Below, one piece after another: positions 1-64,000 of a stretch of 64,000 nt of DNA. Position 1 is the stretch's first letter; every line of letters begins with the position of its first letter. The notes under the pieces were generated by a model that was given only the letters and a program-made list of their open reading frames with translations, did no database searches and had not been told where the DNA came from. The stretch comes from Deltaproteobacteria bacterium (lineage in GTDB: Bacteria > Myxococcota_A > UBA9160 > UBA6930). The stretch lies in assembly GCA_031401135.1 (NCBI GenBank), contig JANNRF010000294.1:3393-67392 (forward strand). The letters run 5' to 3'. A program made the translations under genes and the position numbers.

Positions 1-739
1 TGGCGAACGGCGTCGTATCGCCGGGCGCGTTGAAGCCGGGGATACCGACGCGGTCGGGGAAGGCGCCCGCGGCGTAGCTCAGCGCCGCGATGACGCCGCT
101 GAGCGCGACGCCGGGCCAGAGCGAACTCGTCGCGAGGCGGAGCAAGCCCAACAACACGCCGAGCACGAGAGTGCGCGCGCCCTGGCTCGTAATCGGCGCC
201 AGCGGCGCAGCGTCGCCGAAGACTTGGATCAAGAGCAGGCTCGGCACCAGCACGATTTGCAGCGCCGCTACGAGCGCGATCGCGCGCCAGCGCCCGAGCG
301 CGGAGACGCAGCCCTGCAGCAGGACGCCGCGAAAGAAGAACTCCTCGAGCACCGGCAGCAAGAAGACGGCGAGCACGATCGTCTCGGGCGCGGCGAACTC
401 CGGCTTCCCGAGGCTCTCATTCTGCGCCGCAGCGAAGGCGAGGCGAATCCAGTTGTCGAGTTCGGAGACCACGAACGCGACTGGAACCAGCAGGGCGACC
501 GGCGCCAACGCTCGCACCGGAAACGACACCATGCCGAGCCGCAGCGCGACCGGCTCGGGAACCATGCGCGCCGCGAGGTAGCCGAGCCCACCGAGACCGA
601 GCGCGCTCCCGACCGCCATCGAAGCGACGCCGCCGCCAAACGAGGCGGGCAGCAGAAACGAGAGAAACGCGGCGGTGGCGGCCAGCGTGAACGCCGTCGA
701 CGGATTCGGAAACGGATTGCCCACGGGCCGCTCGTTCAT
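1..739 (-). CDS. CPBP family intramembrane glutamic endopeptidase (CAAX-protease-like); C-terminus lies beyond the window edge
   Basis: My own reverse-strand translation from ATG at 737-739 ([26 protein letters not shown]...) gives a multi-TM protein. It carries CPBP motif 1, LPVLEEFFFRGVLLQG, at about 313-360. ATGA overlap with the uvrA stop (736-738). Absent from the ORF track because it stays open to the window edge. Confidence 0.75.
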   Translation of the reverse strand, partial: MNERPVGNPFPNPSTAFTLAATAAFLSFLLPASFGGGVASMAVGSALGLGGLGYLAARMVPEPVALRLGMVSFPVRALAPVALLVPVAFVVSELDNWIRLAFAAAQNESLGKPEFAAPETIVLAVFLLPVLEEFFFRGVLLQGCVSALGRWRAIALVAALQIVLVPSLLLIQVFGDAAPLAPITSQGARTLVLGVLLGLLRLATSSLWPGVALSGVIAALSYAAGAFPDRVGIPGFNAPGDTTPFA

Positions 740-3558
740 CCCAATAACTCCGCGAGCGCGCGCCCGGTGTGGCTCTCGGCGCAGCGCGCGATCTCTTCGG
801 GCGTGCCCACCGCGACCACGCGCCCGCCCAGTTCGCCGCTGTCGGGCCCGAGGTCGATCACGTAATCGGCGACCTTGATCACGTCGAGATGATGCTCGAT
901 CACGAGCACGGTGTTGCCGCGTTCTACGAGGCGCTGCAAGACGTCGAGCAGGCGCTCGATGTCGGCGAAGTGCAGGCCCGTGGTGGGTTCGTCGAGCAGG
1001 TAGAGCGTCTTGGCGTCACCGCGGCGCGAGAGTTCGCGCGAGAGTTTCACGCGCTGCGCCTCGCCGCCCGAAAGCGTCGTCGCGGGCTGGCCGAGGTGGA
1101 GGTAGCCGAGCCCGACGTCGCGCATTGTTTCGAGCGGGCGGCGCACTTTCGGGACGTTCTCGAAGAACGCCGCCGCTTCCTCGATCGGCATCGCGAGCAC
1201 CTCGGCGATCGTCTTGCCCTTGTATCGAATCTCGAGCGTCTCGCGGTTGTAGCGGCGCGTTCCGCACACTTCGCACGGCACGAATAAGTCCGGCAGGAAG
1301 TGCATCTCGACGCGCAGCGAGCCGTCGCCCTGACAAGTCTCGCAGCGCCCGCCCTTCACGTTGAACGAGAACCTGCCCGGGCCGTAGCCGCGCGCGCGCG
1401 CTTCGGGCACCGCGGCAAAGAGCGCGCGGATGCCGTCGAAGACACCCGTGTAGGTGGCCGGGTTCGAGCGCGGCGTACGGCCGATCGGGGCCTGGTCGAC
1501 GTCGACGACGCGCTCGAGCGCCTCCGCGCCCGTAATGGCTGTGTGCGCGCCAGGCTCGGCCTCCGCGCGATGCAGGCGCTTCGCGAGCGCGCGGTGCAGC
1601 GTGTCGTTGACGAGCGTGGATTTGCCCGAGCCCGAGACGCCCGTGACGACGGTGAAGCGCCCGAGCGGGATCTCGGCGCGCACATCTCGCAGGTTGTGCG
1701 CGCTGCACCCGGAGAGCACGAGGCGCGCGGCGCTCGCGAGTTCGCGGCGCACCGGCACGCGGATGCTGCGGCGCCCGCTCAGGTAGGCGCCCGTGAGCGA
1801 GCGCTCGTCAGCCATTATGGAGGCGGGCGTGCCCTCGGCGACGATTCGGCCGCCGTGCACGCCCGCGCCGGGGCCCATGTCGATCAGCCAATCCGCGCGG
1901 CGCATCGTCTGCTCGTCGTGCTCGACCACCAGCACGCTGTTGCCGGCGTCGCGCAGCTTTTCGAGGCTCGCGAGCAGGCGCGCGTGGTCGCGCGGGTGCA
2001 GCCCGATCGAGGGCTCGTCGAGCACGTACATCACGCCCATCAGGTGCGCGCCCACTTGGGTGGCGAGCCGGATGCGCTGCGCCTCGCCGCCCGAGAGCGT
2101 GTTCGTGGGGCGCGCCAGCGAGAGGTAATCGAGGCCGACGTCGCACAGGAAGTTCAGCTGCTCGCGAATCTCCTCGAGGATGCGATCGGCGATCGCCCGC
2201 TGATTAGGGGAGAGCGCGAGCGCTGCGAGCCAGGCGCGCACCGCCGAGATCGGCAGCGCGGCGATCTCCGGCAGCGTGCGGCCCGCGACGCGAACGTTGC
2301 GCGCAACCAGGCCGACGCGCGCGCCGGCGCACTCGCTGCAAGGCGCGGCGCGCGAGTAGCGCGCGCGGTCTTCGTCCGAGAGCTCGCCCGCGGCGATGCG
2401 GCGCGCGAGCTCGCCTAACACGCCATCGAACTTGCGGCGCACGCTGCGCAGCCCGCGCTTGCCGTGGCGGAACTCGATCTCTTGCGCGCCCGCGCCGCGC
2501 AAGATCACCTCGCGCGCCACCTTCGGCAGCGCGCGCCACGGCGTTTCGAGCGAGACCCCCAGATGCGCCGCCACGCCTTCGAGCAGCTGCGCGTAATAAC
2601 GCGCCGCCCGCGCTCCGCCCCAGGGCGCGATCGCGCGCACGAGTTCGCGCTCGGGATCGGGCACGACCTTCTCCGGGTCGAGTTCGCTGGCGGTGCCGAG
2701 ACCCGCGCACGCACCGCACGCGCCCGACGCGCTGTTGAACGAGAAGTGCCTTGGCTCGAGCGCCGGGTACGAGACGCCGCAATCCGGGCAGGCGCTCGAT
2801 TGCGAGAAGAGCGCCTCCTCGCTGCCCGTCTTCGTCTCCCACGCGATCGTGCACACGCCGCCGCCGAGCGCGAGCGCGGTCGCGAGCGATTCCAGCACGC
2901 GCGCGCGCGCCGCTTCGCGCACCACGATGCGATCGACCACCGCCTCGATCGTGTGCACACGCGTCTTCGCCAGCTTGATCTCGCCCGCGAGATCGCGCAG
3001 TTCGCCGTCGATGCGCGCGCGCACAAAGCCCTTCTCCGCGAGTTCGGCGAGCTCCTTCTTATGTTCGCCTTTGCGCTCGCGCACGATCGGCGCGAGCAGC
3101 GTCGCGCGCGCCCCCACGCCGAGCGCGAGCACGCGCGCCGTCATCTGCTCCACGGTCTGGCTCGAGATCGGCTTCCCGCACTTGTGGCAGTGCGCGACGC
3201 CGACGCGCGCGAACAACAGCCGCAAGTGATCGAGCAATTCGGTGGCGGTGCCGACGGTCGAGCGCGGGCTGCGGCTGACGGTGGCCTGCTCGATCGCGAT
3301 CGACGGCGAGAGGCCCGTAATGGATTCGACTTCGGGCCGCGCCAGCTGATCGAGGAACTGCCGCGCATAGGCCGAGAGCGATTCGACGTAGCGGCGCTGG
3401 CCTTCGGCGTAGAGCGTGTCGAAGGCCAGCGAGGATTTGCCGCTTCCCGAAAGGCCAGTGATTACGACGAGCCGGTTGCGCGGGATGTCGACATCGATCT
3501 CGCGCAGGTTATGGACGCGCGCCCCGCGAACCGAGATGGCCGCCGGCTCGCCGCGCAC
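736..3558 (-). CDS. uvrA: Excinuclease ABC subunit A (UvrA)
   Basis: ORF 736..3870 trimmed to the in-frame GTG at 3558, just before the conserved N-terminus [62 protein letters not shown]. Two ABC Walker A sites ([18 protein letters not shown]), two LSGGE signature motifs and Cys-pair zinc modules. About 940 aa, typical for UvrA. Confidence 0.95.
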
Positions 3559-3581
3559 GGGGGCGGACGAGGGCGCTCCGC

Positions 3582-4640
3582 TCAAGAGCCCGCGTTCTCG
3601 GGGGCCGACTTCTCGAGCTCCTCGAGGCTCGCGATCGTGTCCTTGCGCTCGACGTAAGTGTTCGCGCGAACTTCCTCGATGAACTTCGTGTACTCGCCCT
3701 GGAGCCGGTCGTTGTAGAGGCGGTTCATGATCGGGCGCTCGGCATCTTCGTAAGAGATCGCCTTCACCGTACGGCGCTCGACCAGTTGCACGAACACGCA
3801 GCCGAAGGGTTGCTCGCTGACCTCGCTGAGTTGGCCAGCGCCGAGCGGGCGCACTTCCGCTTCGAGCCACGGCGCGAGTTCGCTCTCATGCACCCAGCCG
3901 AGTTCCGGGTCCATCGTCGCGATGCCGTTTGCGACCTCGAGCAAATCCTCGCCCGCAGCCACGCGCACGCGCGCTCCGCGCACTTGCTCGCACGATGCGG
4001 CGAGCTCCGGCGGCGTCTTCGGCGTCACCACGAAGTGGCGCACGCGAAACTCTTCGCCGCTCTGCGGCCGGCTCGCCACCTCTTTGTCGTAGATCTCGCG
4101 CACTTCCTCGGGCGTGATCTCCACCCGCGCACCGATCACGCCATTAACAACCTTCGAGTGCTCGATCTCGCCCTTGATCCGCTCGCGATAGGAGGCGTAC
4201 GGCAAACCCTGCGCCTCGACGCTTTTGCGCAGCTGCTCGGGCGTGATGCCGTTGTCGCCGGCGATGTCGGCGATCGTGCCGTCGATCTCTTCGTCGGTCG
4301 CCTGCAACTCCGCGCGCTTCACGATCTGCTTGAGCAGCGCCTTCTCGATCAAGCGCTCGAGTGCCTGCGCCTCGATCATGCGCAAATCGCGCTCGCTCGC
4401 GCCGGCCGCCTTGGCGCGCGCGACCGTGGGCGCCGCGAGTTCGCGCACTTCCGAAACAAGCACGATGTCCGAGCCCACCTGCGCCGCGATGCCCTCGAGC
4501 AGGTTCGCGCTGTCGGCTACCTGCGCCTGCTGTTCCTCGATCAAGCCCGCGAGCGCGTCCTGCGCGGCTGCGGGACCCGCCGATGCCAACGCAACGGCGG
4601 CGAGGAGTGGGCGGAGGCAGAAGCGTCGGGGGGTGCGCAT
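3582..4640 (-). CDS. Periplasmic chaperone / peptidyl-prolyl isomerase, SurA-like
   Basis: ORF 3582..4811 trimmed to ATG 4638-4640. Signal peptide [28 protein letters not shown]. SurA-N-like helical region (VLVSEVRE...[12 protein letters not shown]) followed by a parvulin-like segment (FRVRHFVV...LGWVHESEL). Confidence 0.7.
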
Positions 4641-4690
4641 GGCCGGGCACCTTAGCGTCGGGGGTGCCGCATCGCCGAGGCCACAACTCG

Positions 4691-4787
4691 TTGCGCAACT
4701 CGAAATCGGGGACGCTCTTGCGTAACTCGTCAGCCGAGGCGAGAGAGTCGAGATACGCAAGAGCGTCCCCGAACTTGAGTTACGCAA
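4691..4787. repeat. Long imperfect palindrome element, copy A (38-nt arms, perfect 18-bp core inverted repeat)
   Basis: Arm 4691-4728 is TTGCGCAACTCGAAATCGGGGACGCTCTTGCGTAACTC. The reverse complement of arm 4750-4787 matches it at about 33/38. The perfect core is CGGGGACGCTCTTGCGTA (4707-4724) paired with 4754-4771. It starts at the ATL stop codon (4780-4782). Confidence 0.85.
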
Positions 4788-5220
4788 TGGGTTGGCGCGG
4801 CCGCCACCCAAAGCGCGCCAGGTCGATTCGGTCGCGCGCGTCGAAGGCGACGCCTTCGCGCTCGAGCAGCACGCGCTGAACGAGTTCGCTGCCCGGATTG
4901 GAGCGCGGGCTCACCTCACCGCGGGCGTTGACGACGCGCTGCCACGGGACGCGCGAGCCGCTTGGGAGCGCGTGCATCGCGTAGCCGGCTTGGCGTGCGG
5001 CGCGCGGCAGGCCAGCCAGTTCGGCCACCTGCCCGTACGTGGCGACGCGCCCGCGCGGAATGCGCGCGACCACGCGCCAGATGCGCTGATACGCGGACGC
5101 TGCGCGTCCGCTGGCTAGCGCGCTCCCTTCGCTCGGCTGCGCCTCGCTGCGCGCGGCGAAACGCCGCTTGCCCGGCGCGCGCGGCGGTTGCGGCTTCGCG
5201 CGTGGCCGCGCCGCGCTCAC
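4780..5220 (-). CDS. Alkyltransferase-like (ATL) protein: MGMT-family DNA-binding domain lacking the catalytic Cys
   Basis: Ogt/MGMT C-terminal domain YQRIWRVVARIPRGRVATYGQVAELAGLPRAARQAGYAMHAL. The PCHRV active site is replaced by PWQRVV. Start set at GTG 5218-5220 (GTGA overlap with the upstream stop); later in-frame starts would truncate the domain. Confidence 0.75.
   Translation of the reverse strand: MSAARPRAKPQPPRAPGKRRFAARSEAQPSEGSALASGRAASAYQRIWRVVARIPRGRVATYGQVAELAGLPRAARQAGYAMHALPSGSRVPWQRVVNARGEVSPRSNPGSELVQRVLLEREGVAFDARDRIDLARFGWRPRQPIA
5127..5172 (+). repeat. 46-bp GC-rich repeat, copy R1 (inside the predicted N-terminus of the ATL gene)
   Basis: CTTCGCTCGGCTGCGCCTCGCTGCGCGCGGCGAAACGCCGCTTGCC. 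41/46 identical to copy R2. Confidence 0.8.
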
Positions 5221-6755
5221 GCAGGCTTCGCCAGCATCGCGAAGAACTCGCCCAGCTTCGCGCGCCGCGCGGGCGGGAGATACGAGAAGTTCGAGCCGCG
5301 CGCGTTGATCTCCCAATAATGAGGCGAGACCTCATGCTCGAGTTCTTCGCGCGCGGTGAGCAGCAGGCCGCGACGCTCGCCCGCGAGATCGGCGGCGATG
5401 CGGCGCGCGGGGCCCTCCTCGCCGCGCTCGAGGAAGAACGTTGCGAGCTGGATCTGCGCGCGGCGCACGCCGAGCAGGTGCTCCGCGCCCTCGTGGTCGA
5501 TCGTGAGCAGCACTTCGAGCAGCGCGTCGCGCGCGGTCGCCTTTTCGGCGGCGGCCTCCACCAAGTTCGCGAGGTCGTAGGCCGCGGCCTCTAACAAGAA
5601 CGGCAGTTCGCTCGAACTCGCGAGCCGTCCGTAAAAGCGAATCCGGCTCGCCACTTCGAGCGCCGCGGGTTCGAGACCCTTCGCGAGCAAGTCTTCGCCG
5701 AGCAGGCGGTACTGGAAGAGCACGAAGTACGCGGTGCGCGGATCGCGCGCGTTGATGGCCGCGCGCAAGTAGCTGTGAAACGCGCGCTGGCACTGCTCGA
5801 CCAGCGGCGGATGCGCGAGCGCGTTCGCCTCCGCGAGCTGGCGCGTGTGGATCGCGATCATGCTGGCGACGTCGCGCGCCTCGCCGACGGCGTCGCCGAA
5901 CAATGCGAGGCCCTGGCGCAGGATCTTCGCCTCGAACCAGCTGCCCTCGCGTGCGATTTCCTGAATCGCGGGCGCGGCCATCGCTACGAAATCCGCGTCG
6001 TGCGCGACCGCGTCGTCCACGAGGAACCATGCGGGCGGGAGTTCGCCGCGCAGCTTGGTCACGTCGGCGAGCAGCGCGAACAGCGCCTCCACCGCCGCCA
6101 TCGCGATGCCACGGTCGCTGTGCTCCATCGCGCTGCGCGCGACGTCCTCGAGTTCTTCCACGGACTCGATCACAGCACGCTTGGCGGCGCGCACGTCTTT
6201 GGTCTTCGCACCGCGAACTTGCGCGAGCGCATCGGCGCGAATCCGGCGGATCACTTCGTGAGGCGATACGAAGTGGAAGACGTACCTGAAGTAGGGGAGC
6301 AGCATCAGCAGGCACGCGGTCATCATCGCCATCGTGAGCAGGAAGCCACCGCGCGGTAGCACCGGGGCCTGGCCCGCCTCGCCCGAGAGCACGACGCCGA
6401 GCCACACGCACAGCACGGTCGTGAGCACGAAGAACGACATCACCGCGACGTTCACGCGGTCGTGCACGAACAGCTGCATGATGCGGTGCGTGTATCGAGT
6501 CGAAGCGAGCTCTACGACGATCGCGACCACCGTAATCAGGATCGCGAGCACGCCGGCGACGACCTGCGCGGAGCCAGCCAGCAGCGCGAGCGCGCCGGCC
6601 GTATCGAGCGACGCGAGCCAGCGCAGCGGGTGCCGCCAAGCCCCGCTGCCTTCGAGCCAGCTGGCGAGTGCGAGCAGCGGCACGGCCAGCGCGAGCAGCA
6701 CGCCGAATGCTCGCAAGCCATTGCTGCGCTCGCGCTGATCCGTTTCGCTCGCCAC
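5217..6755 (-). CDS. DUF2254-like integral membrane protein
   Basis: 512-aa ORF. N-terminal TM helices with ELASTRYTHRIMQLF, then a long soluble helical C-terminal half. GTG start preceded by GAGGAG. The family call is from memory of DUF2254 architecture. Confidence 0.6.
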   Translation of the reverse strand: MASETDQRERSNGLRAFGVLLALAVPLLALASWLEGSGAWRHPLRWLASLDTAGALALLAGSAQVVAGVLAILITVVAIVVELASTRYTHRIMQLFVHDRVNVAVMSFFVLTTVLCVWLGVVLSGEAGQAPVLPRGGFLLTMAMMTACLLMLLPYFRYVFHFVSPHEVIRRIRADALAQVRGAKTKDVRAAKRAVIESVEELEDVARSAMEHSDRGIAMAAVEALFALLADVTKLRGELPPAWFLVDDAVAHDADFVAMAAPAIQEIAREGSWFEAKILRQGLALFGDAVGEARDVASMIAIHTRQLAEANALAHPPLVEQCQRAFHSYLRAAINARDPRTAYFVLFQYRLLGEDLLAKGLEPAALEVASRIRFYGRLASSSELPFLLEAAAYDLANLVEAAAEKATARDALLEVLLTIDHEGAEHLLGVRRAQIQLATFFLERGEEGPARRIAADLAGERRGLLLTAREELEHEVSPHYWEINARGSNFSYLPPARRAKLGEFFAMLAKPA

Positions 6756-6922
6756 TTCGCGTGCTCCTCAGCGTGCCCGGCCACAACAACTCGCACGGCG
6801 TCCGCAGCGGCCACCAACGAGACTGCCCTGCTGCTGTGGTGCGCGTCAACCGGGGAATCGCGACTGCTCGCCGATGCAGCGCGCCGCTTCGCGTGCAACG
6901 CTCCGCAACGGAGGCATGCGAG

Positions 6923-9900
6923 ATGTCGTTGGGCCTGCGCAGGCATGTTCCGGAGCTGGCCCTCGAGTGGATGGTCGATTCGCCGGAGCGCCGCTGGCAA
7001 GCGATCGACGGAACGCTCGTGTTCGCCGACATCTCGGGCTTCACCGCGCTCGCGGAACGGCTCGCGCAGCGCGGCCGCTCGGGCGGCGAGGAACTGGTCG
7101 AGACGCTCAGCCGCGTGTTCGGCTCGATGCTCGACATCGCCGCCGAGCGCGGCGGCATGCTGCTCAAGTTCGGCGGCGACGCGCTGCTCTTGTTCTTCCG
7201 CGGCGAGGGCCACGCCGTGCGCGCCTGCTCCGCCGCCGTCGAGATGCGGAGCTCTCTGCGCCGCGCCGCCGAGATCCCGACCTCGGTGGGCCCGCTGCGC
7301 CTCTCGATGTCGGTGGGCGTTCACTCGAGCGAGATCCTGTTCTTCCTGGTGGGCTCGTCGCACCGCGAACTCGTGGTGCTCGGGCCCGCGGTCTCGACCA
7401 CAGTCGATACCGAGAGCGCCGCCAACGCGGGCGAGATCGCGGTGAGCGCCGCCACGGCCGCCCTGCTCCCGCGCTCGGCGGTGAAGCCGCGGGCGGACGG
7501 CTGGCTGCTGTTGCGCTGGCGCACGGCGGCGAAGACGGACGCGAACCGCGATGCGGCCGGCGCCAGCGAGGCTTCCCGCGAGCGCGCCTTCGATCCGTCC
7601 GTCGCGAGGGGTCTGTTCCCGCGTGCGCTGGGCGCCGTGCTCGAGGCCGGCGCGCCCGAGCCCGAGCACCGCGTCGCGTGCATGGCCTTCATCCGCTTCT
7701 CGGGCACCGACGCGCTGCTCGCGAGCGCAGGCCCGGACGCGCTCGCGCAAGCGTTGCAAGAGACCGTCGCCGGCAGCCAGGACGTGCTCGTCTCCGAAGG
7801 CGTGACGCTGCTCGCGATCGACATCGACCGCGACGGCGGGAAGCTGTTCCTCGGCGCCGGCGTGCCGTTCGCCCACGAGGACGACGAGGGCGTGATGTTG
7901 CGCGCGTTGCGGCGCATCGCAGATGCGGGCCTGCCGCTCACCCTGCAAATGGGCGTCAACCGCGGCCACGTCTTCGCCGCCGAGTTGGGCACGCCGCGGC
8001 GCGCCGCCTACTCCGCGATGGGCGACACCACCAACACCGCCGCGCGCATCGCCGGCAAGGCGCCGCCGGGCACGATCTTCGCGCACCCCTCGGTGCTGGA
8101 TTACTCGCGCACGCTGTTCGACGTGAGGCCCGCAGGCCCGCTCGTGCTGAAGGGCAAGAAAGCTCCGCTCGCGGTCTACCAGCTCGGCGATGAGCTGGGG
8201 ACGCGCGCGCACGACGGCCTCGACGCTGTGCCGCTCGTGGGCCGCAGCGCGGAGCTGCGCGCCGTGCGCGAAGCGGTCGAACGGGTCCGCGCCGGCAGCG
8301 GCGGAATCCTCGGCCTCGCCGCTGGGCCCGGCCTCGGCAAGAGCCGGTTGTTACGGGAGGCGCTCGCCGCGGTCGATCCACGCGCCGTGCTCTCGCTGCG
8401 CGCGGAGCCCTACGGCGTGAACAGCCCGTACCGGATGTTCCGCGACACGCTGCGTGGCTTGCTCGGGATCGAGCGCGGGCCCGCGGCGACGATGCGCGCC
8501 GCACTCGAGCGTGCGGTGGCAGGCGCGGATGCGAGCCTTCTGCCGTTGCTGTCGTTATTAGGGGACGTCGCCCACATCGAGGTCGAGGCCTCCGCTGAAG
8601 TTCGCGAGATCGACGCGCGCTTTCGGCCCGAGCGCGTGGCCGACGTCGTTGTCCGGCTGCTCGGCGCGCTCCATCCGGGAACCACACTGTTCGCCGTGGA
8701 CGACGCACACTGGGCCGACCAGTCCTCCACGCATCTGCTCGGGCGGCTGGCCAGCGCGTGCAGCGAGCGGCCTTGGTTGATGCTGAGTGCGCGCCGCGAC
8801 GACGAAGGTGGCTACCGCGTGCCGGAGGGCCACGAGCTGCGCCTCGGCACGCTCGACGCCGCGAGCATGCGCGCGCTGGTCGACGCGGCGACGCAGGCGG
8901 CGCCGCTCCGGCCGCACGACGCCGAGCGCGTGGTTCAGCGCGCGAGCGGAAACCCGCTGTTCGCGCTGGAGACGATCCGCGTGGCGCGCGAACTCGGCTC
9001 GCTCGACGCGGTGCCGGAATCCCTCGAAGCGGCCATGGCCGCGCAGGTCGATGCGCTCGATCCCTCGGCGCGCCATGTGCTGCGCTACGCGTCGGTGTTA
9101 GGGCGCAGCTTCAACCGCGCGAGCCTGGCCGAGCTGTTGCACTCGGCGGAGCAAGCGCTCGACGAACCCACGCTCTCGCGTTTGGAAGCGTTTCTCGAAC
9201 CCGATGGCGACGAGCGGCTGCGCTTCCGTAATGGCCTCGTGCGAGACGCGGCGTATGAGGGGCTCGCCTACCGCCTGCGCGCGCGGCTGCACCGCGTGGC
9301 CGGCGAGGCGATCGAGCGGGCCGCGGAGGATCCGCTCGCCAGCGCCGATTCGCTTGCGCTCCACTTCTCGCGAGCGGGCGAGTTCGAGCGCAGCTGGCGC
9401 TACGGGCGCGCGGCCGCCGAGCGAGCGCGCCGCGCCTACGCGAACTCCGACGCGGTGCGCCTCTACGAACTCGCGCTCGATGGCGCGCGGCGCATCGCTT
9501 CGGTGCCGAACGCCGAGCTCGTGCGGGCCTGGATCGATCTGGGCGAAGTTCGCGAGCTGGCAGGCACGTTCGACGCCTCGCTCGATGCCTATCGAAGAGC
9601 CTCGCGCCTCGTCGGCGCGGATCCGGTGGCGCTCGCCGAGGTGTTGTTCGGCCAGGCGCGCGCGCGCGAACGCGCGGGGCAGTTCTCGGCGGCGCTGCGC
9701 GATCTCAGCCGCGGCCGGCGGGCGCTCGCGACGCACAGCTCGCCCGAAGCGGCGAAGGCGCGCGCGCGGCTGCTCTCGTTCGCCGCGATGGTGCGCTTTG
9801 GGCAGGACCACGCAGCGCAGGCGCTCGCGCTCGCTCGCGAGGCCGCGGCGGAGGCGCGCAGCGCGGGCGAACAGGCCGCCCTCGGGCGCTCGCTCGAGGT

Positions 9901-10765
9901 CTTGGACCTCGCGCAGCTCGCGACCGGCGAGCACACCAACGGCGAGCACCTGCGCGAGGCGCTGACGATCTTCGAGGCGCTCGGCGATCTCGCGATGCAG
10001 TCGACCGTGCGCCTGAACCTCGGCTTCGTCGCGGCGAACCTCGGGCGCTGGGATGAGGCCGTCGAGTGGCTCACCACGGGACGTGACGCTCACCTGCGCG
10101 CGGGCGACGCCGTGGGCGCCGCGATCTGCGCGCTGAACCTGGGCGAGATGCTCGTCAACCAAGGGCGCGTCGATGAGGCGGAGCTCGTGCTCGAGCAGGC
10201 GAAGCGCGTGATGCGCGCCAGCGAGTTCTTCGATGGCGCCGCCTCCGCGGAGCTGCACTTGGCGAGAGTGCTGATCGAGCGAGGCAAGCTGGAGGAGGCG
10301 GATGCCGCGCTCGAACGCGTGGGCGCGGAGTTCCGCAAGATGGGCAAGACCGCCACCGCGCTCGAAGCCGCGGTGGCCCGAGCACTTGGGCGCGTGCGAA
10401 GCGGAGACGCCGCGGGTGGCCTCGAGCTACTCGCGCGAGCAGCGGCGCTCACGGGCAAAGACGCGTACGTGCTGCGGCCGCGCGTGGCGCACGCGCGAGC
10501 GAGCGCGTTTGCCGCGCTCGGGCAACTCGACTCCGCAGAGCGAGAACTGCGCGGAGGACTCAAGGAGGCGACCGAGTTGGGTCTCCCCTACGAGCGGGCG
10601 TTGCTTCTGCTGCTCGCGGGAGCCGTGGCTGAACTCGATGGAAGAACTCAGGAACCCGCCGAGCTGTCGGAGGCGCAAAGCATCCTGCGACAGCTCGGCG
10701 TCGAACGAGTTCCCGAGAGCGTGCCCGCCTACCTGCGGCCGGCCGTCCAGTCTCCTTCGAGGTAG
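6923..10765 (+). CDS. Adenylate/guanylate cyclase (two class III cyclase-homology domains) fused to an AAA/STAND-type ATPase and TPR repeats
   Basis: ORF 6668..10765 trimmed to ATG 6923 (GGAGG 8 nt upstream). First cyclase domain: LVFADISGFTALAERL...LLKFGGDALLLFF. Second cyclase domain: MAFIRFSGTD...GDTTNTAARI. P-loop: GLAAGPGLGKSRLL. C-terminal third is TPR-like. Confidence 0.9.
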   Translation: MSLGLRRHVPELALEWMVDSPERRWQAIDGTLVFADISGFTALAERLAQRGRSGGEELVETLSRVFGSMLDIAAERGGMLLKFGGDALLLFFRGEGHAVRACSAAVEMRSSLRRAAEIPTSVGPLRLSMSVGVHSSEILFFLVGSSHRELVVLGPAVSTTVDTESAANAGEIAVSAATAALLPRSAVKPRADGWLLLRWRTAAKTDANRDAAGASEASRERAFDPSVARGLFPRALGAVLEAGAPEPEHRVACMAFIRFSGTDALLASAGPDALAQALQETVAGSQDVLVSEGVTLLAIDIDRDGGKLFLGAGVPFAHEDDEGVMLRALRRIADAGLPLTLQMGVNRGHVFAAELGTPRRAAYSAMGDTTNTAARIAGKAPPGTIFAHPSVLDYSRTLFDVRPAGPLVLKGKKAPLAVYQLGDELGTRAHDGLDAVPLVGRSAELRAVREAVERVRAGSGGILGLAAGPGLGKSRLLREALAAVDPRAVLSLRAEPYGVNSPYRMFRDTLRGLLGIERGPAATMRAALERAVAGADASLLPLLSLLGDVAHIEVEASAEVREIDARFRPERVADVVVRLLGALHPGTTLFAVDDAHWADQSSTHLLGRLASACSERPWLMLSARRDDEGGYRVPEGHELRLGTLDAASMRALVDAATQAAPLRPHDAERVVQRASGNPLFALETIRVARELGSLDAVPESLEAAMAAQVDALDPSARHVLRYASVLGRSFNRASLAELLHSAEQALDEPTLSRLEAFLEPDGDERLRFRNGLVRDAAYEGLAYRLRARLHRVAGEAIERAAEDPLASADSLALHFSRAGEFERSWRYGRAAAERARRAYANSDAVRLYELALDGARRIASVPNAELVRAWIDLGEVRELAGTFDASLDAYRRASRLVGADPVALAEVLFGQARARERAGQFSAALRDLSRGRRALATHSSPEAAKARARLLSFAAMVRFGQDHAAQALALAREAAAEARSAGEQAALGRSLEVLDLAQLATGEHTNGEHLREALTIFEALGDLAMQSTVRLNLGFVAANLGRWDEAVEWLTTGRDAHLRAGDAVGAAICALNLGEMLVNQGRVDEAELVLEQAKRVMRASEFFDGAASAELHLARVLIERGKLEEADAALERVGAEFRKMGKTATALEAAVARALGRVRSGDAAGGLELLARAAALTGKDAYVLRPRVAHARASAFAALGQLDSAERELRGGLKEATELGLPYERALLLLLAGAVAELDGRTQEPAELSEAQSILRQLGVERVPESVPAYLRPAVQSPSR

Positions 10766-12024
10766 ATCGTCTGGCCGAGTTGGATCGTGCTGGGGCTGAC
10801 GTAATCGATGGTTTGGCTGATCACGCACGCATACTGGTTGCCAGGTTGCAGCGGATCGAGATCCGGCACTCCGGTGAGGCTCTCGAGATTCCCGTTCGTG
10901 TCGAAGGTCGGCGTCCCGACGCAGAGGTCGAGATCGAACAAGGTCACGCCGTCGAAGCTGTGGAACGAGAGCGGGATCGCCGCCAGCGAGACCGCGTTCT
11001 CGATCGTCCAGGTGACGTCGAACACGAACGCCGCGTCTGCCTGCCCGATCAGGTCCTTCTGGAAGTTGACGTTGTTGCCGGTCGACTCGAGCAAGTAGGG
11101 GATCGGAACGCAGGCGGACCCCCCAGCGTTGCCGAGCCGCGTACCGCTGACGAGCGCGTCCGTGATGCCGCTGCCGGTGGTGATCGTTGGGTCGAGGCAG
11201 TCGAGAATCCCGCTGGTGTGCGAGAGGACGAACAGCGAGTTGTTAGCGAACACGTTGCCAAAGAAATCGCCGCCGCCTTCGAGCGACCACTCGCCAGCGA
11301 GCGTCCTCAGCTCGAGCGAGTTCCACAAGCCATCGATCACCCAACGGCAGTTGTCGGACGCGCCGGAGTCCGGGCCCGAATCCGACAGCGCCGAACAGTT
11401 GAAGATCGGTGAGCCGGGGACGTCCGAGCCCTGCCCGGGGACGATGCCCGTGCCACTGCGCAGCTCCCAGGTCGTCACGATTCCGCCGGCGGTCGCAGTC
11501 GCCAGAATGCGCGCGTTCTGCTTCACCTCGATGTCGAGTTCGCTGCGCTTGGCGACCAAGCCGCTCAGAGACCCGACGAGCGAGAGCGTGAGCGATTCGT
11601 TGGCGCCGACGCGCGAACAATCCACGCCGCGGGCCGCGGAGGTGCTGCCGCCACCGAACACGCCGATCGACCCGAGCGCGAAGCCGGGCAGGTTCTCGAC
11701 GTGGACTCCAGCGACGAATTTGAGCAGCAACGGTGTTGACCCGATCGGCCCGACTTGAAGCAGGCATTTGTCCCGCACCCGACTCGAGAGACTGCGCCGA
11801 TCGAAGAGGCCTTGCGTCGGATCGGTGTCACTGGTCGACGGAGTTTCCCAAAGGAGCCGATTGAGGTCGCCGAGCTGGAGACGCAGCACGCCGTCATCCG
11901 GAAGGCCGCCGGTAGTCGTGCTCTGCCCCGCAGCGGCGCTGCCGATCAAAAAGATCAGTGCACACAGCGCGACGTGTGCGTAGCCGGATCGGAAATTGCT
12001 TCGGTACCTAATCGCTTTCGCCAT
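10729..12024 (-). CDS. Secreted hypothetical protein (Gly/Ser/Thr-rich, probably beta-rich, Cys-containing), no family recognised
   Basis: 431-aa ORF with ATG start and N-terminal signal-like segment HVALCALIFLIGSAAAGQ. Visibly more A/T-rich than its flanks. Its 3' end overlaps the convergent cyclase gene by 37 bp (10729-10765). Confidence 0.7.
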   Translation of the reverse strand: MAKAIRYRSNFRSGYAHVALCALIFLIGSAAAGQSTTTGGLPDDGVLRLQLGDLNRLLWETPSTSDTDPTQGLFDRRSLSSRVRDKCLLQVGPIGSTPLLLKFVAGVHVENLPGFALGSIGVFGGGSTSAARGVDCSRVGANESLTLSLVGSLSGLVAKRSELDIEVKQNARILATATAGGIVTTWELRSGTGIVPGQGSDVPGSPIFNCSALSDSGPDSGASDNCRWVIDGLWNSLELRTLAGEWSLEGGGDFFGNVFANNSLFVLSHTSGILDCLDPTITTGSGITDALVSGTRLGNAGGSACVPIPYLLESTGNNVNFQKDLIGQADAAFVFDVTWTIENAVSLAAIPLSFHSFDGVTLFDLDLCVGTPTFDTNGNLESLTGVPDLDPLQPGNQYACVISQTIDYVSPSTIQLGQTIYLEGDWTAGRR

Positions 12025-12262
12025 GGAAGTTATCCTCGTTCCGCTGTGCGGAGATCAGCATTGGACGATGGGTGATGCCGCCTGAGCAAGCTGGCTTGCC
12101 AAGCAGTGTGTCCATTCTGCGCGAATACGTGACGTTCCGCGTCCCCTAATTTGGGGGAGCCACAAAAAAGTCGCAGGCGCAGCCCACGCGCAGCGAACCA
12201 CGCGAACGGCGCGCGAATGCTCGGGTTCTGGGCGCTCGCTGCGGGTCCTGCGGGCGGCACGG

Positions 12263-13270
12263 CTAGCGGTAGCCCTCGGCCACGGGACGGCGAGGCAGTT
12301 CCCACCAAAGCGCGTCGCAGGCCGCGCGCAGGCTCTCGTCGAGCTCGATCTCGGCGGCGGCGAGCGAGGCCACGAGCTGCGCGGGCTTGCTCGCGCCGAT
12401 GATCGCGGACGTAACACCCGGCTGCGCGACGACCCAGGCGACCGCGACGCTCACGAGATCGAGCCCGCGCGCTTCCACTTCTTTCTTGAGGCGCTCGACC
12501 GCCGCGAACTGTGTCTCCTGCCAGTAGCGATGGCGATACATCTTGCCGGCCGCGCCGAGCGTGAAACGGCCCGCTTCCGCGGGCTCCGGCGCGAGCTTGT
12601 GCTTGCCCGAGAGGAAGCCGCCCGCGAGCGGGTTGTAGACGAGCACGCCGAGACCCTGAGCGATGCAGAGCGGCAGCAGCTCCGTCTCGATCTCGCGGTA
12701 CAAGATGTTGTAACGCGGCTGCACCGAGACGTAGCCCTCCGTGCCAAGTTCGCGCGCAGCCATTAGGGCTTCGGCCAGCCGCCAGGCCGGATAGTTCGAG
12801 CAGCCGACGTAACGGACCTTGCCGGCGCGCACGAGATCCTCGAGCGCACGCAGCGTCTCCTCGATGCGCACGTCGGCGTCGAAGAAGTGCGTCTGGTAGA
12901 GGTCGATGCGATCCGTGCGCAAGCGGCGCAGGCTCGCGTCGCAGGCTTTCAGGATGTGCTGGCGCGAGAGGCCGGCGTCGTTGGCGCCGCGCCCCATCTG
13001 CCCGCGGCACTTGGTGGCCAGCACGACCGCGTCGCGGTTGTTACGGAGCTGCATCCATTCGCCGATCAGCTCCTCGGTGCGGCCGACTGTCTGGCCTGTT
13101 CCGCCCAGCGGATACACGTCCGCGCTATCGAGAAAGTCGAGGCCGCCTTCGAGCGCGCGATCGAGGATCGCGAACGAGGTATCGCGGTCGCACTGCAAGC
13201 CGAACGTCATCGTGCCTAGGCAGAGCACGGGGACGCGCAGGCCCGTGCGTCCGAGCTGGCGGGTTTTCAT
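12263..13270 (-). CDS. Aldo/keto reductase family oxidoreductase
   Basis: C-terminal 335 aa of ORF 12263..14338, starting at ATG 13268-13270 (AAGGAG upstream). Sequence: MKTRQLGRTGLRVPVLCLGTMTFG...DSADVYPLG...LRRLRTDRIDLYQTHF... Confidence 0.92.
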   Translation of the reverse strand: MKTRQLGRTGLRVPVLCLGTMTFGLQCDRDTSFAILDRALEGGLDFLDSADVYPLGGTGQTVGRTEELIGEWMQLRNNRDAVVLATKCRGQMGRGANDAGLSRQHILKACDASLRRLRTDRIDLYQTHFFDADVRIEETLRALEDLVRAGKVRYVGCSNYPAWRLAEALMAARELGTEGYVSVQPRYNILYREIETELLPLCIAQGLGVLVYNPLAGGFLSGKHKLAPEPAEAGRFTLGAAGKMYRHRYWQETQFAAVERLKKEVEARGLDLVSVAVAWVVAQPGVTSAIIGASKPAQLVASLAAAEIELDESLRAACDALWWELPRRPVAEGYR

Positions 13271-13360
13271 CGGGGCTCCTTCGTTGTGCGCGGACACGAT
13301 GCCACGCCGCCGGCGCGCACGCGCGGTGTAACGTCGCGTCGCCCACGGAGGACAGCTCAC

Positions 13361-14194
13361 ATGACCGCCCGCACGATTGACACCGGCACCGACCACCTGC
13401 TCGCGCGCGTCGAAGACCGCGTCGCAACGCTCACCATGAATCGCCCGGAGCGCCGCAACGCGTTCTCGAACGCGATGCTCGCGGGCCTCGCGCGCGCGCT
13501 CGAAGACGCCGAGAGCGCGAGCGACGTGGGCTGCGTGGTGCTGACCGGCGCCGGCGGCGCGTTCAGCGCAGGCGGCGACGTCAAAGGGATGGACGAGCGC
13601 AATGCGGGCGGCGGCGCCGAAGCGCCCGGCATCGACGCGCGCATCCACGCGCAGCGGCTCTCGCAGCGCGCCACCGCGGGGCGCATCTACACGATGCCCA
13701 AGCCCGTAATCGCTGCGCTGCCCGGCGCTGCGGCCGGCGCGGGCTTCGCGCTCGCGATGGCGTGCGACCTGCGCATCGCCTCCGCGAACGCGGTGCTGCT
13801 CACCGCCTTCGCGCGCGTCGGCTTCTCGGGTGATTACGGCGGCACCTTCTTCGCGACGCAGGTGGTCGGCGCCGCGCGCGCGCGCGAGCTCTACTACCTG
13901 AGCGATCGCGTGAGCGCGGAGGAAGCGCTGCGCATCGGGCTGGTGAACCGCGTCGTGCCCGCGGCCGAGCTCGAGAAGGCAACGCAGGAACTCGCGCTGC
14001 GCCTCGCGAACGGGCCTGCCGTCGCGTACCGCTACATGAAGGAGAACCTGAACCGCGCGGCGAGCGGCGCCGACGTGTTCGACTGCCTCGACCTCGAGGC
14101 GACGCATCACGTGCACACGGGGCTGACGGAAGACCACCGCGAAGCCGCGCGCGCGTTCGTCGAGAAGAGGGAGCCGACGTTCCGCGGGAGGTGA
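13361..14194 (+). CDS. Enoyl-CoA hydratase/isomerase (crotonase) family protein
   Basis: ORF 13286..14194 trimmed to ATG 13361 (GGAGGA upstream). Sequence: ATLTMNRPERRNAFS...VVLTGAGGAFSAGGDVKGM... Confidence 0.9.
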   Translation: MTARTIDTGTDHLLARVEDRVATLTMNRPERRNAFSNAMLAGLARALEDAESASDVGCVVLTGAGGAFSAGGDVKGMDERNAGGGAEAPGIDARIHAQRLSQRATAGRIYTMPKPVIAALPGAAAGAGFALAMACDLRIASANAVLLTAFARVGFSGDYGGTFFATQVVGAARARELYYLSDRVSAEEALRIGLVNRVVPAAELEKATQELALRLANGPAVAYRYMKENLNRAASGADVFDCLDLEATHHVHTGLTEDHREAARAFVEKREPTFRGR

Positions 14195-14225
14195 GCCACC
14201 GCGACAACCGCGTTCATCCCCGCGA

Positions 14226-14342
14226 ATTGCATAGTCGGAATCGGGGACGTTCTTGGGTAAGTCAGCGACCTGACGAACCCAGCACTCCGCGACTCGCGCC
14301 TGCGGATTTCTGCAAGAACGTCCCCGGACGGGGCTCATGCAA
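14226..14342. repeat. Long imperfect palindrome element, copy B (related core)
   Basis: Core CGGGGACGTTCTTG (14242-14255) pairs with its perfect complement CAAGAACGTCCCCG (14313-14326). Outer TTGCAT/ATGCAA arms. Shares AATCGGGGACGYTCTTG with copy A. Lies between convergent genes (stops at 14194 and 14356). Confidence 0.8.
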
Positions 14343-14355
14343 CTCCCTGCGCGCG

Positions 14356-14799
14356 TCAGATCTCATGGCTCAGCGCCGCGGTCTGCCGCTCCGCGATCTC
14401 GTACGCGGGCCCCAGCATCACCCGTAACAAGCGCTCGCTCGCGTAGAGCCGTTCGCCTGCGAGTCTCGTCTCGCCGAACACGAGCACCCCGATGATGCGA
14501 TGGCTCTCGCGCGAGCCGTCCGGCAGCGCGAGCTGAATCCAGTACTCCTCGCCGAGGCCCTCGTCCGTTGCCCATTGGTTGACGAGCTCGAAGCCCGCGA
14601 TCCACGGCTGGAACGTGCCGAAGAAATATCCGTAGTAGGCGCGCGCCGCGTCCTTGCCGCGAAACGATAGGCCCACGGTCGCAAGCTCGTAGACCGGCGC
14701 CTCCTCGAGCGTTGCGAGCGTGGTCGCGAGATCGCCGTCCGCCTCGGCCTGTGCGTGCCGCTTCGCGACCGCGACCAGCGCTTCCCGATCCGCGCGCAT
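14356..14799 (-). CDS. SnoaL/NTF2-like fold protein
   Basis: ORF 14356..14865 trimmed to ATG 14799. About 147 aa. Pattern HAQAEADGDLATTLATLEEAPVYE...FRGKDAARAYY is typical of SnoaL-like proteins. Confidence 0.6.
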   Translation of the reverse strand: MRADREALVAVAKRHAQAEADGDLATTLATLEEAPVYELATVGLSFRGKDAARAYYGYFFGTFQPWIAGFELVNQWATDEGLGEEYWIQLALPDGSRESHRIIGVLVFGETRLAGERLYASERLLRVMLGPAYEIAERQTAALSHEI

Positions 14800-14875
14800 C
14801 GCGCTGCTCCTCGTGCCCTGCGCGCATCCTAAACGAACGCGTCGTACGCTGCGCGCGCCCAACACGGAGAACCGC

Positions 14876-15304
14876 GTGTCCGCTCTTCCCGACAGCGTCC
14901 GCCAACTCGTCGACGGCGCGATCGTGCGCTCGCCCTACGGCAAGCTGCTCGGCCTCGAACTCGTGAGCGCAGAGCCAGATCGCGTGCGCGTGCGCCTCCC
15001 CTACCGCGTGGACGTAACAACTCTCGGCGACACCGTGCACGGCGGCGCGATCTCGGCGCTCGTAGACACCGCCGCGACCGCCGCGTTCTGGGCGCACCCG
15101 GCCGCGTCGCCGAGCGCGCGCGGCACCACGATCGGCTTCAGCATCAACTTCATCGCCGCGGGCCGCGGGCAGGACCTAATCGCGAACGCGAGCGTGCGCC
15201 GGCGCGGCCGCGAGATCTGCACGGGCGAAGTCAGCGTGACCGACGCGGCTGGCCGCGAAGTCGCGGTGGCGCTGGTGACCTACAAGATGTCGCTGACGAG
15301 CTGA
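14876..15304 (+). CDS. PaaI-family hotdog-fold thioesterase
   Basis: ORF 14720..15304 trimmed to GTG 14876 (GGAGA 5 nt upstream). Sequence: LGLELVSAEPDRVRVRLPY...GDTVHGGAISALVDTAA. Confidence 0.8.
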   Translation: MSALPDSVRQLVDGAIVRSPYGKLLGLELVSAEPDRVRVRLPYRVDVTTLGDTVHGGAISALVDTAATAAFWAHPAASPSARGTTIGFSINFIAAGRGQDLIANASVRRRGREICTGEVSVTDAAGREVAVALVTYKMSLTS

Positions 15305-16062
15305 GGCGGATCGCTCGGGTCCCCGGTCGAAGCCGCGTGCTTGCGCGCGATTCCGCGCCACGTCTCCGCGCTCGCGGTGATTAGGTCGTCGAACGCGCGC
15401 TGCTCCGCGGCGATCCGCTTCTGGTCGATCTGCTCCTGCGAGCTCCAGAAACTCGCGAGCCCCTGCTCGCTGGCTGTCGCTTCCGAAAGCCCATAGACGA
15501 AGCCGGTACGCACGTCGATGAAGAGCGCCGACGCCGTCGAAACCACGTGCGCGTCGCGATCGGGCGCGATGCCGAGCGAGATCACACCGGTGGGCAACAC
15601 CGATTTGCGTCGCACCTCGAAGCGCGTGTCGAGCGTGTAGAGCAGCAGCACGTCCGCCTGAACTTTGGCGGCGGCGAGGCGCAAATCATCGAGGCCGTTC
15701 ATGTGCGCCGGCAGCAGCAAGCGGTTCACGGGCGCCACCCCGGCGACCTCGCGCCACGCCTCGATCGACTTCAGCTGCGCGTCACTCAGCAACTCCTGGA
15801 CCGTGAGCACCTCGAAGCCACCCGCCGCGATGCCGCCGCCCGACTGGGAGTACGAGCGGTACTCGCGCGCCTGCACGCGCACGATCGCAAGCCGCGCCGG
15901 GAAGCTCGCCGCGGGCTCGCGCGCGAGTTCCGCGCGGATGTCGCTGCGATCCGCCTCCGCGAGGTTCGCGGCGCGCCCGGGCGTGACGTATTCCGTCGCG
16001 CAACTGAGCGTGAACGCGGCACCCATCGAGAACGCGGCGAGCGAGAGAGCGGGTTGGCGCAT
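15280..16062 (-). CDS. Probable lipoprotein / secreted hypothetical protein
   Basis: 260-aa ORF. N-terminus MRQPALSLAAFSMGAAFTLSC has a signal peptide ending in Cys. The 3' end overlaps the convergent thioesterase by 25 bp. Confidence 0.6.
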   Translation of the reverse strand: MRQPALSLAAFSMGAAFTLSCATEYVTPGRAANLAEADRSDIRAELAREPAASFPARLAIVRVQAREYRSYSQSGGGIAAGGFEVLTVQELLSDAQLKSIEAWREVAGVAPVNRLLLPAHMNGLDDLRLAAAKVQADVLLLYTLDTRFEVRRKSVLPTGVISLGIAPDRDAHVVSTASALFIDVRTGFVYGLSEATASEQGLASFWSSQEQIDQKRIAAEQRAFDDLITASAETWRGIARKHAASTGDPSDPPQLVSDIL

Positions 16063-16180
16063 GAATCCTCCGAGTGAGGTGGTTGCGTAGGCCGAGACAC
16101 CGCCCTGCGCGCGCCGGTTCGCGGCGGCTCAAAGCTGGCGAGCACGTTCCCTAGCGATGCGGTGCGAGAAGGAGGCACGC

Positions 16181-17008
16181 ATGGCGAGCGAAGGCCAACG
16201 AGCGAGCGGAGCCGCACTTCGGGCAATCGTTACGGGCGCGAGCCGCGGTGTCGGGCGCGGCATCGCGGAAGCACTCGGCGCGATCGGCGCTGCGGTGGTG
16301 CTGAGTGGGCGCGACGAATCTGCACTCGCAGAAGCGGCGGCGTCCGTAACAAGCCTCGGTGGCCGCGGCATCGCCGTTCGCTGCGACCACCGCGACGACG
16401 CGCAGACCGAGGTGCTGTTCGCAAGCGCGCTCCGCGAGCTCGGTGGGCTGGATCTGCTCGTGAACAGCGCGTGGGCCGGTTACGAGAACATGAGCGAGGC
16501 CGGCGAGTTCAGCTGGCCGCGCCCGCACTGGGAGCAGCCGCTCTGGCGCTGGGACGCCATGCTCGCGGGCGGCGTGCGGGCGGCCTACGCCTGCTCGCGC
16601 CTCGCCGCGCGCGCGATGCTTCCGCAGCGGCGCGGGCTGATCGTGAACGTGTCTCATTGGGCCGCGCAGAAGTACCTGGGCAACGTGGCGTACGGCGTCG
16701 CGAAGGCCGCTACCGATCGCCTCACTTCCGACTGCGCGCACGAATTGCGCGCGCACGGCATCGCGGTCGTGTCGCTCTACCCAGGCCTCGTGCGCACCGA
16801 GAAGGTGATGGAGTCGGCAGCGTTCCTCGATCTCACCAACAGCGAGTCGCCGCGCTTCACGGGCCGCGCTGTGGCGGCCCTCGCGCGCGACTCCGAGCTG
16901 TTACTGCGCACGGGCCGCGCGCTCGTCGCCGCGCAGTTCGCGCTGGCGTACGGCTTCACTGACGTGGACGGCTCGCAGCCGCGGGCGCTGACGCGCGAGG
17001 AGGCTTGA
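16181..17008 (+). CDS. Short-chain dehydrogenase/reductase (SDR)
   Basis: ORF 16157..17008 trimmed to ATG 16181 (GAAGGAGG upstream). Cofactor motif TGASRGVGRGIA. Catalytic Y-x3-K in NVAYGVAKAA. Confidence 0.88.
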   Translation: MASEGQRASGAALRAIVTGASRGVGRGIAEALGAIGAAVVLSGRDESALAEAAASVTSLGGRGIAVRCDHRDDAQTEVLFASALRELGGLDLLVNSAWAGYENMSEAGEFSWPRPHWEQPLWRWDAMLAGGVRAAYACSRLAARAMLPQRRGLIVNVSHWAAQKYLGNVAYGVAKAATDRLTSDCAHELRAHGIAVVSLYPGLVRTEKVMESAAFLDLTNSESPRFTGRAVAALARDSELLLRTGRALVAAQFALAYGFTDVDGSQPRALTREEA

Positions 17009-17018
17009 AGACCTCGAG

Positions 17019-17363
17019 TCACGAACGCAGCGAGACCGACCAGTCCCTCGCAACGATCCAACCGGTGACTCCGTAACAGGGGCCGAGCGTAAAGCACGTG
17101 CCTTCCTCGAGTGGTTCGATCGTCAGATCGGAGATCACATTCTGCGAGCTGAAGTCAACGAGTTCCAGATCGAGGACATCGACCAACTGGAACTCGACGA
17201 CGCTCGTCCCGAATGACAGCACGAGCTTCGAGATGCCGCTTCGCAGCAGCGATAGCTCGACGACCTCCCAGTCGTGAAAAGCCGGCCAGGCGCCAAAGCG
17301 AGCGACTAGGGCGTCTACTCCCGCGATGGCACGGTTCGGCTGGGTGTCGGTTCTCTCCTGCAT
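17019..17363 (-). CDS. Imm50-like immunity-family protein (hypothetical)
   Basis: 114-aa ORF. The motif FGAWPAFHDWEVVELSL resembles the G-WPSFHDAE signature I recall for polymorphic-toxin immunity family Imm50. Starts 4 nt after the upstream CoA-transferase stop. More A/T-rich than its neighbours. Confidence 0.5.
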   Translation of the reverse strand: MQERTDTQPNRAIAGVDALVARFGAWPAFHDWEVVELSLLRSGISKLVLSFGTSVVEFQLVDVLDLELVDFSSQNVISDLTIEPLEEGTCFTLGPCYGVTGWIVARDWSVSLRS

Positions 17364-17367
17364 ACGC

Positions 17368-18693
17368 TCATCCCCACGCCCGCGGAATCAGGTTCTTCTC
17401 TCGCGCTTCGCGCTCGAGCGCCTCGCGGAACTCGGGGTGCGCGATTCCTATCAGCGCTTTCGCGCGCTCGGGCACTGAGAGGCCCTTCAGGTTCACTACG
17501 CCGTACTCCGTGACGACGTACATCGTGTCGGTGCGCGGCGTCGTAACAATGTTGCCTGGTGTCAGCGTCGTGACGATGCGGCTCGCGCGCTTGCCGTTGC
17601 GTTCGTACACGGACGAGAGGCACATGAACGACTTGCCTCGCTTCGAGGCGTAGGCGCCGCGCACGAACTGAAGTTGCCCGCCCGTGCCTGAGATGTGGCG
17701 GTGCCCGCTCGACTCGCTCGCGGCCTGGCCCTGCAAGTCGATCTGCGTGGTGTTGTTGATGGAAACCACGCGCTCGTTGCGGGCGATGTTGTCAGGCAGG
17801 TTCGTGTAGTCGACCGGGAAGCTCTGCGCGGCTGGGTTCTGGTTGATGAAGTCGTAGAGCGCCTGCGAGCCGAGCGCAAAGGTGAAGACCATCTGGCCGC
17901 GGTTGATCTGCTTGTGCTGGCCAGTGATTACGCCGGCTTCGTAGAGCTCGTGGATGCCGTCGACCAGCATCTCGGTGTGAATGCCGAGTTCTTTGACTCC
18001 GGCTTCCTTGAGCATCGAGCAGACTGCGTTCGGCATCGCGCCAATGCCGATCTGGAGGCACGAGCCGTCCTCGATCTCGGCGGCAATTAGGCGCGCGACG
18101 GCGCGGTCGACGTCGTTCGGCGGCGCGCTCGGAAGCTGCGGCACCGGCGTGGCTTCGCCTTCGAGCACGAAGTCGACCTCGCTCGCGTGCACGGACTCCT
18201 CGGCCCCGAACACGCGCGGGATGTTCGGGTTGGTCTCGACGATCAAGTTCTTCGCGCGCTCGGTTACGGCTTTGAGATAGGTGACGGCCGGCCCGAAGTT
18301 GAAGAAGCCGTGGGCGTCCATCGGCGCGGTCTGGAGGCAAGCGACGTCCACGCGCGCGATGAAGCGGCGGTAGTAGTCAGGCGCCTCGCCGAAGTTCATC
18401 GGGATGTAGTGCGTGATGCCGGCATCGTGAGCCTTGCGATCGGCGCCGCTGAAGTGCCAGGCCAGCATCGTGAAGTGTTCGCCCTTGGGATCGGCGGCGA
18501 GCACAGCGCGCGGCGCGAGCGCGAGGCCCGAGCGGATCTTCACGTCGCGCAGTTCGTTCACGCGCGCCGCGAGTGCGCGGTCGAACACGATCGGCTGCGC
18601 GCCGTTCAGGCCGTAGTCGACCCAGTCGCCGGGCTTCACGAGCGCGGCGGCATCGGCAGCGGAAATGACGGGCGGCTGTACGACTCGGGGCAC
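17368..18693 (-). CDS. Acetyl-CoA hydrolase/transferase family protein (4-hydroxybutyrate / acyl-CoA:acetate CoA-transferase-like)
   Basis: 441-aa ORF with family-typical segments: YIPMNFGE, LQIGIGAMPNAV, ESSGHRHISGTGGQLQFVRGA, TPRTDTMYVVTEYGV. Confidence 0.88.
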   Translation of the reverse strand: MPRVVQPPVISAADAAALVKPGDWVDYGLNGAQPIVFDRALAARVNELRDVKIRSGLALAPRAVLAADPKGEHFTMLAWHFSGADRKAHDAGITHYIPMNFGEAPDYYRRFIARVDVACLQTAPMDAHGFFNFGPAVTYLKAVTERAKNLIVETNPNIPRVFGAEESVHASEVDFVLEGEATPVPQLPSAPPNDVDRAVARLIAAEIEDGSCLQIGIGAMPNAVCSMLKEAGVKELGIHTEMLVDGIHELYEAGVITGQHKQINRGQMVFTFALGSQALYDFINQNPAAQSFPVDYTNLPDNIARNERVVSINNTTQIDLQGQAASESSGHRHISGTGGQLQFVRGAYASKRGKSFMCLSSVYERNGKRASRIVTTLTPGNIVTTPRTDTMYVVTEYGVVNLKGLSVPERAKALIGIAHPEFREALEREAREKNLIPRAWG

Positions 18694-18697
18694 GGGC

Positions 18698-19000
18698 CTA
18701 ACTCCTGATTGGCGCCAACTGAATCGCTTGCTCGGGACACGCCGCGACGCACAGCTGGCACGCGTGGCAATCGGCGGGCCTCACGACGAACGCTTGCTTG
18801 TAGCCGTGCGCGAAGCCTTTGAGGCGCCCGAGCAGCGAGAGTTCGCTGCGCTCTGGCGGTGCGAGTACGCCCAGCTCGAACACGCCGTATGGGCACACGC
18901 GCAAACAATCGGCCTTGCCTTCGCACTTGTTGCGGTCGATCGCGGGCGCGACGCGGCCGGGCTCACCGCGGCATTCGACCAGCTTCACGTGCTCGGTCAC
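18698..19000 (-). CDS. 4Fe-4S dicluster ferredoxin
   Basis: ORF 18698..19222 trimmed to GTG 18998-19000 (GTGA overlap with the DJ-1 stop). Cys clusters CEGKADCLRVCP and CHACQLCVAACP. Confidence 0.8.
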   Translation of the reverse strand: MTEHVKLVECRGEPGRVAPAIDRNKCEGKADCLRVCPYGVFELGVLAPPERSELSLLGRLKGFAHGYKQAFVVRPADCHACQLCVAACPEQAIQLAPIRS

Positions 19001-19644
19001 GTGCCGAGCTCTGGCGCGAGCTTGCCTTGGTTGAGGAACTTCGCGAACGGGTCGCGCGCGGCGTCCGTCTGCCACTCGTACTCGGTGAGAGCCGCGATCT
19101 GCTCCGCCACCGGCCGGCCCCACAGCTTTGCGATCACGGCGAGCGACATGTCCATGCCCGCCGAGACGCCCGACGAAGTCACCATCGACCCGTCTTCGAC
19201 CCAGCGCGCCTCTTCGACCCACTTCGTGTTAGGGCCGCTCGCGCAGGTCATCGCGAAGAACTGCTTGTTGGTGGTGGCGCGGCGGCCGTCGAGCAAGCCG
19301 GCCTTGGCGTAGAGCGCGGCGCCGGTGCACACGGACATCGCAACCTCCGCGCGCGCGCCGCGTTCGCGCAGGAAGTCGACGATCGCGGGGTTGCCGAGCT
19401 GCGGGAAGGTTCCCACGCCGCCGGGCACGAGCATTAGGTCGAGCGGCGGCGCGTCTGCGAACGAATGCTCGGCGAGCGTGCTCGGGCCGGGGGAGGAGCG
19501 CACTGGGCCCGGCTGCTCGGCGATCGTGACAATGCGCAGCGCCTCGCCGAGACAGCCGAACATCTCGAGCGGGCCGTACAGATCGAGCAACTCGAATTGC
19601 GGATACAGAATCGCGCCGAGGGTGCGCGGCTTGGGCTTGCTCAC
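18997..19644 (-). CDS. DJ-1/PfpI family protein
   Basis: ORF 18997..20187 trimmed to GTG 19644 (GGAG upstream). Sequence: LGAILYPQFELLDLYGP...LMLVPGG...AMSVCTGAALYAKAGLLDGRRATT, with a nucleophile-elbow Cys. Confidence 0.85.
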   Translation of the reverse strand: MSKPKPRTLGAILYPQFELLDLYGPLEMFGCLGEALRIVTIAEQPGPVRSSPGPSTLAEHSFADAPPLDLMLVPGGVGTFPQLGNPAIVDFLRERGARAEVAMSVCTGAALYAKAGLLDGRRATTNKQFFAMTCASGPNTKWVEEARWVEDGSMVTSSGVSAGMDMSLAVIAKLWGRPVAEQIAALTEYEWQTDAARDPFAKFLNQGKLAPELGT

Positions 19645-19679
19645 TTGGGGACTCCGGGGCGCGAGGGGGACGAGCGACT

Positions 19680-20090
19680 CTAACGCGGCCGCTCGCGGCG
19701 ATCTGCGAAGAGAAACAGCGCGCCGAGTGCGGAGAAGCCCACCGCTTGCAGGAGCCCCATCGGCCAGCCGCGACCATTCGGGCTTGCCTCGCTCCAGATC
19801 AAGTGAGAGAGGGCGACGTAGAAGAGGTAGTACGCGGTCGCGAGCGAGATCCAGCGCTGCCTCGTCAAGTACGCCCAGGCGCCCAGCGCCAGAATCGCCC
19901 AGTGAAGCGGCGCGCTGAGGAGTGCGGCGCGACCGCGCAGCTCGAAGCCAAGCCAGACTTCTACGTCGCGCACTTCGGGAACCATTAGGTCGCGGTAAAC
20001 GAGGAAGACGCACGAGATGGCGCAGAACGCGGCCATCCCGCGCATCCACTCGCGACTCACGAGCCTCGACAGATCCGGCGATTCGCTCAT
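19680..20090 (-). CDS. Small integral membrane protein (hypothetical)
   Basis: ORF 19680..20246 trimmed to ATG 20090 (ATGA overlap with the DUF1272 stop). About four predicted hydrophobic helices. Confidence 0.6.
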   Translation of the reverse strand: MSESPDLSRLVSREWMRGMAAFCAISCVFLVYRDLMVPEVRDVEVWLGFELRGRAALLSAPLHWAILALGAWAYLTRQRWISLATAYYLFYVALSHLIWSEASPNGRGWPMGLLQAVGFSALGALFLFADRRERPR

Positions 20091-20329
20091 CGCGCCACGC
20101 GCGGCGGCTTGAACGAGCGCTTCGTACTTGCGGGGCTCGTCGCGAGCTTCGCCGCGGGCCGCACCGGGCGGCGCAGCAGCTCGCCACCGCAATTCGGGCA
20201 GCGGCCTGACAAGTGCGTCTCCGCGCACTCGCGACAAAACGTGCACTCGAACGAGCAGATGCGCGCCTCCAGCGAAGCGGGCGGGAGATCGCGGTCGCAG
20301 CGCTCGCAGCCTGGCCGAAGTTCGAGCAT
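20087..20329 (-). CDS. DUF1272 zinc-ribbon protein
   Basis: 80-aa ORF. MLELRPGCERCDRDLPPASLEARICSFECTFCRECAETHLSGRCPNCGGELLRRP matches the DUF1272 pattern as I remember it. Confidence 0.8.
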   Translation of the reverse strand: MLELRPGCERCDRDLPPASLEARICSFECTFCRECAETHLSGRCPNCGGELLRRPVRPAAKLATSPASTKRSFKPPRVAR

Positions 20330-20347
20330 TACGCGCCCTCCTCTTCC

Positions 20348-20926
20348 CTAAGCGCTCGCGCGCATGCGCGACGCCAGCTGCGCGACACGCGCACCCAACA
20401 TTTCTCCGGTGCGAAGATCTGGCGCCTGCACGCCGGGCGGCGTCGTCGTGGGATCGGCCTGGCCCGCCGCGCCCAGATAGACGCCCAGGCGATTCAGCTG
20501 CTCCGGGTTCAGCGGCATTTGGTCAACGCCCACCCAGATCATGCCGTGCTGCATCGCGGTCACCGCGAGCGCGGTGAGGGTCTGCAGCTTGTCGCCACTC
20601 GGCGTGCTCGAGACCGTAAAGCCCGCGGCGAGCTTGTTCGCCCACGCGCGCGAGTACCAACGCGAGACCGTCGCGTCGAGGAAAGCCTTCATCTGGGCTG
20701 ATGGCCCGCCCATGAAGGTCGGGCAGCCGAACACGATCGCATCCGCGACATCGAGCGAAGCGAGCAGCGCGTCGTTCTTCCAGCGGCCCGCCACGATCTC
20801 CGCGCTCTCGATCGCGAGCAGCACGGCCCGCATTCCTTGCACTCCCGCGGCTCCAGCGTGCACAGCCTCTGCCATGCGTTTCGTTGTGCCTGTCGCGGAG
20901 TGGTAGACGACCACGACTTCGCTCAT
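20348..20926 (-). CDS. Flavodoxin-fold NAD(P)H:quinone oxidoreductase (WrbA-like)
   Basis: ORF 20348..20959 trimmed to ATG 20926. Sequence: VVVVYHSATGTTKRMAEAV...DAIVFGCPTFMGGPSAQMKAFLD. Confidence 0.85.
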   Translation of the reverse strand: MSEVVVVYHSATGTTKRMAEAVHAGAAGVQGMRAVLLAIESAEIVAGRWKNDALLASLDVADAIVFGCPTFMGGPSAQMKAFLDATVSRWYSRAWANKLAAGFTVSSTPSGDKLQTLTALAVTAMQHGMIWVGVDQMPLNPEQLNRLGVYLGAAGQADPTTTPPGVQAPDLRTGEMLGARVAQLASRMRASA

Positions 20927-20955
20927 TCGCGCAGCCCCCGCCCTCGCGCGCCGGC

Positions 20956-22506
20956 TCACCGCTGCGCCGCCACGGGCGCGCTCTCCGCGTTCGCCTTCGC
21001 GAACACCTTCATCAGCGCGCGATGCACGATGCGCGCGGTGTCGGGCCCCGCGGAAACCACCTCGCCATAACTAGGCTCGCTGTTGCCGTAGATCCACGGC
21101 TCGTCCTCGTCCCACTCGCTGCGCGGAATGATGTAGCCGAGCGAATCGTTCGCGAGGTTGACCATCATGTTCACGCGCCCGCGCATCGCGCTGCGCAGCG
21201 GCGGCGTCTCGACTGGCGCGATCTTGTAATCAGCGCCCGGCGGGTTCTCGATGCCGCCCACCGCGATCTCGGGGTAGAGCTCGCCGGGCACGCACGCGAG
21301 CCACAACTCGCCGATGCGCACGAGCGCCACCTCGCTGTCGGTGTCGTAGCCCCAGCGAAGATCGAGATCGCGATCGAGTACGCCGAGCGTGCTCGCGAGC
21401 ACGAGCGGCCAGTTCGAAATCGGCACCTGGATCTCGCGGCTCACGACGGACACGCGCGGCGCCGCCACGCGCTCGAACGAACCCGAGGCGCGCGCTTCGA
21501 GCACCGCCTCCGCGACCTGATAACCCTGCGCGCGCGCCTTCTGCTGCGAGGGCTTCGCGATCAGCAGCCCGCTCTGCGGATCCATTACGGAGATCTCGGG
21601 CAAGGTCGTGATCAGGCCGCCGATGTTGCCGGTGAGCCAGAGCGTGGTGCCGCCGAGCCCGGGCTTGTAGAGCGCGCCGTCGTAGTCGAGGCCGCGGTCG
21701 AGCCCGCGCCGCGCCCAGCCCGCAACGTCGGCAGTGAGCTGGAAGTTGCGGTCCCAGAGCAGCTCGACGTGGTTGCCGAAGTTGAGAAGCGTGCCCAGCA
21801 CGTCGCCGCCGCCGGCGCGCGTCACGATCGCGACGCGCAGGCCGTCGTCGATGACTTCGGGCTTGCGCGTATCCACCGTCGCGATCTCGCGATCTCGCCC
21901 GCGAATCTCGGCGATCTCGATCTCGGCGGGCTCGAGCCGCCGCACGGCCTGCGCGAGCGCGGTACCCATCTGTTTGCGCAGGAACTTCAGGTAGCCGTCG
22001 GCGACGCCGCTGCGCAGGCGCGAGCGCCCCCAGATGCCCTGCGTGTCGGGCCCCTGGTGATTATGGGTGGCGTGCACGAGCAAGTAGTCGAGCTCGAGTT
22101 CGCGCGCGTAGACCTCGCGCACCTTTTGCACGAACGAGTGCGAGAGACCGACCACGTCAGCGGTGACGATGCCGACGCGCGTCGTGCCGTCGTCGAACAC
22201 CACCGCGACGGCCTCGAGCTCGTCGTGCACACCGGCCGCGGGGCGCGGGCTCTGGAAGCCGGCCATGTAGATGGCGTCGAAGCGCTCGTTGCCGTTCTTG
22301 TCTTCGTAGCGGTCGATGTCTTCGTCGTACTTGCCGTCGCCGTCGACGTCGGTCCACGAATCCGCGACCTCGGGCGTGATCGGCACGCGGCCGAAGCCGG
22401 CGCGCAGCGCGGGCTCGGCGGCGAACGCGGCACTCGCCGTAACAACCCCTGCCGCGAGCGCTGCGGCGGCGAACAGCCCTCGCCGCGCGCGAAGTGCGAG
22501 CCTCAG
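20956..22506 (-). CDS. Neutral/alkaline ceramidase-like secreted hydrolase; start codon uncertain
   Basis: ORF 20956..22386 shows RVPITPE...AGVHDELEAVAVVFDDG...VHATHNHQGPD. The in-frame upstream sequence encodes a clear signal peptide (LRLALRARRGLFAAAALAAGVVTASAAFAAEP) with no ATG/GTG/TTG. I extend to the CTG at 22504-22506. The minimal annotation is 20956..22386. Confidence 0.75.
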   Translation of the reverse strand: MRLALRARRGLFAAAALAAGVVTASAAFAAEPALRAGFGRVPITPEVADSWTDVDGDGKYDEDIDRYEDKNGNERFDAIYMAGFQSPRPAAGVHDELEAVAVVFDDGTTRVGIVTADVVGLSHSFVQKVREVYARELELDYLLVHATHNHQGPDTQGIWGRSRLRSGVADGYLKFLRKQMGTALAQAVRRLEPAEIEIAEIRGRDREIATVDTRKPEVIDDGLRVAIVTRAGGGDVLGTLLNFGNHVELLWDRNFQLTADVAGWARRGLDRGLDYDGALYKPGLGGTTLWLTGNIGGLITTLPEISVMDPQSGLLIAKPSQQKARAQGYQVAEAVLEARASGSFERVAAPRVSVVSREIQVPISNWPLVLASTLGVLDRDLDLRWGYDTDSEVALVRIGELWLACVPGELYPEIAVGGIENPPGADYKIAPVETPPLRSAMRGRVNMMVNLANDSLGYIIPRSEWDEDEPWIYGNSEPSYGEVVSAGPDTARIVHRALMKVFAKANAESAPVAAQR

Positions 22507-22804
22507 ATCGCCACCAGCGCGCGGCGCGAGTTCACGGCCAACGACGCGATCTGTTCGAGCCGTTGGGAAGCCGTTCCGCCGCGATGGGAAAAGCCACGAG
22601 AGATCGTGTGCGTCTCGAGCGACATGCAGGCTCCTTGCTTGCGTTCCGGCGTCACAGATTCGAGCGCGCTCAGTCTAGGCGGGTGCGCAGAGCCTCGGCG
22701 AGCCATTCGAGAACTCGCAGCCTGCTCGTGACGAGTCCCGCGAGAGGCTGGCGGGATTCGGCGCACTGAGGCACCCATCGCGCCGGGAACGCCAAGGAGA
22801 ATTG

Positions 22805-24058
22805 ATGACTAGCGCGGCTGTCCAGATCGACTTCCTCGACCCAGACGTTTCCGGAAAGCCGTACGAGGCGTACGCCGTGCTGCGCCGCGAGGCGCCCGTT
22901 TACCGCGACCCGCGTACGGGGTTCGTGCTGCTCACGCGCTACGACGACATTCGCCGCGTACTGCTCGATCCAGAGACTTTCAGTAATCAGCGCTGGCAGG
23001 CAGACGCGAAGAAGCAGGTGTTCCCCGCGCGCCAGGAGCGCATGCGGAAACTCTATGAGGAGAAGGGCTGGCTGCCCGCGCCGTCGCTCGCGGGCTACGA
23101 CGATCCGCGCCACCGCGAGATCCGCGAGGTGTTCACCAAGGCCTTCCGCGCGGGGCGCATCAAGCTGCTCGATCCGTTCGTCGCGAAGACGGCGCAGGAG
23201 CTCGTCGAGGCCTTCGCGCCAGCGGGCGCGTGCGAACTCGTACGGGCTCTCTCGGTGCCACTGCCGTTGATCGTGATCGGCCAACAAATGGGCGCGCCGA
23301 AGGAGGACATCTGGCGCATCAAGGCGTGGACCGATGCCTGGGTGCAGCGCCTCGGCATGATGCTCACGGAGGAGCAGGAAGCCTCTAGCGTCGGGATGGA
23401 GATCGAGGCGCAACACTATTTCCAGCGCATCTACGAGCGGCTGCGCGCTCAACCCGATGACACCGTGCTCTCGGACCTAATCAACACGCCGATTGGCGAC
23501 CGGCCGCTGAACGACAACGAGCTTCACGCGCACATGATGGCCGACACCTTCGTCGGCGGCAGCGAGACCACCACGAACGCGCTCTCCTCCGGCGTGTGGC
23601 TGCTGTGCCAGTTCCCCGAGCAGTACGCGAAGCTGAACGCCGAGCCCGAGCGCTACCTGCGCAACTTCATCGAGGAAGTGTTACGGCTCGAGTCGCCCGT
23701 GCAGGGGCTCTTCCGCGTCGCGTCGAAGGACGTCGAGCTGCACGGCGTGACGATTCCGAAGGGCACGACGCTCGGCATTCGCTACGCCGCGGCGAATCGC
23801 GACCCCGCGCAGTTCGAGAACCCCGACGCGCTCGATCTCGAGCGCAAGAACTCCGCCACCCACCTCGCGTTCGGCACCGGCGCGCATCACTGCCTGGGTG
23901 CGCCGCTCGCGCGAAGAGAACTCTATTGGGGCTTCAAGTCGCTGCTCGAGCGCGTCGACAGCATTCGGCTCGCGCCCGGGAAGAACGATTTCGCGATCGC
24001 GCCGAACTACTGCCTGCGCGCGCTGAAGGAACTGCACATCGAGTTCACGCCGCGCTAA
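22805..24058 (+). CDS. Cytochrome P450
   Basis: ORF 22802..24058 trimmed to ATG 22805 (AAGGAGA upstream). I-helix: ADTFVGGSETT. EXXR: EEVLRLESP. Heme loop: FGTGAHHCLGAPLARRE. Confidence 0.93.
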   Translation: MTSAAVQIDFLDPDVSGKPYEAYAVLRREAPVYRDPRTGFVLLTRYDDIRRVLLDPETFSNQRWQADAKKQVFPARQERMRKLYEEKGWLPAPSLAGYDDPRHREIREVFTKAFRAGRIKLLDPFVAKTAQELVEAFAPAGACELVRALSVPLPLIVIGQQMGAPKEDIWRIKAWTDAWVQRLGMMLTEEQEASSVGMEIEAQHYFQRIYERLRAQPDDTVLSDLINTPIGDRPLNDNELHAHMMADTFVGGSETTTNALSSGVWLLCQFPEQYAKLNAEPERYLRNFIEEVLRLESPVQGLFRVASKDVELHGVTIPKGTTLGIRYAAANRDPAQFENPDALDLERKNSATHLAFGTGAHHCLGAPLARRELYWGFKSLLERVDSIRLAPGKNDFAIAPNYCLRALKELHIEFTPR

Positions 24059-26256
24059 GTCCCCGGCGCATCCGCGAGCGGCTCGAAAGGCAGGGCGGGC
24101 GCCGCCTCCGCTGGCGGACCCGAACCGACCTGCGGAAGCAACACGTCGAATATCTCCGCCGCCGGTGACTCGGGATTTTCCGCAGACGCGCCGCTGGCGC
24201 TCGCGTCGGCTTCCGGCGTGGCTGCGATTGCAGTCGGATCGGGCTCCGTCCTTCGATACGGCGACGGCACAAACTTCGCGCGGCGCATTTCGCGGTCGCC
24301 GGCCACTGGCACCCAGCCTGGATATCGGACCGCACTGACCACGCGGGCGCCCGTCTCGGGATCCGTCCCTGCCCAGCGAATGCCCTCGGGCAGCTTGAAC
24401 TCGCCGGCTGGCTCCTCGCGGAGCGCGCGCGCCATGAACGCCGTCCAGATCGGCAGCGCCGCACCGGCGCCGGTCTGGTCGCGCGCCATCGGTGTGCGGT
24501 CGTCGTTGCCCACCCATACGCCAGTAACAACCTCCGGCGAGTAGCCAATGAACCACGCGTCGCGGTTGTCGTTCGTCGAGCCGGTCTTCCCGACGATCGA
24601 CTCGCCGAGATCCGACGCGCGGTGCGCCGTCCCGTACCAGGCGCGAACCGTCTCGCGCATCAGGTACGTCATCAGGTAGGCGTCGACCTTACTGATGCGA
24701 CCCGCGGTTCGACTCTCGGGCAACTCCGCGCTGCGCAGCGATTCGCGCAGCACGTTGCCCTCGGCGTCGAGCACGCGCAGGATCAGGCGCGGATCGCGTT
24801 GCTTGCCGCCGCGCGCGAAGGTTCCGTACGCGGAGGTGATCTCGAGCAGCGTCACCTCGTTCGTGCCGAGCGCGATGCCGAGGTCGCGCCCGAGCGGTGA
24901 GCGGATGCCGGCGCGGCGAGCGAAGTCGATCACGGGATCGATGCCGACTTCGTCGACGATCCGAATCGTCGCGTTGTTGAGTGAACGCGCGAACGCTTCC
25001 GAGAGGATCACCGGGCCCTTGAAACGGTTCGTGTAGTTCTTGGGCCGCCAGAGCTTGCCGGTCACCTTATCCCGGTGTTCGTACTGGTAGTCGTAGAGCG
25101 TGACGTTCGGCGGGTAGCCGGCCTCGAGCGCCGCGCCGTAACAAAACGGCTTGAACGCAGAGCCGGGTTGGCGGTGCGCCTGCACCGCGCGGTTGAAGCG
25201 GCTGGTGGCGAAATCGCGACCGCCGACCATCGCGAGCACGTCGCCCGTGGCGACGTCGAGCGCGAGCAGCGCGCCCTCGGGTGCGGTTCCCTTCTCCGCG
25301 CGTTTCGCGCGCGCCCCAGCCGCCGCGAGTCCGCTCTCGATGGCCGCTAGCGCCGCGCGCTGCAAACGCAGGTTCAGCGTCGTCTCGATGCGCAGCCCGC
25401 CGCGGAGCACCGTCTCCGCGCCGAGTTCGTCGAACAATTGCTGGCGCACCTCCTCGACGAAATACGCGGCCTCCGCGTACGCCTTGGGCGGCGGCGGCGG
25501 CGGCAACACTCTCGGACGGTTCGCGAGCGCTACCTCGCTAGCCGCAGCGTCGATGCGACCGGTCTCCAGCATGCGCGCGATCACCTGGCGGCGCCCGGCT
25601 TCCGCCGCTTCCGCGTTCCCGTGCGGCGAGAGCCGCGACGGCGCTCTCGGCAGCGCGGCCAGCTGCGCCGCCTCGGCAATCGAGAGGGTTGTTATGGACT
25701 TCCCGAAGTACGTCTGCGCCGCCTCGGCCACGCCGTAGGCGCCGCTGCCGAGATAGATCTGGTTCAGATACAGCTCGAGGATCTCGTCCTTGTCGAGCGC
25801 GACCTCGATGCGCACTGCAAGCGCGACATCGCGCAGCTTGCGGATGAAGCTGCGATCCGAGCTGAGGAACAGATTCTTTGCGAGCTGCTGCGTGATCGTG
25901 CTGCCGCCTTGCACAACGCGGCCTTCGCGCGCGTTGGCGAGCGCGGCGCGCACGATCGCAAGCGGGTCGAAGCCAAAGTGCGCGTAAAAGGCGTCGTCCT
26001 CGGCGGCGAGGAACGCGTCGCGCACGTGCGGCGGCACATCCTTCAGCGCGACGAGCTGGCGGCGCTGCTCGACGAACGTGCCGATGGGCTTTCCGTGGCG
26101 ATCCACCACGACGCTCGGCAGCGGCGGGCGATACCGCGCGAGCCCGTCGATCGAGGGCAGGGACGCCCAGAAGACGGCGAACGCCGCGCAGAAAAAGACG
26201 AACGCCGCGGAAGCGAACGGGTGACGGCGAAGGAATGAGGGGAGTTGAGGGGGCAT
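24055..26256 (-). CDS. Penicillin-binding protein 1A family (bifunctional glycosyltransferase/transpeptidase)
   Basis: 733 aa. GT51 motifs: EDDAFYAHFGFD, GGSTITQQLAKN, RKLRDV. Transpeptidase motifs: SAFKPF, SLNN, KTGST. Low-complexity C-terminal tail. 4-bp convergent overlap with the P450 stop. Confidence 0.92.
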   Translation of the reverse strand: MPPQLPSFLRRHPFASAAFVFFCAAFAVFWASLPSIDGLARYRPPLPSVVVDRHGKPIGTFVEQRRQLVALKDVPPHVRDAFLAAEDDAFYAHFGFDPLAIVRAALANAREGRVVQGGSTITQQLAKNLFLSSDRSFIRKLRDVALAVRIEVALDKDEILELYLNQIYLGSGAYGVAEAAQTYFGKSITTLSIAEAAQLAALPRAPSRLSPHGNAEAAEAGRRQVIARMLETGRIDAAASEVALANRPRVLPPPPPPKAYAEAAYFVEEVRQQLFDELGAETVLRGGLRIETTLNLRLQRAALAAIESGLAAAGARAKRAEKGTAPEGALLALDVATGDVLAMVGGRDFATSRFNRAVQAHRQPGSAFKPFCYGAALEAGYPPNVTLYDYQYEHRDKVTGKLWRPKNYTNRFKGPVILSEAFARSLNNATIRIVDEVGIDPVIDFARRAGIRSPLGRDLGIALGTNEVTLLEITSAYGTFARGGKQRDPRLILRVLDAEGNVLRESLRSAELPESRTAGRISKVDAYLMTYLMRETVRAWYGTAHRASDLGESIVGKTGSTNDNRDAWFIGYSPEVVTGVWVGNDDRTPMARDQTGAGAALPIWTAFMARALREEPAGEFKLPEGIRWAGTDPETGARVVSAVRYPGWVPVAGDREMRRAKFVPSPYRRTEPDPTAIAATPEADASASGASAENPESPAAEIFDVLLPQVGSGPPAEAAPALPFEPLADAPGT

Positions 26257-26343
26257 CGCGGAGGGAAGTAATGAGTGCGCGAGCCTATATCAGGGGAGGA
26301 GCTCCGGGTCAGCTACGGGACGAATGCGAGCACCCGCCCGCGG

Positions 26344-26727
26344 CTACTTCCCCGCGCTCTCCTTGGTGACCTGCGCCAGCGTCTGCTCCGTCGGCCCGAT
26401 CAGCCCCGCCGCGCGCGGGTAGCCGGCGTAGTTGGCGACCGTAATCAGCACCTCGCGCACCTGCGTGGGCGTGAGTTCGCCGTTCTTCACAGCAGCGCGC
26501 ACCTGAATCTGGAAGGTGTCCTTCTCGCCGAGCGCCGCGATGATGCCGAGGATGATCAAGCGCCGATCGCGCACCGAGAGTTCCTCGCGCGTCCACACCT
26601 CGGCGAAGAGTTGCTCGAGCATTAGGTCGCTGAACGGCATCACGCCTGGCGGTGGCGTCACCACGTCGCCAGCGTAGACCTTCTTCATCATTTCGACGCC
26701 GCGTTCGCGGCGCTTCGGATCGGACAT
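26344..26727 (-). CDS. Carboxymuconolactone decarboxylase (CMD/AhpD-like) family protein
   Basis: 127 aa. Sequence: FAEVWTREELSVRDRRLIILGIIAALG...ELTPTQVREVLITVANYAGYPRA. Confidence 0.85.
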   Translation of the reverse strand: MSDPKRRERGVEMMKKVYAGDVVTPPPGVMPFSDLMLEQLFAEVWTREELSVRDRRLIILGIIAALGEKDTFQIQVRAAVKNGELTPTQVREVLITVANYAGYPRAAGLIGPTEQTLAQVTKESAGK

Positions 26728-26770
26728 CGGGGCCTCCTCGCGAAACGCGCAGCCTACATCGCCTCACGCC

Positions 26771-28744
26771 GTGGGTATCGTGCGCGTGCTCGGGAGGAAC
26801 CGCTTGGGACGCGCGTTGGCGATCGTTCTCGCGGGTTTTCTTTTGCGCGCTGCGCCCGCGCTCGCGCAGGAGCGTCCCTACGCGCAGACCGAGCAGCGCG
26901 CGGCGTGCGCCGCCTTCGAGCCGCTGCGCCGCCCGCACTTCGGCGACCTGCACGTGCACACCGCGTACTCCTTCGACGCGAACGCCGACGGCGCGCGCAG
27001 CACTCCGCAGGGCGCCTATCGCTTTGCAAGAGGCGCGCGCGTCGGGATCCCGCCTTATGACGCGGCGGGCAAGCCGCGGCGCACCGCACAACTCGAGCGC
27101 CCGATCGACTTCGCGGCGGTCACGGACCACGCCGAGATGCTCGGCGAGATCCGCGTCTGCCGAGACCCCGAAGCGGATGGCTACGGGAGCCTGCCGTGTT
27201 TGTTATTGCGCAACGCGCCAGGCATCGGCTTCCGGCTGTTCGGCTGGAAAACGCTGTATGCGAAGGAGCGCTTCGACTTGTGCGGAGAGAACGGCGCGGG
27301 ATGTCGAGCAGCTGCCGGCACCGTGTGGGGCGAGATCGCGGCCGCCGCCGAGGAGGCCTACGACCGCTCGCCCGCTTGCCGCTTCACGAGCTTCGTCGGC
27401 TACGAGTGGACCGGCAGCGTGGGCATGGGCCAGAACCTGCATCGCAACGTGATCTTCCGGAATGCGCGCGTTCCCGAGCAGCCGATCTCGTGGACAGATT
27501 CCGCCTCCGCGCTGGATCTCTGGCGCCAGCTCGAAGCGGGCTGCGTGAAGGGGATCCCGAGCTGCGACGTACTCACGATCCCACACAACTCGAACTTATC
27601 AGGCGGCTTGATGTTCGAGTCTGCCGCCATCGAGCGTGTCGAAGACGCGGGGCGCGAGATCGGCGCCGCGGAGGCGAAGCAGCGCGCGCGCTGGGAGCCG
27701 CTGGTGGAGATCTTCCAGCACAAAGGCGACAGCGAGTGCGGCGCGGGCGCGGGCTGGAGCGATGAGGACTGCGGCTGGGAGAAACTGCCCTACGACAATT
27801 TCGGCGCTCAGACGAACCCGCTGGCCGAGCGTCGCGACGCGCCGCGCGCTTCGTTCGTGCGCGCTGCGCTCGCGCAGGGATTGCGGGTCGAGCGCGATCA
27901 CGGCGCGAACCCGTTTCGCTTCGGCGTGATCGGCAGCACCGACACCCACATCGCGACGCCGGGATCGACGGAGGAACGTGCGTATCCCGGCCACAGTTCG
28001 GGCGAACGCGCAGCCAGCGGCTTCAACGACGATTTCGAGTTCAACCCCGGCGGGCTCGCAGTGTTATGGGCGGAGGAGAACACGCGCGATGCGCTCTTCA
28101 CTGCGATGCAGCGGCGCGAGGCGTACGCGACGAGTGGCACGCGGCCGCTCGTGCGCTTCTTCGGCGGCTGGGGTTACGACGTAGCGCTGTGCAGCGATCC
28201 GCGACTGGTCGCGAAGAGTTATGCCGGCGGCGTGCCGATGGGCGGCGTGCTCCCGCCGCGACCCGCGAGCGCGGGCGCGCCGACCTTCGTCGCGTCTGCA
28301 CTGCGAGATGCCGGGACCGCGAGCCGAAGCGGAACGCCGCTTCAGCGCATCCAGATCGTGAAGGGCTGGCTCGACGCAAAGGGCGAGACGCACGAGCGGG
28401 TGCTCGACGTCGCGGGCGGCCCGAACGGCGCGAGCGTCGATCTCGCGAGCTGCGCGCCCCGCGGCACCGGTGCGGCGGCGCTCTGCAGCGTGTGGAGCGA
28501 TCCCGCGTTCGATCCCGCGGCGCCGGCGTTCTATTACGCCCGTGTGCTCGAGAATCCGACGTGCCGCTGGACCCAACAAGTGTGCTCTGCGGCGCGCGTG
28601 GACTGCCGAAAGCCGGACTCGGTTCCCGAAGAACTCGCGCAGTGCTGCGCCCCCGAGCACCGGCCGGTGCAACAAGAGCGCGCCTGGACGAGCGCGATCT
28701 GGTACTCGCCGACGGACGCTTCGCGTCCGCGGCTATCGCGTTGA
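26771..28744 (+). CDS. DUF3604 domain-containing secreted protein
   Basis: 657 aa, GTG start, signal peptide ALAIVLAGFLLRAAPALAQE. Motif HFGDLHVHTAYSFDA is typical of DUF3604. Confidence 0.8.
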   Translation: MGIVRVLGRNRLGRALAIVLAGFLLRAAPALAQERPYAQTEQRAACAAFEPLRRPHFGDLHVHTAYSFDANADGARSTPQGAYRFARGARVGIPPYDAAGKPRRTAQLERPIDFAAVTDHAEMLGEIRVCRDPEADGYGSLPCLLLRNAPGIGFRLFGWKTLYAKERFDLCGENGAGCRAAAGTVWGEIAAAAEEAYDRSPACRFTSFVGYEWTGSVGMGQNLHRNVIFRNARVPEQPISWTDSASALDLWRQLEAGCVKGIPSCDVLTIPHNSNLSGGLMFESAAIERVEDAGREIGAAEAKQRARWEPLVEIFQHKGDSECGAGAGWSDEDCGWEKLPYDNFGAQTNPLAERRDAPRASFVRAALAQGLRVERDHGANPFRFGVIGSTDTHIATPGSTEERAYPGHSSGERAASGFNDDFEFNPGGLAVLWAEENTRDALFTAMQRREAYATSGTRPLVRFFGGWGYDVALCSDPRLVAKSYAGGVPMGGVLPPRPASAGAPTFVASALRDAGTASRSGTPLQRIQIVKGWLDAKGETHERVLDVAGGPNGASVDLASCAPRGTGAAALCSVWSDPAFDPAAPAFYYARVLENPTCRWTQQVCSAARVDCRKPDSVPEELAQCCAPEHRPVQQERAWTSAIWYSPTDASRPRLSR

Positions 28745-28790
28745 CTTCGCTCGCCTGCGGCTCGTTGCGCGCGGCGAGGCGCCGCTTGCC
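28745..28790 (+). repeat. 46-bp GC-rich repeat, copy R2 (fills the gap between two convergent stop codons)
   Basis: CTTCGCTCGCCTGCGGCTCGTTGCGCGCGGCGAGGCGCCGCTTGCC. Lies between the DUF3604 stop (28744) and the LLM stop (28791). Confidence 0.85.
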
Positions 28791-29678
28791 CTAACGCCTG
28801 CTCACGATCTCCGCCGCGCGCTCCACCTCGGCGAGTTCTGCGGTCGCAGGCACCAGGAAGCATTCCTCGCAGCCCGCAGCTTCGAGGTTGTCGAGGCCTT
28901 CGCGCACGGCGTCGGGTGTCGAGCGCGTGACCATCTTCGCCAGCGCGCGGCCCGCGGCCTCGCCGAACACGCGCGTGTATTCGTAGACATAACTACTCAG
29001 CTTCGCCTGCGCGTCGCCGCTCGCGAGGCACGACCAGAAGCCCCCGATCTTGCGCGGCGGCGTACTGCGCTTCGCTGCGCCCCACGTCTCGTCGGCGCGC
29101 GCGAGGAAGGCGGCAATCTCGTGCTTCTCGCCGTTGCCGCTCCACACGTAGACGCCGTCGGCCCACTGCGCGGCGCGCGCGAACGCCTTCGGGCCCATGA
29201 CGCCCGCGAAGATCGGCGGGCCGCCAGCGCGCGAGGTGCGCAGGCCAACCGGGTCGGCGCCCGCGAACGGCGGCTCGCCGCGCCAGATCTCGCGCATACG
29301 CGCGACCTGCTCGTCCATCTTCTGATGGCGCTTCGCGAAGCTCGCGCCCACCGCGCGGTAGTCGGCCTCGCGTCCGCCCACGCCGACGCACACTTCGACG
29401 CGGCCCGGCCCCGCGAGCGCGTCGAGCGTCGCGATCTCGTGCGCCGCGGCGACTGCGTCGTGCATCGGCAGCACGTAGAGCGTGGGCACGATGCGCACGC
29501 GCTCCGTAACAGCTGCGGCTGCGGCCATGGCCGCGCCGAGTGAGACTGTCGGGCCCGTAACACGTTCGCCGCACGAGATCGCGTCGAAGGGCCCAGCCTC
29601 GATGGCGCGCGCCCAGCCGAGCAACGTCCTGCGGTCGAGCCCGGGTTTCATGTAGGGAAGGCACACGCCGACTTTCAT
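28791..29678 (-). CDS. LLM-class (luciferase-like) flavin-dependent oxidoreductase
   Basis: ORF 28791..29927 trimmed to ATG 29676-29678 (GGAG upstream). Sequence: MKVGVCLPYM...FDAISCGERV...RVEVCVGVGGREADY. Confidence 0.8.
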   Translation of the reverse strand: MKVGVCLPYMKPGLDRRTLLGWARAIEAGPFDAISCGERVTGPTVSLGAAMAAAAAVTERVRIVPTLYVLPMHDAVAAAHEIATLDALAGPGRVEVCVGVGGREADYRAVGASFAKRHQKMDEQVARMREIWRGEPPFAGADPVGLRTSRAGGPPIFAGVMGPKAFARAAQWADGVYVWSGNGEKHEIAAFLARADETWGAAKRSTPPRKIGGFWSCLASGDAQAKLSSYVYEYTRVFGEAAGRALAKMVTRSTPDAVREGLDNLEAAGCEECFLVPATAELAEVERAAEIVSRR

Positions 29679-29883
29679 TGCGGGGCTCCATCGTTGTTGC
29701 GGCGCCCGCGCGCATCCGCGTCGTCCGCGCCCACGTCCTAGCGCGCCTGCCACCGAGCCGCGCGTGGCGAGCGACGATTGCAGTCGCGTCGCCGCGGCCG
29801 GCCTACCTCGGAAGTAATTGATTCGGCGACGAGCGCGGTGGTATCTGCTGGGTCCCGAGGAAGAACCCGGGCGGAGGACCCTC

Positions 29884-30228
29884 ATGACTGCGTTTCGTGC
29901 TTTCCTGATCGCGATCTTGCTTTGCATCGCCGTCTACACGGCCAGCGTGATCGCCAATCACGGCCTCGGCCTGCTTCCGGTCTTTTTTGGCGACATCGCG
30001 AAGATGGGCTGGCCCGGCCAGTTCAATCTCGACTTCCTGTTCATGCTGTCGCTCTCGGGCCTCTGGACCGCGTGGCGGAACGAGTTCTCGGGAGCGGGGC
30101 TGGCGCTCGCCGTGCTGGCCCTCTTCCTCGGCGCGCCGTTCCTGAGCGCCTACCTGCTCGTGCTACTCGCGCAAACCAAGGGCGACCTGCGCGTGGTGCT
30201 GCTCGGGAAGGCGCGCGCCGTGCGCTAG
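29884..30228 (+). CDS. Small integral membrane protein (hypothetical)
   Basis: ORF 29818..30228 trimmed to ATG 29884 (GGAGGA upstream). 114 aa with 3-4 hydrophobic helices. Confidence 0.6.
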   Translation: MTAFRAFLIAILLCIAVYTASVIANHGLGLLPVFFGDIAKMGWPGQFNLDFLFMLSLSGLWTAWRNEFSGAGLALAVLALFLGAPFLSAYLLVLLAQTKGDLRVVLLGKARAVR

Positions 30229-30245
30229 CCCGCCCCTCGCGCTTG

Positions 30246-31934
30246 TTACTTCGCGCGCTCCTTCGCAAGCGCGTCGCGCATCTCGCGCTTCAGGATCTTG
30301 CCCGCCGGGTTGCGCGGCAGCTGTTCGTTCTTCCAGACGACGATGCTCGGAATCTTGAAGCCGGCGATGCGCTTGGCGAGGTGCGCGCGCAGCTCCGCTT
30401 CCGCGAGCGCAGCGCCCGCGCGCAGATGAATCGCCACCGCCACTTCCTCGCCGAGCCGCTCGTGCGGCAGGCCGAACACCGCGCACTCGTACACCGCCGG
30501 GTGCTCGTAGATCGCGGCCTCCACCTCGGCGCAGTACACGTTCTCGCCCGCGCGCAGCACCATGTCCTTGGCGCGGTCTTCCACGTAGACGAAGCCTTCG
30601 TCGTCGATGCGGCCGATGTCGCCGCTGCGCAGCCAGCCATCGACGATCGTCTGCGCGGTGGCCTCGGGCTTGTTCCAGTAGCCCCTAATCAGATGCGGAC
30701 CGCGGAACCAGATCTCGCCCACCTCGCCCACGCCGAGCACGCGGTCCTCTGGGCCGGTCACGCGCACTTCGACCACCGGCACCGTGCGCCCTGAGCTGGT
30801 CGGCTTGCGCACATAATCATCGCCTGCGTTCTGCGGGCCGTAAGCGTTGGTCTCGGTCATGCCGTAGCCGATGTTCGGGCGCCCTTTGCCGCCAAAGCTC
30901 TTGTCGATGCGGTGCACGAGTTGCGGCGGAGCGGGCGCGCCGCCGCCGCCCACCGAAACCAGGCTCGAGGTGTCGTGCTTCGCGAAAGCCGGCGATTCGA
31001 GCAGATCCCACGCCATCGTGGGCACGCCGACGAAGTTCGTGACGCGCTCGCGCTCGATCAGCTCGAGCGCGCGCGCCGGCTCCCACTTGTACATCATCAC
31101 GAGCTTCGTCCCGGCCGCGAAGGAAGTGAGCATCACCGCCACGCAACCTGTTACGTGGAAGAGCGGGATGGTGAGGATGAAGCACGTGGGGTGCGACTGT
31201 TTCTCTTTGTCTTTGGGAAAGCACATCGCCTGCACGCCGGCGCGGCACGCGAACGCGCCGAGCGAAGACAGCACGGCGCGGTGCGTCGAGACGGCGCCTT
31301 TCGGGTGCCCCGTCGTTCCGGACGTGTAGAGAATCGTCGCGTCGTCGTCGTACGTGATCGCGACTTCCGGCAGCGCAGCGCCGAGTGTTACGACGTCTTC
31401 GTAGCGATCCGTGCGCGGCGGCAGCGCGGCGCCTTCACTGCGCACCGCGAGCGCGCGAATGTCGAGGCGCTCCATCGCGCCTGCAGCACGCGCGATGCGG
31501 TCGAGATCGCCGACCAGCAGCTTCGCGCCGGAGTCTTCGAGCCCGTAGGCGAGCTCGTCCGGCGTCCACCACGCGTTCAGCAGCACCGCGATGCCGCCGA
31601 CCGAGGTGATCGCCGCGAACGCAGCAATCCACTCCGGGAAGTTGCGCATGCCGATCGCGACGCGGTCGCCCTTCGCGACGCCATAATGGTTCACGAGCGC
31701 GTGCCCGATCGCGTCAACGTGTTTCGCGACGTCGCCGAAGGTCCAGCGCTCGTCCTCGTACACGATGAACTCTTGCGCGGCGCGCAGCTTCGCGAGCCCG
31801 AACAGCATGCGCATCGAAGACGGCGTGCTCTTGAACACTTTCATGCGCGTGCCGCGCACGTCCGCCTCGCTCACCTCGAACATGCCGCCGGGGCCCGTAA
31901 TCGTTGCAACCGCTTCGTCGTAACTGATCGTCAT
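30246..31934 (-). CDS. AMP-dependent synthetase/ligase (acyl-CoA synthetase family)
   Basis: 562 aa. AMP-binding motif ILYTSGTTGHPKGAV; also GYGMTET, GDIGRIDDEGFVYVEDRAKD and PRNPAGKILKRE. Confidence 0.93.
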   Translation of the reverse strand: MTISYDEAVATITGPGGMFEVSEADVRGTRMKVFKSTPSSMRMLFGLAKLRAAQEFIVYEDERWTFGDVAKHVDAIGHALVNHYGVAKGDRVAIGMRNFPEWIAAFAAITSVGGIAVLLNAWWTPDELAYGLEDSGAKLLVGDLDRIARAAGAMERLDIRALAVRSEGAALPPRTDRYEDVVTLGAALPEVAITYDDDATILYTSGTTGHPKGAVSTHRAVLSSLGAFACRAGVQAMCFPKDKEKQSHPTCFILTIPLFHVTGCVAVMLTSFAAGTKLVMMYKWEPARALELIERERVTNFVGVPTMAWDLLESPAFAKHDTSSLVSVGGGGAPAPPQLVHRIDKSFGGKGRPNIGYGMTETNAYGPQNAGDDYVRKPTSSGRTVPVVEVRVTGPEDRVLGVGEVGEIWFRGPHLIRGYWNKPEATAQTIVDGWLRSGDIGRIDDEGFVYVEDRAKDMVLRAGENVYCAEVEAAIYEHPAVYECAVFGLPHERLGEEVAVAIHLRAGAALAEAELRAHLAKRIAGFKIPSIVVWKNEQLPRNPAGKILKREMRDALAKERAK

Positions 31935-31989
31935 GGCTCGTCCTCCGCCGCGAAGCGAGGCACTCTAGCCTGCGCCCAGAAAGGTCGAC

Positions 31990-32580
31990 GTGCCCCGACT
32001 CGCTCTCGCGCTTTATGCCCTCTACTTCGCGCTCGCGTTCGGCTGGCGCACTTGGCTTCAGCTGCGGCGCACCGGTTCGAGCGGGTTCGTGGGAATCTCG
32101 CGCGCCGGTGTGCTCGAACGGCTGGGCGGCGCGCTGCTGATCGTGTCACTCGTGCTCGGCGTGCTCTCTCCGCTCGCGGAATTAAACGGATCCGCTGCGT
32201 TGCTCGCGCCGCCGCTGCTCGCGCCAGGCGCCGCGCTCTACGCCCTCGGCCTCGCACTCACCCTCGCAGCGCAACTCCAGATGGGCGTCTCCTGGCGAAT
32301 CGGCGTCGACCCGTCCGAGAAGACGGGCCTGGTGACCGCGGGACCGTTCGCGCTTGCGCGCAACCCGATCTTCTCAGGGATGATCGCGGTCGCGCTCGGG
32401 CTTCTGCTGCTCGTGCCGAACGTATTCGCGCTGCTCGCCGTCGCCGCGCTCGTGACCGGCGTCGAGATCCAAGTGCGCCTCGTAGAAGAGCCGTACTTGG
32501 TGAAGCAGCACGGCGACGTCTACCTGTCTTGGGCTCGCCGCACCGGACGCTTCGTCCCCGGTCTCGGGCTGCTTCCCTAA
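31990..32580 (+). CDS. Isoprenylcysteine carboxyl methyltransferase (ICMT)/phospholipid methyltransferase family membrane protein
   Basis: 196 aa, GTG start, multi-TM. Sequence: LVTAGPFALARNPIFSGM...EEPYLVKQHGDVYLSW. Confidence 0.8.
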   Translation: MPRLALALYALYFALAFGWRTWLQLRRTGSSGFVGISRAGVLERLGGALLIVSLVLGVLSPLAELNGSAALLAPPLLAPGAALYALGLALTLAAQLQMGVSWRIGVDPSEKTGLVTAGPFALARNPIFSGMIAVALGLLLLVPNVFALLAVAALVTGVEIQVRLVEEPYLVKQHGDVYLSWARRTGRFVPGLGLLP

Positions 32581-32594
32581 TTCCCGGAGAATCC

Positions 32595-33482
32595 ATGAAA
32601 CGCTTCTCGTTGCTCGCGCTCGCACTGCTCGTCTTCACGGCCTGCGGCCGCGGCGATCTCTACGCCGGCATGCCGGACCACGTGAAGAAGCGCCACCTGG
32701 CCCTCGAAGGCGCGCCGAACTTCCGCGATCTCGGCGGCTACGCGACGGCCGACGGCCGCACGCTGAAGTGGGGCACGTTCTTCCGCTCCGACAACCTCGC
32801 GCACCTAACAGATGAAGACCTCGCGAGCGTGAGCGCACTCGGCGTGAAGCTCGTCTGCGACTTTCGCTCCGAGCCCGAGAAGGCGGCGGATCCCGATCGC
32901 CTGCCCGCAGTGAATCCGCCAGCCGTCGCCGCGTTCCCGATCGGCGCCGAGAGCTTCATGGTGAAGGACCTACGCGAGCGCATCTCATCCGGCGATCTCG
33001 AAGGCCTCGACCTGCGCGCGATGATGATCGAAGGCAACCGCCAGTTCGCAACGACGTTCGCCCCGCAGTACGCCGCGATGTTCGAGCGCATCACGAAACC
33101 TGAGAACTTGCCCGCGCTCGTGCACTGCACCGCCGGGAAGGATCGCGCGGGCTTCGCTTCGGCGATGATCCTCTCGGTGCTCGGCGTTCCGCGCGAAACG
33201 GTGATGGCAGATTTCCTGCTGACGAACCACTACACCGCCGCGGCCACCGAGAAGCGGCTGCGCATGATCAAGCTGTTCTCGCTGTTCCGCGCCGATACCG
33301 ACGCGCTGCGCCCGCTGTTTGGCGTCGAGCCGGCGTATCTCGAAGCTGCCTTCGAGGCGATCGCCACGGCGCACGGCGATTTCGACACGTACCGCCGCAG
33401 CGCGCTCGGCCTCGACGACGCGGAGCTTGCGGCGTTCCGCGCGCTCGCGCTGGAGCAAGCGGCGCCTCGCCGCGCGCAGTGA
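32595..33482 (+). CDS. Tyrosine-protein phosphatase (Y_phosphatase3-like), secreted/lipoprotein
   Basis: Last 295 aa of ORF 30912..33482, from ATG 32595 (GGAGA upstream). Signal peptide ending in Cys (LLVFTAC). CX5R active site HCTAGKDRAG. Confidence 0.88.
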   Translation: MKRFSLLALALLVFTACGRGDLYAGMPDHVKKRHLALEGAPNFRDLGGYATADGRTLKWGTFFRSDNLAHLTDEDLASVSALGVKLVCDFRSEPEKAADPDRLPAVNPPAVAAFPIGAESFMVKDLRERISSGDLEGLDLRAMMIEGNRQFATTFAPQYAAMFERITKPENLPALVHCTAGKDRAGFASAMILSVLGVPRETVMADFLLTNHYTAAATEKRLRMIKLFSLFRADTDALRPLFGVEPAYLEAAFEAIATAHGDFDTYRRSALGLDDAELAAFRALALEQAAPRRAQ

Positions 33483-33499
33483 GCCGAAGGCGAGCGGAG
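33454..33499 (-). repeat. 46-bp GC-rich repeat, copy R3 (reverse orientation, spans the phosphatase stop codon)
   Basis: The reverse complement reads CTCCGCTCGCCTTCGGCTCACTGCGCGCGGCGAGGCGCCGCTTGCT. 41/46 identical to R2. Confidence 0.85.
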
Positions 33500-33594
33500 A
33501 TCGAACAGTGGCCTCCGCGCCGGCTGCGCCCCGATGCCCGCGTTCCCGCGACGCCTGTCGCCAGCAAGCGGCGCTTCGCCGCGCGCAGCGCGCG

Positions 33595-35559
33595 CTACTT
33601 CGCGCTCGCCGCCGCGCGCAGCGAGAGCAACGCCGAGTTATCAGGTTCGCGCGCGAGCGCCGCGGCGATCCGCGTGAGCGCGGCTTCGCGGTAGCCGCCC
33701 TCGATCTCCCCGGCCGCCAGCGCAACGCTTGCCTCGAGGCTCGCGAGTTCGTCCGCAGGCAGCTGGGAGAGCAACTGTTTCGCGGCATCCGCATTGCCCG
33801 CAGAGAAACGCAGCGCCGCGAGACGCCAGTGCCCAGGCATGCTGCCTTCGCGCGCCGCGATCGCGGCCTCGTAGGCGCGCGCCGCGCAGGCATCATCGCC
33901 GCGCGCGATGCACAGGTCGCCGCGCGCGAGATGCGGATCCGAGTCGCTCGGGTCGGCTTCGGTCGCGCGCCGGAACGCGGCTTCAGCCTCGGCGAGCTTG
34001 CCTTGGGCGGCGAGCGCGCGACCGAGGGCAACCCAACAATCCGAGTAACTCGCCGCGATGGCCGCGCAAGCACGCGCATAGCTCTCCGCCTTCGCGAAAA
34101 CGCCGGCGTGCAGCGCAGCGAGCGAGCGCTCCGCCGAGATGAAGGCGCCGTCGCCGGGAAACGCCTCGAGCCGCGCGAGCGCGCCGGCATGATCGCGCGC
34201 GCCGATGAGAGCGTGCGCGATCTCGAGATCCACCAAGCGCGCGACCACGTCCTTCGGATCGATCCCCCCCACCGCGAGATCGAGTTCGCGCGTGGGCGCG
34301 GCGACCGCGTAGCCGAGGCTCTCGAGCTGCGCGCGCTCGGCAGCCGCGGGCGCCGGGATCCATGCGAGCGCCCGGGCGCCTTTGTGCGCGAGATCGATCT
34401 CGCGTTCGAGTTCCGCGACCACGCCCGGCTCTTTCCCTGAGAGGTCGCTGCGCTCGCCCGGGTCGACAAGCACGTCGTAGAGCTCGGGCCGCGGCGCGCG
34501 GATGTATTTCCACCGCTCAGTGCGCACGCCGTAGAGCGGGCTCCAGCCTTGGTTGATGCGCGCGTCGATCGTCTCGACGTAGGCCACGCGTCCGCCGCGG
34601 TCGCGCCCGCGCAGCGCGCCTGATAAGTCGGTGCCGTCCGCTTCGCGTAGCGCATCGGCGCCGGCGAGCGCGAGCACAGTGGGCGCGACATCAGCGAGCC
34701 GCACCACGTTCGGCACGACAGTTCCCGGGGCGACGCCCGGGCCAGCGACGATCAGCGGGATGCGCTGGGTGGCGTCGTAGAGCGTGAAGCTATGAAACGG
34801 CTCGCCGTGTTCCGCGAGGCCCTCGCCGTGATCGGCAGTAATGACTACGAGCGTCTTGCCGTCTTGAAAGCGCGCAGCGAGGCCGTCGAGCAGGCGGCGA
34901 ACCTGGGCGTCGGTGTACGCGATCTCCGAGCGGTAAGGGTCGCCGAACACGCGATCCTTCCATTCGGGGGGCGGGTCGTAATTGGCGTGCGGGTCGTAGA
35001 GGTGCACCCAGGCAAAGAAACGTGGCGGCGCCTCCGCGATCCACGCCAGCGCCGCGTCGACCACCGCCTCAGCGCGCCGCTCGGCGTAGCCGCCGTTGCC
35101 GGCGGCGTGGCGCAGCGACATCTGGTCGTCGTAATGACTGAAGCCGCGATCGAGCCCGTAGTGGCGATCGAGCACGATCGCGCCGACGAAGGCCGCGGTG
35201 GCGAAGCCCGCGCTCTGCATGCGCTCGGCGAGCGTCGGAATCTCGGCGGGCAGCGCGAAGCTGCCGTTCGCGCGCACGCCGTGCTGCGGCGGCTGGAGGC
35301 CGGTCATTAGGGTCGCGTGCGCCGGCAACGTGAGCGGCACCGGCGAGATCGCGGCGTCGAAGCGCGCGCCGGAGGCCGCGAGCGCGTCGAGCGTGGGGGT
35401 GCGCGCCTTGGCGTCGCCGTACGCGCCGACGTGATCGGCGCGCAACGTGTCGATCGTGACGAGCAGCACGCGCTCCGGCCGCGGCTCGCGCGAGCAAGCG
35501 GCAAACAGCGCGCACGCGAGCAGCGCGAATGCTCGCGGTGCGCGGGAGCCCGGCGTCAC
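33595..35559 (-). CDS. Sulfatase-like hydrolase/transferase (alkaline-phosphatase superfamily) with C-terminal TPR repeats
   Basis: 654 aa with signal peptide. Sequence: LLVTIDTLRADHVGAYG...PVPLTLPAHATLMTG...VVITADHGE. The C-terminal half is TPR-like. Confidence 0.88.
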   Translation of the reverse strand: MTPGSRAPRAFALLACALFAACSREPRPERVLLVTIDTLRADHVGAYGDAKARTPTLDALAASGARFDAAISPVPLTLPAHATLMTGLQPPQHGVRANGSFALPAEIPTLAERMQSAGFATAAFVGAIVLDRHYGLDRGFSHYDDQMSLRHAAGNGGYAERRAEAVVDAALAWIAEAPPRFFAWVHLYDPHANYDPPPEWKDRVFGDPYRSEIAYTDAQVRRLLDGLAARFQDGKTLVVITADHGEGLAEHGEPFHSFTLYDATQRIPLIVAGPGVAPGTVVPNVVRLADVAPTVLALAGADALREADGTDLSGALRGRDRGGRVAYVETIDARINQGWSPLYGVRTERWKYIRAPRPELYDVLVDPGERSDLSGKEPGVVAELEREIDLAHKGARALAWIPAPAAAERAQLESLGYAVAAPTRELDLAVGGIDPKDVVARLVDLEIAHALIGARDHAGALARLEAFPGDGAFISAERSLAALHAGVFAKAESYARACAAIAASYSDCWVALGRALAAQGKLAEAEAAFRRATEADPSDSDPHLARGDLCIARGDDACAARAYEAAIAAREGSMPGHWRLAALRFSAGNADAAKQLLSQLPADELASLEASVALAAGEIEGGYREAALTRIAAALAREPDNSALLSLRAAASAK

Positions 35560-36836
35560 CCCGGCGGCCCCGCGCCCATCGCCGAGAGCACGTTCGCGCG
35601 CGAGCCGAGCGTGTGCGCGATGCCTGATAAGAACGAGAACACGCGGCCGACCAGCACGAAATCGCTCGGCACGCGCACCACCGGGTCTTCGCGGATCGCT
35701 TCGAACAACTCGTCGGTCATCTCTTCGGTGAACTCGCCCTCGAAAGTGCCCGTGCGGCTGCGCGACATCATGCGCCTCGCGATCAACAGGAACGTGTTGC
35801 GGTCGCCGGTCTTGGTTTCGAAGCCGAGCTCGCTGAACGCCCTGACCATCGCCGCTTCGTTCATCGTCATCATCGAGAACATCAGCTCGAACAGGCCGAG
35901 GCCGTAGCCGTCGGGCAGCTCCTTCGAGAGCCCGAAATCGAGCACGATCAGCCGGCCCTCCCGCGTAACCATTAGGTTGCCGGGATGCGGATCGGCTTGG
36001 AAGAACCCGGCCGCGAGGATCATGCGCACGTAGACGCGCATCAGATCTTGCACCACGTCAGCCGGGTCGAGGCCGGCGGCCTCGAGCGCGACCTTGTCCG
36101 TGACTTTCATGCCCGAGACACGTTCCATCACCATCACGCGCGTGGTCGAGAACTCGTGATGCACGCGCGGGATCCAGACGCGCGGGTCATCGGAGAACAG
36201 CGTGCGCACGCGATCCGCCGAGATCGCTTCGCGCCGCATGTCGAGCTCCATGCCGATGTGCACAGTCAGCTCTCGCAGCAGCGGCAGCAGCTCCAGCGGC
36301 TGCGGATCAAAGCGCTCGTAGATGCGGCAGGCGCGCTCCATGTTGCGCAGATCCGTGCGCACGATGTCCTCGATGTCCGGGTACTGCACCTTCACCGCGA
36401 CTTCTTCGCCTGATAACAGGCGCGCGGCGTGCACCTGCGCGAGCGAGGCGGAGGCGATCGGCGTCTCCGAGAACTCCGCGAACAGCGCTCCGAGCGGCTT
36501 GCCGAGTTCGCGCTCGACCGCTTCGCGCACCACTGCGAAAGGCTTCGCGGGCACCGCGTCGTGGCACTTCTTCAGCTCCTCCACGAACTCGGGCGGGAAG
36601 ACGTCGGCGCGCGTCGCAATCGCCTGACACATCTTGATGATTACGCCGCGCATCGTGAGCGCGCGGTGCAGGATCCAGCTCGCCGCGATTTCGTGGCGAC
36701 GGCGCTTGGTGGCCTCGTCGGGTTCGCCGAGCCGCAGCAGCCTGCGCGCATACTCGGGGAGCTTGTAATGCGCCCACAGCCGCGCCGCGAGCGCGCCCAC
36801 CATCAGCGTGCGGTGAACTCGCGTGAGCGGGTGCAT
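35556..36836 (-). CDS. ABC1/UbiB (AarF) atypical kinase family protein
   Basis: ORF 35556..37046 trimmed to ATG 36834-36836. Sequence: FSETPIASASLAQVHAARL..GEEVAVKVQYPDI...QADPHPGNLMV...LDFG. 4-bp overlap with the downstream sulfatase gene. Confidence 0.9.
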   Translation of the reverse strand: MHPLTRVHRTLMVGALAARLWAHYKLPEYARRLLRLGEPDEATKRRRHEIAASWILHRALTMRGVIIKMCQAIATRADVFPPEFVEELKKCHDAVPAKPFAVVREAVERELGKPLGALFAEFSETPIASASLAQVHAARLLSGEEVAVKVQYPDIEDIVRTDLRNMERACRIYERFDPQPLELLPLLRELTVHIGMELDMRREAISADRVRTLFSDDPRVWIPRVHHEFSTTRVMVMERVSGMKVTDKVALEAAGLDPADVVQDLMRVYVRMILAAGFFQADPHPGNLMVTREGRLIVLDFGLSKELPDGYGLGLFELMFSMMTMNEAAMVRAFSELGFETKTGDRNTFLLIARRMMSRSRTGTFEGEFTEEMTDELFEAIREDPVVRVPSDFVLVGRVFSFLSGIAHTLGSRANVLSAMGAGPPG

Positions 36837-36852
36837 GAAGGGCTCGCCGCGC

Positions 36853-37935
36853 CTAAGCCGCGAGCGGCTCGAAGCCCGTGCGCTCCGGCAGCGTGAAGCT
36901 CGATTCGAGCGCGTCGAACTGCTCGAGCAGAGCGGCCGGCTGCGCCGCTGCCTGCATCGCCTCGGTAAGGCTCGCGCGCACATCTTCGCGCTGATCGCGC
37001 GGGCGGTCGCGCGTGACGGCACGCAGCACGCGGTGCAACAGTGCATCGACGACCACGCGCCCCGCGATCGTCTTGCCGTCCACGGTGCGCAGCGTGCGCG
37101 CGCGCACCTCCGAGAGCGCAGTTCTCAGGTATTCGACGTGCGGGCTCTCGTCGCTCCGGATGTTACGGACCATGTCTCCAGCTTCCTGCGGCGCAGCGGA
37201 AACCTCGGGGTCCGAGAGCAGCCGTACGCCCCAATCGAAGGTTCCCTCTGCGAACACTTCGACCACTAACACCTGGGCGATCATCGCGAGCATGCGCTCG
37301 AGCGTTTCATCGAGCATCGGAAACGGGCGCTCGGGCGCGGCGCCCCGGCGGCCGTTCCTGCCCATCATGCGCATCATCACATCGGCGGGAATCTTCGGCT
37401 TCTCGAGCGCGAGATCGCGCGCGGCTTCCCACATCTGTTTGTGGCCGCCCTCTTCGCGCCAGCCCGCTTCGTCGCGCGCGTGCGCCTCGAACAGCCCGCG
37501 GCCGAGGTGATCGAGCGCCGTCCCGGTGAGCGGCTCGACCACGAGCTCGTCGAGCTTGGGCACGCGCACGTCACGAATGATCGCGCCGAAGCCCTCGACG
37601 ATGGAGATGATCGTGAGCGTGCGCACGATCGGGTCGCGCACACCGTTTTTCAGTAACAGCTTCGCCTGCGCGACGTTCGGATACTGCGGCGGCATTAGCG
37701 CGCGCGGAATCTCGACGAGCGCGTCACCTTCGCGCAGCAGCCTCGCTTGCCACGCGGCGACTGCCGGGCCGCGGTGCACCGTGCGCGGCGAGCGGTAGGC
37801 GCCGCTCGCGTCGAAGCCGCCGTGGCAACGCACACCGCCGGCGATCAGCGGCGCCTGATAAGCGCCGGAATCGAGGATCTCGGCTTCGCTGAAGGTGAGA
37901 CGGCCGGGGTCGAGAGCGAGCGCAGCGTTAGTCAT
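36853..37935 (-). CDS. Hypothetical protein with ferritin-like / di-iron-carboxylate-like motifs
   Basis: C-terminal 360 aa of ORF 36853..38265, from ATG 37933-37935 (AGGAAG upstream). Helical protein with spaced acidic/His motifs: IVEGFGA, EAHARDEAGW, VVEVFAEG, RSDESPHVEYL. No family confidently recognised. Confidence 0.6.
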   Translation of the reverse strand: MTNAALALDPGRLTFSEAEILDSGAYQAPLIAGGVRCHGGFDASGAYRSPRTVHRGPAVAAWQARLLREGDALVEIPRALMPPQYPNVAQAKLLLKNGVRDPIVRTLTIISIVEGFGAIIRDVRVPKLDELVVEPLTGTALDHLGRGLFEAHARDEAGWREEGGHKQMWEAARDLALEKPKIPADVMMRMMGRNGRRGAAPERPFPMLDETLERMLAMIAQVLVVEVFAEGTFDWGVRLLSDPEVSAAPQEAGDMVRNIRSDESPHVEYLRTALSEVRARTLRTVDGKTIAGRVVVDALLHRVLRAVTRDRPRDQREDVRASLTEAMQAAAQPAALLEQFDALESSFTLPERTGFEPLAA

Positions 37936-37970
37936 GGTGCTTCCTGCATCGGGGGCGCGAAGGGCGCAAG

Positions 37971-38265
37971 TTAGCCGCGCTTCGGGCGAGCGGGCTGCTG
38001 GGCGGAGTGCCAGACCGCGAGAATCACCGGCTCGCCCCGGAGAACGCGGTAGAAGAATCGGTAGGGTGGGACGATTACCTCGCGCAACCCGCGGTTTGGG
38101 AATTTCCGCCAGCCTGCGTCCTGACCTCGGAAAGGGCGCGAGCCGTTCCAGGGCGCGCTCTGCGCGGTGGCGGAATGCGACGGCAGCTGCTGGGTTGGCG
38201 AGATGAATGTGCGCGAGCGCGGCGAAGAATTGCGCCTCCGCACGGCGAGTGAACGACGGGGTCAC
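37971..38265 (-). pseudogene. parE: ParE/RelE-family toxin interrupted by a frameshift
   Basis: The N-terminal 50-55 aa run from GTG 38265 in one frame: MTPSFTRRAEAQFFAALAHIHLANPAAAVAFRHRAERALERLAPFPRSGRRLAE. The C-terminus is in another frame (ORF 37971..38243): FPNRGLREVIVPPYRFFYRVLRGEPVILAVWHSAQ. Dropping one A from the AAA run (plus-strand TTT 38095-38097) restores a contiguous ParE-like protein. Confidence 0.75.
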
Positions 38266-38531
38266 CTCGTCAGACGCTTCAGCACCTTGTCGGCTCTCGC
38301 GAAAACCTGCTCGAACGGAACGGTCTTCCCCGCCAGGGCTTCGCGTTCACCCTGCATGATCGAGAGAAGCATCTCCCAATCGCGGTGAGCCTTCGAGCTG
38401 AGCAGAGTGCCCCTGGGCTTCCCCCGTTCCGTGACGACGATCGGTTGGTTCGAGGCCTCTGCCCGCTTCAGGATGCGGGCAGGGCTCGCTCGCAACTCGC
38501 TCATCGTCACGGCATTCTTGCTCTTCGTCAT
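38262..38531 (-). CDS. Phd/YefM-type antitoxin
   Basis: C-terminal 89 aa of ORF 38262..39557, from ATG 38529-38531. Sequence: MSELRASPARILKRAEASNQPIVVTERGKPRGTLLS. The TGA stop overlaps the toxin GTG (GTGA). Confidence 0.8.
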   Translation of the reverse strand: MTKSKNAVTMSELRASPARILKRAEASNQPIVVTERGKPRGTLLSSKAHRDWEMLLSIMQGEREALAGKTVPFEQVFARADKVLKRLTR

Positions 38532-38661
38532 CGCCGTTCCACGGGGTGATCGGCGCAAGGTATCGGGAGCCGGAGCACGAGCCAGTGCGATGATGCGTCC
38601 GGAACCGATCGTTGGCGGAACGTTGCAGCGCACGCGGCCAGCCGAGTGCTGGTTCAATGGA

Positions 38662-38705
38662 CTCCGCTCGGCTGCGACTCGCCGCGCGGCGAAGCGCCGC
38701 TTGCC
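38662..38705 (+). repeat. GC-rich repeat, copy R4 (44 bp, directly 3' of the ferritin-like gene stop)
   Basis: CTCCGCTCGGCTGCGACTCGCCGCGCGGCGAAGCGCCGCTTGCC. Same family with a 2-nt deletion. Confidence 0.75.
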
Positions 38706-38707
38706 GC

Positions 38708-39259
38708 TCAGTGCCGCAGCGCGGTCACTTCCTGCTGCAGCTTCCCAATCGCGGAGCAGATCTCGTCGAGGCGGTCGTGCAGGCCGCGCATCTCGTTCGA
38801 GCCGCCCGCCGGCTTCGCCTGCACGCGCAGCGCCTGATAACAGCCGCGCAGCATGCGCCCGCTGTCGCGCTCCTCGGAGATGTAACGCCCGAGCAACTCG
38901 CCGGTTGCGATGTCGATCGTCTGGTCGTCGAAGATGCCCTTGAAGATGTCGCGCTCTTCGCGCTTGCCGTAACCGAACGCCTCGAACTTCTCGAGGTCGC
39001 TGCAGTCGGCGTTTGCGATCGCCATGCTCTTCTCGAAAGTCGGATCCGAGCGGTCCTGCACGCCGTAGCCCAGCTCGCAAAGGCGCTTCGTGAATGCGTG
39101 GGAGTGCTCGCCTTCGCGGATCGCCACGGTCTGGATGACTTTCTTCACCTCCGCGTCGGGCGTCTTCGCCGCCCAGCACGAGAGGTATTGATGCGAGCGA
39201 CCTTCGCCCAGCGCGATCGCATTGAGCAGGCCAAGGTAGGTGGGCTTCTTCGAGTCCAT
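38708..39259 (-). CDS. Ferritin-like domain hypothetical protein
   Basis: 183-aa ORF with ATG start. LLNAIALGEGRSHQYL...VAIREGEHSHAFTKRLCELG is an E...ExxH pattern. C-terminal coiled-coil-like tail. More A/T-rich than the flanks. Confidence 0.6.
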   Translation of the reverse strand: MDSKKPTYLGLLNAIALGEGRSHQYLSCWAAKTPDAEVKKVIQTVAIREGEHSHAFTKRLCELGYGVQDRSDPTFEKSMAIANADCSDLEKFEAFGYGKREERDIFKGIFDDQTIDIATGELLGRYISEERDSGRMLRGCYQALRVQAKPAGGSNEMRGLHDRLDEICSAIGKLQQEVTALRH

Positions 39260-39544
39260 GTGGGGGTCTCCTTCGCGTTTGACGCGTGTCGGAATGGTGT
39301 CGGCCTGAACGGGTAGCGCAGCCCGGCCTGCGCCCGCTGCGGCATCCAGTCCGGTCTCCTCGCACTCGCGCCCGGACAGGCCGCGGCGCGCTCGAGTGGG
39401 TGAGCACGCCCGCCGACGCGAAGGGCGAGCTCTTCACGAGTTCGTCACACGAGTGTCGATGTTCTTCATGAGTGAGGACTCGGAATCCGCGCCAAACTCG
39501 GCCTCGTGTAATCGACGCGACGAGAGGCCGCGAGGTAGCCCCCG

Positions 39545-39802
39545 ATGACCAACGCAACGCAACCCGAGGAACTTGCGCGCGCTGAGATTGCGGGCCTGCT
39601 GCCGGTTCGCGAACAACTCTCGCGGCGAGCGAGCGCGCTTCGCCTTCGGGGTTCGGGCGCCCGTGGCCTCCGGCGCGACGTGCTCGGCGACAAGGCGGAA
39701 CGCTGCGAGCGCGTAGTCCGCCGGCTCGATGCCCGCATTCGCCTGGCGGCCGAGATCATCGCGATCGGCGCGGTCGCGGGCGTAACAATCCCTGAGACGT
39801 AG
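39545..39802 (+). CDS. Possible small hypothetical protein (85 aa)
   Basis: ORF with ATG start and a weak GAGG upstream. GC-rich third codon positions in this frame. No recognisable family, so it could be spurious. Confidence 0.3.
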   Translation: MTNATQPEELARAEIAGLLPVREQLSRRASALRLRGSGARGLRRDVLGDKAERCERVVRRLDARIRLAAEIIAIGAVAGVTIPET

Positions 39803-39824
39803 GGCCTCCTCGAACAGCAGTTCG

Positions 39825-40526
39825 TCACTCGGCGAACAGGCGGGACGCCGCGAGCGCGAAGCGCTTTCCGAACCTGAGAGCAGCCAGCCCGCTGAAATCC
39901 CGGGCCGGCCGCGGCGGAGGGGCCTCCGGCGTGGGCGCCGCGTGCGGGAGCCTCAGCATCGCTTCGTCGTACGCGACGCCGAAAAACGCGCAGACGCGCC
40001 GCAGCTCGGAGCCGGGCTCGGTCACCAATAACTCGTATCGCAACTCGAGCCGCCGCTGCGGGTCGATCTCAGCAGCGATGCGCCGCCACTCTCGATCCGC
40101 TTCGCGCAGAGCCTGCGGCGCGGTGCTCGCAAGATCGCCAGCGCCCGGGATGCCGCGCTTCAGGTAGACGAAGCGCGCGTGCGGCCACAGCCGTAACAAG
40201 CGGTGGTAGTGACGGTGAGCGCTGGCGCCGAACAGCGCAGCCTCGGATCGCGCGCGCTGCTGGGCGAGTAGCGAGCGCACGAGTTCCGGGAACCGGAGCG
40301 TCGGATCGATCAGCAGGCGGAGTTCGCGAACCCGCGGCGCGTACGCCAACTGCTGCCAATACGGGATCAGCGGCGGCCAATCCGCGTGCTCGCTCTCTGC
40401 CCAATCGAGCGCGAAGTCGAAGTCTCCGGCCCAAGCGATCCTCGAATGCGCAGCCAGCATCAACTCGAGCAGCAACATCCCGGAGCGTTCCGCGCCCAAC
40501 AAGAAGACAGGCTCCACCACATCCAC
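39825..40526 (-). CDS. Sulfotransferase family protein
   Basis: 233 aa, GTG start. N-terminal PAPS-binding-loop-like VFLLGAERSGMLLL, plus RFVYLKR and LRYELLVTEPGSELRRVCAFFGV, as in bacterial sulfotransferases. Confidence 0.65.
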   Translation of the reverse strand: MDVVEPVFLLGAERSGMLLLELMLAAHSRIAWAGDFDFALDWAESEHADWPPLIPYWQQLAYAPRVRELRLLIDPTLRFPELVRSLLAQQRARSEAALFGASAHRHYHRLLRLWPHARFVYLKRGIPGAGDLASTAPQALREADREWRRIAAEIDPQRRLELRYELLVTEPGSELRRVCAFFGVAYDEAMLRLPHAAPTPEAPPPRPARDFSGLAALRFGKRFALAASRLFAE

Positions 40527-40678
40527 CTCCGCAGTGCGGAGGATGAAGCGCGCGCGCGGCGAGCGTGCGGCGCGCGGCGCAAGTCGCGGTCACGCGCGAG
40601 TGTGGATCGCGTGAAGAGCGCGCGGGCCTCCGCATGCCGTGTTGTTGGGCTCGATGCGGCGCTTACCGCGCAAACGAA

Positions 40679-41047
40679 TCACCTGCGGATCGGCACAGCC
40701 CGAACGCGAATCCTCTCGTCCTCGACTGTCACGATCGCTCCGCGGGCGAGATCGGCCTCGGTCGAGTTCAGTGCGCGCAGGAGTCGGGAGTTCACGTGCT
40801 CGATGCGCGCAGAACCGAGTCGAAGCGATACGACGGAAGGCCCAAGTTCGCGGGAGAGCGCGACGAGCGCCGAGAAATTGAGATCTTGCGTGACGATGAC
40901 GCGGCGCTCGGCGATGGCGAAGGCCACAAGCAACGCGTCCGGCGTTGTCGGTTCGAGCGCTTCGGTCACGCGAACGACATCGTGGCCGTGTGCTCTTAGG
41001 TGCGCCGCAGTTCTCGGCGCGACGTTCACATCAACAAGCAGTCTCAC
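40679..41047 (-). CDS. DUF5615 PIN-like (Mut7-C-like) putative toxin
   Basis: ORF 40679..41080 trimmed to GTG 41045-41047 (GTGA overlap with the DUF433 stop). Sequence: VRLLVDVNVAPRTAAHLRAHGHDVV...VIVTQDLNFS. Confidence 0.7.
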   Translation of the reverse strand: MRLLVDVNVAPRTAAHLRAHGHDVVRVTEALEPTTPDALLVAFAIAERRVIVTQDLNFSALVALSRELGPSVVSLRLGSARIEHVNSRLLRALNSTEADLARGAIVTVEDERIRVRAVPIRR

Positions 41048-41265
41048 GCGACGGCGGTTGTGCGTTCGCTCGCGAGCCATGCGCCGTAACGCGCCGCTTC
41101 GAGCACATCCTCGCGCTCGAGTTCCGGATATTCGCGCGCGATCTCATCCGCGGTGTAGCCGTCACCGATCAGCCTGAGCACGAACTCGACCGTGAAGCGA
41201 AGCCCACGAATCGTAGGCTTCCCTTCGCAAACGCCCGGCACAACCTTGATTCGCTCGAACCGCAT
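41044..41265 (-). CDS. DUF433 domain protein (putative antitoxin partner)
   Basis: 73 aa. VVPGVCEGKPTIRGLRFTVEFVLRLIGDGYTADEIAREYPELEREDVLEA is the typical DUF433 pattern. Confidence 0.8.
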   Translation of the reverse strand: MRFERIKVVPGVCEGKPTIRGLRFTVEFVLRLIGDGYTADEIAREYPELEREDVLEAARYGAWLASERTTAVA

Positions 41266-41320
41266 CGGGCAACCCTACGACCGCACCGCGTGGCCCGCAA
41301 TCCGCGAAGTACGCGCAGCC

Positions 41321-43735
41321 TCACATCCCCTGCGCGCGAGCGGGCGGAGGATCTTCGAGCGCGCCTTCCGCGATCAGCGCTTCGATCTGTGCCTCCGAGA
41401 ACCCAAGCAGCGTGCGCGCGATCTCGCGCGTGTGTTCGCCGAGTTCGGGGCACGGCCGCACGATCACGTCGCTCATGCCAGTTGCTGCGAAGGCGGGCCC
41501 TTCGAGCGCCATGCGTCCAAGGCCAGGCTGATCGATCCAGCGAGCGTAGTTCCAGGCCTGATAATGCGGGTCGTCGAGCTGATCGGTGCCGGTGAACATC
41601 GGCCCGCACGGGACGCGGTGCTGCTGAAGCAACGTGGCGATTTCGCGCTTGCCGAGAGTCTTCGTCCAAGCGCTGAGGATCGCGTCGAGCTCGTCCTGCG
41701 CGGCGAGGCGGCCCGCAGCAGCGACGAAACGCGCGTCGCTCGCGAGCGCGGCGTCGCCGATCGCGGCGGACAGCTGCTTCCACTCGGCGTCGCTCTGCAC
41801 CGTAATCACGCACCACTGCTGCTCACCCGCGCACGGGTAGGCGCCCCAGGGCGCGCCTTGCTCGCTGCGGTTGCCGCGCGGCTTCACCGAGCCGGGCGCG
41901 AGGCCTTCCTTCAGTAACAACTCGGCGAGCATGCCGGTGACGTTCTCGATCTGCGCCACCTCGGCGTGGCCGCCCGCGCCGGTGCGCTCGCGGCGGAGCA
42001 GCGCTGCCAGCGCCGCGAATGCGCAGGTTCGGCCCGCCAGGTGATCAGGGAAGATCGCGCCCGAGCCGGCCGGGAAATCTTGGTCGTCGTAATTCCAAAG
42101 ATGCACGAGGCCGCCGATCGGCTGGGTGCTCGGGCCGTAGCCGATCCAGCTCTTCCAGGCGCCGTGCGCACCCAACAACTGGCTCGAGACCATCACTGCG
42201 CGCGGGTTGATTGCGCGCACGGTTTCGTAGCCGACGCCCATGTCGTCCATCGTGCCGGTGGCGCTGTTCTCGATGATCACGTCCGCGTGGGCGATCAGCT
42301 TTTTGAGCGCAGCCACGCCCTCGGGCTTTTTCACGTTCACGCCGAACGAGCGTTTGCTGCGGCTCGACGAGGTGAACGAGGGCGAAACCCAACTGCCCGA
42401 GATGGTGCGGATGAAATCCGGGTAGCTGCGCGTTTCGATCTTGATCACATCGGCGCCGTACTCGGCGAACAAGCGGCTGGCTTCGACGCCGACGCCGCCG
42501 ATGCCGAAATCGAGCACGCGCAGGCCCGCGAGCGGCAGCGAGGGCGTGGGCGCGGCGCCGCTCGGCGCCGCGCGTTTCTGCGCGCCCGCAGCGAACGCGG
42601 CGAGATCGTTCTGGCCGCGCGTGGGCGCCGCGCTGCGGAAGCCCTGGCGCACGCCATCCAGCGACAAGAAGCCGCTCGCGACGGGGCCTGTTAGGCCGGG
42701 CGCAACCTCGGCTTCGACGAACGTGCCGCGCGAGCGCAGGTGCACGTTTTTCAGCACCTCGCTCGGCCGCAGCACCGGCGTGCACACGATGCCGCGCCGC
42801 TGCGCCTCCGCGGAGACTTCCTCCATCGTGAGTTCCGCGAAGTGCGCCTCATAACGCTTCGTGAGCAGATCCGCGTTCATCAAGCGCGCGACGAAACCTT
42901 CCCAGTGCGCGTCCGCGAACTCCTCGGGCTTGCCGAGCCACTCCCACATCGCCCGCCACTGCCGCGCCGAGAGCACCACCAGCCGCACGTAGCCGCCCTT
43001 GCACTTGTAGATCGTGTAGACCGGCCCGCTGCCGTTGCGCAGCTCGGCGACCGGCAGCCCCTTCTCCCGTAACAAGCTCGCGTTCGGGAACGACCAGTCC
43101 GTGGTCTGCGCGGTGGCGAGCAGCAAGGAGAAATCGAGGTGTTGACCGCGCCCGGCGGCGCGGCGTTGCCAGAGCGCGAGCAGCGTCGCGAAGGCGGCGC
43201 TCACCGAAGCCACGTCGTGCGCGAGCGGCACCGGCGGAATCAGCGGCGGCTTCGAGGGGATGCCTGCCTTGAAGAGCATGCCGCTCATGGCTTCGAGCAC
43301 GGCGTCGGTCGCGAGCCAGTCGGCGTAGGGGCCCGTGTGCCCGAAATCGGTGAGCGAGACGTGGACGAGATGCGGATGCGCAGCGGCGATCACGGCGGGT
43401 TCGAGGCGCTGCGCGGCGCGTTCGCTCGCGTTCGTGGATTCGAGCAGCACATCGCAGCTCGCGAGCAGCGCCGCGAGCTGCGCGCGGCCAGCGGGGCTCG
43501 CGAGATCGAGCGTTGCGCCGCGCTTGTTCGCGTTGCGCCACGCGAAGTGCAGGCTCACGCCCGCGTGCAGCGGCACGAAACCGCGCGAAACCGCGCCGCC
43601 CGGTTTCTCGATGCGCAGCACGTCGGCGCCGAGATCCGCGAGCAGCCGCCCGCACAATTCGCCGCGCCCGTCTGCGAGATCGACGACGCGCACTCCTGCG
43701 AGCGGGCGTTCGGCGGCGGCGTTCGACTGCGGCAT
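41321..43735 (-). CDS. Tandem-fused CaiB/BaiF family III CoA-transferase (two CoA-transferase modules in one polypeptide)
   Basis: ORF 41321..44098 trimmed to ATG 43733-43735 (AAGGGAG upstream). Module 1: LAGVRVVDLADGRGELCGRLLADLGADVLRIEKPGG. Module 2: LAGLRVLDFGIGGVGVEASRLFAEYGADVIKIE. Confidence 0.88.
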   Translation of the reverse strand: MPQSNAAAERPLAGVRVVDLADGRGELCGRLLADLGADVLRIEKPGGAVSRGFVPLHAGVSLHFAWRNANKRGATLDLASPAGRAQLAALLASCDVLLESTNASERAAQRLEPAVIAAAHPHLVHVSLTDFGHTGPYADWLATDAVLEAMSGMLFKAGIPSKPPLIPPVPLAHDVASVSAAFATLLALWQRRAAGRGQHLDFSLLLATAQTTDWSFPNASLLREKGLPVAELRNGSGPVYTIYKCKGGYVRLVVLSARQWRAMWEWLGKPEEFADAHWEGFVARLMNADLLTKRYEAHFAELTMEEVSAEAQRRGIVCTPVLRPSEVLKNVHLRSRGTFVEAEVAPGLTGPVASGFLSLDGVRQGFRSAAPTRGQNDLAAFAAGAQKRAAPSGAAPTPSLPLAGLRVLDFGIGGVGVEASRLFAEYGADVIKIETRSYPDFIRTISGSWVSPSFTSSSRSKRSFGVNVKKPEGVAALKKLIAHADVIIENSATGTMDDMGVGYETVRAINPRAVMVSSQLLGAHGAWKSWIGYGPSTQPIGGLVHLWNYDDQDFPAGSGAIFPDHLAGRTCAFAALAALLRRERTGAGGHAEVAQIENVTGMLAELLLKEGLAPGSVKPRGNRSEQGAPWGAYPCAGEQQWCVITVQSDAEWKQLSAAIGDAALASDARFVAAAGRLAAQDELDAILSAWTKTLGKREIATLLQQHRVPCGPMFTGTDQLDDPHYQAWNYARWIDQPGLGRMALEGPAFAATGMSDVIVRPCPELGEHTREIARTLLGFSEAQIEALIAEGALEDPPPARAQGM

Positions 43736-43903
43736 CTCGGCTCCCTTGGGCAAGGCGGAGCATTCTACGCGGGCCTCGCGCGCGGGAACCACAAGAAGCG
43801 CTGCGTTCTCGGCTGGACCGTTGCCGCGCGCGCATGGCCGCCTGACAATGGCCCCTCCGCGGCGAGCCCGGGGCGAGCGAAGTCCCAAAACAGGAGACGA
43901 GAG

Positions 43904-44683
43904 ATGGACTATCAGGATCTTCGCGTCGAACGCCGCGGCGAGGTGGAGATCCTCACGATCGACCGCCCCGAAGCGCGCAACGCGCTCACCTTCCGCACCT
44001 ACGCCGAACTCGAGCACGCCGTGCGCAACACCACGGCGCGCTGCCTGGTGATTACGGGCGCGGGCCCGGCGTTCTGCTCGGGCGACGACGTGAAACAAGT
44101 AATGGGCGGCGGCGATGGCAAGGCCGGCGAGCGGCTCGCAGCGCAGGCGCCGCGCCTAACACCCGCGGCCGAGGCGCTGCTCACCAGCAACGTGCCCGCG
44201 ATCGCGGCGGTGAACGGCGCGGCCGTCGGCTGGGGCATGGAGCTCGCCATGATGTGCGACCTGCGCGTCGCCTCGGAGCGCGCGAAGTTCGGCGAGCTGT
44301 TCGTGCTGCGCGGCCTGTGCTGCGACGTCGCGGGCCTCTCGCGGCTCGCCTCGCTGGTTGGGCGCGAGAAGGCCGCGGAGCTGCTCTTCACCGGCGACGT
44401 GATCGACGCGCAGGAAGCGCTTCGGATCGGCCTGGTCTCGCGCGTGGTGCCCGAGGCGCAGCTGCTCGAAACCGCGATCGCGCTCGCGACCAAGATCGCC
44501 TCGAACCCGCCGCTCGCGGTGCGCCGCATCAAAGCGGGCCTGCGCGAAGCGCTCGACCCCGAGTGGAAGACGCTGGGCGAGTGGGTGAGCCGCTCGCTCG
44601 GCGAGTTGTTCAAGACCGAGGATCACCGCGAAGGCGTGAAGTCGTTCCTCGAAAAGCGTCCGGCGAAGTACGTGGGGCGTTAG
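43904..44683 (+). CDS. Enoyl-CoA hydratase/isomerase family protein
   Basis: C-terminal 259 aa of ORF 43139..44683, from ATG 43904 (AGGAGA upstream). Sequence: EILTIDRPEARNALT...LVITGAGPAFCSGDDV...AAVNGAAVGWGMELAMMCD. Confidence 0.9.
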   Translation: MDYQDLRVERRGEVEILTIDRPEARNALTFRTYAELEHAVRNTTARCLVITGAGPAFCSGDDVKQVMGGGDGKAGERLAAQAPRLTPAAEALLTSNVPAIAAVNGAAVGWGMELAMMCDLRVASERAKFGELFVLRGLCCDVAGLSRLASLVGREKAAELLFTGDVIDAQEALRIGLVSRVVPEAQLLETAIALATKIASNPPLAVRRIKAGLREALDPEWKTLGEWVSRSLGELFKTEDHREGVKSFLEKRPAKYVGR

Positions 44684-44743
44684 GGCCCTCGCGCGTTAGG
44701 CAAGACCGGGCGTTCGCACACACCCCAACAGAGGAGATCTCCC

Positions 44744-45655
44744 ATGGGCGTTCTGGCAGGCAAGGTCGCGATTGTTACGGGCGCGGGGCGCGGCATCGGG
44801 CGCGAGATGGCGCTCGATTTCGTGCGCGAGGGCGCGCGCGTGGTCGTCAACGATCTCGGTGGCAATCCGGACGGCACGGGCGCGGCGCGCATCGCGGACG
44901 AAGTCGTCGCCGAGCTCCGGGCGATCGGCGGCGAGGCGGTCGCGAACTACGACAGTGTGGCCACGGTCGAAGGCGGCCAGCGCATTCTGAAGAGCGCGCT
45001 CGATGCCTTCGGCGCCTGCGACATCCTCGTCAACAACGCTGGCATTCTGCGCGATAGGACGATCTTCAAGCTCGAAGAGGCGGACTGGGACGCGGTGATC
45101 GCTGTGCACCTGAAGGGCCATTACGCCTGCTCGCGGCCGTTCGCGAACTACGTCCGCGAAACGAACCGCACGGGCTGCCGCATCGTCAACTTCTCCTCGG
45201 TCTCGGGCCTGTACGGAAACTTCGGGCAGACCAATTATGCCGCCGCCAAGGCCGGCATCGCGGGCTTCAGCCGCACGCTCGCGCTCGAGCTCGCGAAGTA
45301 CGGCTGCACCGTGAACACGATCTCGCCCGGTGCTGCGACGCGGCTCACGATTCCGCTGATGCAGGGACGCGGCGAGGCGGATCGTGCGGAGAGCCCGCTC
45401 ACCGCGCCGGCGCAGATCGCGCCGGTCGTCACCTGGCTGTGCTCGGCCAAGGGCCAGGGCACTACGTCACAGATCCTGAACGTAATGAGTGGCGACGTCG
45501 GCATCATGCAGCAGCCGGCCGTAATTCGTGCGTTCACAAAGGGCGGCGCACTGTTCTCGCAGAGCGATCTCGATGCCGTGATGCCGCAGCTGCTCGCCGC
45601 GCGACAGGCGAACCTCGAGCGCGCGAAGAAGGAAGGCGCGGCGGAGAAGTTCTAG
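44744..45655 (+). CDS. SDR-family dehydrogenase resembling the (3R)-hydroxyacyl-CoA dehydrogenase domain of multifunctional enzyme type 2
   Basis: 303 aa. Sequence: VAIVTGAGRGIGREMAL...DILVNNAGILRD...SSVSGLYGNFGQTNYAAAKAG. Confidence 0.88.
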   Translation: MGVLAGKVAIVTGAGRGIGREMALDFVREGARVVVNDLGGNPDGTGAARIADEVVAELRAIGGEAVANYDSVATVEGGQRILKSALDAFGACDILVNNAGILRDRTIFKLEEADWDAVIAVHLKGHYACSRPFANYVRETNRTGCRIVNFSSVSGLYGNFGQTNYAAAKAGIAGFSRTLALELAKYGCTVNTISPGAATRLTIPLMQGRGEADRAESPLTAPAQIAPVVTWLCSAKGQGTTSQILNVMSGDVGIMQQPAVIRAFTKGGALFSQSDLDAVMPQLLAARQANLERAKKEGAAEKF

Positions 45656-45760
45656 TCAAGAGCAAGGACATCGAAGGCCGCATCAAGCTGCGGGTCCGAC
45701 AGAACAGCACAGCACAGACGTCCGGCTGAAACTCAATCCCCGCACGACCACGCTAGAAGA

Positions 45761-45797
45761 GTGAATCCAGCGCGCCTCAACGGCGCGCTGGATTCAC
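45761..45797. other. Perfect hairpin (16-bp stem, 5-nt loop) between convergent genes
   Basis: GTGAATCCAGCGCGCC-TCAAC-GGCGCGCTGGATTCAC, read directly from the sequence. No U/T tract follows on either strand, so it is not a canonical intrinsic terminator. Confidence 0.6.
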
Positions 45798-45829
45798 CCT
45801 CCCACCCCAGTCCCACGACCGGCACCACC

Positions 45830-45979
45830 CCGAGCGGATTGGGCGGGCAGCGGCGGAGCGGAAGTAAAGCGGAGCAGGAAACGCCGGACCGAGAAGGGCT
45901 CGGGAACTCCGAGCATCGGTTCACCCCGATAGTCACAGCGAGCCATGGAGCGGAGCCGCTGCCCGCCCAATCCGCTCGG
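45830..45979. repeat. Perfect 25-bp inverted repeat enclosing a 100-nt spacer
   Basis: The left arm at 45830-45854 is CCGAGCGGATTGGGCGGGCAGCGGC. Its exact reverse complement lies at 45955-45979. The interior (45855-45954) contains small local hairpins: CTCGG-GAACT-CCGAG and ATCGG-TTCACC-CCGAT. Confidence 0.85.
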
Positions 45980-46005
45980 CGCACGAGGCGCGCACCTCGC
46001 ACTCC

Positions 46006-47916
46006 TCAGGGCTTCGCGCTCGCCGTCTCCGGTTTCTTCTCTTCCGGCACCCAAGTCCGCGGCGCCAAGATCAACGACAACAAATCCGCCTTCGCCTCAT
46101 CCCGCACCAAATGCGGATGCCGCTCGCCGCCTCGATACTCCAGCGTGTGCGTCGTGAAGAAGTCCGCGTTCTTCACCAACAACTCGATCGACGCGCCGTT
46201 CGCCTTCGCAGCCTTCATCGCGTCACCCAGCACCTCCGGCGAGAACGCGCGCGAGTTCACCGCCACGATCTGCGAGCCGCTGCCGATCCCCGCCAGCGCC
46301 GCCGGCGAGCCCGGCACTACATCGCCCACCTTCGCTTCGCTCGAGAGGAACATGCCCAGCGAGAAGCGCAGATCGAGGCCGGCTTCCGGCTGCGCGGCGT
46401 ACGCCTCCGCGATCTCATTGGCGGCGTCGCTGTACTCGAGTCTCCAGCCCGCGGCCTCGATGCCCTCGAGCGGCGCGCCCGGGCGCAGTTCATCGACGCG
46501 CTTGCGAAACAACGCTTCCCAGTCGTTAGGGGCAACCGCGTTCAGCGCGGCGACGAGTTCGGCGCGCGTGTACGGCTTCACCTCGGGGCCGCTGTCCGGC
46601 GGCCCGAGGAATGCACGGCAGAAATCGTCGAGGGATTTCGCACCGCGGGTCTGCGTGCGAATCAGTGCATCGACTTCGAGCCAGAGCATCACGCCCTCGT
46701 CGTAGAAATCGGCGCCGCGGCGCCAACTAGCGCCGGCCCAGCGCGCGCCGAAGAGGTCCTGCACGTCACGCGCGGTGTCTACGAGCGGGCGCCACTCGCG
46801 GCCCCGGGTGTGCGCGAGGCCCGCGGCCTGGAACGCGAGGCCGTCGCGCGCCTGTTCGGGAGTGACCATGCCGCTGCGAGCGGTCAGCACGTCGCCGAGG
46901 TACGAGGTGAGCCCCTCGTAAACCCATAACAGGTCGCCCTGCATCGGGGTCGAGTAGTCGCGCGCCGCGAGACCCACGGGGCGGCGGTACTTCGCATTCC
47001 AGGAGTGGACGAACTCGTGCGGCAAGAGTCCGCCGCCCGCGAGCCAAGAGGCCTCTTCCAGCAGCGTGCGTTCCGGAAGGCGGTTGTCGCTCGATTCGTG
47101 GTGCTCCATGCCGAAGTGCGCGACGTGGTCCGAGAGCGTCAACAGGAAGTCGTAACGGCCGTAGTGGTGCGCGCCGAACAGCGCGTAAGCCTCGGGCGCC
47201 AGGCGCTGCATCCCCGCGAGCGCCTCGGGCTTCGCCGCCAGCGCCGCTTCGCTGTCCGCGACCAAATGCAGCACGTGCTCGGGCGCGCCCGCGGGCGCCG
47301 CGAGCGGCACAGCCCGGTAGTGCGCACCGGCAGAGACCGGCGAATCGATTAGGGTCTCGAGCGACACCGGCGCATACTTCACGCGGTGGCCGCGCTTCTC
47401 GGCGATGCGCAGCGCGGTCGCCGCCTCCCAGCCATCAGGGAGTTCGAGCGTGGGCTCGATCTGGAGATCCGCCGCGCGCGTGTCATCGGGATAAAGCAGC
47501 ACGGTGTTCCAAGCCAGCACCGCGAGCTTCTCAGAGGAAGCCGGTGCGGCCGTGAAGCCTGCGCCCCCGCCCGGCATGAGGTAGTCGAGCGCAACGTCGA
47601 TGCGCTGCACGCCTGCCGGCACCGTGACGCGAAAAAGGTGCATGTCCACCGAATCGCGTTCCCAGGCGAGCGCCTGTTTCCCCGCGCTCACGCGAAGGCC
47701 CGCGAGATCGACGACCGGGCCAGCTGGCGAATGCTCGCCCGGAATCCACTTCGCGTAGCGCAGCGCGAGCACGCCCTTTGCTACGGGAATCGTCTCGCGC
47801 GCGTGGAGCACGCGGCGCGGCGCATCGCGCAGATCGACCGTGAGACGGATCGGCTCTGCGGTTGCGGCTGCGGCGAAGGCGAAGAAGAGAGCGAACCCGA
47901 GGACGAGGCTGCGCAT
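46006..47916 (-). CDS. M61 family metallopeptidase (glycyl-aminopeptidase-like) with C-terminal PDZ domain
   Basis: ORF 46006..47928 trimmed to ATG 47916 (AAGGAG upstream; signal peptide MRSLVLGFALFFAFAAAATAEP). Zinc motif HEFVHSWNAKYRRP. PDZ-like: VGDVVPGSPAALAGIGSGSQIVAVN. Confidence 0.88.
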   Translation of the reverse strand: MRSLVLGFALFFAFAAAATAEPIRLTVDLRDAPRRVLHARETIPVAKGVLALRYAKWIPGEHSPAGPVVDLAGLRVSAGKQALAWERDSVDMHLFRVTVPAGVQRIDVALDYLMPGGGAGFTAAPASSEKLAVLAWNTVLLYPDDTRAADLQIEPTLELPDGWEAATALRIAEKRGHRVKYAPVSLETLIDSPVSAGAHYRAVPLAAPAGAPEHVLHLVADSEAALAAKPEALAGMQRLAPEAYALFGAHHYGRYDFLLTLSDHVAHFGMEHHESSDNRLPERTLLEEASWLAGGGLLPHEFVHSWNAKYRRPVGLAARDYSTPMQGDLLWVYEGLTSYLGDVLTARSGMVTPEQARDGLAFQAAGLAHTRGREWRPLVDTARDVQDLFGARWAGASWRRGADFYDEGVMLWLEVDALIRTQTRGAKSLDDFCRAFLGPPDSGPEVKPYTRAELVAALNAVAPNDWEALFRKRVDELRPGAPLEGIEAAGWRLEYSDAANEIAEAYAAQPEAGLDLRFSLGMFLSSEAKVGDVVPGSPAALAGIGSGSQIVAVNSRAFSPEVLGDAMKAAKANGASIELLVKNADFFTTHTLEYRGGERHPHLVRDEAKADLLSLILAPRTWVPEEKKPETASAKP

Positions 47917-47924
47917 GCCGGCGC

Positions 47925-48989
47925 TCACTCCTTGAATCGTTTGGCCTCCGCGAACGAGACGAGGCGACCCCTCGCCTCATCCCACAAGCCGAGTCGAATG
48001 CAACGAAAGAGGTCGGCGAACGTCAGCCGGTTCACATCCGCCAGCTCCGGGTGCTTGCGAATGCACTCGTTCAGCCGGTAGTTGGGGATGCGCGGGCACA
48101 GGTGGTGGACGTGGTGGATGCCGGTGTGCCCGACGAACCACTGCAAGATCGCCGGCAGGTCGTAGTACGAAGAACCTTCGAGGCTCGCGTCGCGGTGGCG
48201 CCAATCCGGCGGCTCCGCCCAATAGGTCTCTTCGAAGTTGTGGTGCACGTAGAACAGCGCGATGCCGACGCCGGCAGCCAGAGTCATTACGGGAATGTAG
48301 AGCCACAAGAAGTCGCCGAAGCCGAGCGTCGTGTGAATGCCGAGCCCGATCGCGAGCAACACCACGTTCATCAGCAGGATGCTGTTGCGCGCCTCCGTCG
48401 CCGGTTCGGGCAGGTTGAACGGCAGGCGAAAGCGCACGTAGAACTGAAATGACGGCCCGATGCCGAGCAGCACGAGCGGGTGGCGGTAGGCGCGATAGGC
48501 CACGCGCCCAAGCCACGACTTGCTCTGGTACTCGCGCGCTGTCAGCACGTCGATCTCACCGATGCCCCGGCGATCGAGGCGGCCGATCGTCGCGTGGTGC
48601 GTTGCGTGGGCGCTGCGCCAATACGCGTAGGGCACGAGGCTCAGCACGCTCAGCACGCGGCCGACCCAATCATTGGCAGCGCGTGAGCGAAAGAACGCGC
48701 CGTGGCCGCAATCGTGCTGGATCGAGAACAGCCGCAGCACGAAGCCGGCCGCGGGCAGCGCGAGCGCGAGGCTCACCCAATAAGCGCGCTCTGCGAACAA
48801 CCACATCAAGAAGCCGAGGCCGAAGAAGCCGACGAGGTTGCCAACGAGCTGGGCGACGCTGCGCCACGCGATCGATTCGCTGTACGCGGTGAGGGTGCGC
48901 TGCCATTGGGTCGGCGTGGGCGAGGGCGTAGAAATTGGCGCGAATGAATCCGGGGGCGAGATCAACGCAGCGCTCAAGATGCTCTCCAT
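47925..48989 (-). CDS. Membrane fatty acid desaturase
   Basis: ORF 47925..49007. Start set at ATG 48989 (GTG 49007 is also possible). Three His boxes: HDCGHGAFF, HATHHAT, HHVHHL. Confidence 0.88.
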   Translation of the reverse strand: MESILSAALISPPDSFAPISTPSPTPTQWQRTLTAYSESIAWRSVAQLVGNLVGFFGLGFLMWLFAERAYWVSLALALPAAGFVLRLFSIQHDCGHGAFFRSRAANDWVGRVLSVLSLVPYAYWRSAHATHHATIGRLDRRGIGEIDVLTAREYQSKSWLGRVAYRAYRHPLVLLGIGPSFQFYVRFRLPFNLPEPATEARNSILLMNVVLLAIGLGIHTTLGFGDFLWLYIPVMTLAAGVGIALFYVHHNFEETYWAEPPDWRHRDASLEGSSYYDLPAILQWFVGHTGIHHVHHLCPRIPNYRLNECIRKHPELADVNRLTFADLFRCIRLGLWDEARGRLVSFAEAKRFKE

Positions 48990-49253
48990 GCGAGGCGCTC
49001 GGCGCACGGAGAGCGCGAGGGCGCGGTCAGGAACTGCCTAGGGCGCGCAGTGCCTACAACGGCCATCGGCGAAACGCGATAGGGGTTTGCTCTTCCCGCG
49101 CGATGACACAGTTCTTTTACGCCCGCCGGCGCTTCGCGCCCGGCGATCTTTCCCGGTTTACTTCGCTCGGCTCCGAAGACTCCGCCTCGCTGCGCGCTTC
49201 GATTGCGGCCTCAGCGCCCATCTCGGTGGCGACTTCGGTCATAGCTGAGCCCG

Positions 49254-50198
49254 TCACCCGGGTGGCGCAGGCGTTGCCGCCGGCTTGGCGCGTCGCGTCA
49301 TCCAGTCCTCGGCGAGCTTCCGGCAATCGTCGAGATCGCGCTGCGAAAGCTTGCGCTCGACGCTCAGCAGCGCGCGGCGCGCGTTCGGGTAGGAGCCGCG
49401 CGACGCGATCTCGAGCCAACGACACGCTTCCACGGGATCGCGCAGCGCGCTCTTCGTCTCCGCGTGCAGCGTCCCGAGCGCGTACTGCGCGTCTGCATTC
49501 CCCTGCTCGGCCGCGCGGCGATACCAGCCGAGCGCTTCGTAGTCGTCCTCGCGTGCACCGATGCCCATGTCGTGGTGGAAGCCCACCTGATACTGGTCGA
49601 GCGCGCTGCCCTGCTCTGCTGCAGCGCGGTACCAGCGCAGCGCTTCGGCTGGGTTGGCCGCGATGCCAACGCCGCCATCGAGGCGCGCTGCGATCGCGGA
49701 TTGCGCCGTTGGCTCGCCCTGCTGCGCGGCGGCCAGGTACCAACGCGAGGCTTCTTCCTCGTTTTTCGGTCCGCCGCGGCCCTGCGTGAGCATCTCCGCG
49801 AGTTGCCGCTGCGCGTTCGGGAGGCCCTTGTCCGCGGCGACGCGCAGCCAGCGCAGCGCCTCGCTCGGGTTCGCCGCCGCGCCAACTCCATAATCGATCA
49901 TCACCGCCATGCGATACGCCGCCTCGCCGTCGCCGCGCTCGGCGGCTTGGCCGTACCAGCGCAGCGCCTCGGCATGATTCACCGGCACGCCTGCGCCGAT
50001 CGCGTAGATCTGTCCGACTACGCGCATCGCCTCGACGTCGCCGGCCTTCGCGCGGATGAGGTTCTCGGCGAGCGCGATCTCGAACACGTTCTGTTGCTGC
50101 TTCTGGCCGCTGGCTAGCTCCTGCAGCGGATCTTGCGCGGCGGGCGCACAGCCGAGCGCCAACAGCGATCCCAATAACAACGTGGCGCGAGTTCTCAT
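49254..50198 (-). CDS. Sel1-repeat (SLR/TPR-like) lipoprotein
   Basis: ORF 49254..50495 trimmed to ATG 50198. Signal peptide ending in Cys: MRTRATLLLGSLLALGC. Seven or so Sel1 repeats of the form AEALRWYRAAAEQG... Confidence 0.85.
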   Translation of the reverse strand: MRTRATLLLGSLLALGCAPAAQDPLQELASGQKQQQNVFEIALAENLIRAKAGDVEAMRVVGQIYAIGAGVPVNHAEALRWYGQAAERGDGEAAYRMAVMIDYGVGAAANPSEALRWLRVAADKGLPNAQRQLAEMLTQGRGGPKNEEEASRWYLAAAQQGEPTAQSAIAARLDGGVGIAANPAEALRWYRAAAEQGSALDQYQVGFHHDMGIGAREDDYEALGWYRRAAEQGNADAQYALGTLHAETKSALRDPVEACRWLEIASRGSYPNARRALLSVERKLSQRDLDDCRKLAEDWMTRRAKPAATPAPPG

Positions 50199-50248
50199 GG
50201 CGGCCCCCGATTGCGCGAGCAAGGTAGCGGGCACGCGCGCGCTGCGAT

Positions 50249-51961
50249 TCACCAGCTGCGGCCGCCGCCGCCACCAAAGCCGCCGCCCGAGAAGCCGCCG
50301 CCGCCAAAGCCGCTCTGGCCGGAGCCCGAACTGCGCGGCGCTTGCGTCATCGCGCTGCCGATCGTTCCGAGGCCTTGGCCCATGTCGCTCACGAACATGC
50401 GAGGCGTGAAGCCGCGGCCGTAGCGCGGCGAGGCGTACCAATCCGGCGGCTGGTCGTAGATATCGGCGAAGGCGTCGCCCCAGGCGTCGGCGCAACCGAG
50501 CACGATCGCGTACGGGAGAATCGCCTCGAAGCGCTCTTTCGTGTGCGCACCCTCGCGCTCGAGGCGGTCGCGGTCGACGCGCGCCAGGAACTCCTTGAAG
50601 CCGTGGATCTCGTCGAGTGCACGCCGCCCGCGCGCCGTGCGGCGCGGCATTACCTGGCCGAAGCCGAGCACGAACAGGCCCGCCGCAACGAAGCTGCCGA
50701 ATGCCACGACCTGTTGGCTGATCAACATCGCGCCGACGCCGAGCGCGATCACGACCACGCCAATCGCGATCCAGCGCATCTTCACTTGTTGGGGGTTTCC
50801 TGCGAAATGCGCGCCTTCGCCGGAGAGGCCCTCGTAGATCGCGTTCTGAATCGCCGGGAGATCGCGGTAGAACTTGTTGCGAAGCTCCGAGATGCGGACC
50901 TCGCCGCCGAGCGCGAACAGGCGCTGCATGAGTCGCACTTCGAACGGCTTGCGCGCTTCGGGCTCGCGCAGTTTCTCGAGCACGTAATCGCGCTGCGTGA
51001 AGAGCAGGAGCTGGCGCGTTTCCTCCTCGCGGATGCGCAGGAAGCCATGCACCGCGAGATCGACGATCGTGGCGGTCACGTCCGAAACGTCGACACGCTC
51101 ATCGATTAGGGTGCCGACCTCGGCTGGCGCGAGACCCTCCGGCGGCTCGTAACGCACGGCGATCGCGGCGTTCAGCGAAGCCGGGTCGCGGCCGCCGCGC
51201 CACCAGAGCGAGAACATCGCCGCGAACGCGCCGAGCGGGACGAGCAACCAGCCGCTCAGGAAATCCGAGGCGCGTTCGAGCCACTTGGCGAAGGGCGAGG
51301 GCTCGGGCAGCACGCCCTTGGGCAGCGCGAGCACGAGCGTGAGCCCCTCGCGCGCGCCGAGCGGCGCGTTCGTCGCGAAGCCGAGCGAGCCGCTGCTGTG
51401 CTCGATCTCGCAGTCGGAGGCCAGCGAGCCCTGCGGGCCGGTAAAGCAGCGCGCCTTCACCTCCGCGGGCGCGCTGCCAGGCAAGTAGACGCGCGCGCTG
51501 ACGCGTTCGATCGGCACGGGCCACTCGCTGCCCGTCACGTTCCAGTAGAGCTCGTCGTGCTTCGGGAGCCAGAGGAAGCCGCGGCGCACCGAGTAGCGGA
51601 TGCGGTACTCGCGCACGCCGCTGACGGTCGTGTCTGGGTCGCCGATGCGCAGCACGAGGTTCGGGCCCTCGCGGCGCTCGCTCACTTGCAGCGCAGCGCC
51701 GTTTGCATCTGTTACGGATTCCAGTTGGAGCGCGATGCGGTAGTCCGCCGCGTAACCGCGCCCGTATTGAATCGGGATGAAGCGCTCGATCCCGTGGCGC
51801 TGCTCGGCGCCGAAGTCGTAGGCGATGCGCTCCTCGACCGTGAACCGATCGCTCGCGGAGAGGAACACGTCGACGTCGAACCGTGCGACGTGCTCGGCGA
51901 GCGCCGGCGCTGCCGCGAGCACGCAGAGCGCGAGCGCGGCCAGCGCGCGGCGCAGGTTCAC
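50249..51961 (-). CDS. DUF2207 domain-containing membrane protein
   Basis: 570 aa, GTG start (GTGA overlap with the lemA stop), signal peptide. Sequence: FDVDVFLSASDRFTVEERIAYDFG...YRIRYSVRRGF...ELYWNVTG. TM helices and a Gly-rich C-terminal tail GGGGFSGGGFGGGGG. Confidence 0.85.
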   Translation of the reverse strand: MNLRRALAALALCVLAAAPALAEHVARFDVDVFLSASDRFTVEERIAYDFGAEQRHGIERFIPIQYGRGYAADYRIALQLESVTDANGAALQVSERREGPNLVLRIGDPDTTVSGVREYRIRYSVRRGFLWLPKHDELYWNVTGSEWPVPIERVSARVYLPGSAPAEVKARCFTGPQGSLASDCEIEHSSGSLGFATNAPLGAREGLTLVLALPKGVLPEPSPFAKWLERASDFLSGWLLVPLGAFAAMFSLWWRGGRDPASLNAAIAVRYEPPEGLAPAEVGTLIDERVDVSDVTATIVDLAVHGFLRIREEETRQLLLFTQRDYVLEKLREPEARKPFEVRLMQRLFALGGEVRISELRNKFYRDLPAIQNAIYEGLSGEGAHFAGNPQQVKMRWIAIGVVVIALGVGAMLISQQVVAFGSFVAAGLFVLGFGQVMPRRTARGRRALDEIHGFKEFLARVDRDRLEREGAHTKERFEAILPYAIVLGCADAWGDAFADIYDQPPDWYASPRYGRGFTPRMFVSDMGQGLGTIGSAMTQAPRSSGSGQSGFGGGGFSGGGFGGGGGRSW

Positions 51962-52509
51962 GCGCCGAAACTCACCTTGGGCACGCTGCGCTCTGCCGGC
52001 GAATCGAGCTCGAAATAATCGCGGCGCGAGAAGCCGAAGCCGTTGGCGACCAGGTTGCTCGGGAAGGTCTCGGTCGTCGTGTTGAGATCGCGCACGATCG
52101 CGTTGTAGTAACGGCGCGCGTTTTGGATCGCCTCCTCGAGGCTCGCGAGCTGACTCTGCAGCGCCACGAAGTTCTCATTCGCGCGCAGCTGCGGGTACGC
52201 CTCCGCCACCGCGAACAGCGCACCGATGCTGCGCGAGAGTTCGCCCTCGGCGCGCGCGCGGTCGGCCGGGGCGCCGCCCTGCATCGCGCGCGTGCGCGCC
52301 TCCGTAACACCTTGCAGCGTCTTCTGTTCGTGGCTGGCGTAGCCCTTCACCGTCTCGACCAGATTCGGGATGAGTTCGTGACGGCGCTTCAGCTGCACGT
52401 CGATGTCGCTCCAGGCGTTCTCGCTGCGATTGCGCAGTCCTACGAGACGGTTGTAGAGGGCAACGCCAGCGAACACGAGCAGAGCGAGGACGATCAAGGC
52501 GATCAGCAT
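51958..52509 (-). CDS. lemA: LemA family protein
   Basis: 183 aa, ATG 52509 with AGGAGG upstream. N-terminal TM helix, then YNRLVGLRNRSENAWSDIDVQLKRRHELIPNLVETVKGYASHE. Confidence 0.92.
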   Translation of the reverse strand: MLIALIVLALLVFAGVALYNRLVGLRNRSENAWSDIDVQLKRRHELIPNLVETVKGYASHEQKTLQGVTEARTRAMQGGAPADRARAEGELSRSIGALFAVAEAYPQLRANENFVALQSQLASLEEAIQNARRYYNAIVRDLNTTTETFPSNLVANGFGFSRRDYFELDSPAERSVPKVSFGA

Positions 52510-52584
52510 GCGAATCCTCCTGGGCGATGACGCGGCACGATGAGCCTGTTCTTAGGGAGAAATCGGCGGAAGTTCGAGGCGTGC

Positions 52585-55005
52585 TCAGCTCGCGCGTGGC
52601 GTCCAGAGCAGCACGAGCGAATCGATGCTCAGGTCGCCCTTGCGCGGAGCGACGGTGATCTCGCCAATCTCGAGTTCGCCGACGCCTCCGGCGCTGCGCA
52701 GCGCTGCTACTTCGGCTTGGAATTGCGCTTCGAGGTCTTTGAGCTGTGCGGCGATCGCTTCGGTGCTCTCCTCGGCGCGCGCGATGTCTTCGCGTTGGCG
52801 AGCGGCGCGGCCCACGCTGCGGGCCACGCTGGCGGCGCGGCCGACGTAGCTCGCGCTCGCGAGCTTTCGGCCGAACAGCGCGCCTAACACCGAGGCGCCC
52901 ATCGAGACGGCGGTTTCGAGCTTCTTGCTCGAATACTCGTCCTGCTCGCGCTCGGCGCGTTCGGCGGCGCGGCGCTGGCGCTCTTGCAGGGCGGCCAGCT
53001 TGGGCGCCCATTTCTGGCGCAGCTTCTCGAGTTCGAGATCGCGGCTCTCGTGCAGTCGGTCGCGCAGCCGAACACGAAAATCCCCTAACGACTCGCCCGC
53101 GTTCGAGAACGCCCGCAGCGCGCGGCACTCGTACAACGTGAGCGCGCGCGCTTTGAAGAGCTGCGATTCGAGCATCTTCGCCCAGCGCGCGTAGCTCGCC
53201 GGGCGCTGCGCGAGTGCGGGCAGCGGCGCGAACGCGGCGCCCGGCTCGGGGCCCGCGGCGAGCGCTGGCTTGCCCGGCAACTCCGCGAGCGCGTCCCAGG
53301 GCGAGGCCACGCTCGCTTCGTCGAGCGGCGCACTGAGCGCGAGGCTCTGCCAGGCGTCGAGCTTTGCGGGCGCGTGGACATAATGAGCGCTCGCGCTGGC
53401 GAACAGCGTGGGCGCGTAGACGAGCGTGCCGCCAGCGCCGCCCGCAGGCGGCGCGGCGAAGCGCTCCTCGATGCCCGCAGCGAGCGCGGGCCGCGGTTCG
53501 GGCGCCGAGGGCGTGGGCGCGCTCGGAGCAGGCTGCGCGACCCCAACAATCGGCGCGGCTGCGGGCGCCGCGGCGCCCGGCACAGGCGCACCCGGCTGCA
53601 TCAGCCGCCGAATCTGCTCGCGCGTCAGCGGCCCGCGCAAATACGAGAGCGCCCAGCGCGATTCGAACAGCGTGGGCGCGTCGTCGTGCACGTTGTGCAT
53701 CAGGAACTTGCGGTTGCCGAGCCCCGCGAGCGTGCGCTCCATCGCGCCGCGATCGAACGCCTTGCCAGTCGATGTCGATGCGCCTTCCAGTCCTTCGAGC
53801 ACGCGCAGCTTGTCGCGCTCGGTCTGCAGGCGACCCAAGAACCAGGTGCCCGTATTCGCGAGCCCCTTGTAGTCGAGATCGACCGGGTTCTGCGTCGCGA
53901 GCATTACGCCCACGCCGTAAGCGCGCGCCTGCTTTAACAACGTCAGCATCGGCTGCTTCGAGGGCGGGTTCGCCGTCGGCGGGAAGTAGCCGAAGATCTC
54001 GTCCATATAGAGCAAGGCACGCAGCGATTGCGTGCCCGGCTGTGCGCGCATCCAGGCGATCATTTCGGATAACAGCTGCGTCACGAAGAACATGCGCTCG
54101 CCGTCGCTCAGGTGCGCGATCGAGAGCACTGTCAGGCGCGGCTTGCCCTCGGGCGTATAGAGCAGGCGCGCGATGTCGAGCGGCTCCCCTTCGAGCCACG
54201 CGCCGAAACTCGGCGAGGCGAGCAAGTTATTGAGGTTCATCGCCAGCGCCATGCGCTCTTTGGCCGGATAGAACGTTTCGAGGTCGAACACTCCGACGCG
54301 CTCGAAGGGCGGCGTCTGGATGGCGCGGATCAGCGACGCGAGATCGAGGTTCTGCCCAGCCTTCCAAGCGGTGTCGACGATGTTTTGCAACAGAATGGAC
54401 TCGCGGCTTTGGATTGGGTCGGCGTCGAGGCCGAGCAGCGCGAGCAGGCTCGCGACCGCGGCTTGCAGCCGCTCGCGCACTGCTTCGGGATCGCTCGCGA
54501 GCGCGGGGGGCGGCGCGTCGAACGAGCGCAACAAGCGCAGCGGCCGGCCCGCAGTGGAACCCGGCGTGTAGATCGAGATCTCCGCGGCATCGCGCAGCGC
54601 CTGAATCCGCGCAGGCGTCTGGCCCCAATCCGCGAGTCCCTGGCGCCAGCGCTCGGCGGTGGTCTTCGCGTAATCGGCGGGAGTCTGCCCTGCGCGCGCT
54701 GCTTCCGCAGGATCGACCCAGGGCGCGAAATCAGCCGGCGCGAGCGATGGGAACGTGAGCATCAAGTTCCCGAGGTCTCCCTTCGGATCGATTGCGAGCG
54801 CGGGAATGCCGTCGATCGCGGCTTCTTCGAGCAGCGACAGACAGAGGCCCGTCTTGCCGCTGCCGGTCATGCCGACGCAGACCGCGTGCGTCGTCAGATC
54901 CTTCGCGTCGTAGAGCACCGGCGAATCCGTGGGCGCGCCGTCCGGGGCGAGCACGCGACCGAGGTAGAAGCTGCCGAGTTTTTCGTAGTCGTCTGCACGA
55001 AGCAT
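52585..55005 (-). CDS. HerA/FtsK-like P-loop ATPase (YjgR/DUF853-like) with long coiled-coil and Gly/Ala/Arg-rich C-terminal region
   Basis: ORF 52585..55107 trimmed to ATG 55003-55005. Walker A: CVGMTGSGKTGLCLSLLEEAA. Also ALAIDPKGDLGNL. Walker B-like: LLYMDEIFGYFP. Also GVGVMLATQNPVDLDYKGLANTGTWFLGRLQT. Confidence 0.8.
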   Translation of the reverse strand: MLRADDYEKLGSFYLGRVLAPDGAPTDSPVLYDAKDLTTHAVCVGMTGSGKTGLCLSLLEEAAIDGIPALAIDPKGDLGNLMLTFPSLAPADFAPWVDPAEAARAGQTPADYAKTTAERWRQGLADWGQTPARIQALRDAAEISIYTPGSTAGRPLRLLRSFDAPPPALASDPEAVRERLQAAVASLLALLGLDADPIQSRESILLQNIVDTAWKAGQNLDLASLIRAIQTPPFERVGVFDLETFYPAKERMALAMNLNNLLASPSFGAWLEGEPLDIARLLYTPEGKPRLTVLSIAHLSDGERMFFVTQLLSEMIAWMRAQPGTQSLRALLYMDEIFGYFPPTANPPSKQPMLTLLKQARAYGVGVMLATQNPVDLDYKGLANTGTWFLGRLQTERDKLRVLEGLEGASTSTGKAFDRGAMERTLAGLGNRKFLMHNVHDDAPTLFESRWALSYLRGPLTREQIRRLMQPGAPVPGAAAPAAAPIVGVAQPAPSAPTPSAPEPRPALAAGIEERFAAPPAGGAGGTLVYAPTLFASASAHYVHAPAKLDAWQSLALSAPLDEASVASPWDALAELPGKPALAAGPEPGAAFAPLPALAQRPASYARWAKMLESQLFKARALTLYECRALRAFSNAGESLGDFRVRLRDRLHESRDLELEKLRQKWAPKLAALQERQRRAAERAEREQDEYSSKKLETAVSMGASVLGALFGRKLASASYVGRAASVARSVGRAARQREDIARAEESTEAIAAQLKDLEAQFQAEVAALRSAGGVGELEIGEITVAPRKGDLSIDSLVLLWTPRAS

Positions 55006-55133
55006 GCGAGCGGCATACAACGCGAGGCATGCGCGGGGCAAGGGAAATCTCTCGGCCGAGCGCTCGCAAACGCAGCGTGAAAGGATGCTGGCGAACAGAG
55101 ACAGCACGAATCGTGCTTGGATTCGTCCGTCGG

Positions 55134-57305
55134 ATGAACTACAAAAGCGGGCTTCTTAATTTCGATCGCGGAGCTGCTGCGTTGCCCGACCGGATCGTGC
55201 AGGAAGAGCTGGAGCTGCTCGCGCGAGTGCGCGACACGCTCGCGAAAATGGGCGAGCCCGAGGTGCCTGACGAGAGCGGGCTCGTCGAAGATCTGCACGG
55301 CATCCGCGACCAACTGCTGCACGGCGCGCCGGATATCTACGACCAGTCTGCGCTGACCGTGCGCTTTCACGTCCAGAGTTCGGTGCTCGATCAGCTGCGC
55401 AAATCGCGGCAGGCGCCGCGCGTCGACCAAACCTCGCCGTACTTCGCGCACATGCGCCTGCGCGAGAACGGCCGCGTGCGCGATCTCTGCATCGGCAAGG
55501 CCACGCGGCTCGACAACGGCCTGCGCATCGTCGATTGGCGCAACGCGCCGATCGCGCAGCTCTTCTACCGCTACCAGCAGGGCGACGAGTACGAAGAAGA
55601 AATCAGCGGGCGCGTGCAGGCGGGGCGCGTCGAGGCGCGCCGAACCGTAACAATTCGTCGCGGCGAGCTGGAGCGCGTCGAGGCGCCCGAGGGCGTATTC
55701 GTCTCGGACGAGGGCGCGGACGAAGGCTGGCGCGTCTCGGCGAAATCGCTGCCGCGGCTCGCGGGCGGCGAAGGCGCCGCGCTGCGCGTGCTCGAAGGCG
55801 ACGGCGGCGCGCGGCGGCTCGGCACCGACCCGAGTGGGCGCGCGCTGCGCGCGGACAAGCGGCTGCCCGACATCGCGGGCCTGATCGACGCCGCGCAGTT
55901 CGACCTGATTACTCGTCCCTCCACGGGCCTCGTGGTAATTCGCGGCGCCGCGGGTTCGGGCAAAACCACTGTCGCGCTCCACCGCATCGCTTACCTCGCC
56001 TACGCGGACCCGGGCATCGATTCGAGCGCGACGCTGGTGGTCGTGTTCTCGCCGGGCCTGCGCGATTACGTGGGCCACGTGCTGCCCGCGCTCGGCGTGC
56101 GGCGCGTCGCGGTGCGCACCTTCCACCAGTGGTCGAGCGAGGTGCGGCGCCGACACTTCCCCGCGCTGCCGGGCCGCGTGCGCGAAGACACGCCTGCGCT
56201 CGTCGCACGGCTGAAGCTGCATCCCGCGCTGGAGCGCGCATTTACCCAACAAGTGGTGCGCGCGCCGGGCGAGCCTTCCCGCGCACGCGCCATCGACGAC
56301 TGGATCAGCGTGCTGACGGACCTCCCGTTCCTGCGCGAAGTGTTCGCCGCCGAAGCGCCCGACGCGTTTCGCCCGAGGCATTTGGAGGAGGCCGTCGCGC
56401 ATTGCCGCGCGCAGCTCGAAGCCGTGCAGGCCTGGCTCGCAGGCGACCGCGACGCCGAAGCCGAACTCGACCCCGAGGACGACGCGCTCTTGTTACGGGC
56501 CTGGCAGCTGCGCAACGGGCCGCTGCTCGAGGCGACTGGCGCCGAGCTTCAGTACCGCCACATCGCGATCGACGAAGTGCAGGATTTCTCGCCGCTCGAA
56601 GTGCGCGTGCTGATGGACTGCGTCGACGCCAGCCGCAGCGTGACGCTCGCTGGCGATACCCAACAGCACGTGATGCAGGCAGCAGGCTTCACCGACTGGT
56701 CGCAGTTCTTCCGCCACCTGGGCCTCGAAGCCGCCCACGTCGATACGCTGCAGATCAGCTACCGCTCCTCGGCCGAGATCACGCGCTTCGCCATGGAACT
56801 GCTCGGCCCGCTGCGCGAGCGCGATCTCGCCCTAATGACCACGCGCTCCGGCCCGCCCGTCGAGATCTTCCATTACACCGAGCACGGCGCCTGCCTGGCT
56901 GCGCTCGCCGACGCGCTGAACGCGCTCGCCAGCGCCGAGCCGCTCGCCTCGGTCGCAGTGCTGACGCCCTCGCGCGAACTCTCCGAGACCTACTACCGCG
57001 GCCTCGCCCAGAGCGACGTGCCGCGGCTGCGTTGGGTGCAGCGGCAGAACTTCGCGTTCACGCCCGGCGTCGAGGTGACGGAGATCGAGCAGGTGAAGGG
57101 CCTCGAGTACGACTACGTCGTGCTCGTCGGCTGCGACGCCGCGCACTACCCGCCAGACTCGAAATCGCGCCGCTTGCTGCACGTCGGCGCCACGCGCGCG
57201 GTGCACCAATTATGGGTGACGTGCGTGGGCGAGCCGAGCCGCGTGATCGAGGAAGCGGTGCGCGCGAGCGCGCTGGGCGGCGCGGAACTCACGAGCGAAG
57301 CCTGA
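55134..57305 (+). CDS. helD: HelD-like UvrD/Rep superfamily 1 helicase (RNA-polymerase-associated helicase IV type)
   Basis: ORF 54792..57305 trimmed to ATG 55134. HelD-type N-terminal region: SPYFAHMRLRENGRVRDLCIGKATR...IVDWRNAPIAQLFY. Walker A: GAAGSGKTTVALHR. Also IAIDEVQDFSPLE and KGLEYDYVVLV. Confidence 0.85.
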   Translation: MNYKSGLLNFDRGAAALPDRIVQEELELLARVRDTLAKMGEPEVPDESGLVEDLHGIRDQLLHGAPDIYDQSALTVRFHVQSSVLDQLRKSRQAPRVDQTSPYFAHMRLRENGRVRDLCIGKATRLDNGLRIVDWRNAPIAQLFYRYQQGDEYEEEISGRVQAGRVEARRTVTIRRGELERVEAPEGVFVSDEGADEGWRVSAKSLPRLAGGEGAALRVLEGDGGARRLGTDPSGRALRADKRLPDIAGLIDAAQFDLITRPSTGLVVIRGAAGSGKTTVALHRIAYLAYADPGIDSSATLVVVFSPGLRDYVGHVLPALGVRRVAVRTFHQWSSEVRRRHFPALPGRVREDTPALVARLKLHPALERAFTQQVVRAPGEPSRARAIDDWISVLTDLPFLREVFAAEAPDAFRPRHLEEAVAHCRAQLEAVQAWLAGDRDAEAELDPEDDALLLRAWQLRNGPLLEATGAELQYRHIAIDEVQDFSPLEVRVLMDCVDASRSVTLAGDTQQHVMQAAGFTDWSQFFRHLGLEAAHVDTLQISYRSSAEITRFAMELLGPLRERDLALMTTRSGPPVEIFHYTEHGACLAALADALNALASAEPLASVAVLTPSRELSETYYRGLAQSDVPRLRWVQRQNFAFTPGVEVTEIEQVKGLEYDYVVLVGCDAAHYPPDSKSRRLLHVGATRAVHQLWVTCVGEPSRVIEEAVRASALGGAELTSEA

Positions 57306-57338
57306 ACCACGCGCTCGGCGTGTCCGCCGAGGAAGCGC

Positions 57339-57542
57339 TTACTTCCGCCGCACGGCCTTGCGTGCGGGGCGCTTCGCTTCGGGCGTCGTGAGTCCGCGTC
57401 CAGCGTCCAGCTTCGCTTGCGCTGCGCGGATGTCTGCGATCAGCGCCAGCGTCTCGCGGTCACCGCGGAGGACAGCCTGCGCGTGAAGGCGCTTCGCGTA
57501 GGGATTCCGTTTCGCCTTCGAGAAGTCGTAGCTCTTCTTCAT
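57339..57542 (-). CDS. brnA: BrnA-type antitoxin
   Basis: 67 aa. MKKSYDFSKAKRNPYAKRL... is the BrnA N-terminal signature as I recall it. 4-bp overlap with the upstream brnT stop. Confidence 0.75.
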   Translation of the reverse strand: MKKSYDFSKAKRNPYAKRLHAQAVLRGDRETLALIADIRAAQAKLDAGRGLTTPEAKRPARKAVRRK

Positions 57543-57835
57543 ATCGACCAGCGGCGCTCGTAGTCCGCTTTCTCGGATCGGGTGGCTCTTCGCGCGGAGA
57601 TGATCCGGATGACCGCGCTGTCCGAACGATAACGGTGGCAGACGACGAGCGTGCGATGGATCGCGCTCGCCCCCACCAACACGAATCTCTCCTCGCCTTT
57701 TGTGTGCTCATCGTCTGGCGTGAGCAGCGCGTGAACGTCGAAGAAGGCGGTCCCCGCTTCTTCGAAACGAACGCCGTGCTTGCGAGCGTTCTCGATGTTC
57801 TTGAGCTCGTCCCATTCAAAGCGAAGCTCGCCCAC
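57539..57835 (-). CDS. brnT: BrnT (DUF497) ribonuclease toxin
   Basis: 98 aa, GTG start. Sequence: FEWDELKNIENARKHGVRFEEAGTAFFD...DEHTKGEERFVLVG...VVCHRYRSDSAVIRIISARRAT. Confidence 0.85.
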   Translation of the reverse strand: MGELRFEWDELKNIENARKHGVRFEEAGTAFFDVHALLTPDDEHTKGEERFVLVGASAIHRTLVVCHRYRSDSAVIRIISARRATRSEKADYERRWSI

Positions 57836-57985
57836 ACGGATCCCTGCCAGTTCCGGGCGACCGTATGTGCGGGAGCTGAAGGGCTCTACCGCAGATTGCA
57901 GGGAACAGCGCCGGAAGGCGTCAATCGAGTGGGACGCGGCGTGCGTGCCGCCGCCGATGCGATCTCGGCGGTGACGATTGCGCTC

Positions 57986-60166
57986 CTACGCGCCCACCTC
58001 CAGCACCTCGCGCTCGTACGTCGCGACATCAGCGAACGGCGTGAGCGCATCGGCGCGCGCGGGATCGGCGGCGGCGAGCGGGATCGCGCCGCTGCGCTCT
58101 ACGAGCTGCGCGACGAACGCGCGCAGGGCTGAGAGCGGATCGGGTGCGCTGGCGAGCTTGTGCGGGTCGAAGCGATCGCTGCGCAGGCGCACGCAGCGCA
58201 GCTCGCCGCCCGCGAGCGAGCGCCAGCCCAATAACAAGTCGATCACGAGCACGGGCTTGGCCGTGAGGCCGCGCACCGCCGCCAGCGCAACGGCGTCGAT
58301 CTTCGCGAAGGCGAGCTGTGCCTTGCGGCCGCCGTCGAGCGCGAGCGCAACGCCAGCCTCAGTGAGCGCGAGCGGCGTCGCCTCCATGAGCTTCAGCGAT
58401 GCGAAGCGCGGCGCGGGCGTAATCAGCGAGTCCGAGTCGAGGATCTTCAGCGCATCCCAGTCGTCGCCGGGCGCCGCGATCTCGGGTGCGCTCTCCGGCT
58501 CGGGCTCCATAAGGCCGGGCTCGGGTTCCACGAGTTCTGGCTCGGGTTCGGTCAACTCGGGCCCTCGATCGGGCTCCGGTTCGTGCGGTGTTTCTTCCGC
58601 TTCGAAATCCCTCGCAGTGTGATCCCAAGCCGGCGTGGCTTCGCCGCCCGCGAGTTCGATTCCGCTGGGCGCGCCCGGCGCGGGGTCTGGGGCCTCCGCT
58701 TCGAGCGCGTTCGCGAGGGTGCTTAGGCGCTCGCGCATCGCTTCGGGCAAATCCGTTTGCGCAAGCCGGCGCGCGAGCTGCTTCGCGACGAGCGTGTCGA
58801 GTTCGCGCGCTTGGTCGACGACGCGTTGTGCGAGCGAGGGCGCGAGCGGGCCGCGCTGCGGCTGGGCGAGCCAGCGCAGCGCGCCGAGAGCGAGCTCGCG
58901 ATCGAGCTCGCGCAGATGCGGCACGAGGCGCGCGACGAAGCCCGCGTCGAAGCCATAATCAGGCAGCGCGCCGCGCACTTCCACGAAGCGCTGCGCCGCG
59001 CGCAGGCCGTCCTTCGCGGAAAGTTCGCGCTGCGCGAGCGCAAGCACCGCGTGCGCGGCGTCGCCCGCGCAGCCCTGCGCGACGCACGCGTCCCAATAAG
59101 CGTCCACCGCGTCGGCGTCGCGCGGGCTCGCCTTCACGAGCGCCGCGAGCTTTTGGGTTGCGCCCGTCAGATCGCCCTGCTCGCGCAGCGCGAGCGCCTC
59201 GGCGACCGCGACGTTTCCCCGCACCGTGACTTTCGCTTCGAGCGCGCTCTCGAGGCGCTCGTCGAGCCGCGCGGCCTTGATGCCAAGCGCCAGCGCGGCG
59301 CCGAACAGAAAACCGCCGATGTGCGCCTCGTTCGCGACGCCGCCGCTTTGGCCGATCAGGCTCTTGATCCAGAGCTGGAGCAGCTCGTTCCCGAACCAGA
59401 GCGGCAACATCACCCAGGCGGGCGATTCGAAGGTGCCTTGCAAGAAACGAAAGCCGAAGAACAGGCAGTACCAAAGACGAATCTTGGTGGACCAGAGCCG
59501 CACCAGGAAGGCGCCGAGCACACCCGCGATCGCGCCCGACGCGCCAACCAGCGGAATGTTCGGATCCTTCGCAAGCGCCGCGAAGAAGAGACCCGACGCC
59601 AGCCCGGATGTTAGGTAGATCGCACCGAACAGCGGCCGGCCCCAGCGATCTTCGAGCGCCGGCGCCGCCATGAAGAACAAGAACAAGTTGCCAAGCAGGT
59701 GCAGCCAGCCGGCGTGCATGAACATGTGCGTGAGCAGCGTGCGCGCCCCGATCGAGCCGGGCCGGAGGCCGTAAGAGAGATAGGGATGCGCAGCCTCCGC
59801 TGCGCTCAGTTCGGCGAGCGCGGCGGCGATCTGCGCGTCGAGTTGCGCCTGCTCCGTGCCAACGTCGAGCCGGCTGACTTCGATCGGCGCCAGACTCGCG
59901 AGTTCTTGGAGTTTCTGAATCTCGCCGCGCTGGGAAGGCTCGAGTTTGGAAACCACGCGCGGATCGAGCCGCAAGTAGGGCTGTTCGATCCAGCGCTCGA
60001 GCGCCTCGGCGAGCCGCGTGCGCGCCGTTTCGCCGCGCTGTTCGGCCTCGCCGACCGAGCCGTTGGTCGCGAGCAGCGCGAGCAGGCACACGGCCATGAT
60101 CGTGAACGTCACCCAGGGCAGGCGACGCACGGCAGAATCCTGATGACCGATCGGGAGGAGAATCAC
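57986..60166 (-). CDS. Rhomboid family intramembrane serine protease with a C-terminal soluble extension of more than 400 aa
   Basis: 726 aa, GTG start. Rhomboid core: HMFMHAGWLHLLGNLFLFF...GASGAIAGVLGAFL...AHIGGFLFG. This is followed by a helical/TPR-like region, a Pro/Glu-rich linker (EPEPELVEPEPGLMEPEPES) and an unassigned C-terminal domain. Confidence 0.88.
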   Translation of the reverse strand: MILLPIGHQDSAVRRLPWVTFTIMAVCLLALLATNGSVGEAEQRGETARTRLAEALERWIEQPYLRLDPRVVSKLEPSQRGEIQKLQELASLAPIEVSRLDVGTEQAQLDAQIAAALAELSAAEAAHPYLSYGLRPGSIGARTLLTHMFMHAGWLHLLGNLFLFFMAAPALEDRWGRPLFGAIYLTSGLASGLFFAALAKDPNIPLVGASGAIAGVLGAFLVRLWSTKIRLWYCLFFGFRFLQGTFESPAWVMLPLWFGNELLQLWIKSLIGQSGGVANEAHIGGFLFGAALALGIKAARLDERLESALEAKVTVRGNVAVAEALALREQGDLTGATQKLAALVKASPRDADAVDAYWDACVAQGCAGDAAHAVLALAQRELSAKDGLRAAQRFVEVRGALPDYGFDAGFVARLVPHLRELDRELALGALRWLAQPQRGPLAPSLAQRVVDQARELDTLVAKQLARRLAQTDLPEAMRERLSTLANALEAEAPDPAPGAPSGIELAGGEATPAWDHTARDFEAEETPHEPEPDRGPELTEPEPELVEPEPGLMEPEPESAPEIAAPGDDWDALKILDSDSLITPAPRFASLKLMEATPLALTEAGVALALDGGRKAQLAFAKIDAVALAAVRGLTAKPVLVIDLLLGWRSLAGGELRCVRLRSDRFDPHKLASAPDPLSALRAFVAQLVERSGAIPLAAADPARADALTPFADVATYEREVLEVGA

Positions 60167-60240
60167 CGCAGCCGAATCGGCGGAACGACGGGGGCGGTGA
60201 AGGACTAGAGGAGGGGCGCTGTGCGCGGCGAGCCGCGTGC

Positions 60241-60876
60241 TCAGCCGCCGAGCTTGGATCGCTCTCCGAGCTGCGCAATCGAGCGCGTGAGGTTTTCGCG
60301 GGCGCGGGCTTCGCGCTCGGCGCGAACGCGCGGCGTTGCGTAGATGTTGGGGCGCTCGAGGAACGAGCGCAGCACGCGGATGCGGCCGCTGCGGAAGCCG
60401 TCTTCTGGCACCCAGCTGTACTCGAAGCGCACTTGCGTTTCGTACTCGTCGAAGCGCGCGGGCGCGGCACCGAGAATGCCGAGGTCGATGTCAACGAGCA
60501 GGCTCGCGTCGGCGCCGCTCGGGACGCCGTCATGCTTGGTGACCAGCACGAGTTCGCGCACGCGCGCCGCGAGATCGTGCGCGAGCCCCGCTTCGCGCGC
60601 GCTGCGCTCGGCCCAGTCCGCTGAGAGCGCCTCGTTGTCGCTGCGCTTCGTGTCGTAGATCGCGTCGTGGAACCAGAGGCCGAGCGCAACCTCCGCGGGG
60701 CGCTCGCACGTGTTCCCCAACAAGTCGAGCGCGGCGAAACATTCTTCGAGGTGCTGGAGCGTGTGGTAGGCGCGGCGCGGCTCGCGGTAGCGCGCGAGCA
60801 GTTCTTCCAGCAGCGCACGCGGAGGTACGGCGCCGAGTGCGCGCCAGCACGCTTCCCAGCGCGCGAGCGGCGTCAC
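60241..60876 (-). CDS. HD-superfamily metal-dependent phosphohydrolase-like protein (COG4339-like)
   Basis: 211 aa, GTG start (GTGA overlap with the upstream stop). Sequence: RRAYHTLQHLEECF...ALGLWFHDAIYDTKRSDNEALSA. Confidence 0.7.
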   Translation of the reverse strand: MTPLARWEACWRALGAVPPRALLEELLARYREPRRAYHTLQHLEECFAALDLLGNTCERPAEVALGLWFHDAIYDTKRSDNEALSADWAERSAREAGLAHDLAARVRELVLVTKHDGVPSGADASLLVDIDLGILGAAPARFDEYETQVRFEYSWVPEDGFRSGRIRVLRSFLERPNIYATPRVRAEREARARENLTRSIAQLGERSKLGG

Positions 60877-61295
60877 GCCGGAATCCAGCCTAACAGCAAG
60901 CCCGCGCCGACTGCGGTGCAGACGGCGCCGAGACCGCCGAGCACGAGCACGAGGCCCCAGAGCGAGAAGAACTCGTCGATTTCCGCGTCGTTCGGCGCGT
61001 CGGCGCGAAACCGAACGCGCACAGGCTCGCCTTCCTTCAGGCTCGGCCGCTCGCTGCCGGCGCCGGACTCGAACGTGATCGCGTGCCCCGCCGCGGTTTG
61101 GAACTTCACGCGCGCGAAGTAGCTCGGTTCGAGCCCGTCGCGCCGCTCCGCGAAGCCGACGACGGTGCCGGAGGCAAGCGCCGAGCCCGCGATGGACTCG
61201 CGCCGCCGCGCGAACTGGCGGCCCGCTGCGATCAGCAGCGCGATGCCAGTGCCGAGGAACACGAGCGAGAGTGCGACGAACGTGGCGCGGTTCAT
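60873..61295 (-). CDS. DUF3592-like membrane protein
   Basis: C-terminal 140 aa of ORF 60873..61901, from ATG 61293-61295. One N-terminal and one C-terminal TM helix flank a beta-rich core (GTVVGFAERRDG...YFARVKFQTAAGHAITFES). Confidence 0.6.
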   Translation of the reverse strand: MNRATFVALSLVFLGTGIALLIAAGRQFARRRESIAGSALASGTVVGFAERRDGLEPSYFARVKFQTAAGHAITFESGAGSERPSLKEGEPVRVRFRADAPNDAEIDEFFSLWGLVLVLGGLGAVCTAVGAGLLLGWIPA

Positions 61296-61369
61296 GGGCT
61301 CCTCGAATCGCCTCCCGCGCGTTCCTGCTCGAGTGCCTTCAAGCGCTGCGCGCGGCGAGACGCCGCTTG

Positions 61370-61879
61370 CTAGAGCGTCTTCTCGTACCAACCCACGTCC
61401 CAATAACGCCCGAACTTGCGGCCCACCTCGTTGTACACGCCCACACGCGTGAAGTCGAAGCGCTCGTGCATGCGCAGCGAGGCGTCGTTGGGCAGCGTGA
61501 TGCCCGCGAGCGCGCGGTGCACGTCTTCGCCGCGCAGAGCAGCGAACAACGCCTGATACATGCGCGGCCCGACGCCGCGCGCGCGCTCGTCCGGCGCGAC
61601 GTAGATGGTGACCTCGACGCTCGTCTCGTACGCCGCCTTCGGCCGGTATTGCATCGAGCCGGCGTACCCAACAACTTGCCCGGCGCGCTCGGCCACGAAC
61701 AACTGATGGCGCCCGCTCGCAGCGAACTGCGCGAACCACGGCTCGCGCTCTTCCACCGCGTACCGCTTCAGGTCGAAGGTGATCGCCGTGGTCTCGATGT
61801 AGTGGTTGTAGATCTCGGTGATGCGCGCGAGATCGCGGCGCTCGGCGCGGCGCACAGTGGGTTCGGATGCGCTCGTCAT
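61370..61879 (-). CDS. GNAT N-acetyltransferase (phosphinothricin-acetyltransferase-like)
   Basis: C-terminal 169 aa of ORF 61370..62332, from ATG 61877-61879. Sequence: IYNHYIETTAITFD...QVVGYAGSMQYRPKAAY...ARGVGPRMYQALF...NDASLRMHERFDF. Confidence 0.85.
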   Translation of the reverse strand: MTSASEPTVRRAERRDLARITEIYNHYIETTAITFDLKRYAVEEREPWFAQFAASGRHQLFVAERAGQVVGYAGSMQYRPKAAYETSVEVTIYVAPDERARGVGPRMYQALFAALRGEDVHRALAGITLPNDASLRMHERFDFTRVGVYNEVGRKFGRYWDVGWYEKTL

Positions 61880-61994
61880 GCTGCACTCCTCGGTTGCCCA
61901 ATCTTCGCGTGCACGCGCGCCGGGGGCGAGTGCGGCTTTGGCTCCGCCGCGCCGCGAAGCCGGACGATGAAGCGGCGGGATTGTTGGGGGCCCC

Positions 61995-62867
61995 GTGACG
62001 ACCTGCCCGAAATGCGGCTTCGAGGCCGAAGACTCCAGCGAGTGCGCGCGCTGCGGCGTCGTGTACGCGCGCTGGCGCGCCCCCGCTGTGGAGGAAGCCC
62101 CGCTCCCCGTCATAGAGGAAGCCGAAGAGCCCGCAGTTGTTGGGTGCGAGCGCAGCGAGCCGGCCCCGCCGCGCATTGATCGGCTCGGCTGGGCCGCTTT
62201 CGGCGGGGGCCTCGCGGTGGCCCTAATCGCGCTCCAGTTTCCGTTGGCCGAGGCCGCGCTCTCCGGCATGAAGACGCTCGTCCACGAGATGGGGCACGCC
62301 GCCTTTGGCTGGCTGTTCGGATACCCGTCCATCCCCGCGTTCGACTTCAGCTACGGCGGCGGCGTCACGCTTCAGCATGAACGCAGCGCTCTGCTCTGCG
62401 CACTCGTGCTCGGCGCCGCGGCGTACGGCGCGTTCGCGCTGCGCGCGCACGCTGTGCTCCGTAACAGCTTGCTCGCGTTCCTCGCGCTCTACGCGCCACT
62501 CGCCCTGACGCGCGGGCACGAGGTCGTGATCCTCGCGATGGGGCACGGCGGCGAACTTTGCTTCGCCACGCTCGCGTTCCACCGCGCGCTCTCCGGCCGC
62601 GGCTGCACGCTCGCCGCGGAGCGCCCGCTGTATGGCCTGCTCGGCTGGTTCCTCGTGCTCGGGGATGGTGTGTTCGCGTGGCGGCTGCGCACCAGCGCCT
62701 CTCACCGCGAGTTATACGAGGCCGCAAAGGGCGGCGGGCACTGGATGGACTTCTCACGGCTCGCCGAGGAATTTCTCCAAGTTCCGCTCGAAAGCGTTGC
62801 GACTGGTTTCCTCGCGCTCTGCCTCGCGCCTCCCGTGCTCGCGCTCCAGCGCTTGCGCCGCGACTGA
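61995..62867 (+). CDS. Membrane metalloprotease-like protein (HExxH, M50B-like) with N-terminal zinc ribbon
   Basis: 290 aa, GTG start. N-terminal CPKCG...CARCG zinc ribbon. HEMGHAAFGW lies in a TM context, followed by further TM helices. Confidence 0.6.
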   Translation: MTTCPKCGFEAEDSSECARCGVVYARWRAPAVEEAPLPVIEEAEEPAVVGCERSEPAPPRIDRLGWAAFGGGLAVALIALQFPLAEAALSGMKTLVHEMGHAAFGWLFGYPSIPAFDFSYGGGVTLQHERSALLCALVLGAAAYGAFALRAHAVLRNSLLAFLALYAPLALTRGHEVVILAMGHGGELCFATLAFHRALSGRGCTLAAERPLYGLLGWFLVLGDGVFAWRLRTSASHRELYEAAKGGGHWMDFSRLAEEFLQVPLESVATGFLALCLAPPVLALQRLRRD

Positions 62868-62901
62868 CGCGCGCGCAGAAGCGCGGCAAACTGGGCGATC
62901 C

Positions 62902-63990
62902 ATGAAAGAACTGCGCGACATCCTCGCTGCCTACACGCACCTCGCTGCGCGCGGCGAGGCGGGCGTGCTCGCGAGCGTCGCGCACGTCGAGGGCTCGACG
63001 TATCGCCGCGCCGGCGCGCGCATGTTGGTGCTGCCCGACGACACGATGGTCGGCCTAATCAGCGGCGGCTGTCTCGAGGGCGACTTGCTCGAACACGCGC
63101 GGCGCGTGCGCGAAACCGGCGTGCCCGCGCTCGTGCAATACGACCACCGCGGCGAAGACGACATCGTGTGGGGCCTCGGGCTCGGCTGCGCGGGCGCCGT
63201 CGATGTCTGGCTCGAGCGCGTGGATGCGCAGAACGCCGGGCCGCTCGCGTGGCTCGGCGCTTGGAATGATGCGCGCGAAAACGGCGCGATTGCGTTGGCG
63301 ATCAGCGGGGCTCGCGCTGGGCAGCGTCGCGCGCTCGGAGCAAAGAGCGGGTTCGCGGGGCCGTTAGGCAACACCGAGATCGACACCGCGCTGCGCGAGT
63401 GCCTAACGACAGGGGCCGGCCGGCGCTTTGCGGCCGGCCCCGGTCAACAAGCTGTTATTGAGGTTGCGCGCGCACCGCTGCGCCTCGCGTTGTTCGGCGC
63501 TGGCCCGGACGCGCTGCCGCTCGCGCGCATCGCGCGCGAGCTCGGCTGGGACGTCGCCGTAATGGATCACCGCGCGGCCTACGCGCTCGCCGAGCGCTTC
63601 CCCGGCGCCGAGGTCCGACACGCCGAAGTGTCGCGCGCCGTCGAACGCGCCGAGGTGGACGCGCGCACCCACGCGGTGGTGATGACGCACAACTACCTGC
63701 ACGACCGCGCGATTCTCGGCGCGCTGCTCGCGACACCCGCGGCCTACATAGCGGTGCTCGGGCCGAAGCAGCGCACGCAGGATTTGCTCGCGGAGATCGC
63801 GAAGGACGGCGCGGGCGTGAGCGAGGAAGACCTTGCGCGCGTGTTCGGCCCGGCGGGCCTCGACCTGGGTGCCGACGCGCCGGCGGAGATCGCGCTCGCG
63901 ATCTGCGCGGAGGTGCAGGCCGTCGCGAGCGGGCGCTCGGGCGGCTGGCTGCGCGAGCGCAAGGGCCCGATCCACGAGCCGGCGGAGTAA
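62902..63990 (+). CDS. XdhC/CoxI family molybdoenzyme maturation factor
   Basis: C-terminal 362 aa of ORF 62632..63990, from ATG 62902. Sequence: LASVAHVEGSTYRRAGARMLV..DDTMVGLISGGCLE...LALFGAGPDALPLARIA...VVMTHNYLHD...YIAVLGPKQR. Confidence 0.88.
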   Translation: MKELRDILAAYTHLAARGEAGVLASVAHVEGSTYRRAGARMLVLPDDTMVGLISGGCLEGDLLEHARRVRETGVPALVQYDHRGEDDIVWGLGLGCAGAVDVWLERVDAQNAGPLAWLGAWNDARENGAIALAISGARAGQRRALGAKSGFAGPLGNTEIDTALRECLTTGAGRRFAAGPGQQAVIEVARAPLRLALFGAGPDALPLARIARELGWDVAVMDHRAAYALAERFPGAEVRHAEVSRAVERAEVDARTHAVVMTHNYLHDRAILGALLATPAAYIAVLGPKQRTQDLLAEIAKDGAGVSEEDLARVFGPAGLDLGADAPAEIALAICAEVQAVASGRSGGWLRERKGPIHEPAE

Positions 63991-64000
63991 CAAGCCGCGA

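Follow-up and report, generated by a model that had tools for sequence, protein, structure and literature searches.

A clade-specific, AT-rich octamer written into the genes of uncultured Myxococcota, tentatively read as an uptake or self-recognition word

Intragenic, frame-independent writing of a word against codon preference is so far mainly known from the DNA uptake sequences of two genera, Neisseria and Haemophilus. These occur about once per kb in H. influenzae and Neisseria, where they are enriched between genes and often form inverted pairs. Actinobacillus pleuropneumoniae has 765 USS per genome (PMC2817400), and in the literature uptake sequences have been described so far only in the Pasteurellaceae (USS, AAGTGCGGT core) and Neisseriaceae (DUS, GCCGTCTGAA and its dialects). 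Other short chromosomal words are Chi (GCTGGTGG in E. coli), HIP1 of the cyanobacteria (GCGATCGC) and KOPS/AIMS, the FtsK-orienting polar sequences (GGGNAGGG). The word described here is AT-rich and recurs in the 69% GC genomic DNA of an uncultured, GC-rich soil myxobacterium. It is real and natural, restricted to one clade, a feature of the DNA itself, without polarity, sharply defined, and repeatedly gained and lost. The data comprise 64 kb of the host genome (the window, meaning the whole stretch analysed) and about 200 kb from close relatives, all within a single syntenic region, from which enrichment across the whole genome is extrapolated.

The window contains 11 copies of TTGTTACGG, all found at the coordinates and on the strands given in an earlier note on this DNA, and 19 copies of the 8-mer core TGTTACGG. 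The feature is stronger than that note had it, and the sharp 8-mer core was overlooked there. The copies are listed with their codons and encoded residues.

8348..8356, plus strand: TTGTTACGG, sense TTG TTA CGG (LLR) in gene 6893-10765(+)
13038..13046, plus: TTGTTACGG, antisense C CGT AAC AA (RN) in gene 12263-14137(-)
14422..14430, minus: TTGTTACGG, sense TTG TTA CGG (LLR) in gene 14356-14799(-), whose protein is exact in a public collection
16344..16352, minus: TTGTTACGG, antisense CC GTA ACA A (VT) in gene 16295-17008(+)
17071..17078, minus: cTGTTACGG (8-mer core only), sense TGT TAC GG (CYG) in ORF 17019-17363(-)
22437..22445, minus: TTGTTACGG, at the 5' edge of gene 20956-22386(-), where it probably reads GTT GTT ACG G inside the N-terminal coding region; TTGTTACGA stands here in the 94%-identical relative
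23679..23686, plus: gTGTTACGG, sense GTG TTA CGG (VLR) in P450 gene 22802-24058(+); common to L077, GTC GTG CGG in L001
25136..25144, minus: TTGTTACGG, sense TTT TGT TAC GGC (FCYG) in PBP1A gene 24055-26256(-); kept in L001, not in L004
29504..29511, minus: cTGTTACGG, sense GCT GTT ACG G (AVT) in luciferase-like gene 28791-29678(-); same in raw-run assembly L076, CCGTCACGC in relatives
29555..29562, minus: gTGTTACGG, sense CGT GTT ACG G (RVT) in the same luciferase-like gene; same in L076, GCGTCACGG in L001
37161..37168, plus: aTGTTACGG, antisense C CGT AAC A (RN) in gene 36853-37935(-); tied to Asn in place of the His of L001 and L004, protein exact in a public collection
40191..40199, minus: TTGTTACGG, sense TTG TTA CGG (LLR) in gene 39825-40526(-); common to L009, GTG CTG CGC in L001 and L010
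43067..43075, minus: TTGTTACGG, sense TTG TTA CGG (LLR) in CoA-transferase gene 41321-43792(-); CTG CTG CGC in L008
44772..44780, plus: TTGTTACGG, sense ATT GTT ACG GGC (IVTG) in SDR gene 44744-45655(+); ATC/GTC GTC ACC GGC in five relatives, GTG ATT ACG GGC in L009
51710..51717, plus: cTGTTACGG, antisense CC GTA ACA (VT) in DUF2207 gene 50249-51961(-); same in raw-run assemblies L074 and L075, CGGTTACGG in L079
52302..52309, minus: gTGTTACGG, sense GGT GTT ACG G (GVT) in LemA gene 51958-52509(-); same in L074 and L075
55645..55653, minus: TTGTTACGG, antisense CC GTA ACA A (VT) in UvrD/HelD-like gene 55182-57305(+); TCGTCACCG in L005
56490..56498, plus: TTGTTACGG, sense TTG TTA CGG (LLR) in the same UvrD/HelD-like gene; common to L005 and L079
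62459..62466, minus: cTGTTACGG, antisense C CGT AAC A (RN) in gene 61995-62867(+)

The earlier codon readings hold when checked copy by copy. The earlier count of eight sense copies among the 11 becomes seven sense, three antisense and one (22437) at a gene boundary; it returns to eight if the gene at 22437 starts upstream, as a 501-aa orthologue suggests. The true core is TGTTACGG, usually in the form TTGTTACGG; position -1 prefers T without requiring it. Information beyond the core is limited to this T and to R at -3 and +1, and the sequences around the copies are mutually unrelated. The copy excess survives every null applied. Against the 11 copies of TTGTTACGG, dinucleotide shuffles give 0.04 (maximum 1), a third-order Markov model 0.26, and 1000 synonymous codon shuffles, each within its own gene, a mean of 1.2 (maximum 3). 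Codon-shuffled nulls had been named earlier as a possible refutation, and the copy excess withstands them. The 19 copies of TGTTACGG compare with 1.14 under the Markov model and a codon-shuffle mean of 2.3 (maximum 6), while TTGTTAC totals 18 against 0.56 expected. Seven of these TTGTTAC copies had been listed earlier beyond the 9-mer set; all exist, with 30243 right as given and the minus-strand starts 2 nt too low (corrected: 15014, 17543, 24524, 39782, 41914 and 63987). Where the encoded proteins permit the word by synonymous change, TGTTACGG stands at 18 of 84 such positions and TTGTTACGG at 10 of 32; the Hamming distances of these positions to the word are bimodal (0 versus 2–4). TTG TTA CGG encodes 5 of 16 LLR tripeptides.

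The word extends to relatives of about 75–94% identity, with some sites common and some private. Enrichment beyond the window was tested in close relatives, where those at 75–85% amino-acid identity have 10–11 copies of TGTTACGG per 66–107 kb; overall density is one per 3.4–5.8 kb. It is absent from about 436 kb of more distant Myxococcota, with no copies of TGTTACGG in 302 kb at 60–71% identity and none in 135 kb at 43–51%, where TTA density equals that of the window, and no comparable enriched word was found in these outgroups. The word is thus lineage-specific, belonging to a single clade of uncultured Myxococcota. The relatives contribute 12 unique sites, of which four are common to the window, and a site lacking the word in one relative has common synonymous codons instead. 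The nucleotide-level cause proposed earlier, as opposed to constraint by amino acids or by codon usage, is supported by the codon-shuffle null, by the five frame/strand classes into which the window copies fall, and by orthologous sites at which relatives have an unchanged peptide spelled in common codons (ATC GTC ACC GGC versus ATT GTT ACG GGC).

Together, the results leave as the remaining cause a sequence-specific force on double-stranded DNA. The best-fitting and likeliest mechanism, put forward tentatively, would be a USS/DUS-type signal for uptake or self-recognition; of the four causes suggested earlier, an uptake-signal-like or protein-binding word is the one still in the lead. Such a force, reading double-stranded DNA and not protein, mRNA or codons, would write the word into the chromosome of the clade, and alleles with the exact word would be favoured over the usual GC-rich-codon alleles through transmission or fitness. 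If so, the word would build up at every place that the protein allows, whatever the frame or orientation, and turn over between species. Within the machinery for transformation or recombination, a putative DNA-binding component may prefer word-bearing fragments, which recombination would then spread (molecular drive); an AT-rich tag within 69% GC DNA could serve as a highly specific mark of 'self'. That the force is preferential uptake or recombination, not some other DNA-binding function, is what we infer. This genome is enriched in several further AT-rich words, which are sense-biased and regionally clustered, some with a strong sense bias and frame-specific. Uptake does not explain these, and a broader cause may be involved.

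The word might instead be the binding site of an abundant chromosomal protein (for nucleoid organisation or segregation) or of an orphan modification enzyme, with selection acting on sites or density; this is possible, if doubtful. A sharp motif of 8–9 bp and roughly 18 bits, summed over per-position values, is typical of the specificity of one protein, and the word works in both orientations. HIP1 in cyanobacteria is an earlier example of a word that is hyper-abundant within genes (PMC5861425). Copy 43067 is kept with its flanks in 8 of 9 relatives' loci, and the 94%-identical relative keeps 6 of 8 sites versus 56% of controls. At about 80% identity, however, conservation is not significantly above that of matched controls (4/13 versus 22/131, p=0.25), which favours replenishment over site-specific function. 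The copies in the window are randomly spaced, with no clustering or periodicity found, and the protein-site reading has no known candidate protein.

A Chi-like control sequence, a dense asymmetric 8-mer by which a putative RecBCD/AddAB-type break-repair nuclease of the clade would leave the cell's own DNA for repair instead of degrading it, is unlikely. The non-palindromic 8-nt core at one per 3.4 kb in the window resembles E. coli Chi, as do its even spread through ordinary genes, its clade-specificity, and a density kept while individual sites turn over. The 26 independent sites pooled from one syntenic stretch, however, show no orientation bias (11:15), a marginal result against a Chi-like 75% skew (P=0.04) that assumes a single replichore. 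The word also uses the rarest codons, whereas known Chi words are G-rich and mostly fit common ones.

Biased repair or conversion of the very-short-patch (VSP) type seems improbable. In this reading mismatches at near-cognate sites would be settled in favour of the word by a sequence-specific mismatch nuclease or another repair system, making the word more frequent at no gain to the cell. Quick turnover of sites, individually not clearly conserved, would suit it, as would the all-or-none occupancy of reachable sites. The genome has other context effects (a GATC excess, CTA before ATN, GATCA>GATTA products). Yet gaining or losing the word takes 2–4 different substitutions, transversions (C>G, G>T) among them, converging on one 8–9-mer, and one-mismatch variants of TGTTACGG at core positions show no enrichment in the window, their counts being near expectation. 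Known VSP systems act on 4–5 nt contexts and a single mismatch type. For this word the context-specific mutational process suggested earlier is disfavoured because of these multiple substitutions and because the context spectrum of the derived changes has no matching signature.

An mRNA or translation signal (a pause at rare codons, a site for a toxin or an RNase, or the target of an sRNA or RNA-binding protein) is very unlikely. Between 18 and 19 of the 19 window copies are genic, 12 of 18 being sense, and a third of all copies place the very rare TTA in frame; a strong sense bias and frame-specificity in part of the further enriched words would also suit it. The idea, also raised earlier, is nevertheless disfavoured and largely refuted because antisense sites make up 10 of the 25 independent genic ones (15:10, no significant bias, p=0.42); sense copies span all three phases, and no Rfam family matches in the window.

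Chance, amino-acid constraint, a dispersed repeat, an assembly artefact and in-silico editing together have next to no probability: copy 25136 does lie in a conserved PBP motif, FCYG adjoining SxxK, common to L001, but the observed count is unreached in all shuffles, the unrelated flanks are ordinary gene sequence collinear with relatives, and the word occurs in raw-run assemblies and in Illumina MAGs of other species. Compared with the window over 5 kb, the independent raw-run assemblies show 100% and 99.84% identity; four copies lie in this DNA, and across them the match is 100%. Eight window proteins are exact in a public collection, and window proteins have exact counterparts in a deposited Myxococcota MAG. 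Artefact and editing are thereby ruled out, and the non-natural recoding once considered is refuted by the identical assemblies and the word's presence in relatives.

Among known systems, KOPS/AIMS are likewise over-represented chromosomal octamers, defined however by an extreme replichore skew not seen here (11:15). Chi is also an asymmetric 8-mer, at about one per 3–5 kb through core genes, with a lineage-specific sequence and an apparently maintained density rather than position; it differs in being G-rich and codon-compatible, where the present one is AT-rich and relies on rare codons, with strand skew not detected. HIP1 is similarly a hyper-abundant, clade-specific octamer found in all frames within genes and not explained by codon usage (PMC5861425), but it is palindromic and tied to a methyltransferase site, with individual sites conserved above controls, and the present word is not palindromic. 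From USS and DUS the word differs in belonging to another phylum, in being AT-rich within a GC-rich genome, in lacking intergenic enrichment, an extended flank consensus and inverted-repeat terminator pairs (no inverted pairs among the 19 window copies), and in a density 3–5 times below that of H. influenzae or Neisseria. It resembles them as a short, exact word far above chance, placed in either orientation and several frames within genes where the protein tolerates it, and in inflating the peptides that it encodes (PMC2817400, PMC3630211). As in USS and DUS, its composition is atypical for the genome, perfect copies exceed one-off copies, and the word is shared within the clade, absent outside it and subject to site turnover between species; its density is close to that of the A. 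pleuropneumoniae USS (PMC2817400).

All 11 exact copies of the 9-mer TTGTTACGG that the earlier note had reported are confirmed at their coordinates in the 64-kb window, both strands counted, against a mean of 0.04 (maximum 1) in dinucleotide-preserving shuffles. Its seven additional copies of TTGTTAC also exist, with the correction that those on the minus strand start 2 nt higher than it placed them. A k-mer survey narrows the actual core to the 8-mer TGTTACGG, with 19 copies vs 1.1 under a third-order Markov model; the base at -1 is T in 11 of them, C in four, G in three and A in one. The window has 69% G+C throughout and a flat GC skew. The codon-shuffle null that the note had proposed was run on a map of 51 genes (90% of the window), permuting synonymous codons inside each gene 1000 times. 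The enrichment survives it: TTGTTACGG averages 1.2 copies (maximum 3) vs 11 observed, one of the shuffled copies being a fixed gene-boundary copy, and TGTTACGG averages 2.3 (maximum 6) vs 19. This null is conservative, because the rare codons contributed by the word itself stay in the shuffles. Chance is thus excluded, as shuffles fall short of the observed counts, and so is codon usage, by the codon-shuffle null. The enrichment is defined for this one window and the syntenic loci of relatives.

Synonymous choice permits TGTTACGG at 84 genic positions, 18 of which carry it, while 10 of the 32 synonymously reachable positions for TTGTTACGG are occupied. The Hamming distance of reachable positions to the word is bimodal, either 0 or 2 to 4. 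TTG TTA CGG encodes 5 of the 16 Leu-Leu-Arg tripeptides in the window, where TTA accounts for 37 of about 2,080 Leu codons (∼2%). Among one-mismatch neighbours of TTGTTACGG, tolerance is seen only at position 1, the other eight positions being near expectation, and, in a matrix of 27 independent sites, the only informative positions beyond the core are -3 (R), -1 (T) and +1 (R). Together this describes a sharply defined DNA motif, 8-9 bp long. An extended motif or hidden repeat is rejected, there being no information past these three positions, and the 30 nt on each side of the TTGTTACGG copies show no relationship among copies. A dispersed repeat (REP, MITE, IS ends) is likewise rejected, since the flanks are unrelated and the genic copies are not insertions relative to other genomes; they align without indels to the genes of relatives, and the gene-boundary copy at 22437 adjoins an alignment gap. 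Spacing in the window fits random placement, with no clustering or periodicity. An Rfam search of the window matched no RNA family, and a literature search for the word found no relevant mention.

In this 90%-coding DNA, 18 or 19 of the 19 core copies are genic, and they are spread over five frame/strand classes plus one gene boundary.

Frame and strand of the 19 core copies
sense, xTG TTA CGG, 6 copies
sense, xxT GTT ACG G, 4 copies
sense, TGT TAC GG, 2 copies
antisense, C CGT AAC A, 3 copies
antisense, CC GTA ACA, 3 copies
gene boundary, 1 copy

The earlier note's view that the cause lies at the nucleotide level holds, amino-acid constraint being excluded except as a contributor at the FCYG copy in the PBP gene. 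Polarity was assessed on 26 independent sites, pooling those of the window with the private sites of relatives. Neither strand orientation (11 plus, 15 minus, p=0.56) nor gene orientation (15 sense, 10 antisense) differs from 1:1. An mRNA or translation signal, one of the candidates proposed at the outset, is excluded by the lack of a significant sense bias. No inverted pairs occur among the listed window sites.

A planted motif was tested directly, because the exact copies had random flanks; several regionally clustered words (see below) also raised suspicion. The PBP1A protein (24055-26256, minus strand) has a 100% identical counterpart at NCBI, and of 10 further window proteins 8 are found unchanged in a public collection, so that 9 of the 11 tested match the deposited MAG exactly. 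Among these 8 is the product of gene 36853-37935, whose copy of the word goes with a His>Asn replacement. Logan assemblies of the runs SRR20217205 and SRR20217196 match the window at 49184-52359 and 28766-30638 (100% and 99.84%), stretches that contain copies at 29504, 29555, 51710 and 52302. In-silico editing is ruled out by the exact MAG proteins and by these raw-run assemblies with their four copies; no editing has touched the window, and the reads themselves contain the word. The same evidence disposes of the non-natural recoding that had been suggested. An artefact of long-read basecalling or methylation is ruled out as well, as MEGAHIT and SPAdes Illumina MAGs of other species have the word at orthologous sites.

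The syntenic loci compared come from MAGs of other species (L001/L010, L004-L011), from JGI metagenomes (L025-L073), and from a relative that is 93.7% identical in nucleotide sequence (L077 and L079).

Copies of the word in syntenic loci of relatives
genome MAGs, ∼75-81% amino-acid identity: 107 kb, 70.9% G+C, TGTTACGG 10, TTGTTACGG 8
JGI loci, 84-85% amino-acid identity: 66 kb, 70.7% G+C, TGTTACGG 11, TTGTTACGG 8
32 loci, 60-71% amino-acid identity: 302 kb, 72.5% G+C, TGTTACGG 0, TTGTTACGG 0
11 loci, 43-51% amino-acid identity: 135 kb, 65% G+C, TGTTACGG 0, TTGTTACGG 0

All relatives at or above 75% amino-acid identity have the word, the exceptions being a locus of 9 kb and a fragment of 2 kb. 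The more distant Myxococcota loci (about 436 kb) have zero copies, and in the most distant group (43-51%) copies are nil at a TTA density equal to that of the window. Presence in close relatives and absence in outgroups therefore make the word clade-specific. In L004, a MAG locus on a 637-kb contig, the ABC1 and AMP-binding genes (3735-7939) are broken into fragments of 80, 135 and 46 aa, suggesting frameshift errors, probably from long-read assembly, so its word counts need care. In the window and in two MAG loci (L001, L004) the PBP1A gene is flanked by the CMD and P450 genes; in the 94%-identical relative (L077, 12954-14630) CMD and P450 are adjacent and PBP1A is missing there.

When the sites of relatives are mapped to window coordinates, 12 are distinct and four are common with the window. 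Where a site is not shared, the genome without the word spells an identical or similar peptide in common codons.

Sites in window coordinates
43067 (CoA-transferase gene, minus strand): common to 8 loci; with word TTG TTA CGG (window and the 8 loci), without CTG CTG CGC (L008)
40191: common with L009; with word TTG TTA CGG (window), without GTG CTG CGC (relatives)
56490: common with L005
25136 (PBP1A gene, minus strand): common with L001
44772 (SDR gene, plus strand): with word ATT GTT ACG GGC (window), without ATC GTC ACC GGC (relatives)
36730: with word TTG TTA CGG (relatives), without CTG CTG CGG (window)

It takes 2-4 substitutions, C>G and G>T among them, to gain or lose a copy, and a single context-dependent mutation is therefore insufficient. 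Nor do the polarised substitutions over 11.6 kb contain a matching signature, the spectra of the window and L009 lineages being alike, so that a simple mutational hotspot, the form of context-specific mutation at issue, is excluded. Over the same 11.6 kb, polarised against three or more relatives, an APOBEC- or DddA-like TC>TT signature is also rejected, TCA being unremarkable; C>T peaks at NCT (synonymous CTG>TTG). The L008 orthologue of site 43067 reads CTGCTGCGC, with four substitutions in 9 nt and further changes in the flanks, in a lineage only ∼12% diverged from its sisters; this loss resembles an allele swapped in by recombination more than a decay in steps.

Of 44 site-relative pairs at ∼80% identity, 11 keep the word, where all 8-mers predict 11.6 and TTA-containing controls 3.6; 8 of these 11 stem from one site. 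Counted by site, 4 of 13 are conserved vs 22 of 131 matched controls (p=0.25). The 94%-identical relative shares 6 of 8 sites vs 56% of controls (p=0.46), and at the two window-only sites it differs by one base. Strong constraint on particular positions is thus not clearly evident. As site conservation does not clearly exceed that of controls, the density is probably sustained by a steady renewal of copies, or else by selection acting on density itself.

Other AT-rich words are also far above codon-shuffle expectation.

Other enriched words and their place in the window
TTATCAGG, 9 copies, 21516-41564
TTATTGGG, 7 copies, 740-5319 and 48776-61406
TAGGGGA, 8 copies, 2205-15003
ATTAGGT, 8 copies, 12006-35977
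TTGTTGGG, 13 copies, throughout
TGATTACG, 9 copies, throughout
ATTAGGG, 11 copies, throughout

Unlike TGTTACGG, these words are mostly sense-biased and confined to one or two frames. Largely restricted to the species-level lineage of the window, they are nearly absent at or below 85% amino-acid identity, and several are regionally clustered in different stretches of 13-25 kb (p=0.0006-0.016). The 94%-identical relative keeps 35 of 40 vs 45 of 80 (56%) control TTA-containing 8-mers (p=0.0005). As for lineage-specific ‘dialect’ words, the outgroup loci hold no interspersed word, their top k-mers being orthologous repeats in few distinct contexts. Enriched words can swap at one orthologous site: TTGTTGGGG at window 53542 corresponds to TTGTTACGG in the JGI locus L028 (1071), and TTGTTACGG at window 44772 to another enriched word, TGATTACGG, in L009.

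GATC itself is ∼2.9 times over-represented in the window (532 sites vs 184), and words containing GAGATC, such as CGAGATCG, have 62-63 copies vs 25 after codon shuffling. In relatives, GATCA or CTGATC stands opposite several ATTA words of the window, as though some of the other enriched words had arisen by decay of GATC through C>T changes on one strand or the other. The GATC pattern may reflect a GATC-directed modification or repair system. Codon context is also extreme for Leu before an ATN codon (CTG 49/679, TTG 19/186, CTA 16/35, CTC only 6/1065), CTC being avoided there despite being the commonest Leu codon.

The word is very probably a real, natural, clade-specific signal at the DNA level. 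Given these exclusions, what remains is a force favouring the exact double-stranded word in either orientation. Such a force would be limited to one clade, with sites that turn over fast, and would be strong enough to keep the rarest codons in a GC-rich genome, implying that codons such as TTA can be held even at 69% G+C. The word belongs to the known class of hyper-abundant genomic words, beyond an ordinary compositional quirk. Such words are rare, and each known class (USS/DUS, Chi, KOPS, HIP1) uncovered some chromosome biology.

These traits match the signature on record for uptake sequences, and the reading placed first, tentatively, is an uptake or self-recognition word. An anchor site of an abundant DNA-binding protein would be an unlikelier role. 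A Chi-like nuclease control site is a little less likely again: the word is asymmetric, falls in the 5-8 nt class and is over-represented across core genes, but the orientation skew toward the leading strand that reaches ∼75% for Chi in E. coli is at most marginally rejected here (15 of 26 sites in the major orientation, P=0.04), where the flat GC skew gives no replication direction. Chi is read by the RecBCD/AddAB enzyme of its organism, and genes for such an enzyme are absent from the window. Biased short-patch repair, in which the word would be a product of the repair itself, is the least likely of the four.

Going a step further than the uptake or self-recognition reading, and a shade more doubtful, is the possibility that this would be the first such DNA word outside Neisseriaceae and Pasteurellaceae, an AT-rich tag biasing uptake or recombination toward its own kind in uncultured GC-rich soil Myxococcota, perhaps with ‘dialect’ words, the regional clusters of which could trace tracts of recombination. 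If true, a population-genetic signature like that of uptake sequences would exist in free-living uncultured Myxococcota, which would suggest that self-biased DNA exchange, or other word-reading machinery, is wider than thought. The sharp change from genomes with the word to genomes lacking it, between 85% and 71% amino-acid identity in the CoA-transferase, would offer a handle for finding the reader protein, and the word could act as a lineage marker in soil metagenomes.

Among the known systems, KOPS and AIMS have a very strong replichore skew, in contrast to 11:15 here, and HIP1 is a palindrome, whereas the reverse complement of TGTTACGG is CCGTAACA. Single HIP1 sites are also kept between genomes more often than matched control words, a comparison that here gives the 4 of 13 and 6 of 8 reported above. 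With known uptake sequences, competent cells prefer word-bearing DNA via a dedicated receptor (the ComP or ComN minor pilin). Intergenic enrichment and inverted-repeat terminator pairs are strong in Neisseria and weaker in Pasteurellaceae, whereas the word here has no intergenic or inverted-pair enrichment; it also differs in a density below that of Haemophilus or Neisseria and in belonging to another phylum, uptake sequences having been described so far only in those two families of host-associated Proteobacteria. Uptake sequences are intragenic, occupy many frames at permissive positions, inflate certain peptides, use a clade-specific word and are subject to molecular drive (PMC2817400, PMC3630211). 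The word shares with USS/DUS a density far above compositional expectation, both orientations without replication or transcription polarity, placement inside genes in several frames wherever the protein permits, which inflates the peptides encoded, and a distribution common to related species and absent from distant ones. Its density, 1 per 3.4-5.8 kb, is near that of the USS of A. pleuropneumoniae, which has 765 copies per genome (PMC2817400).
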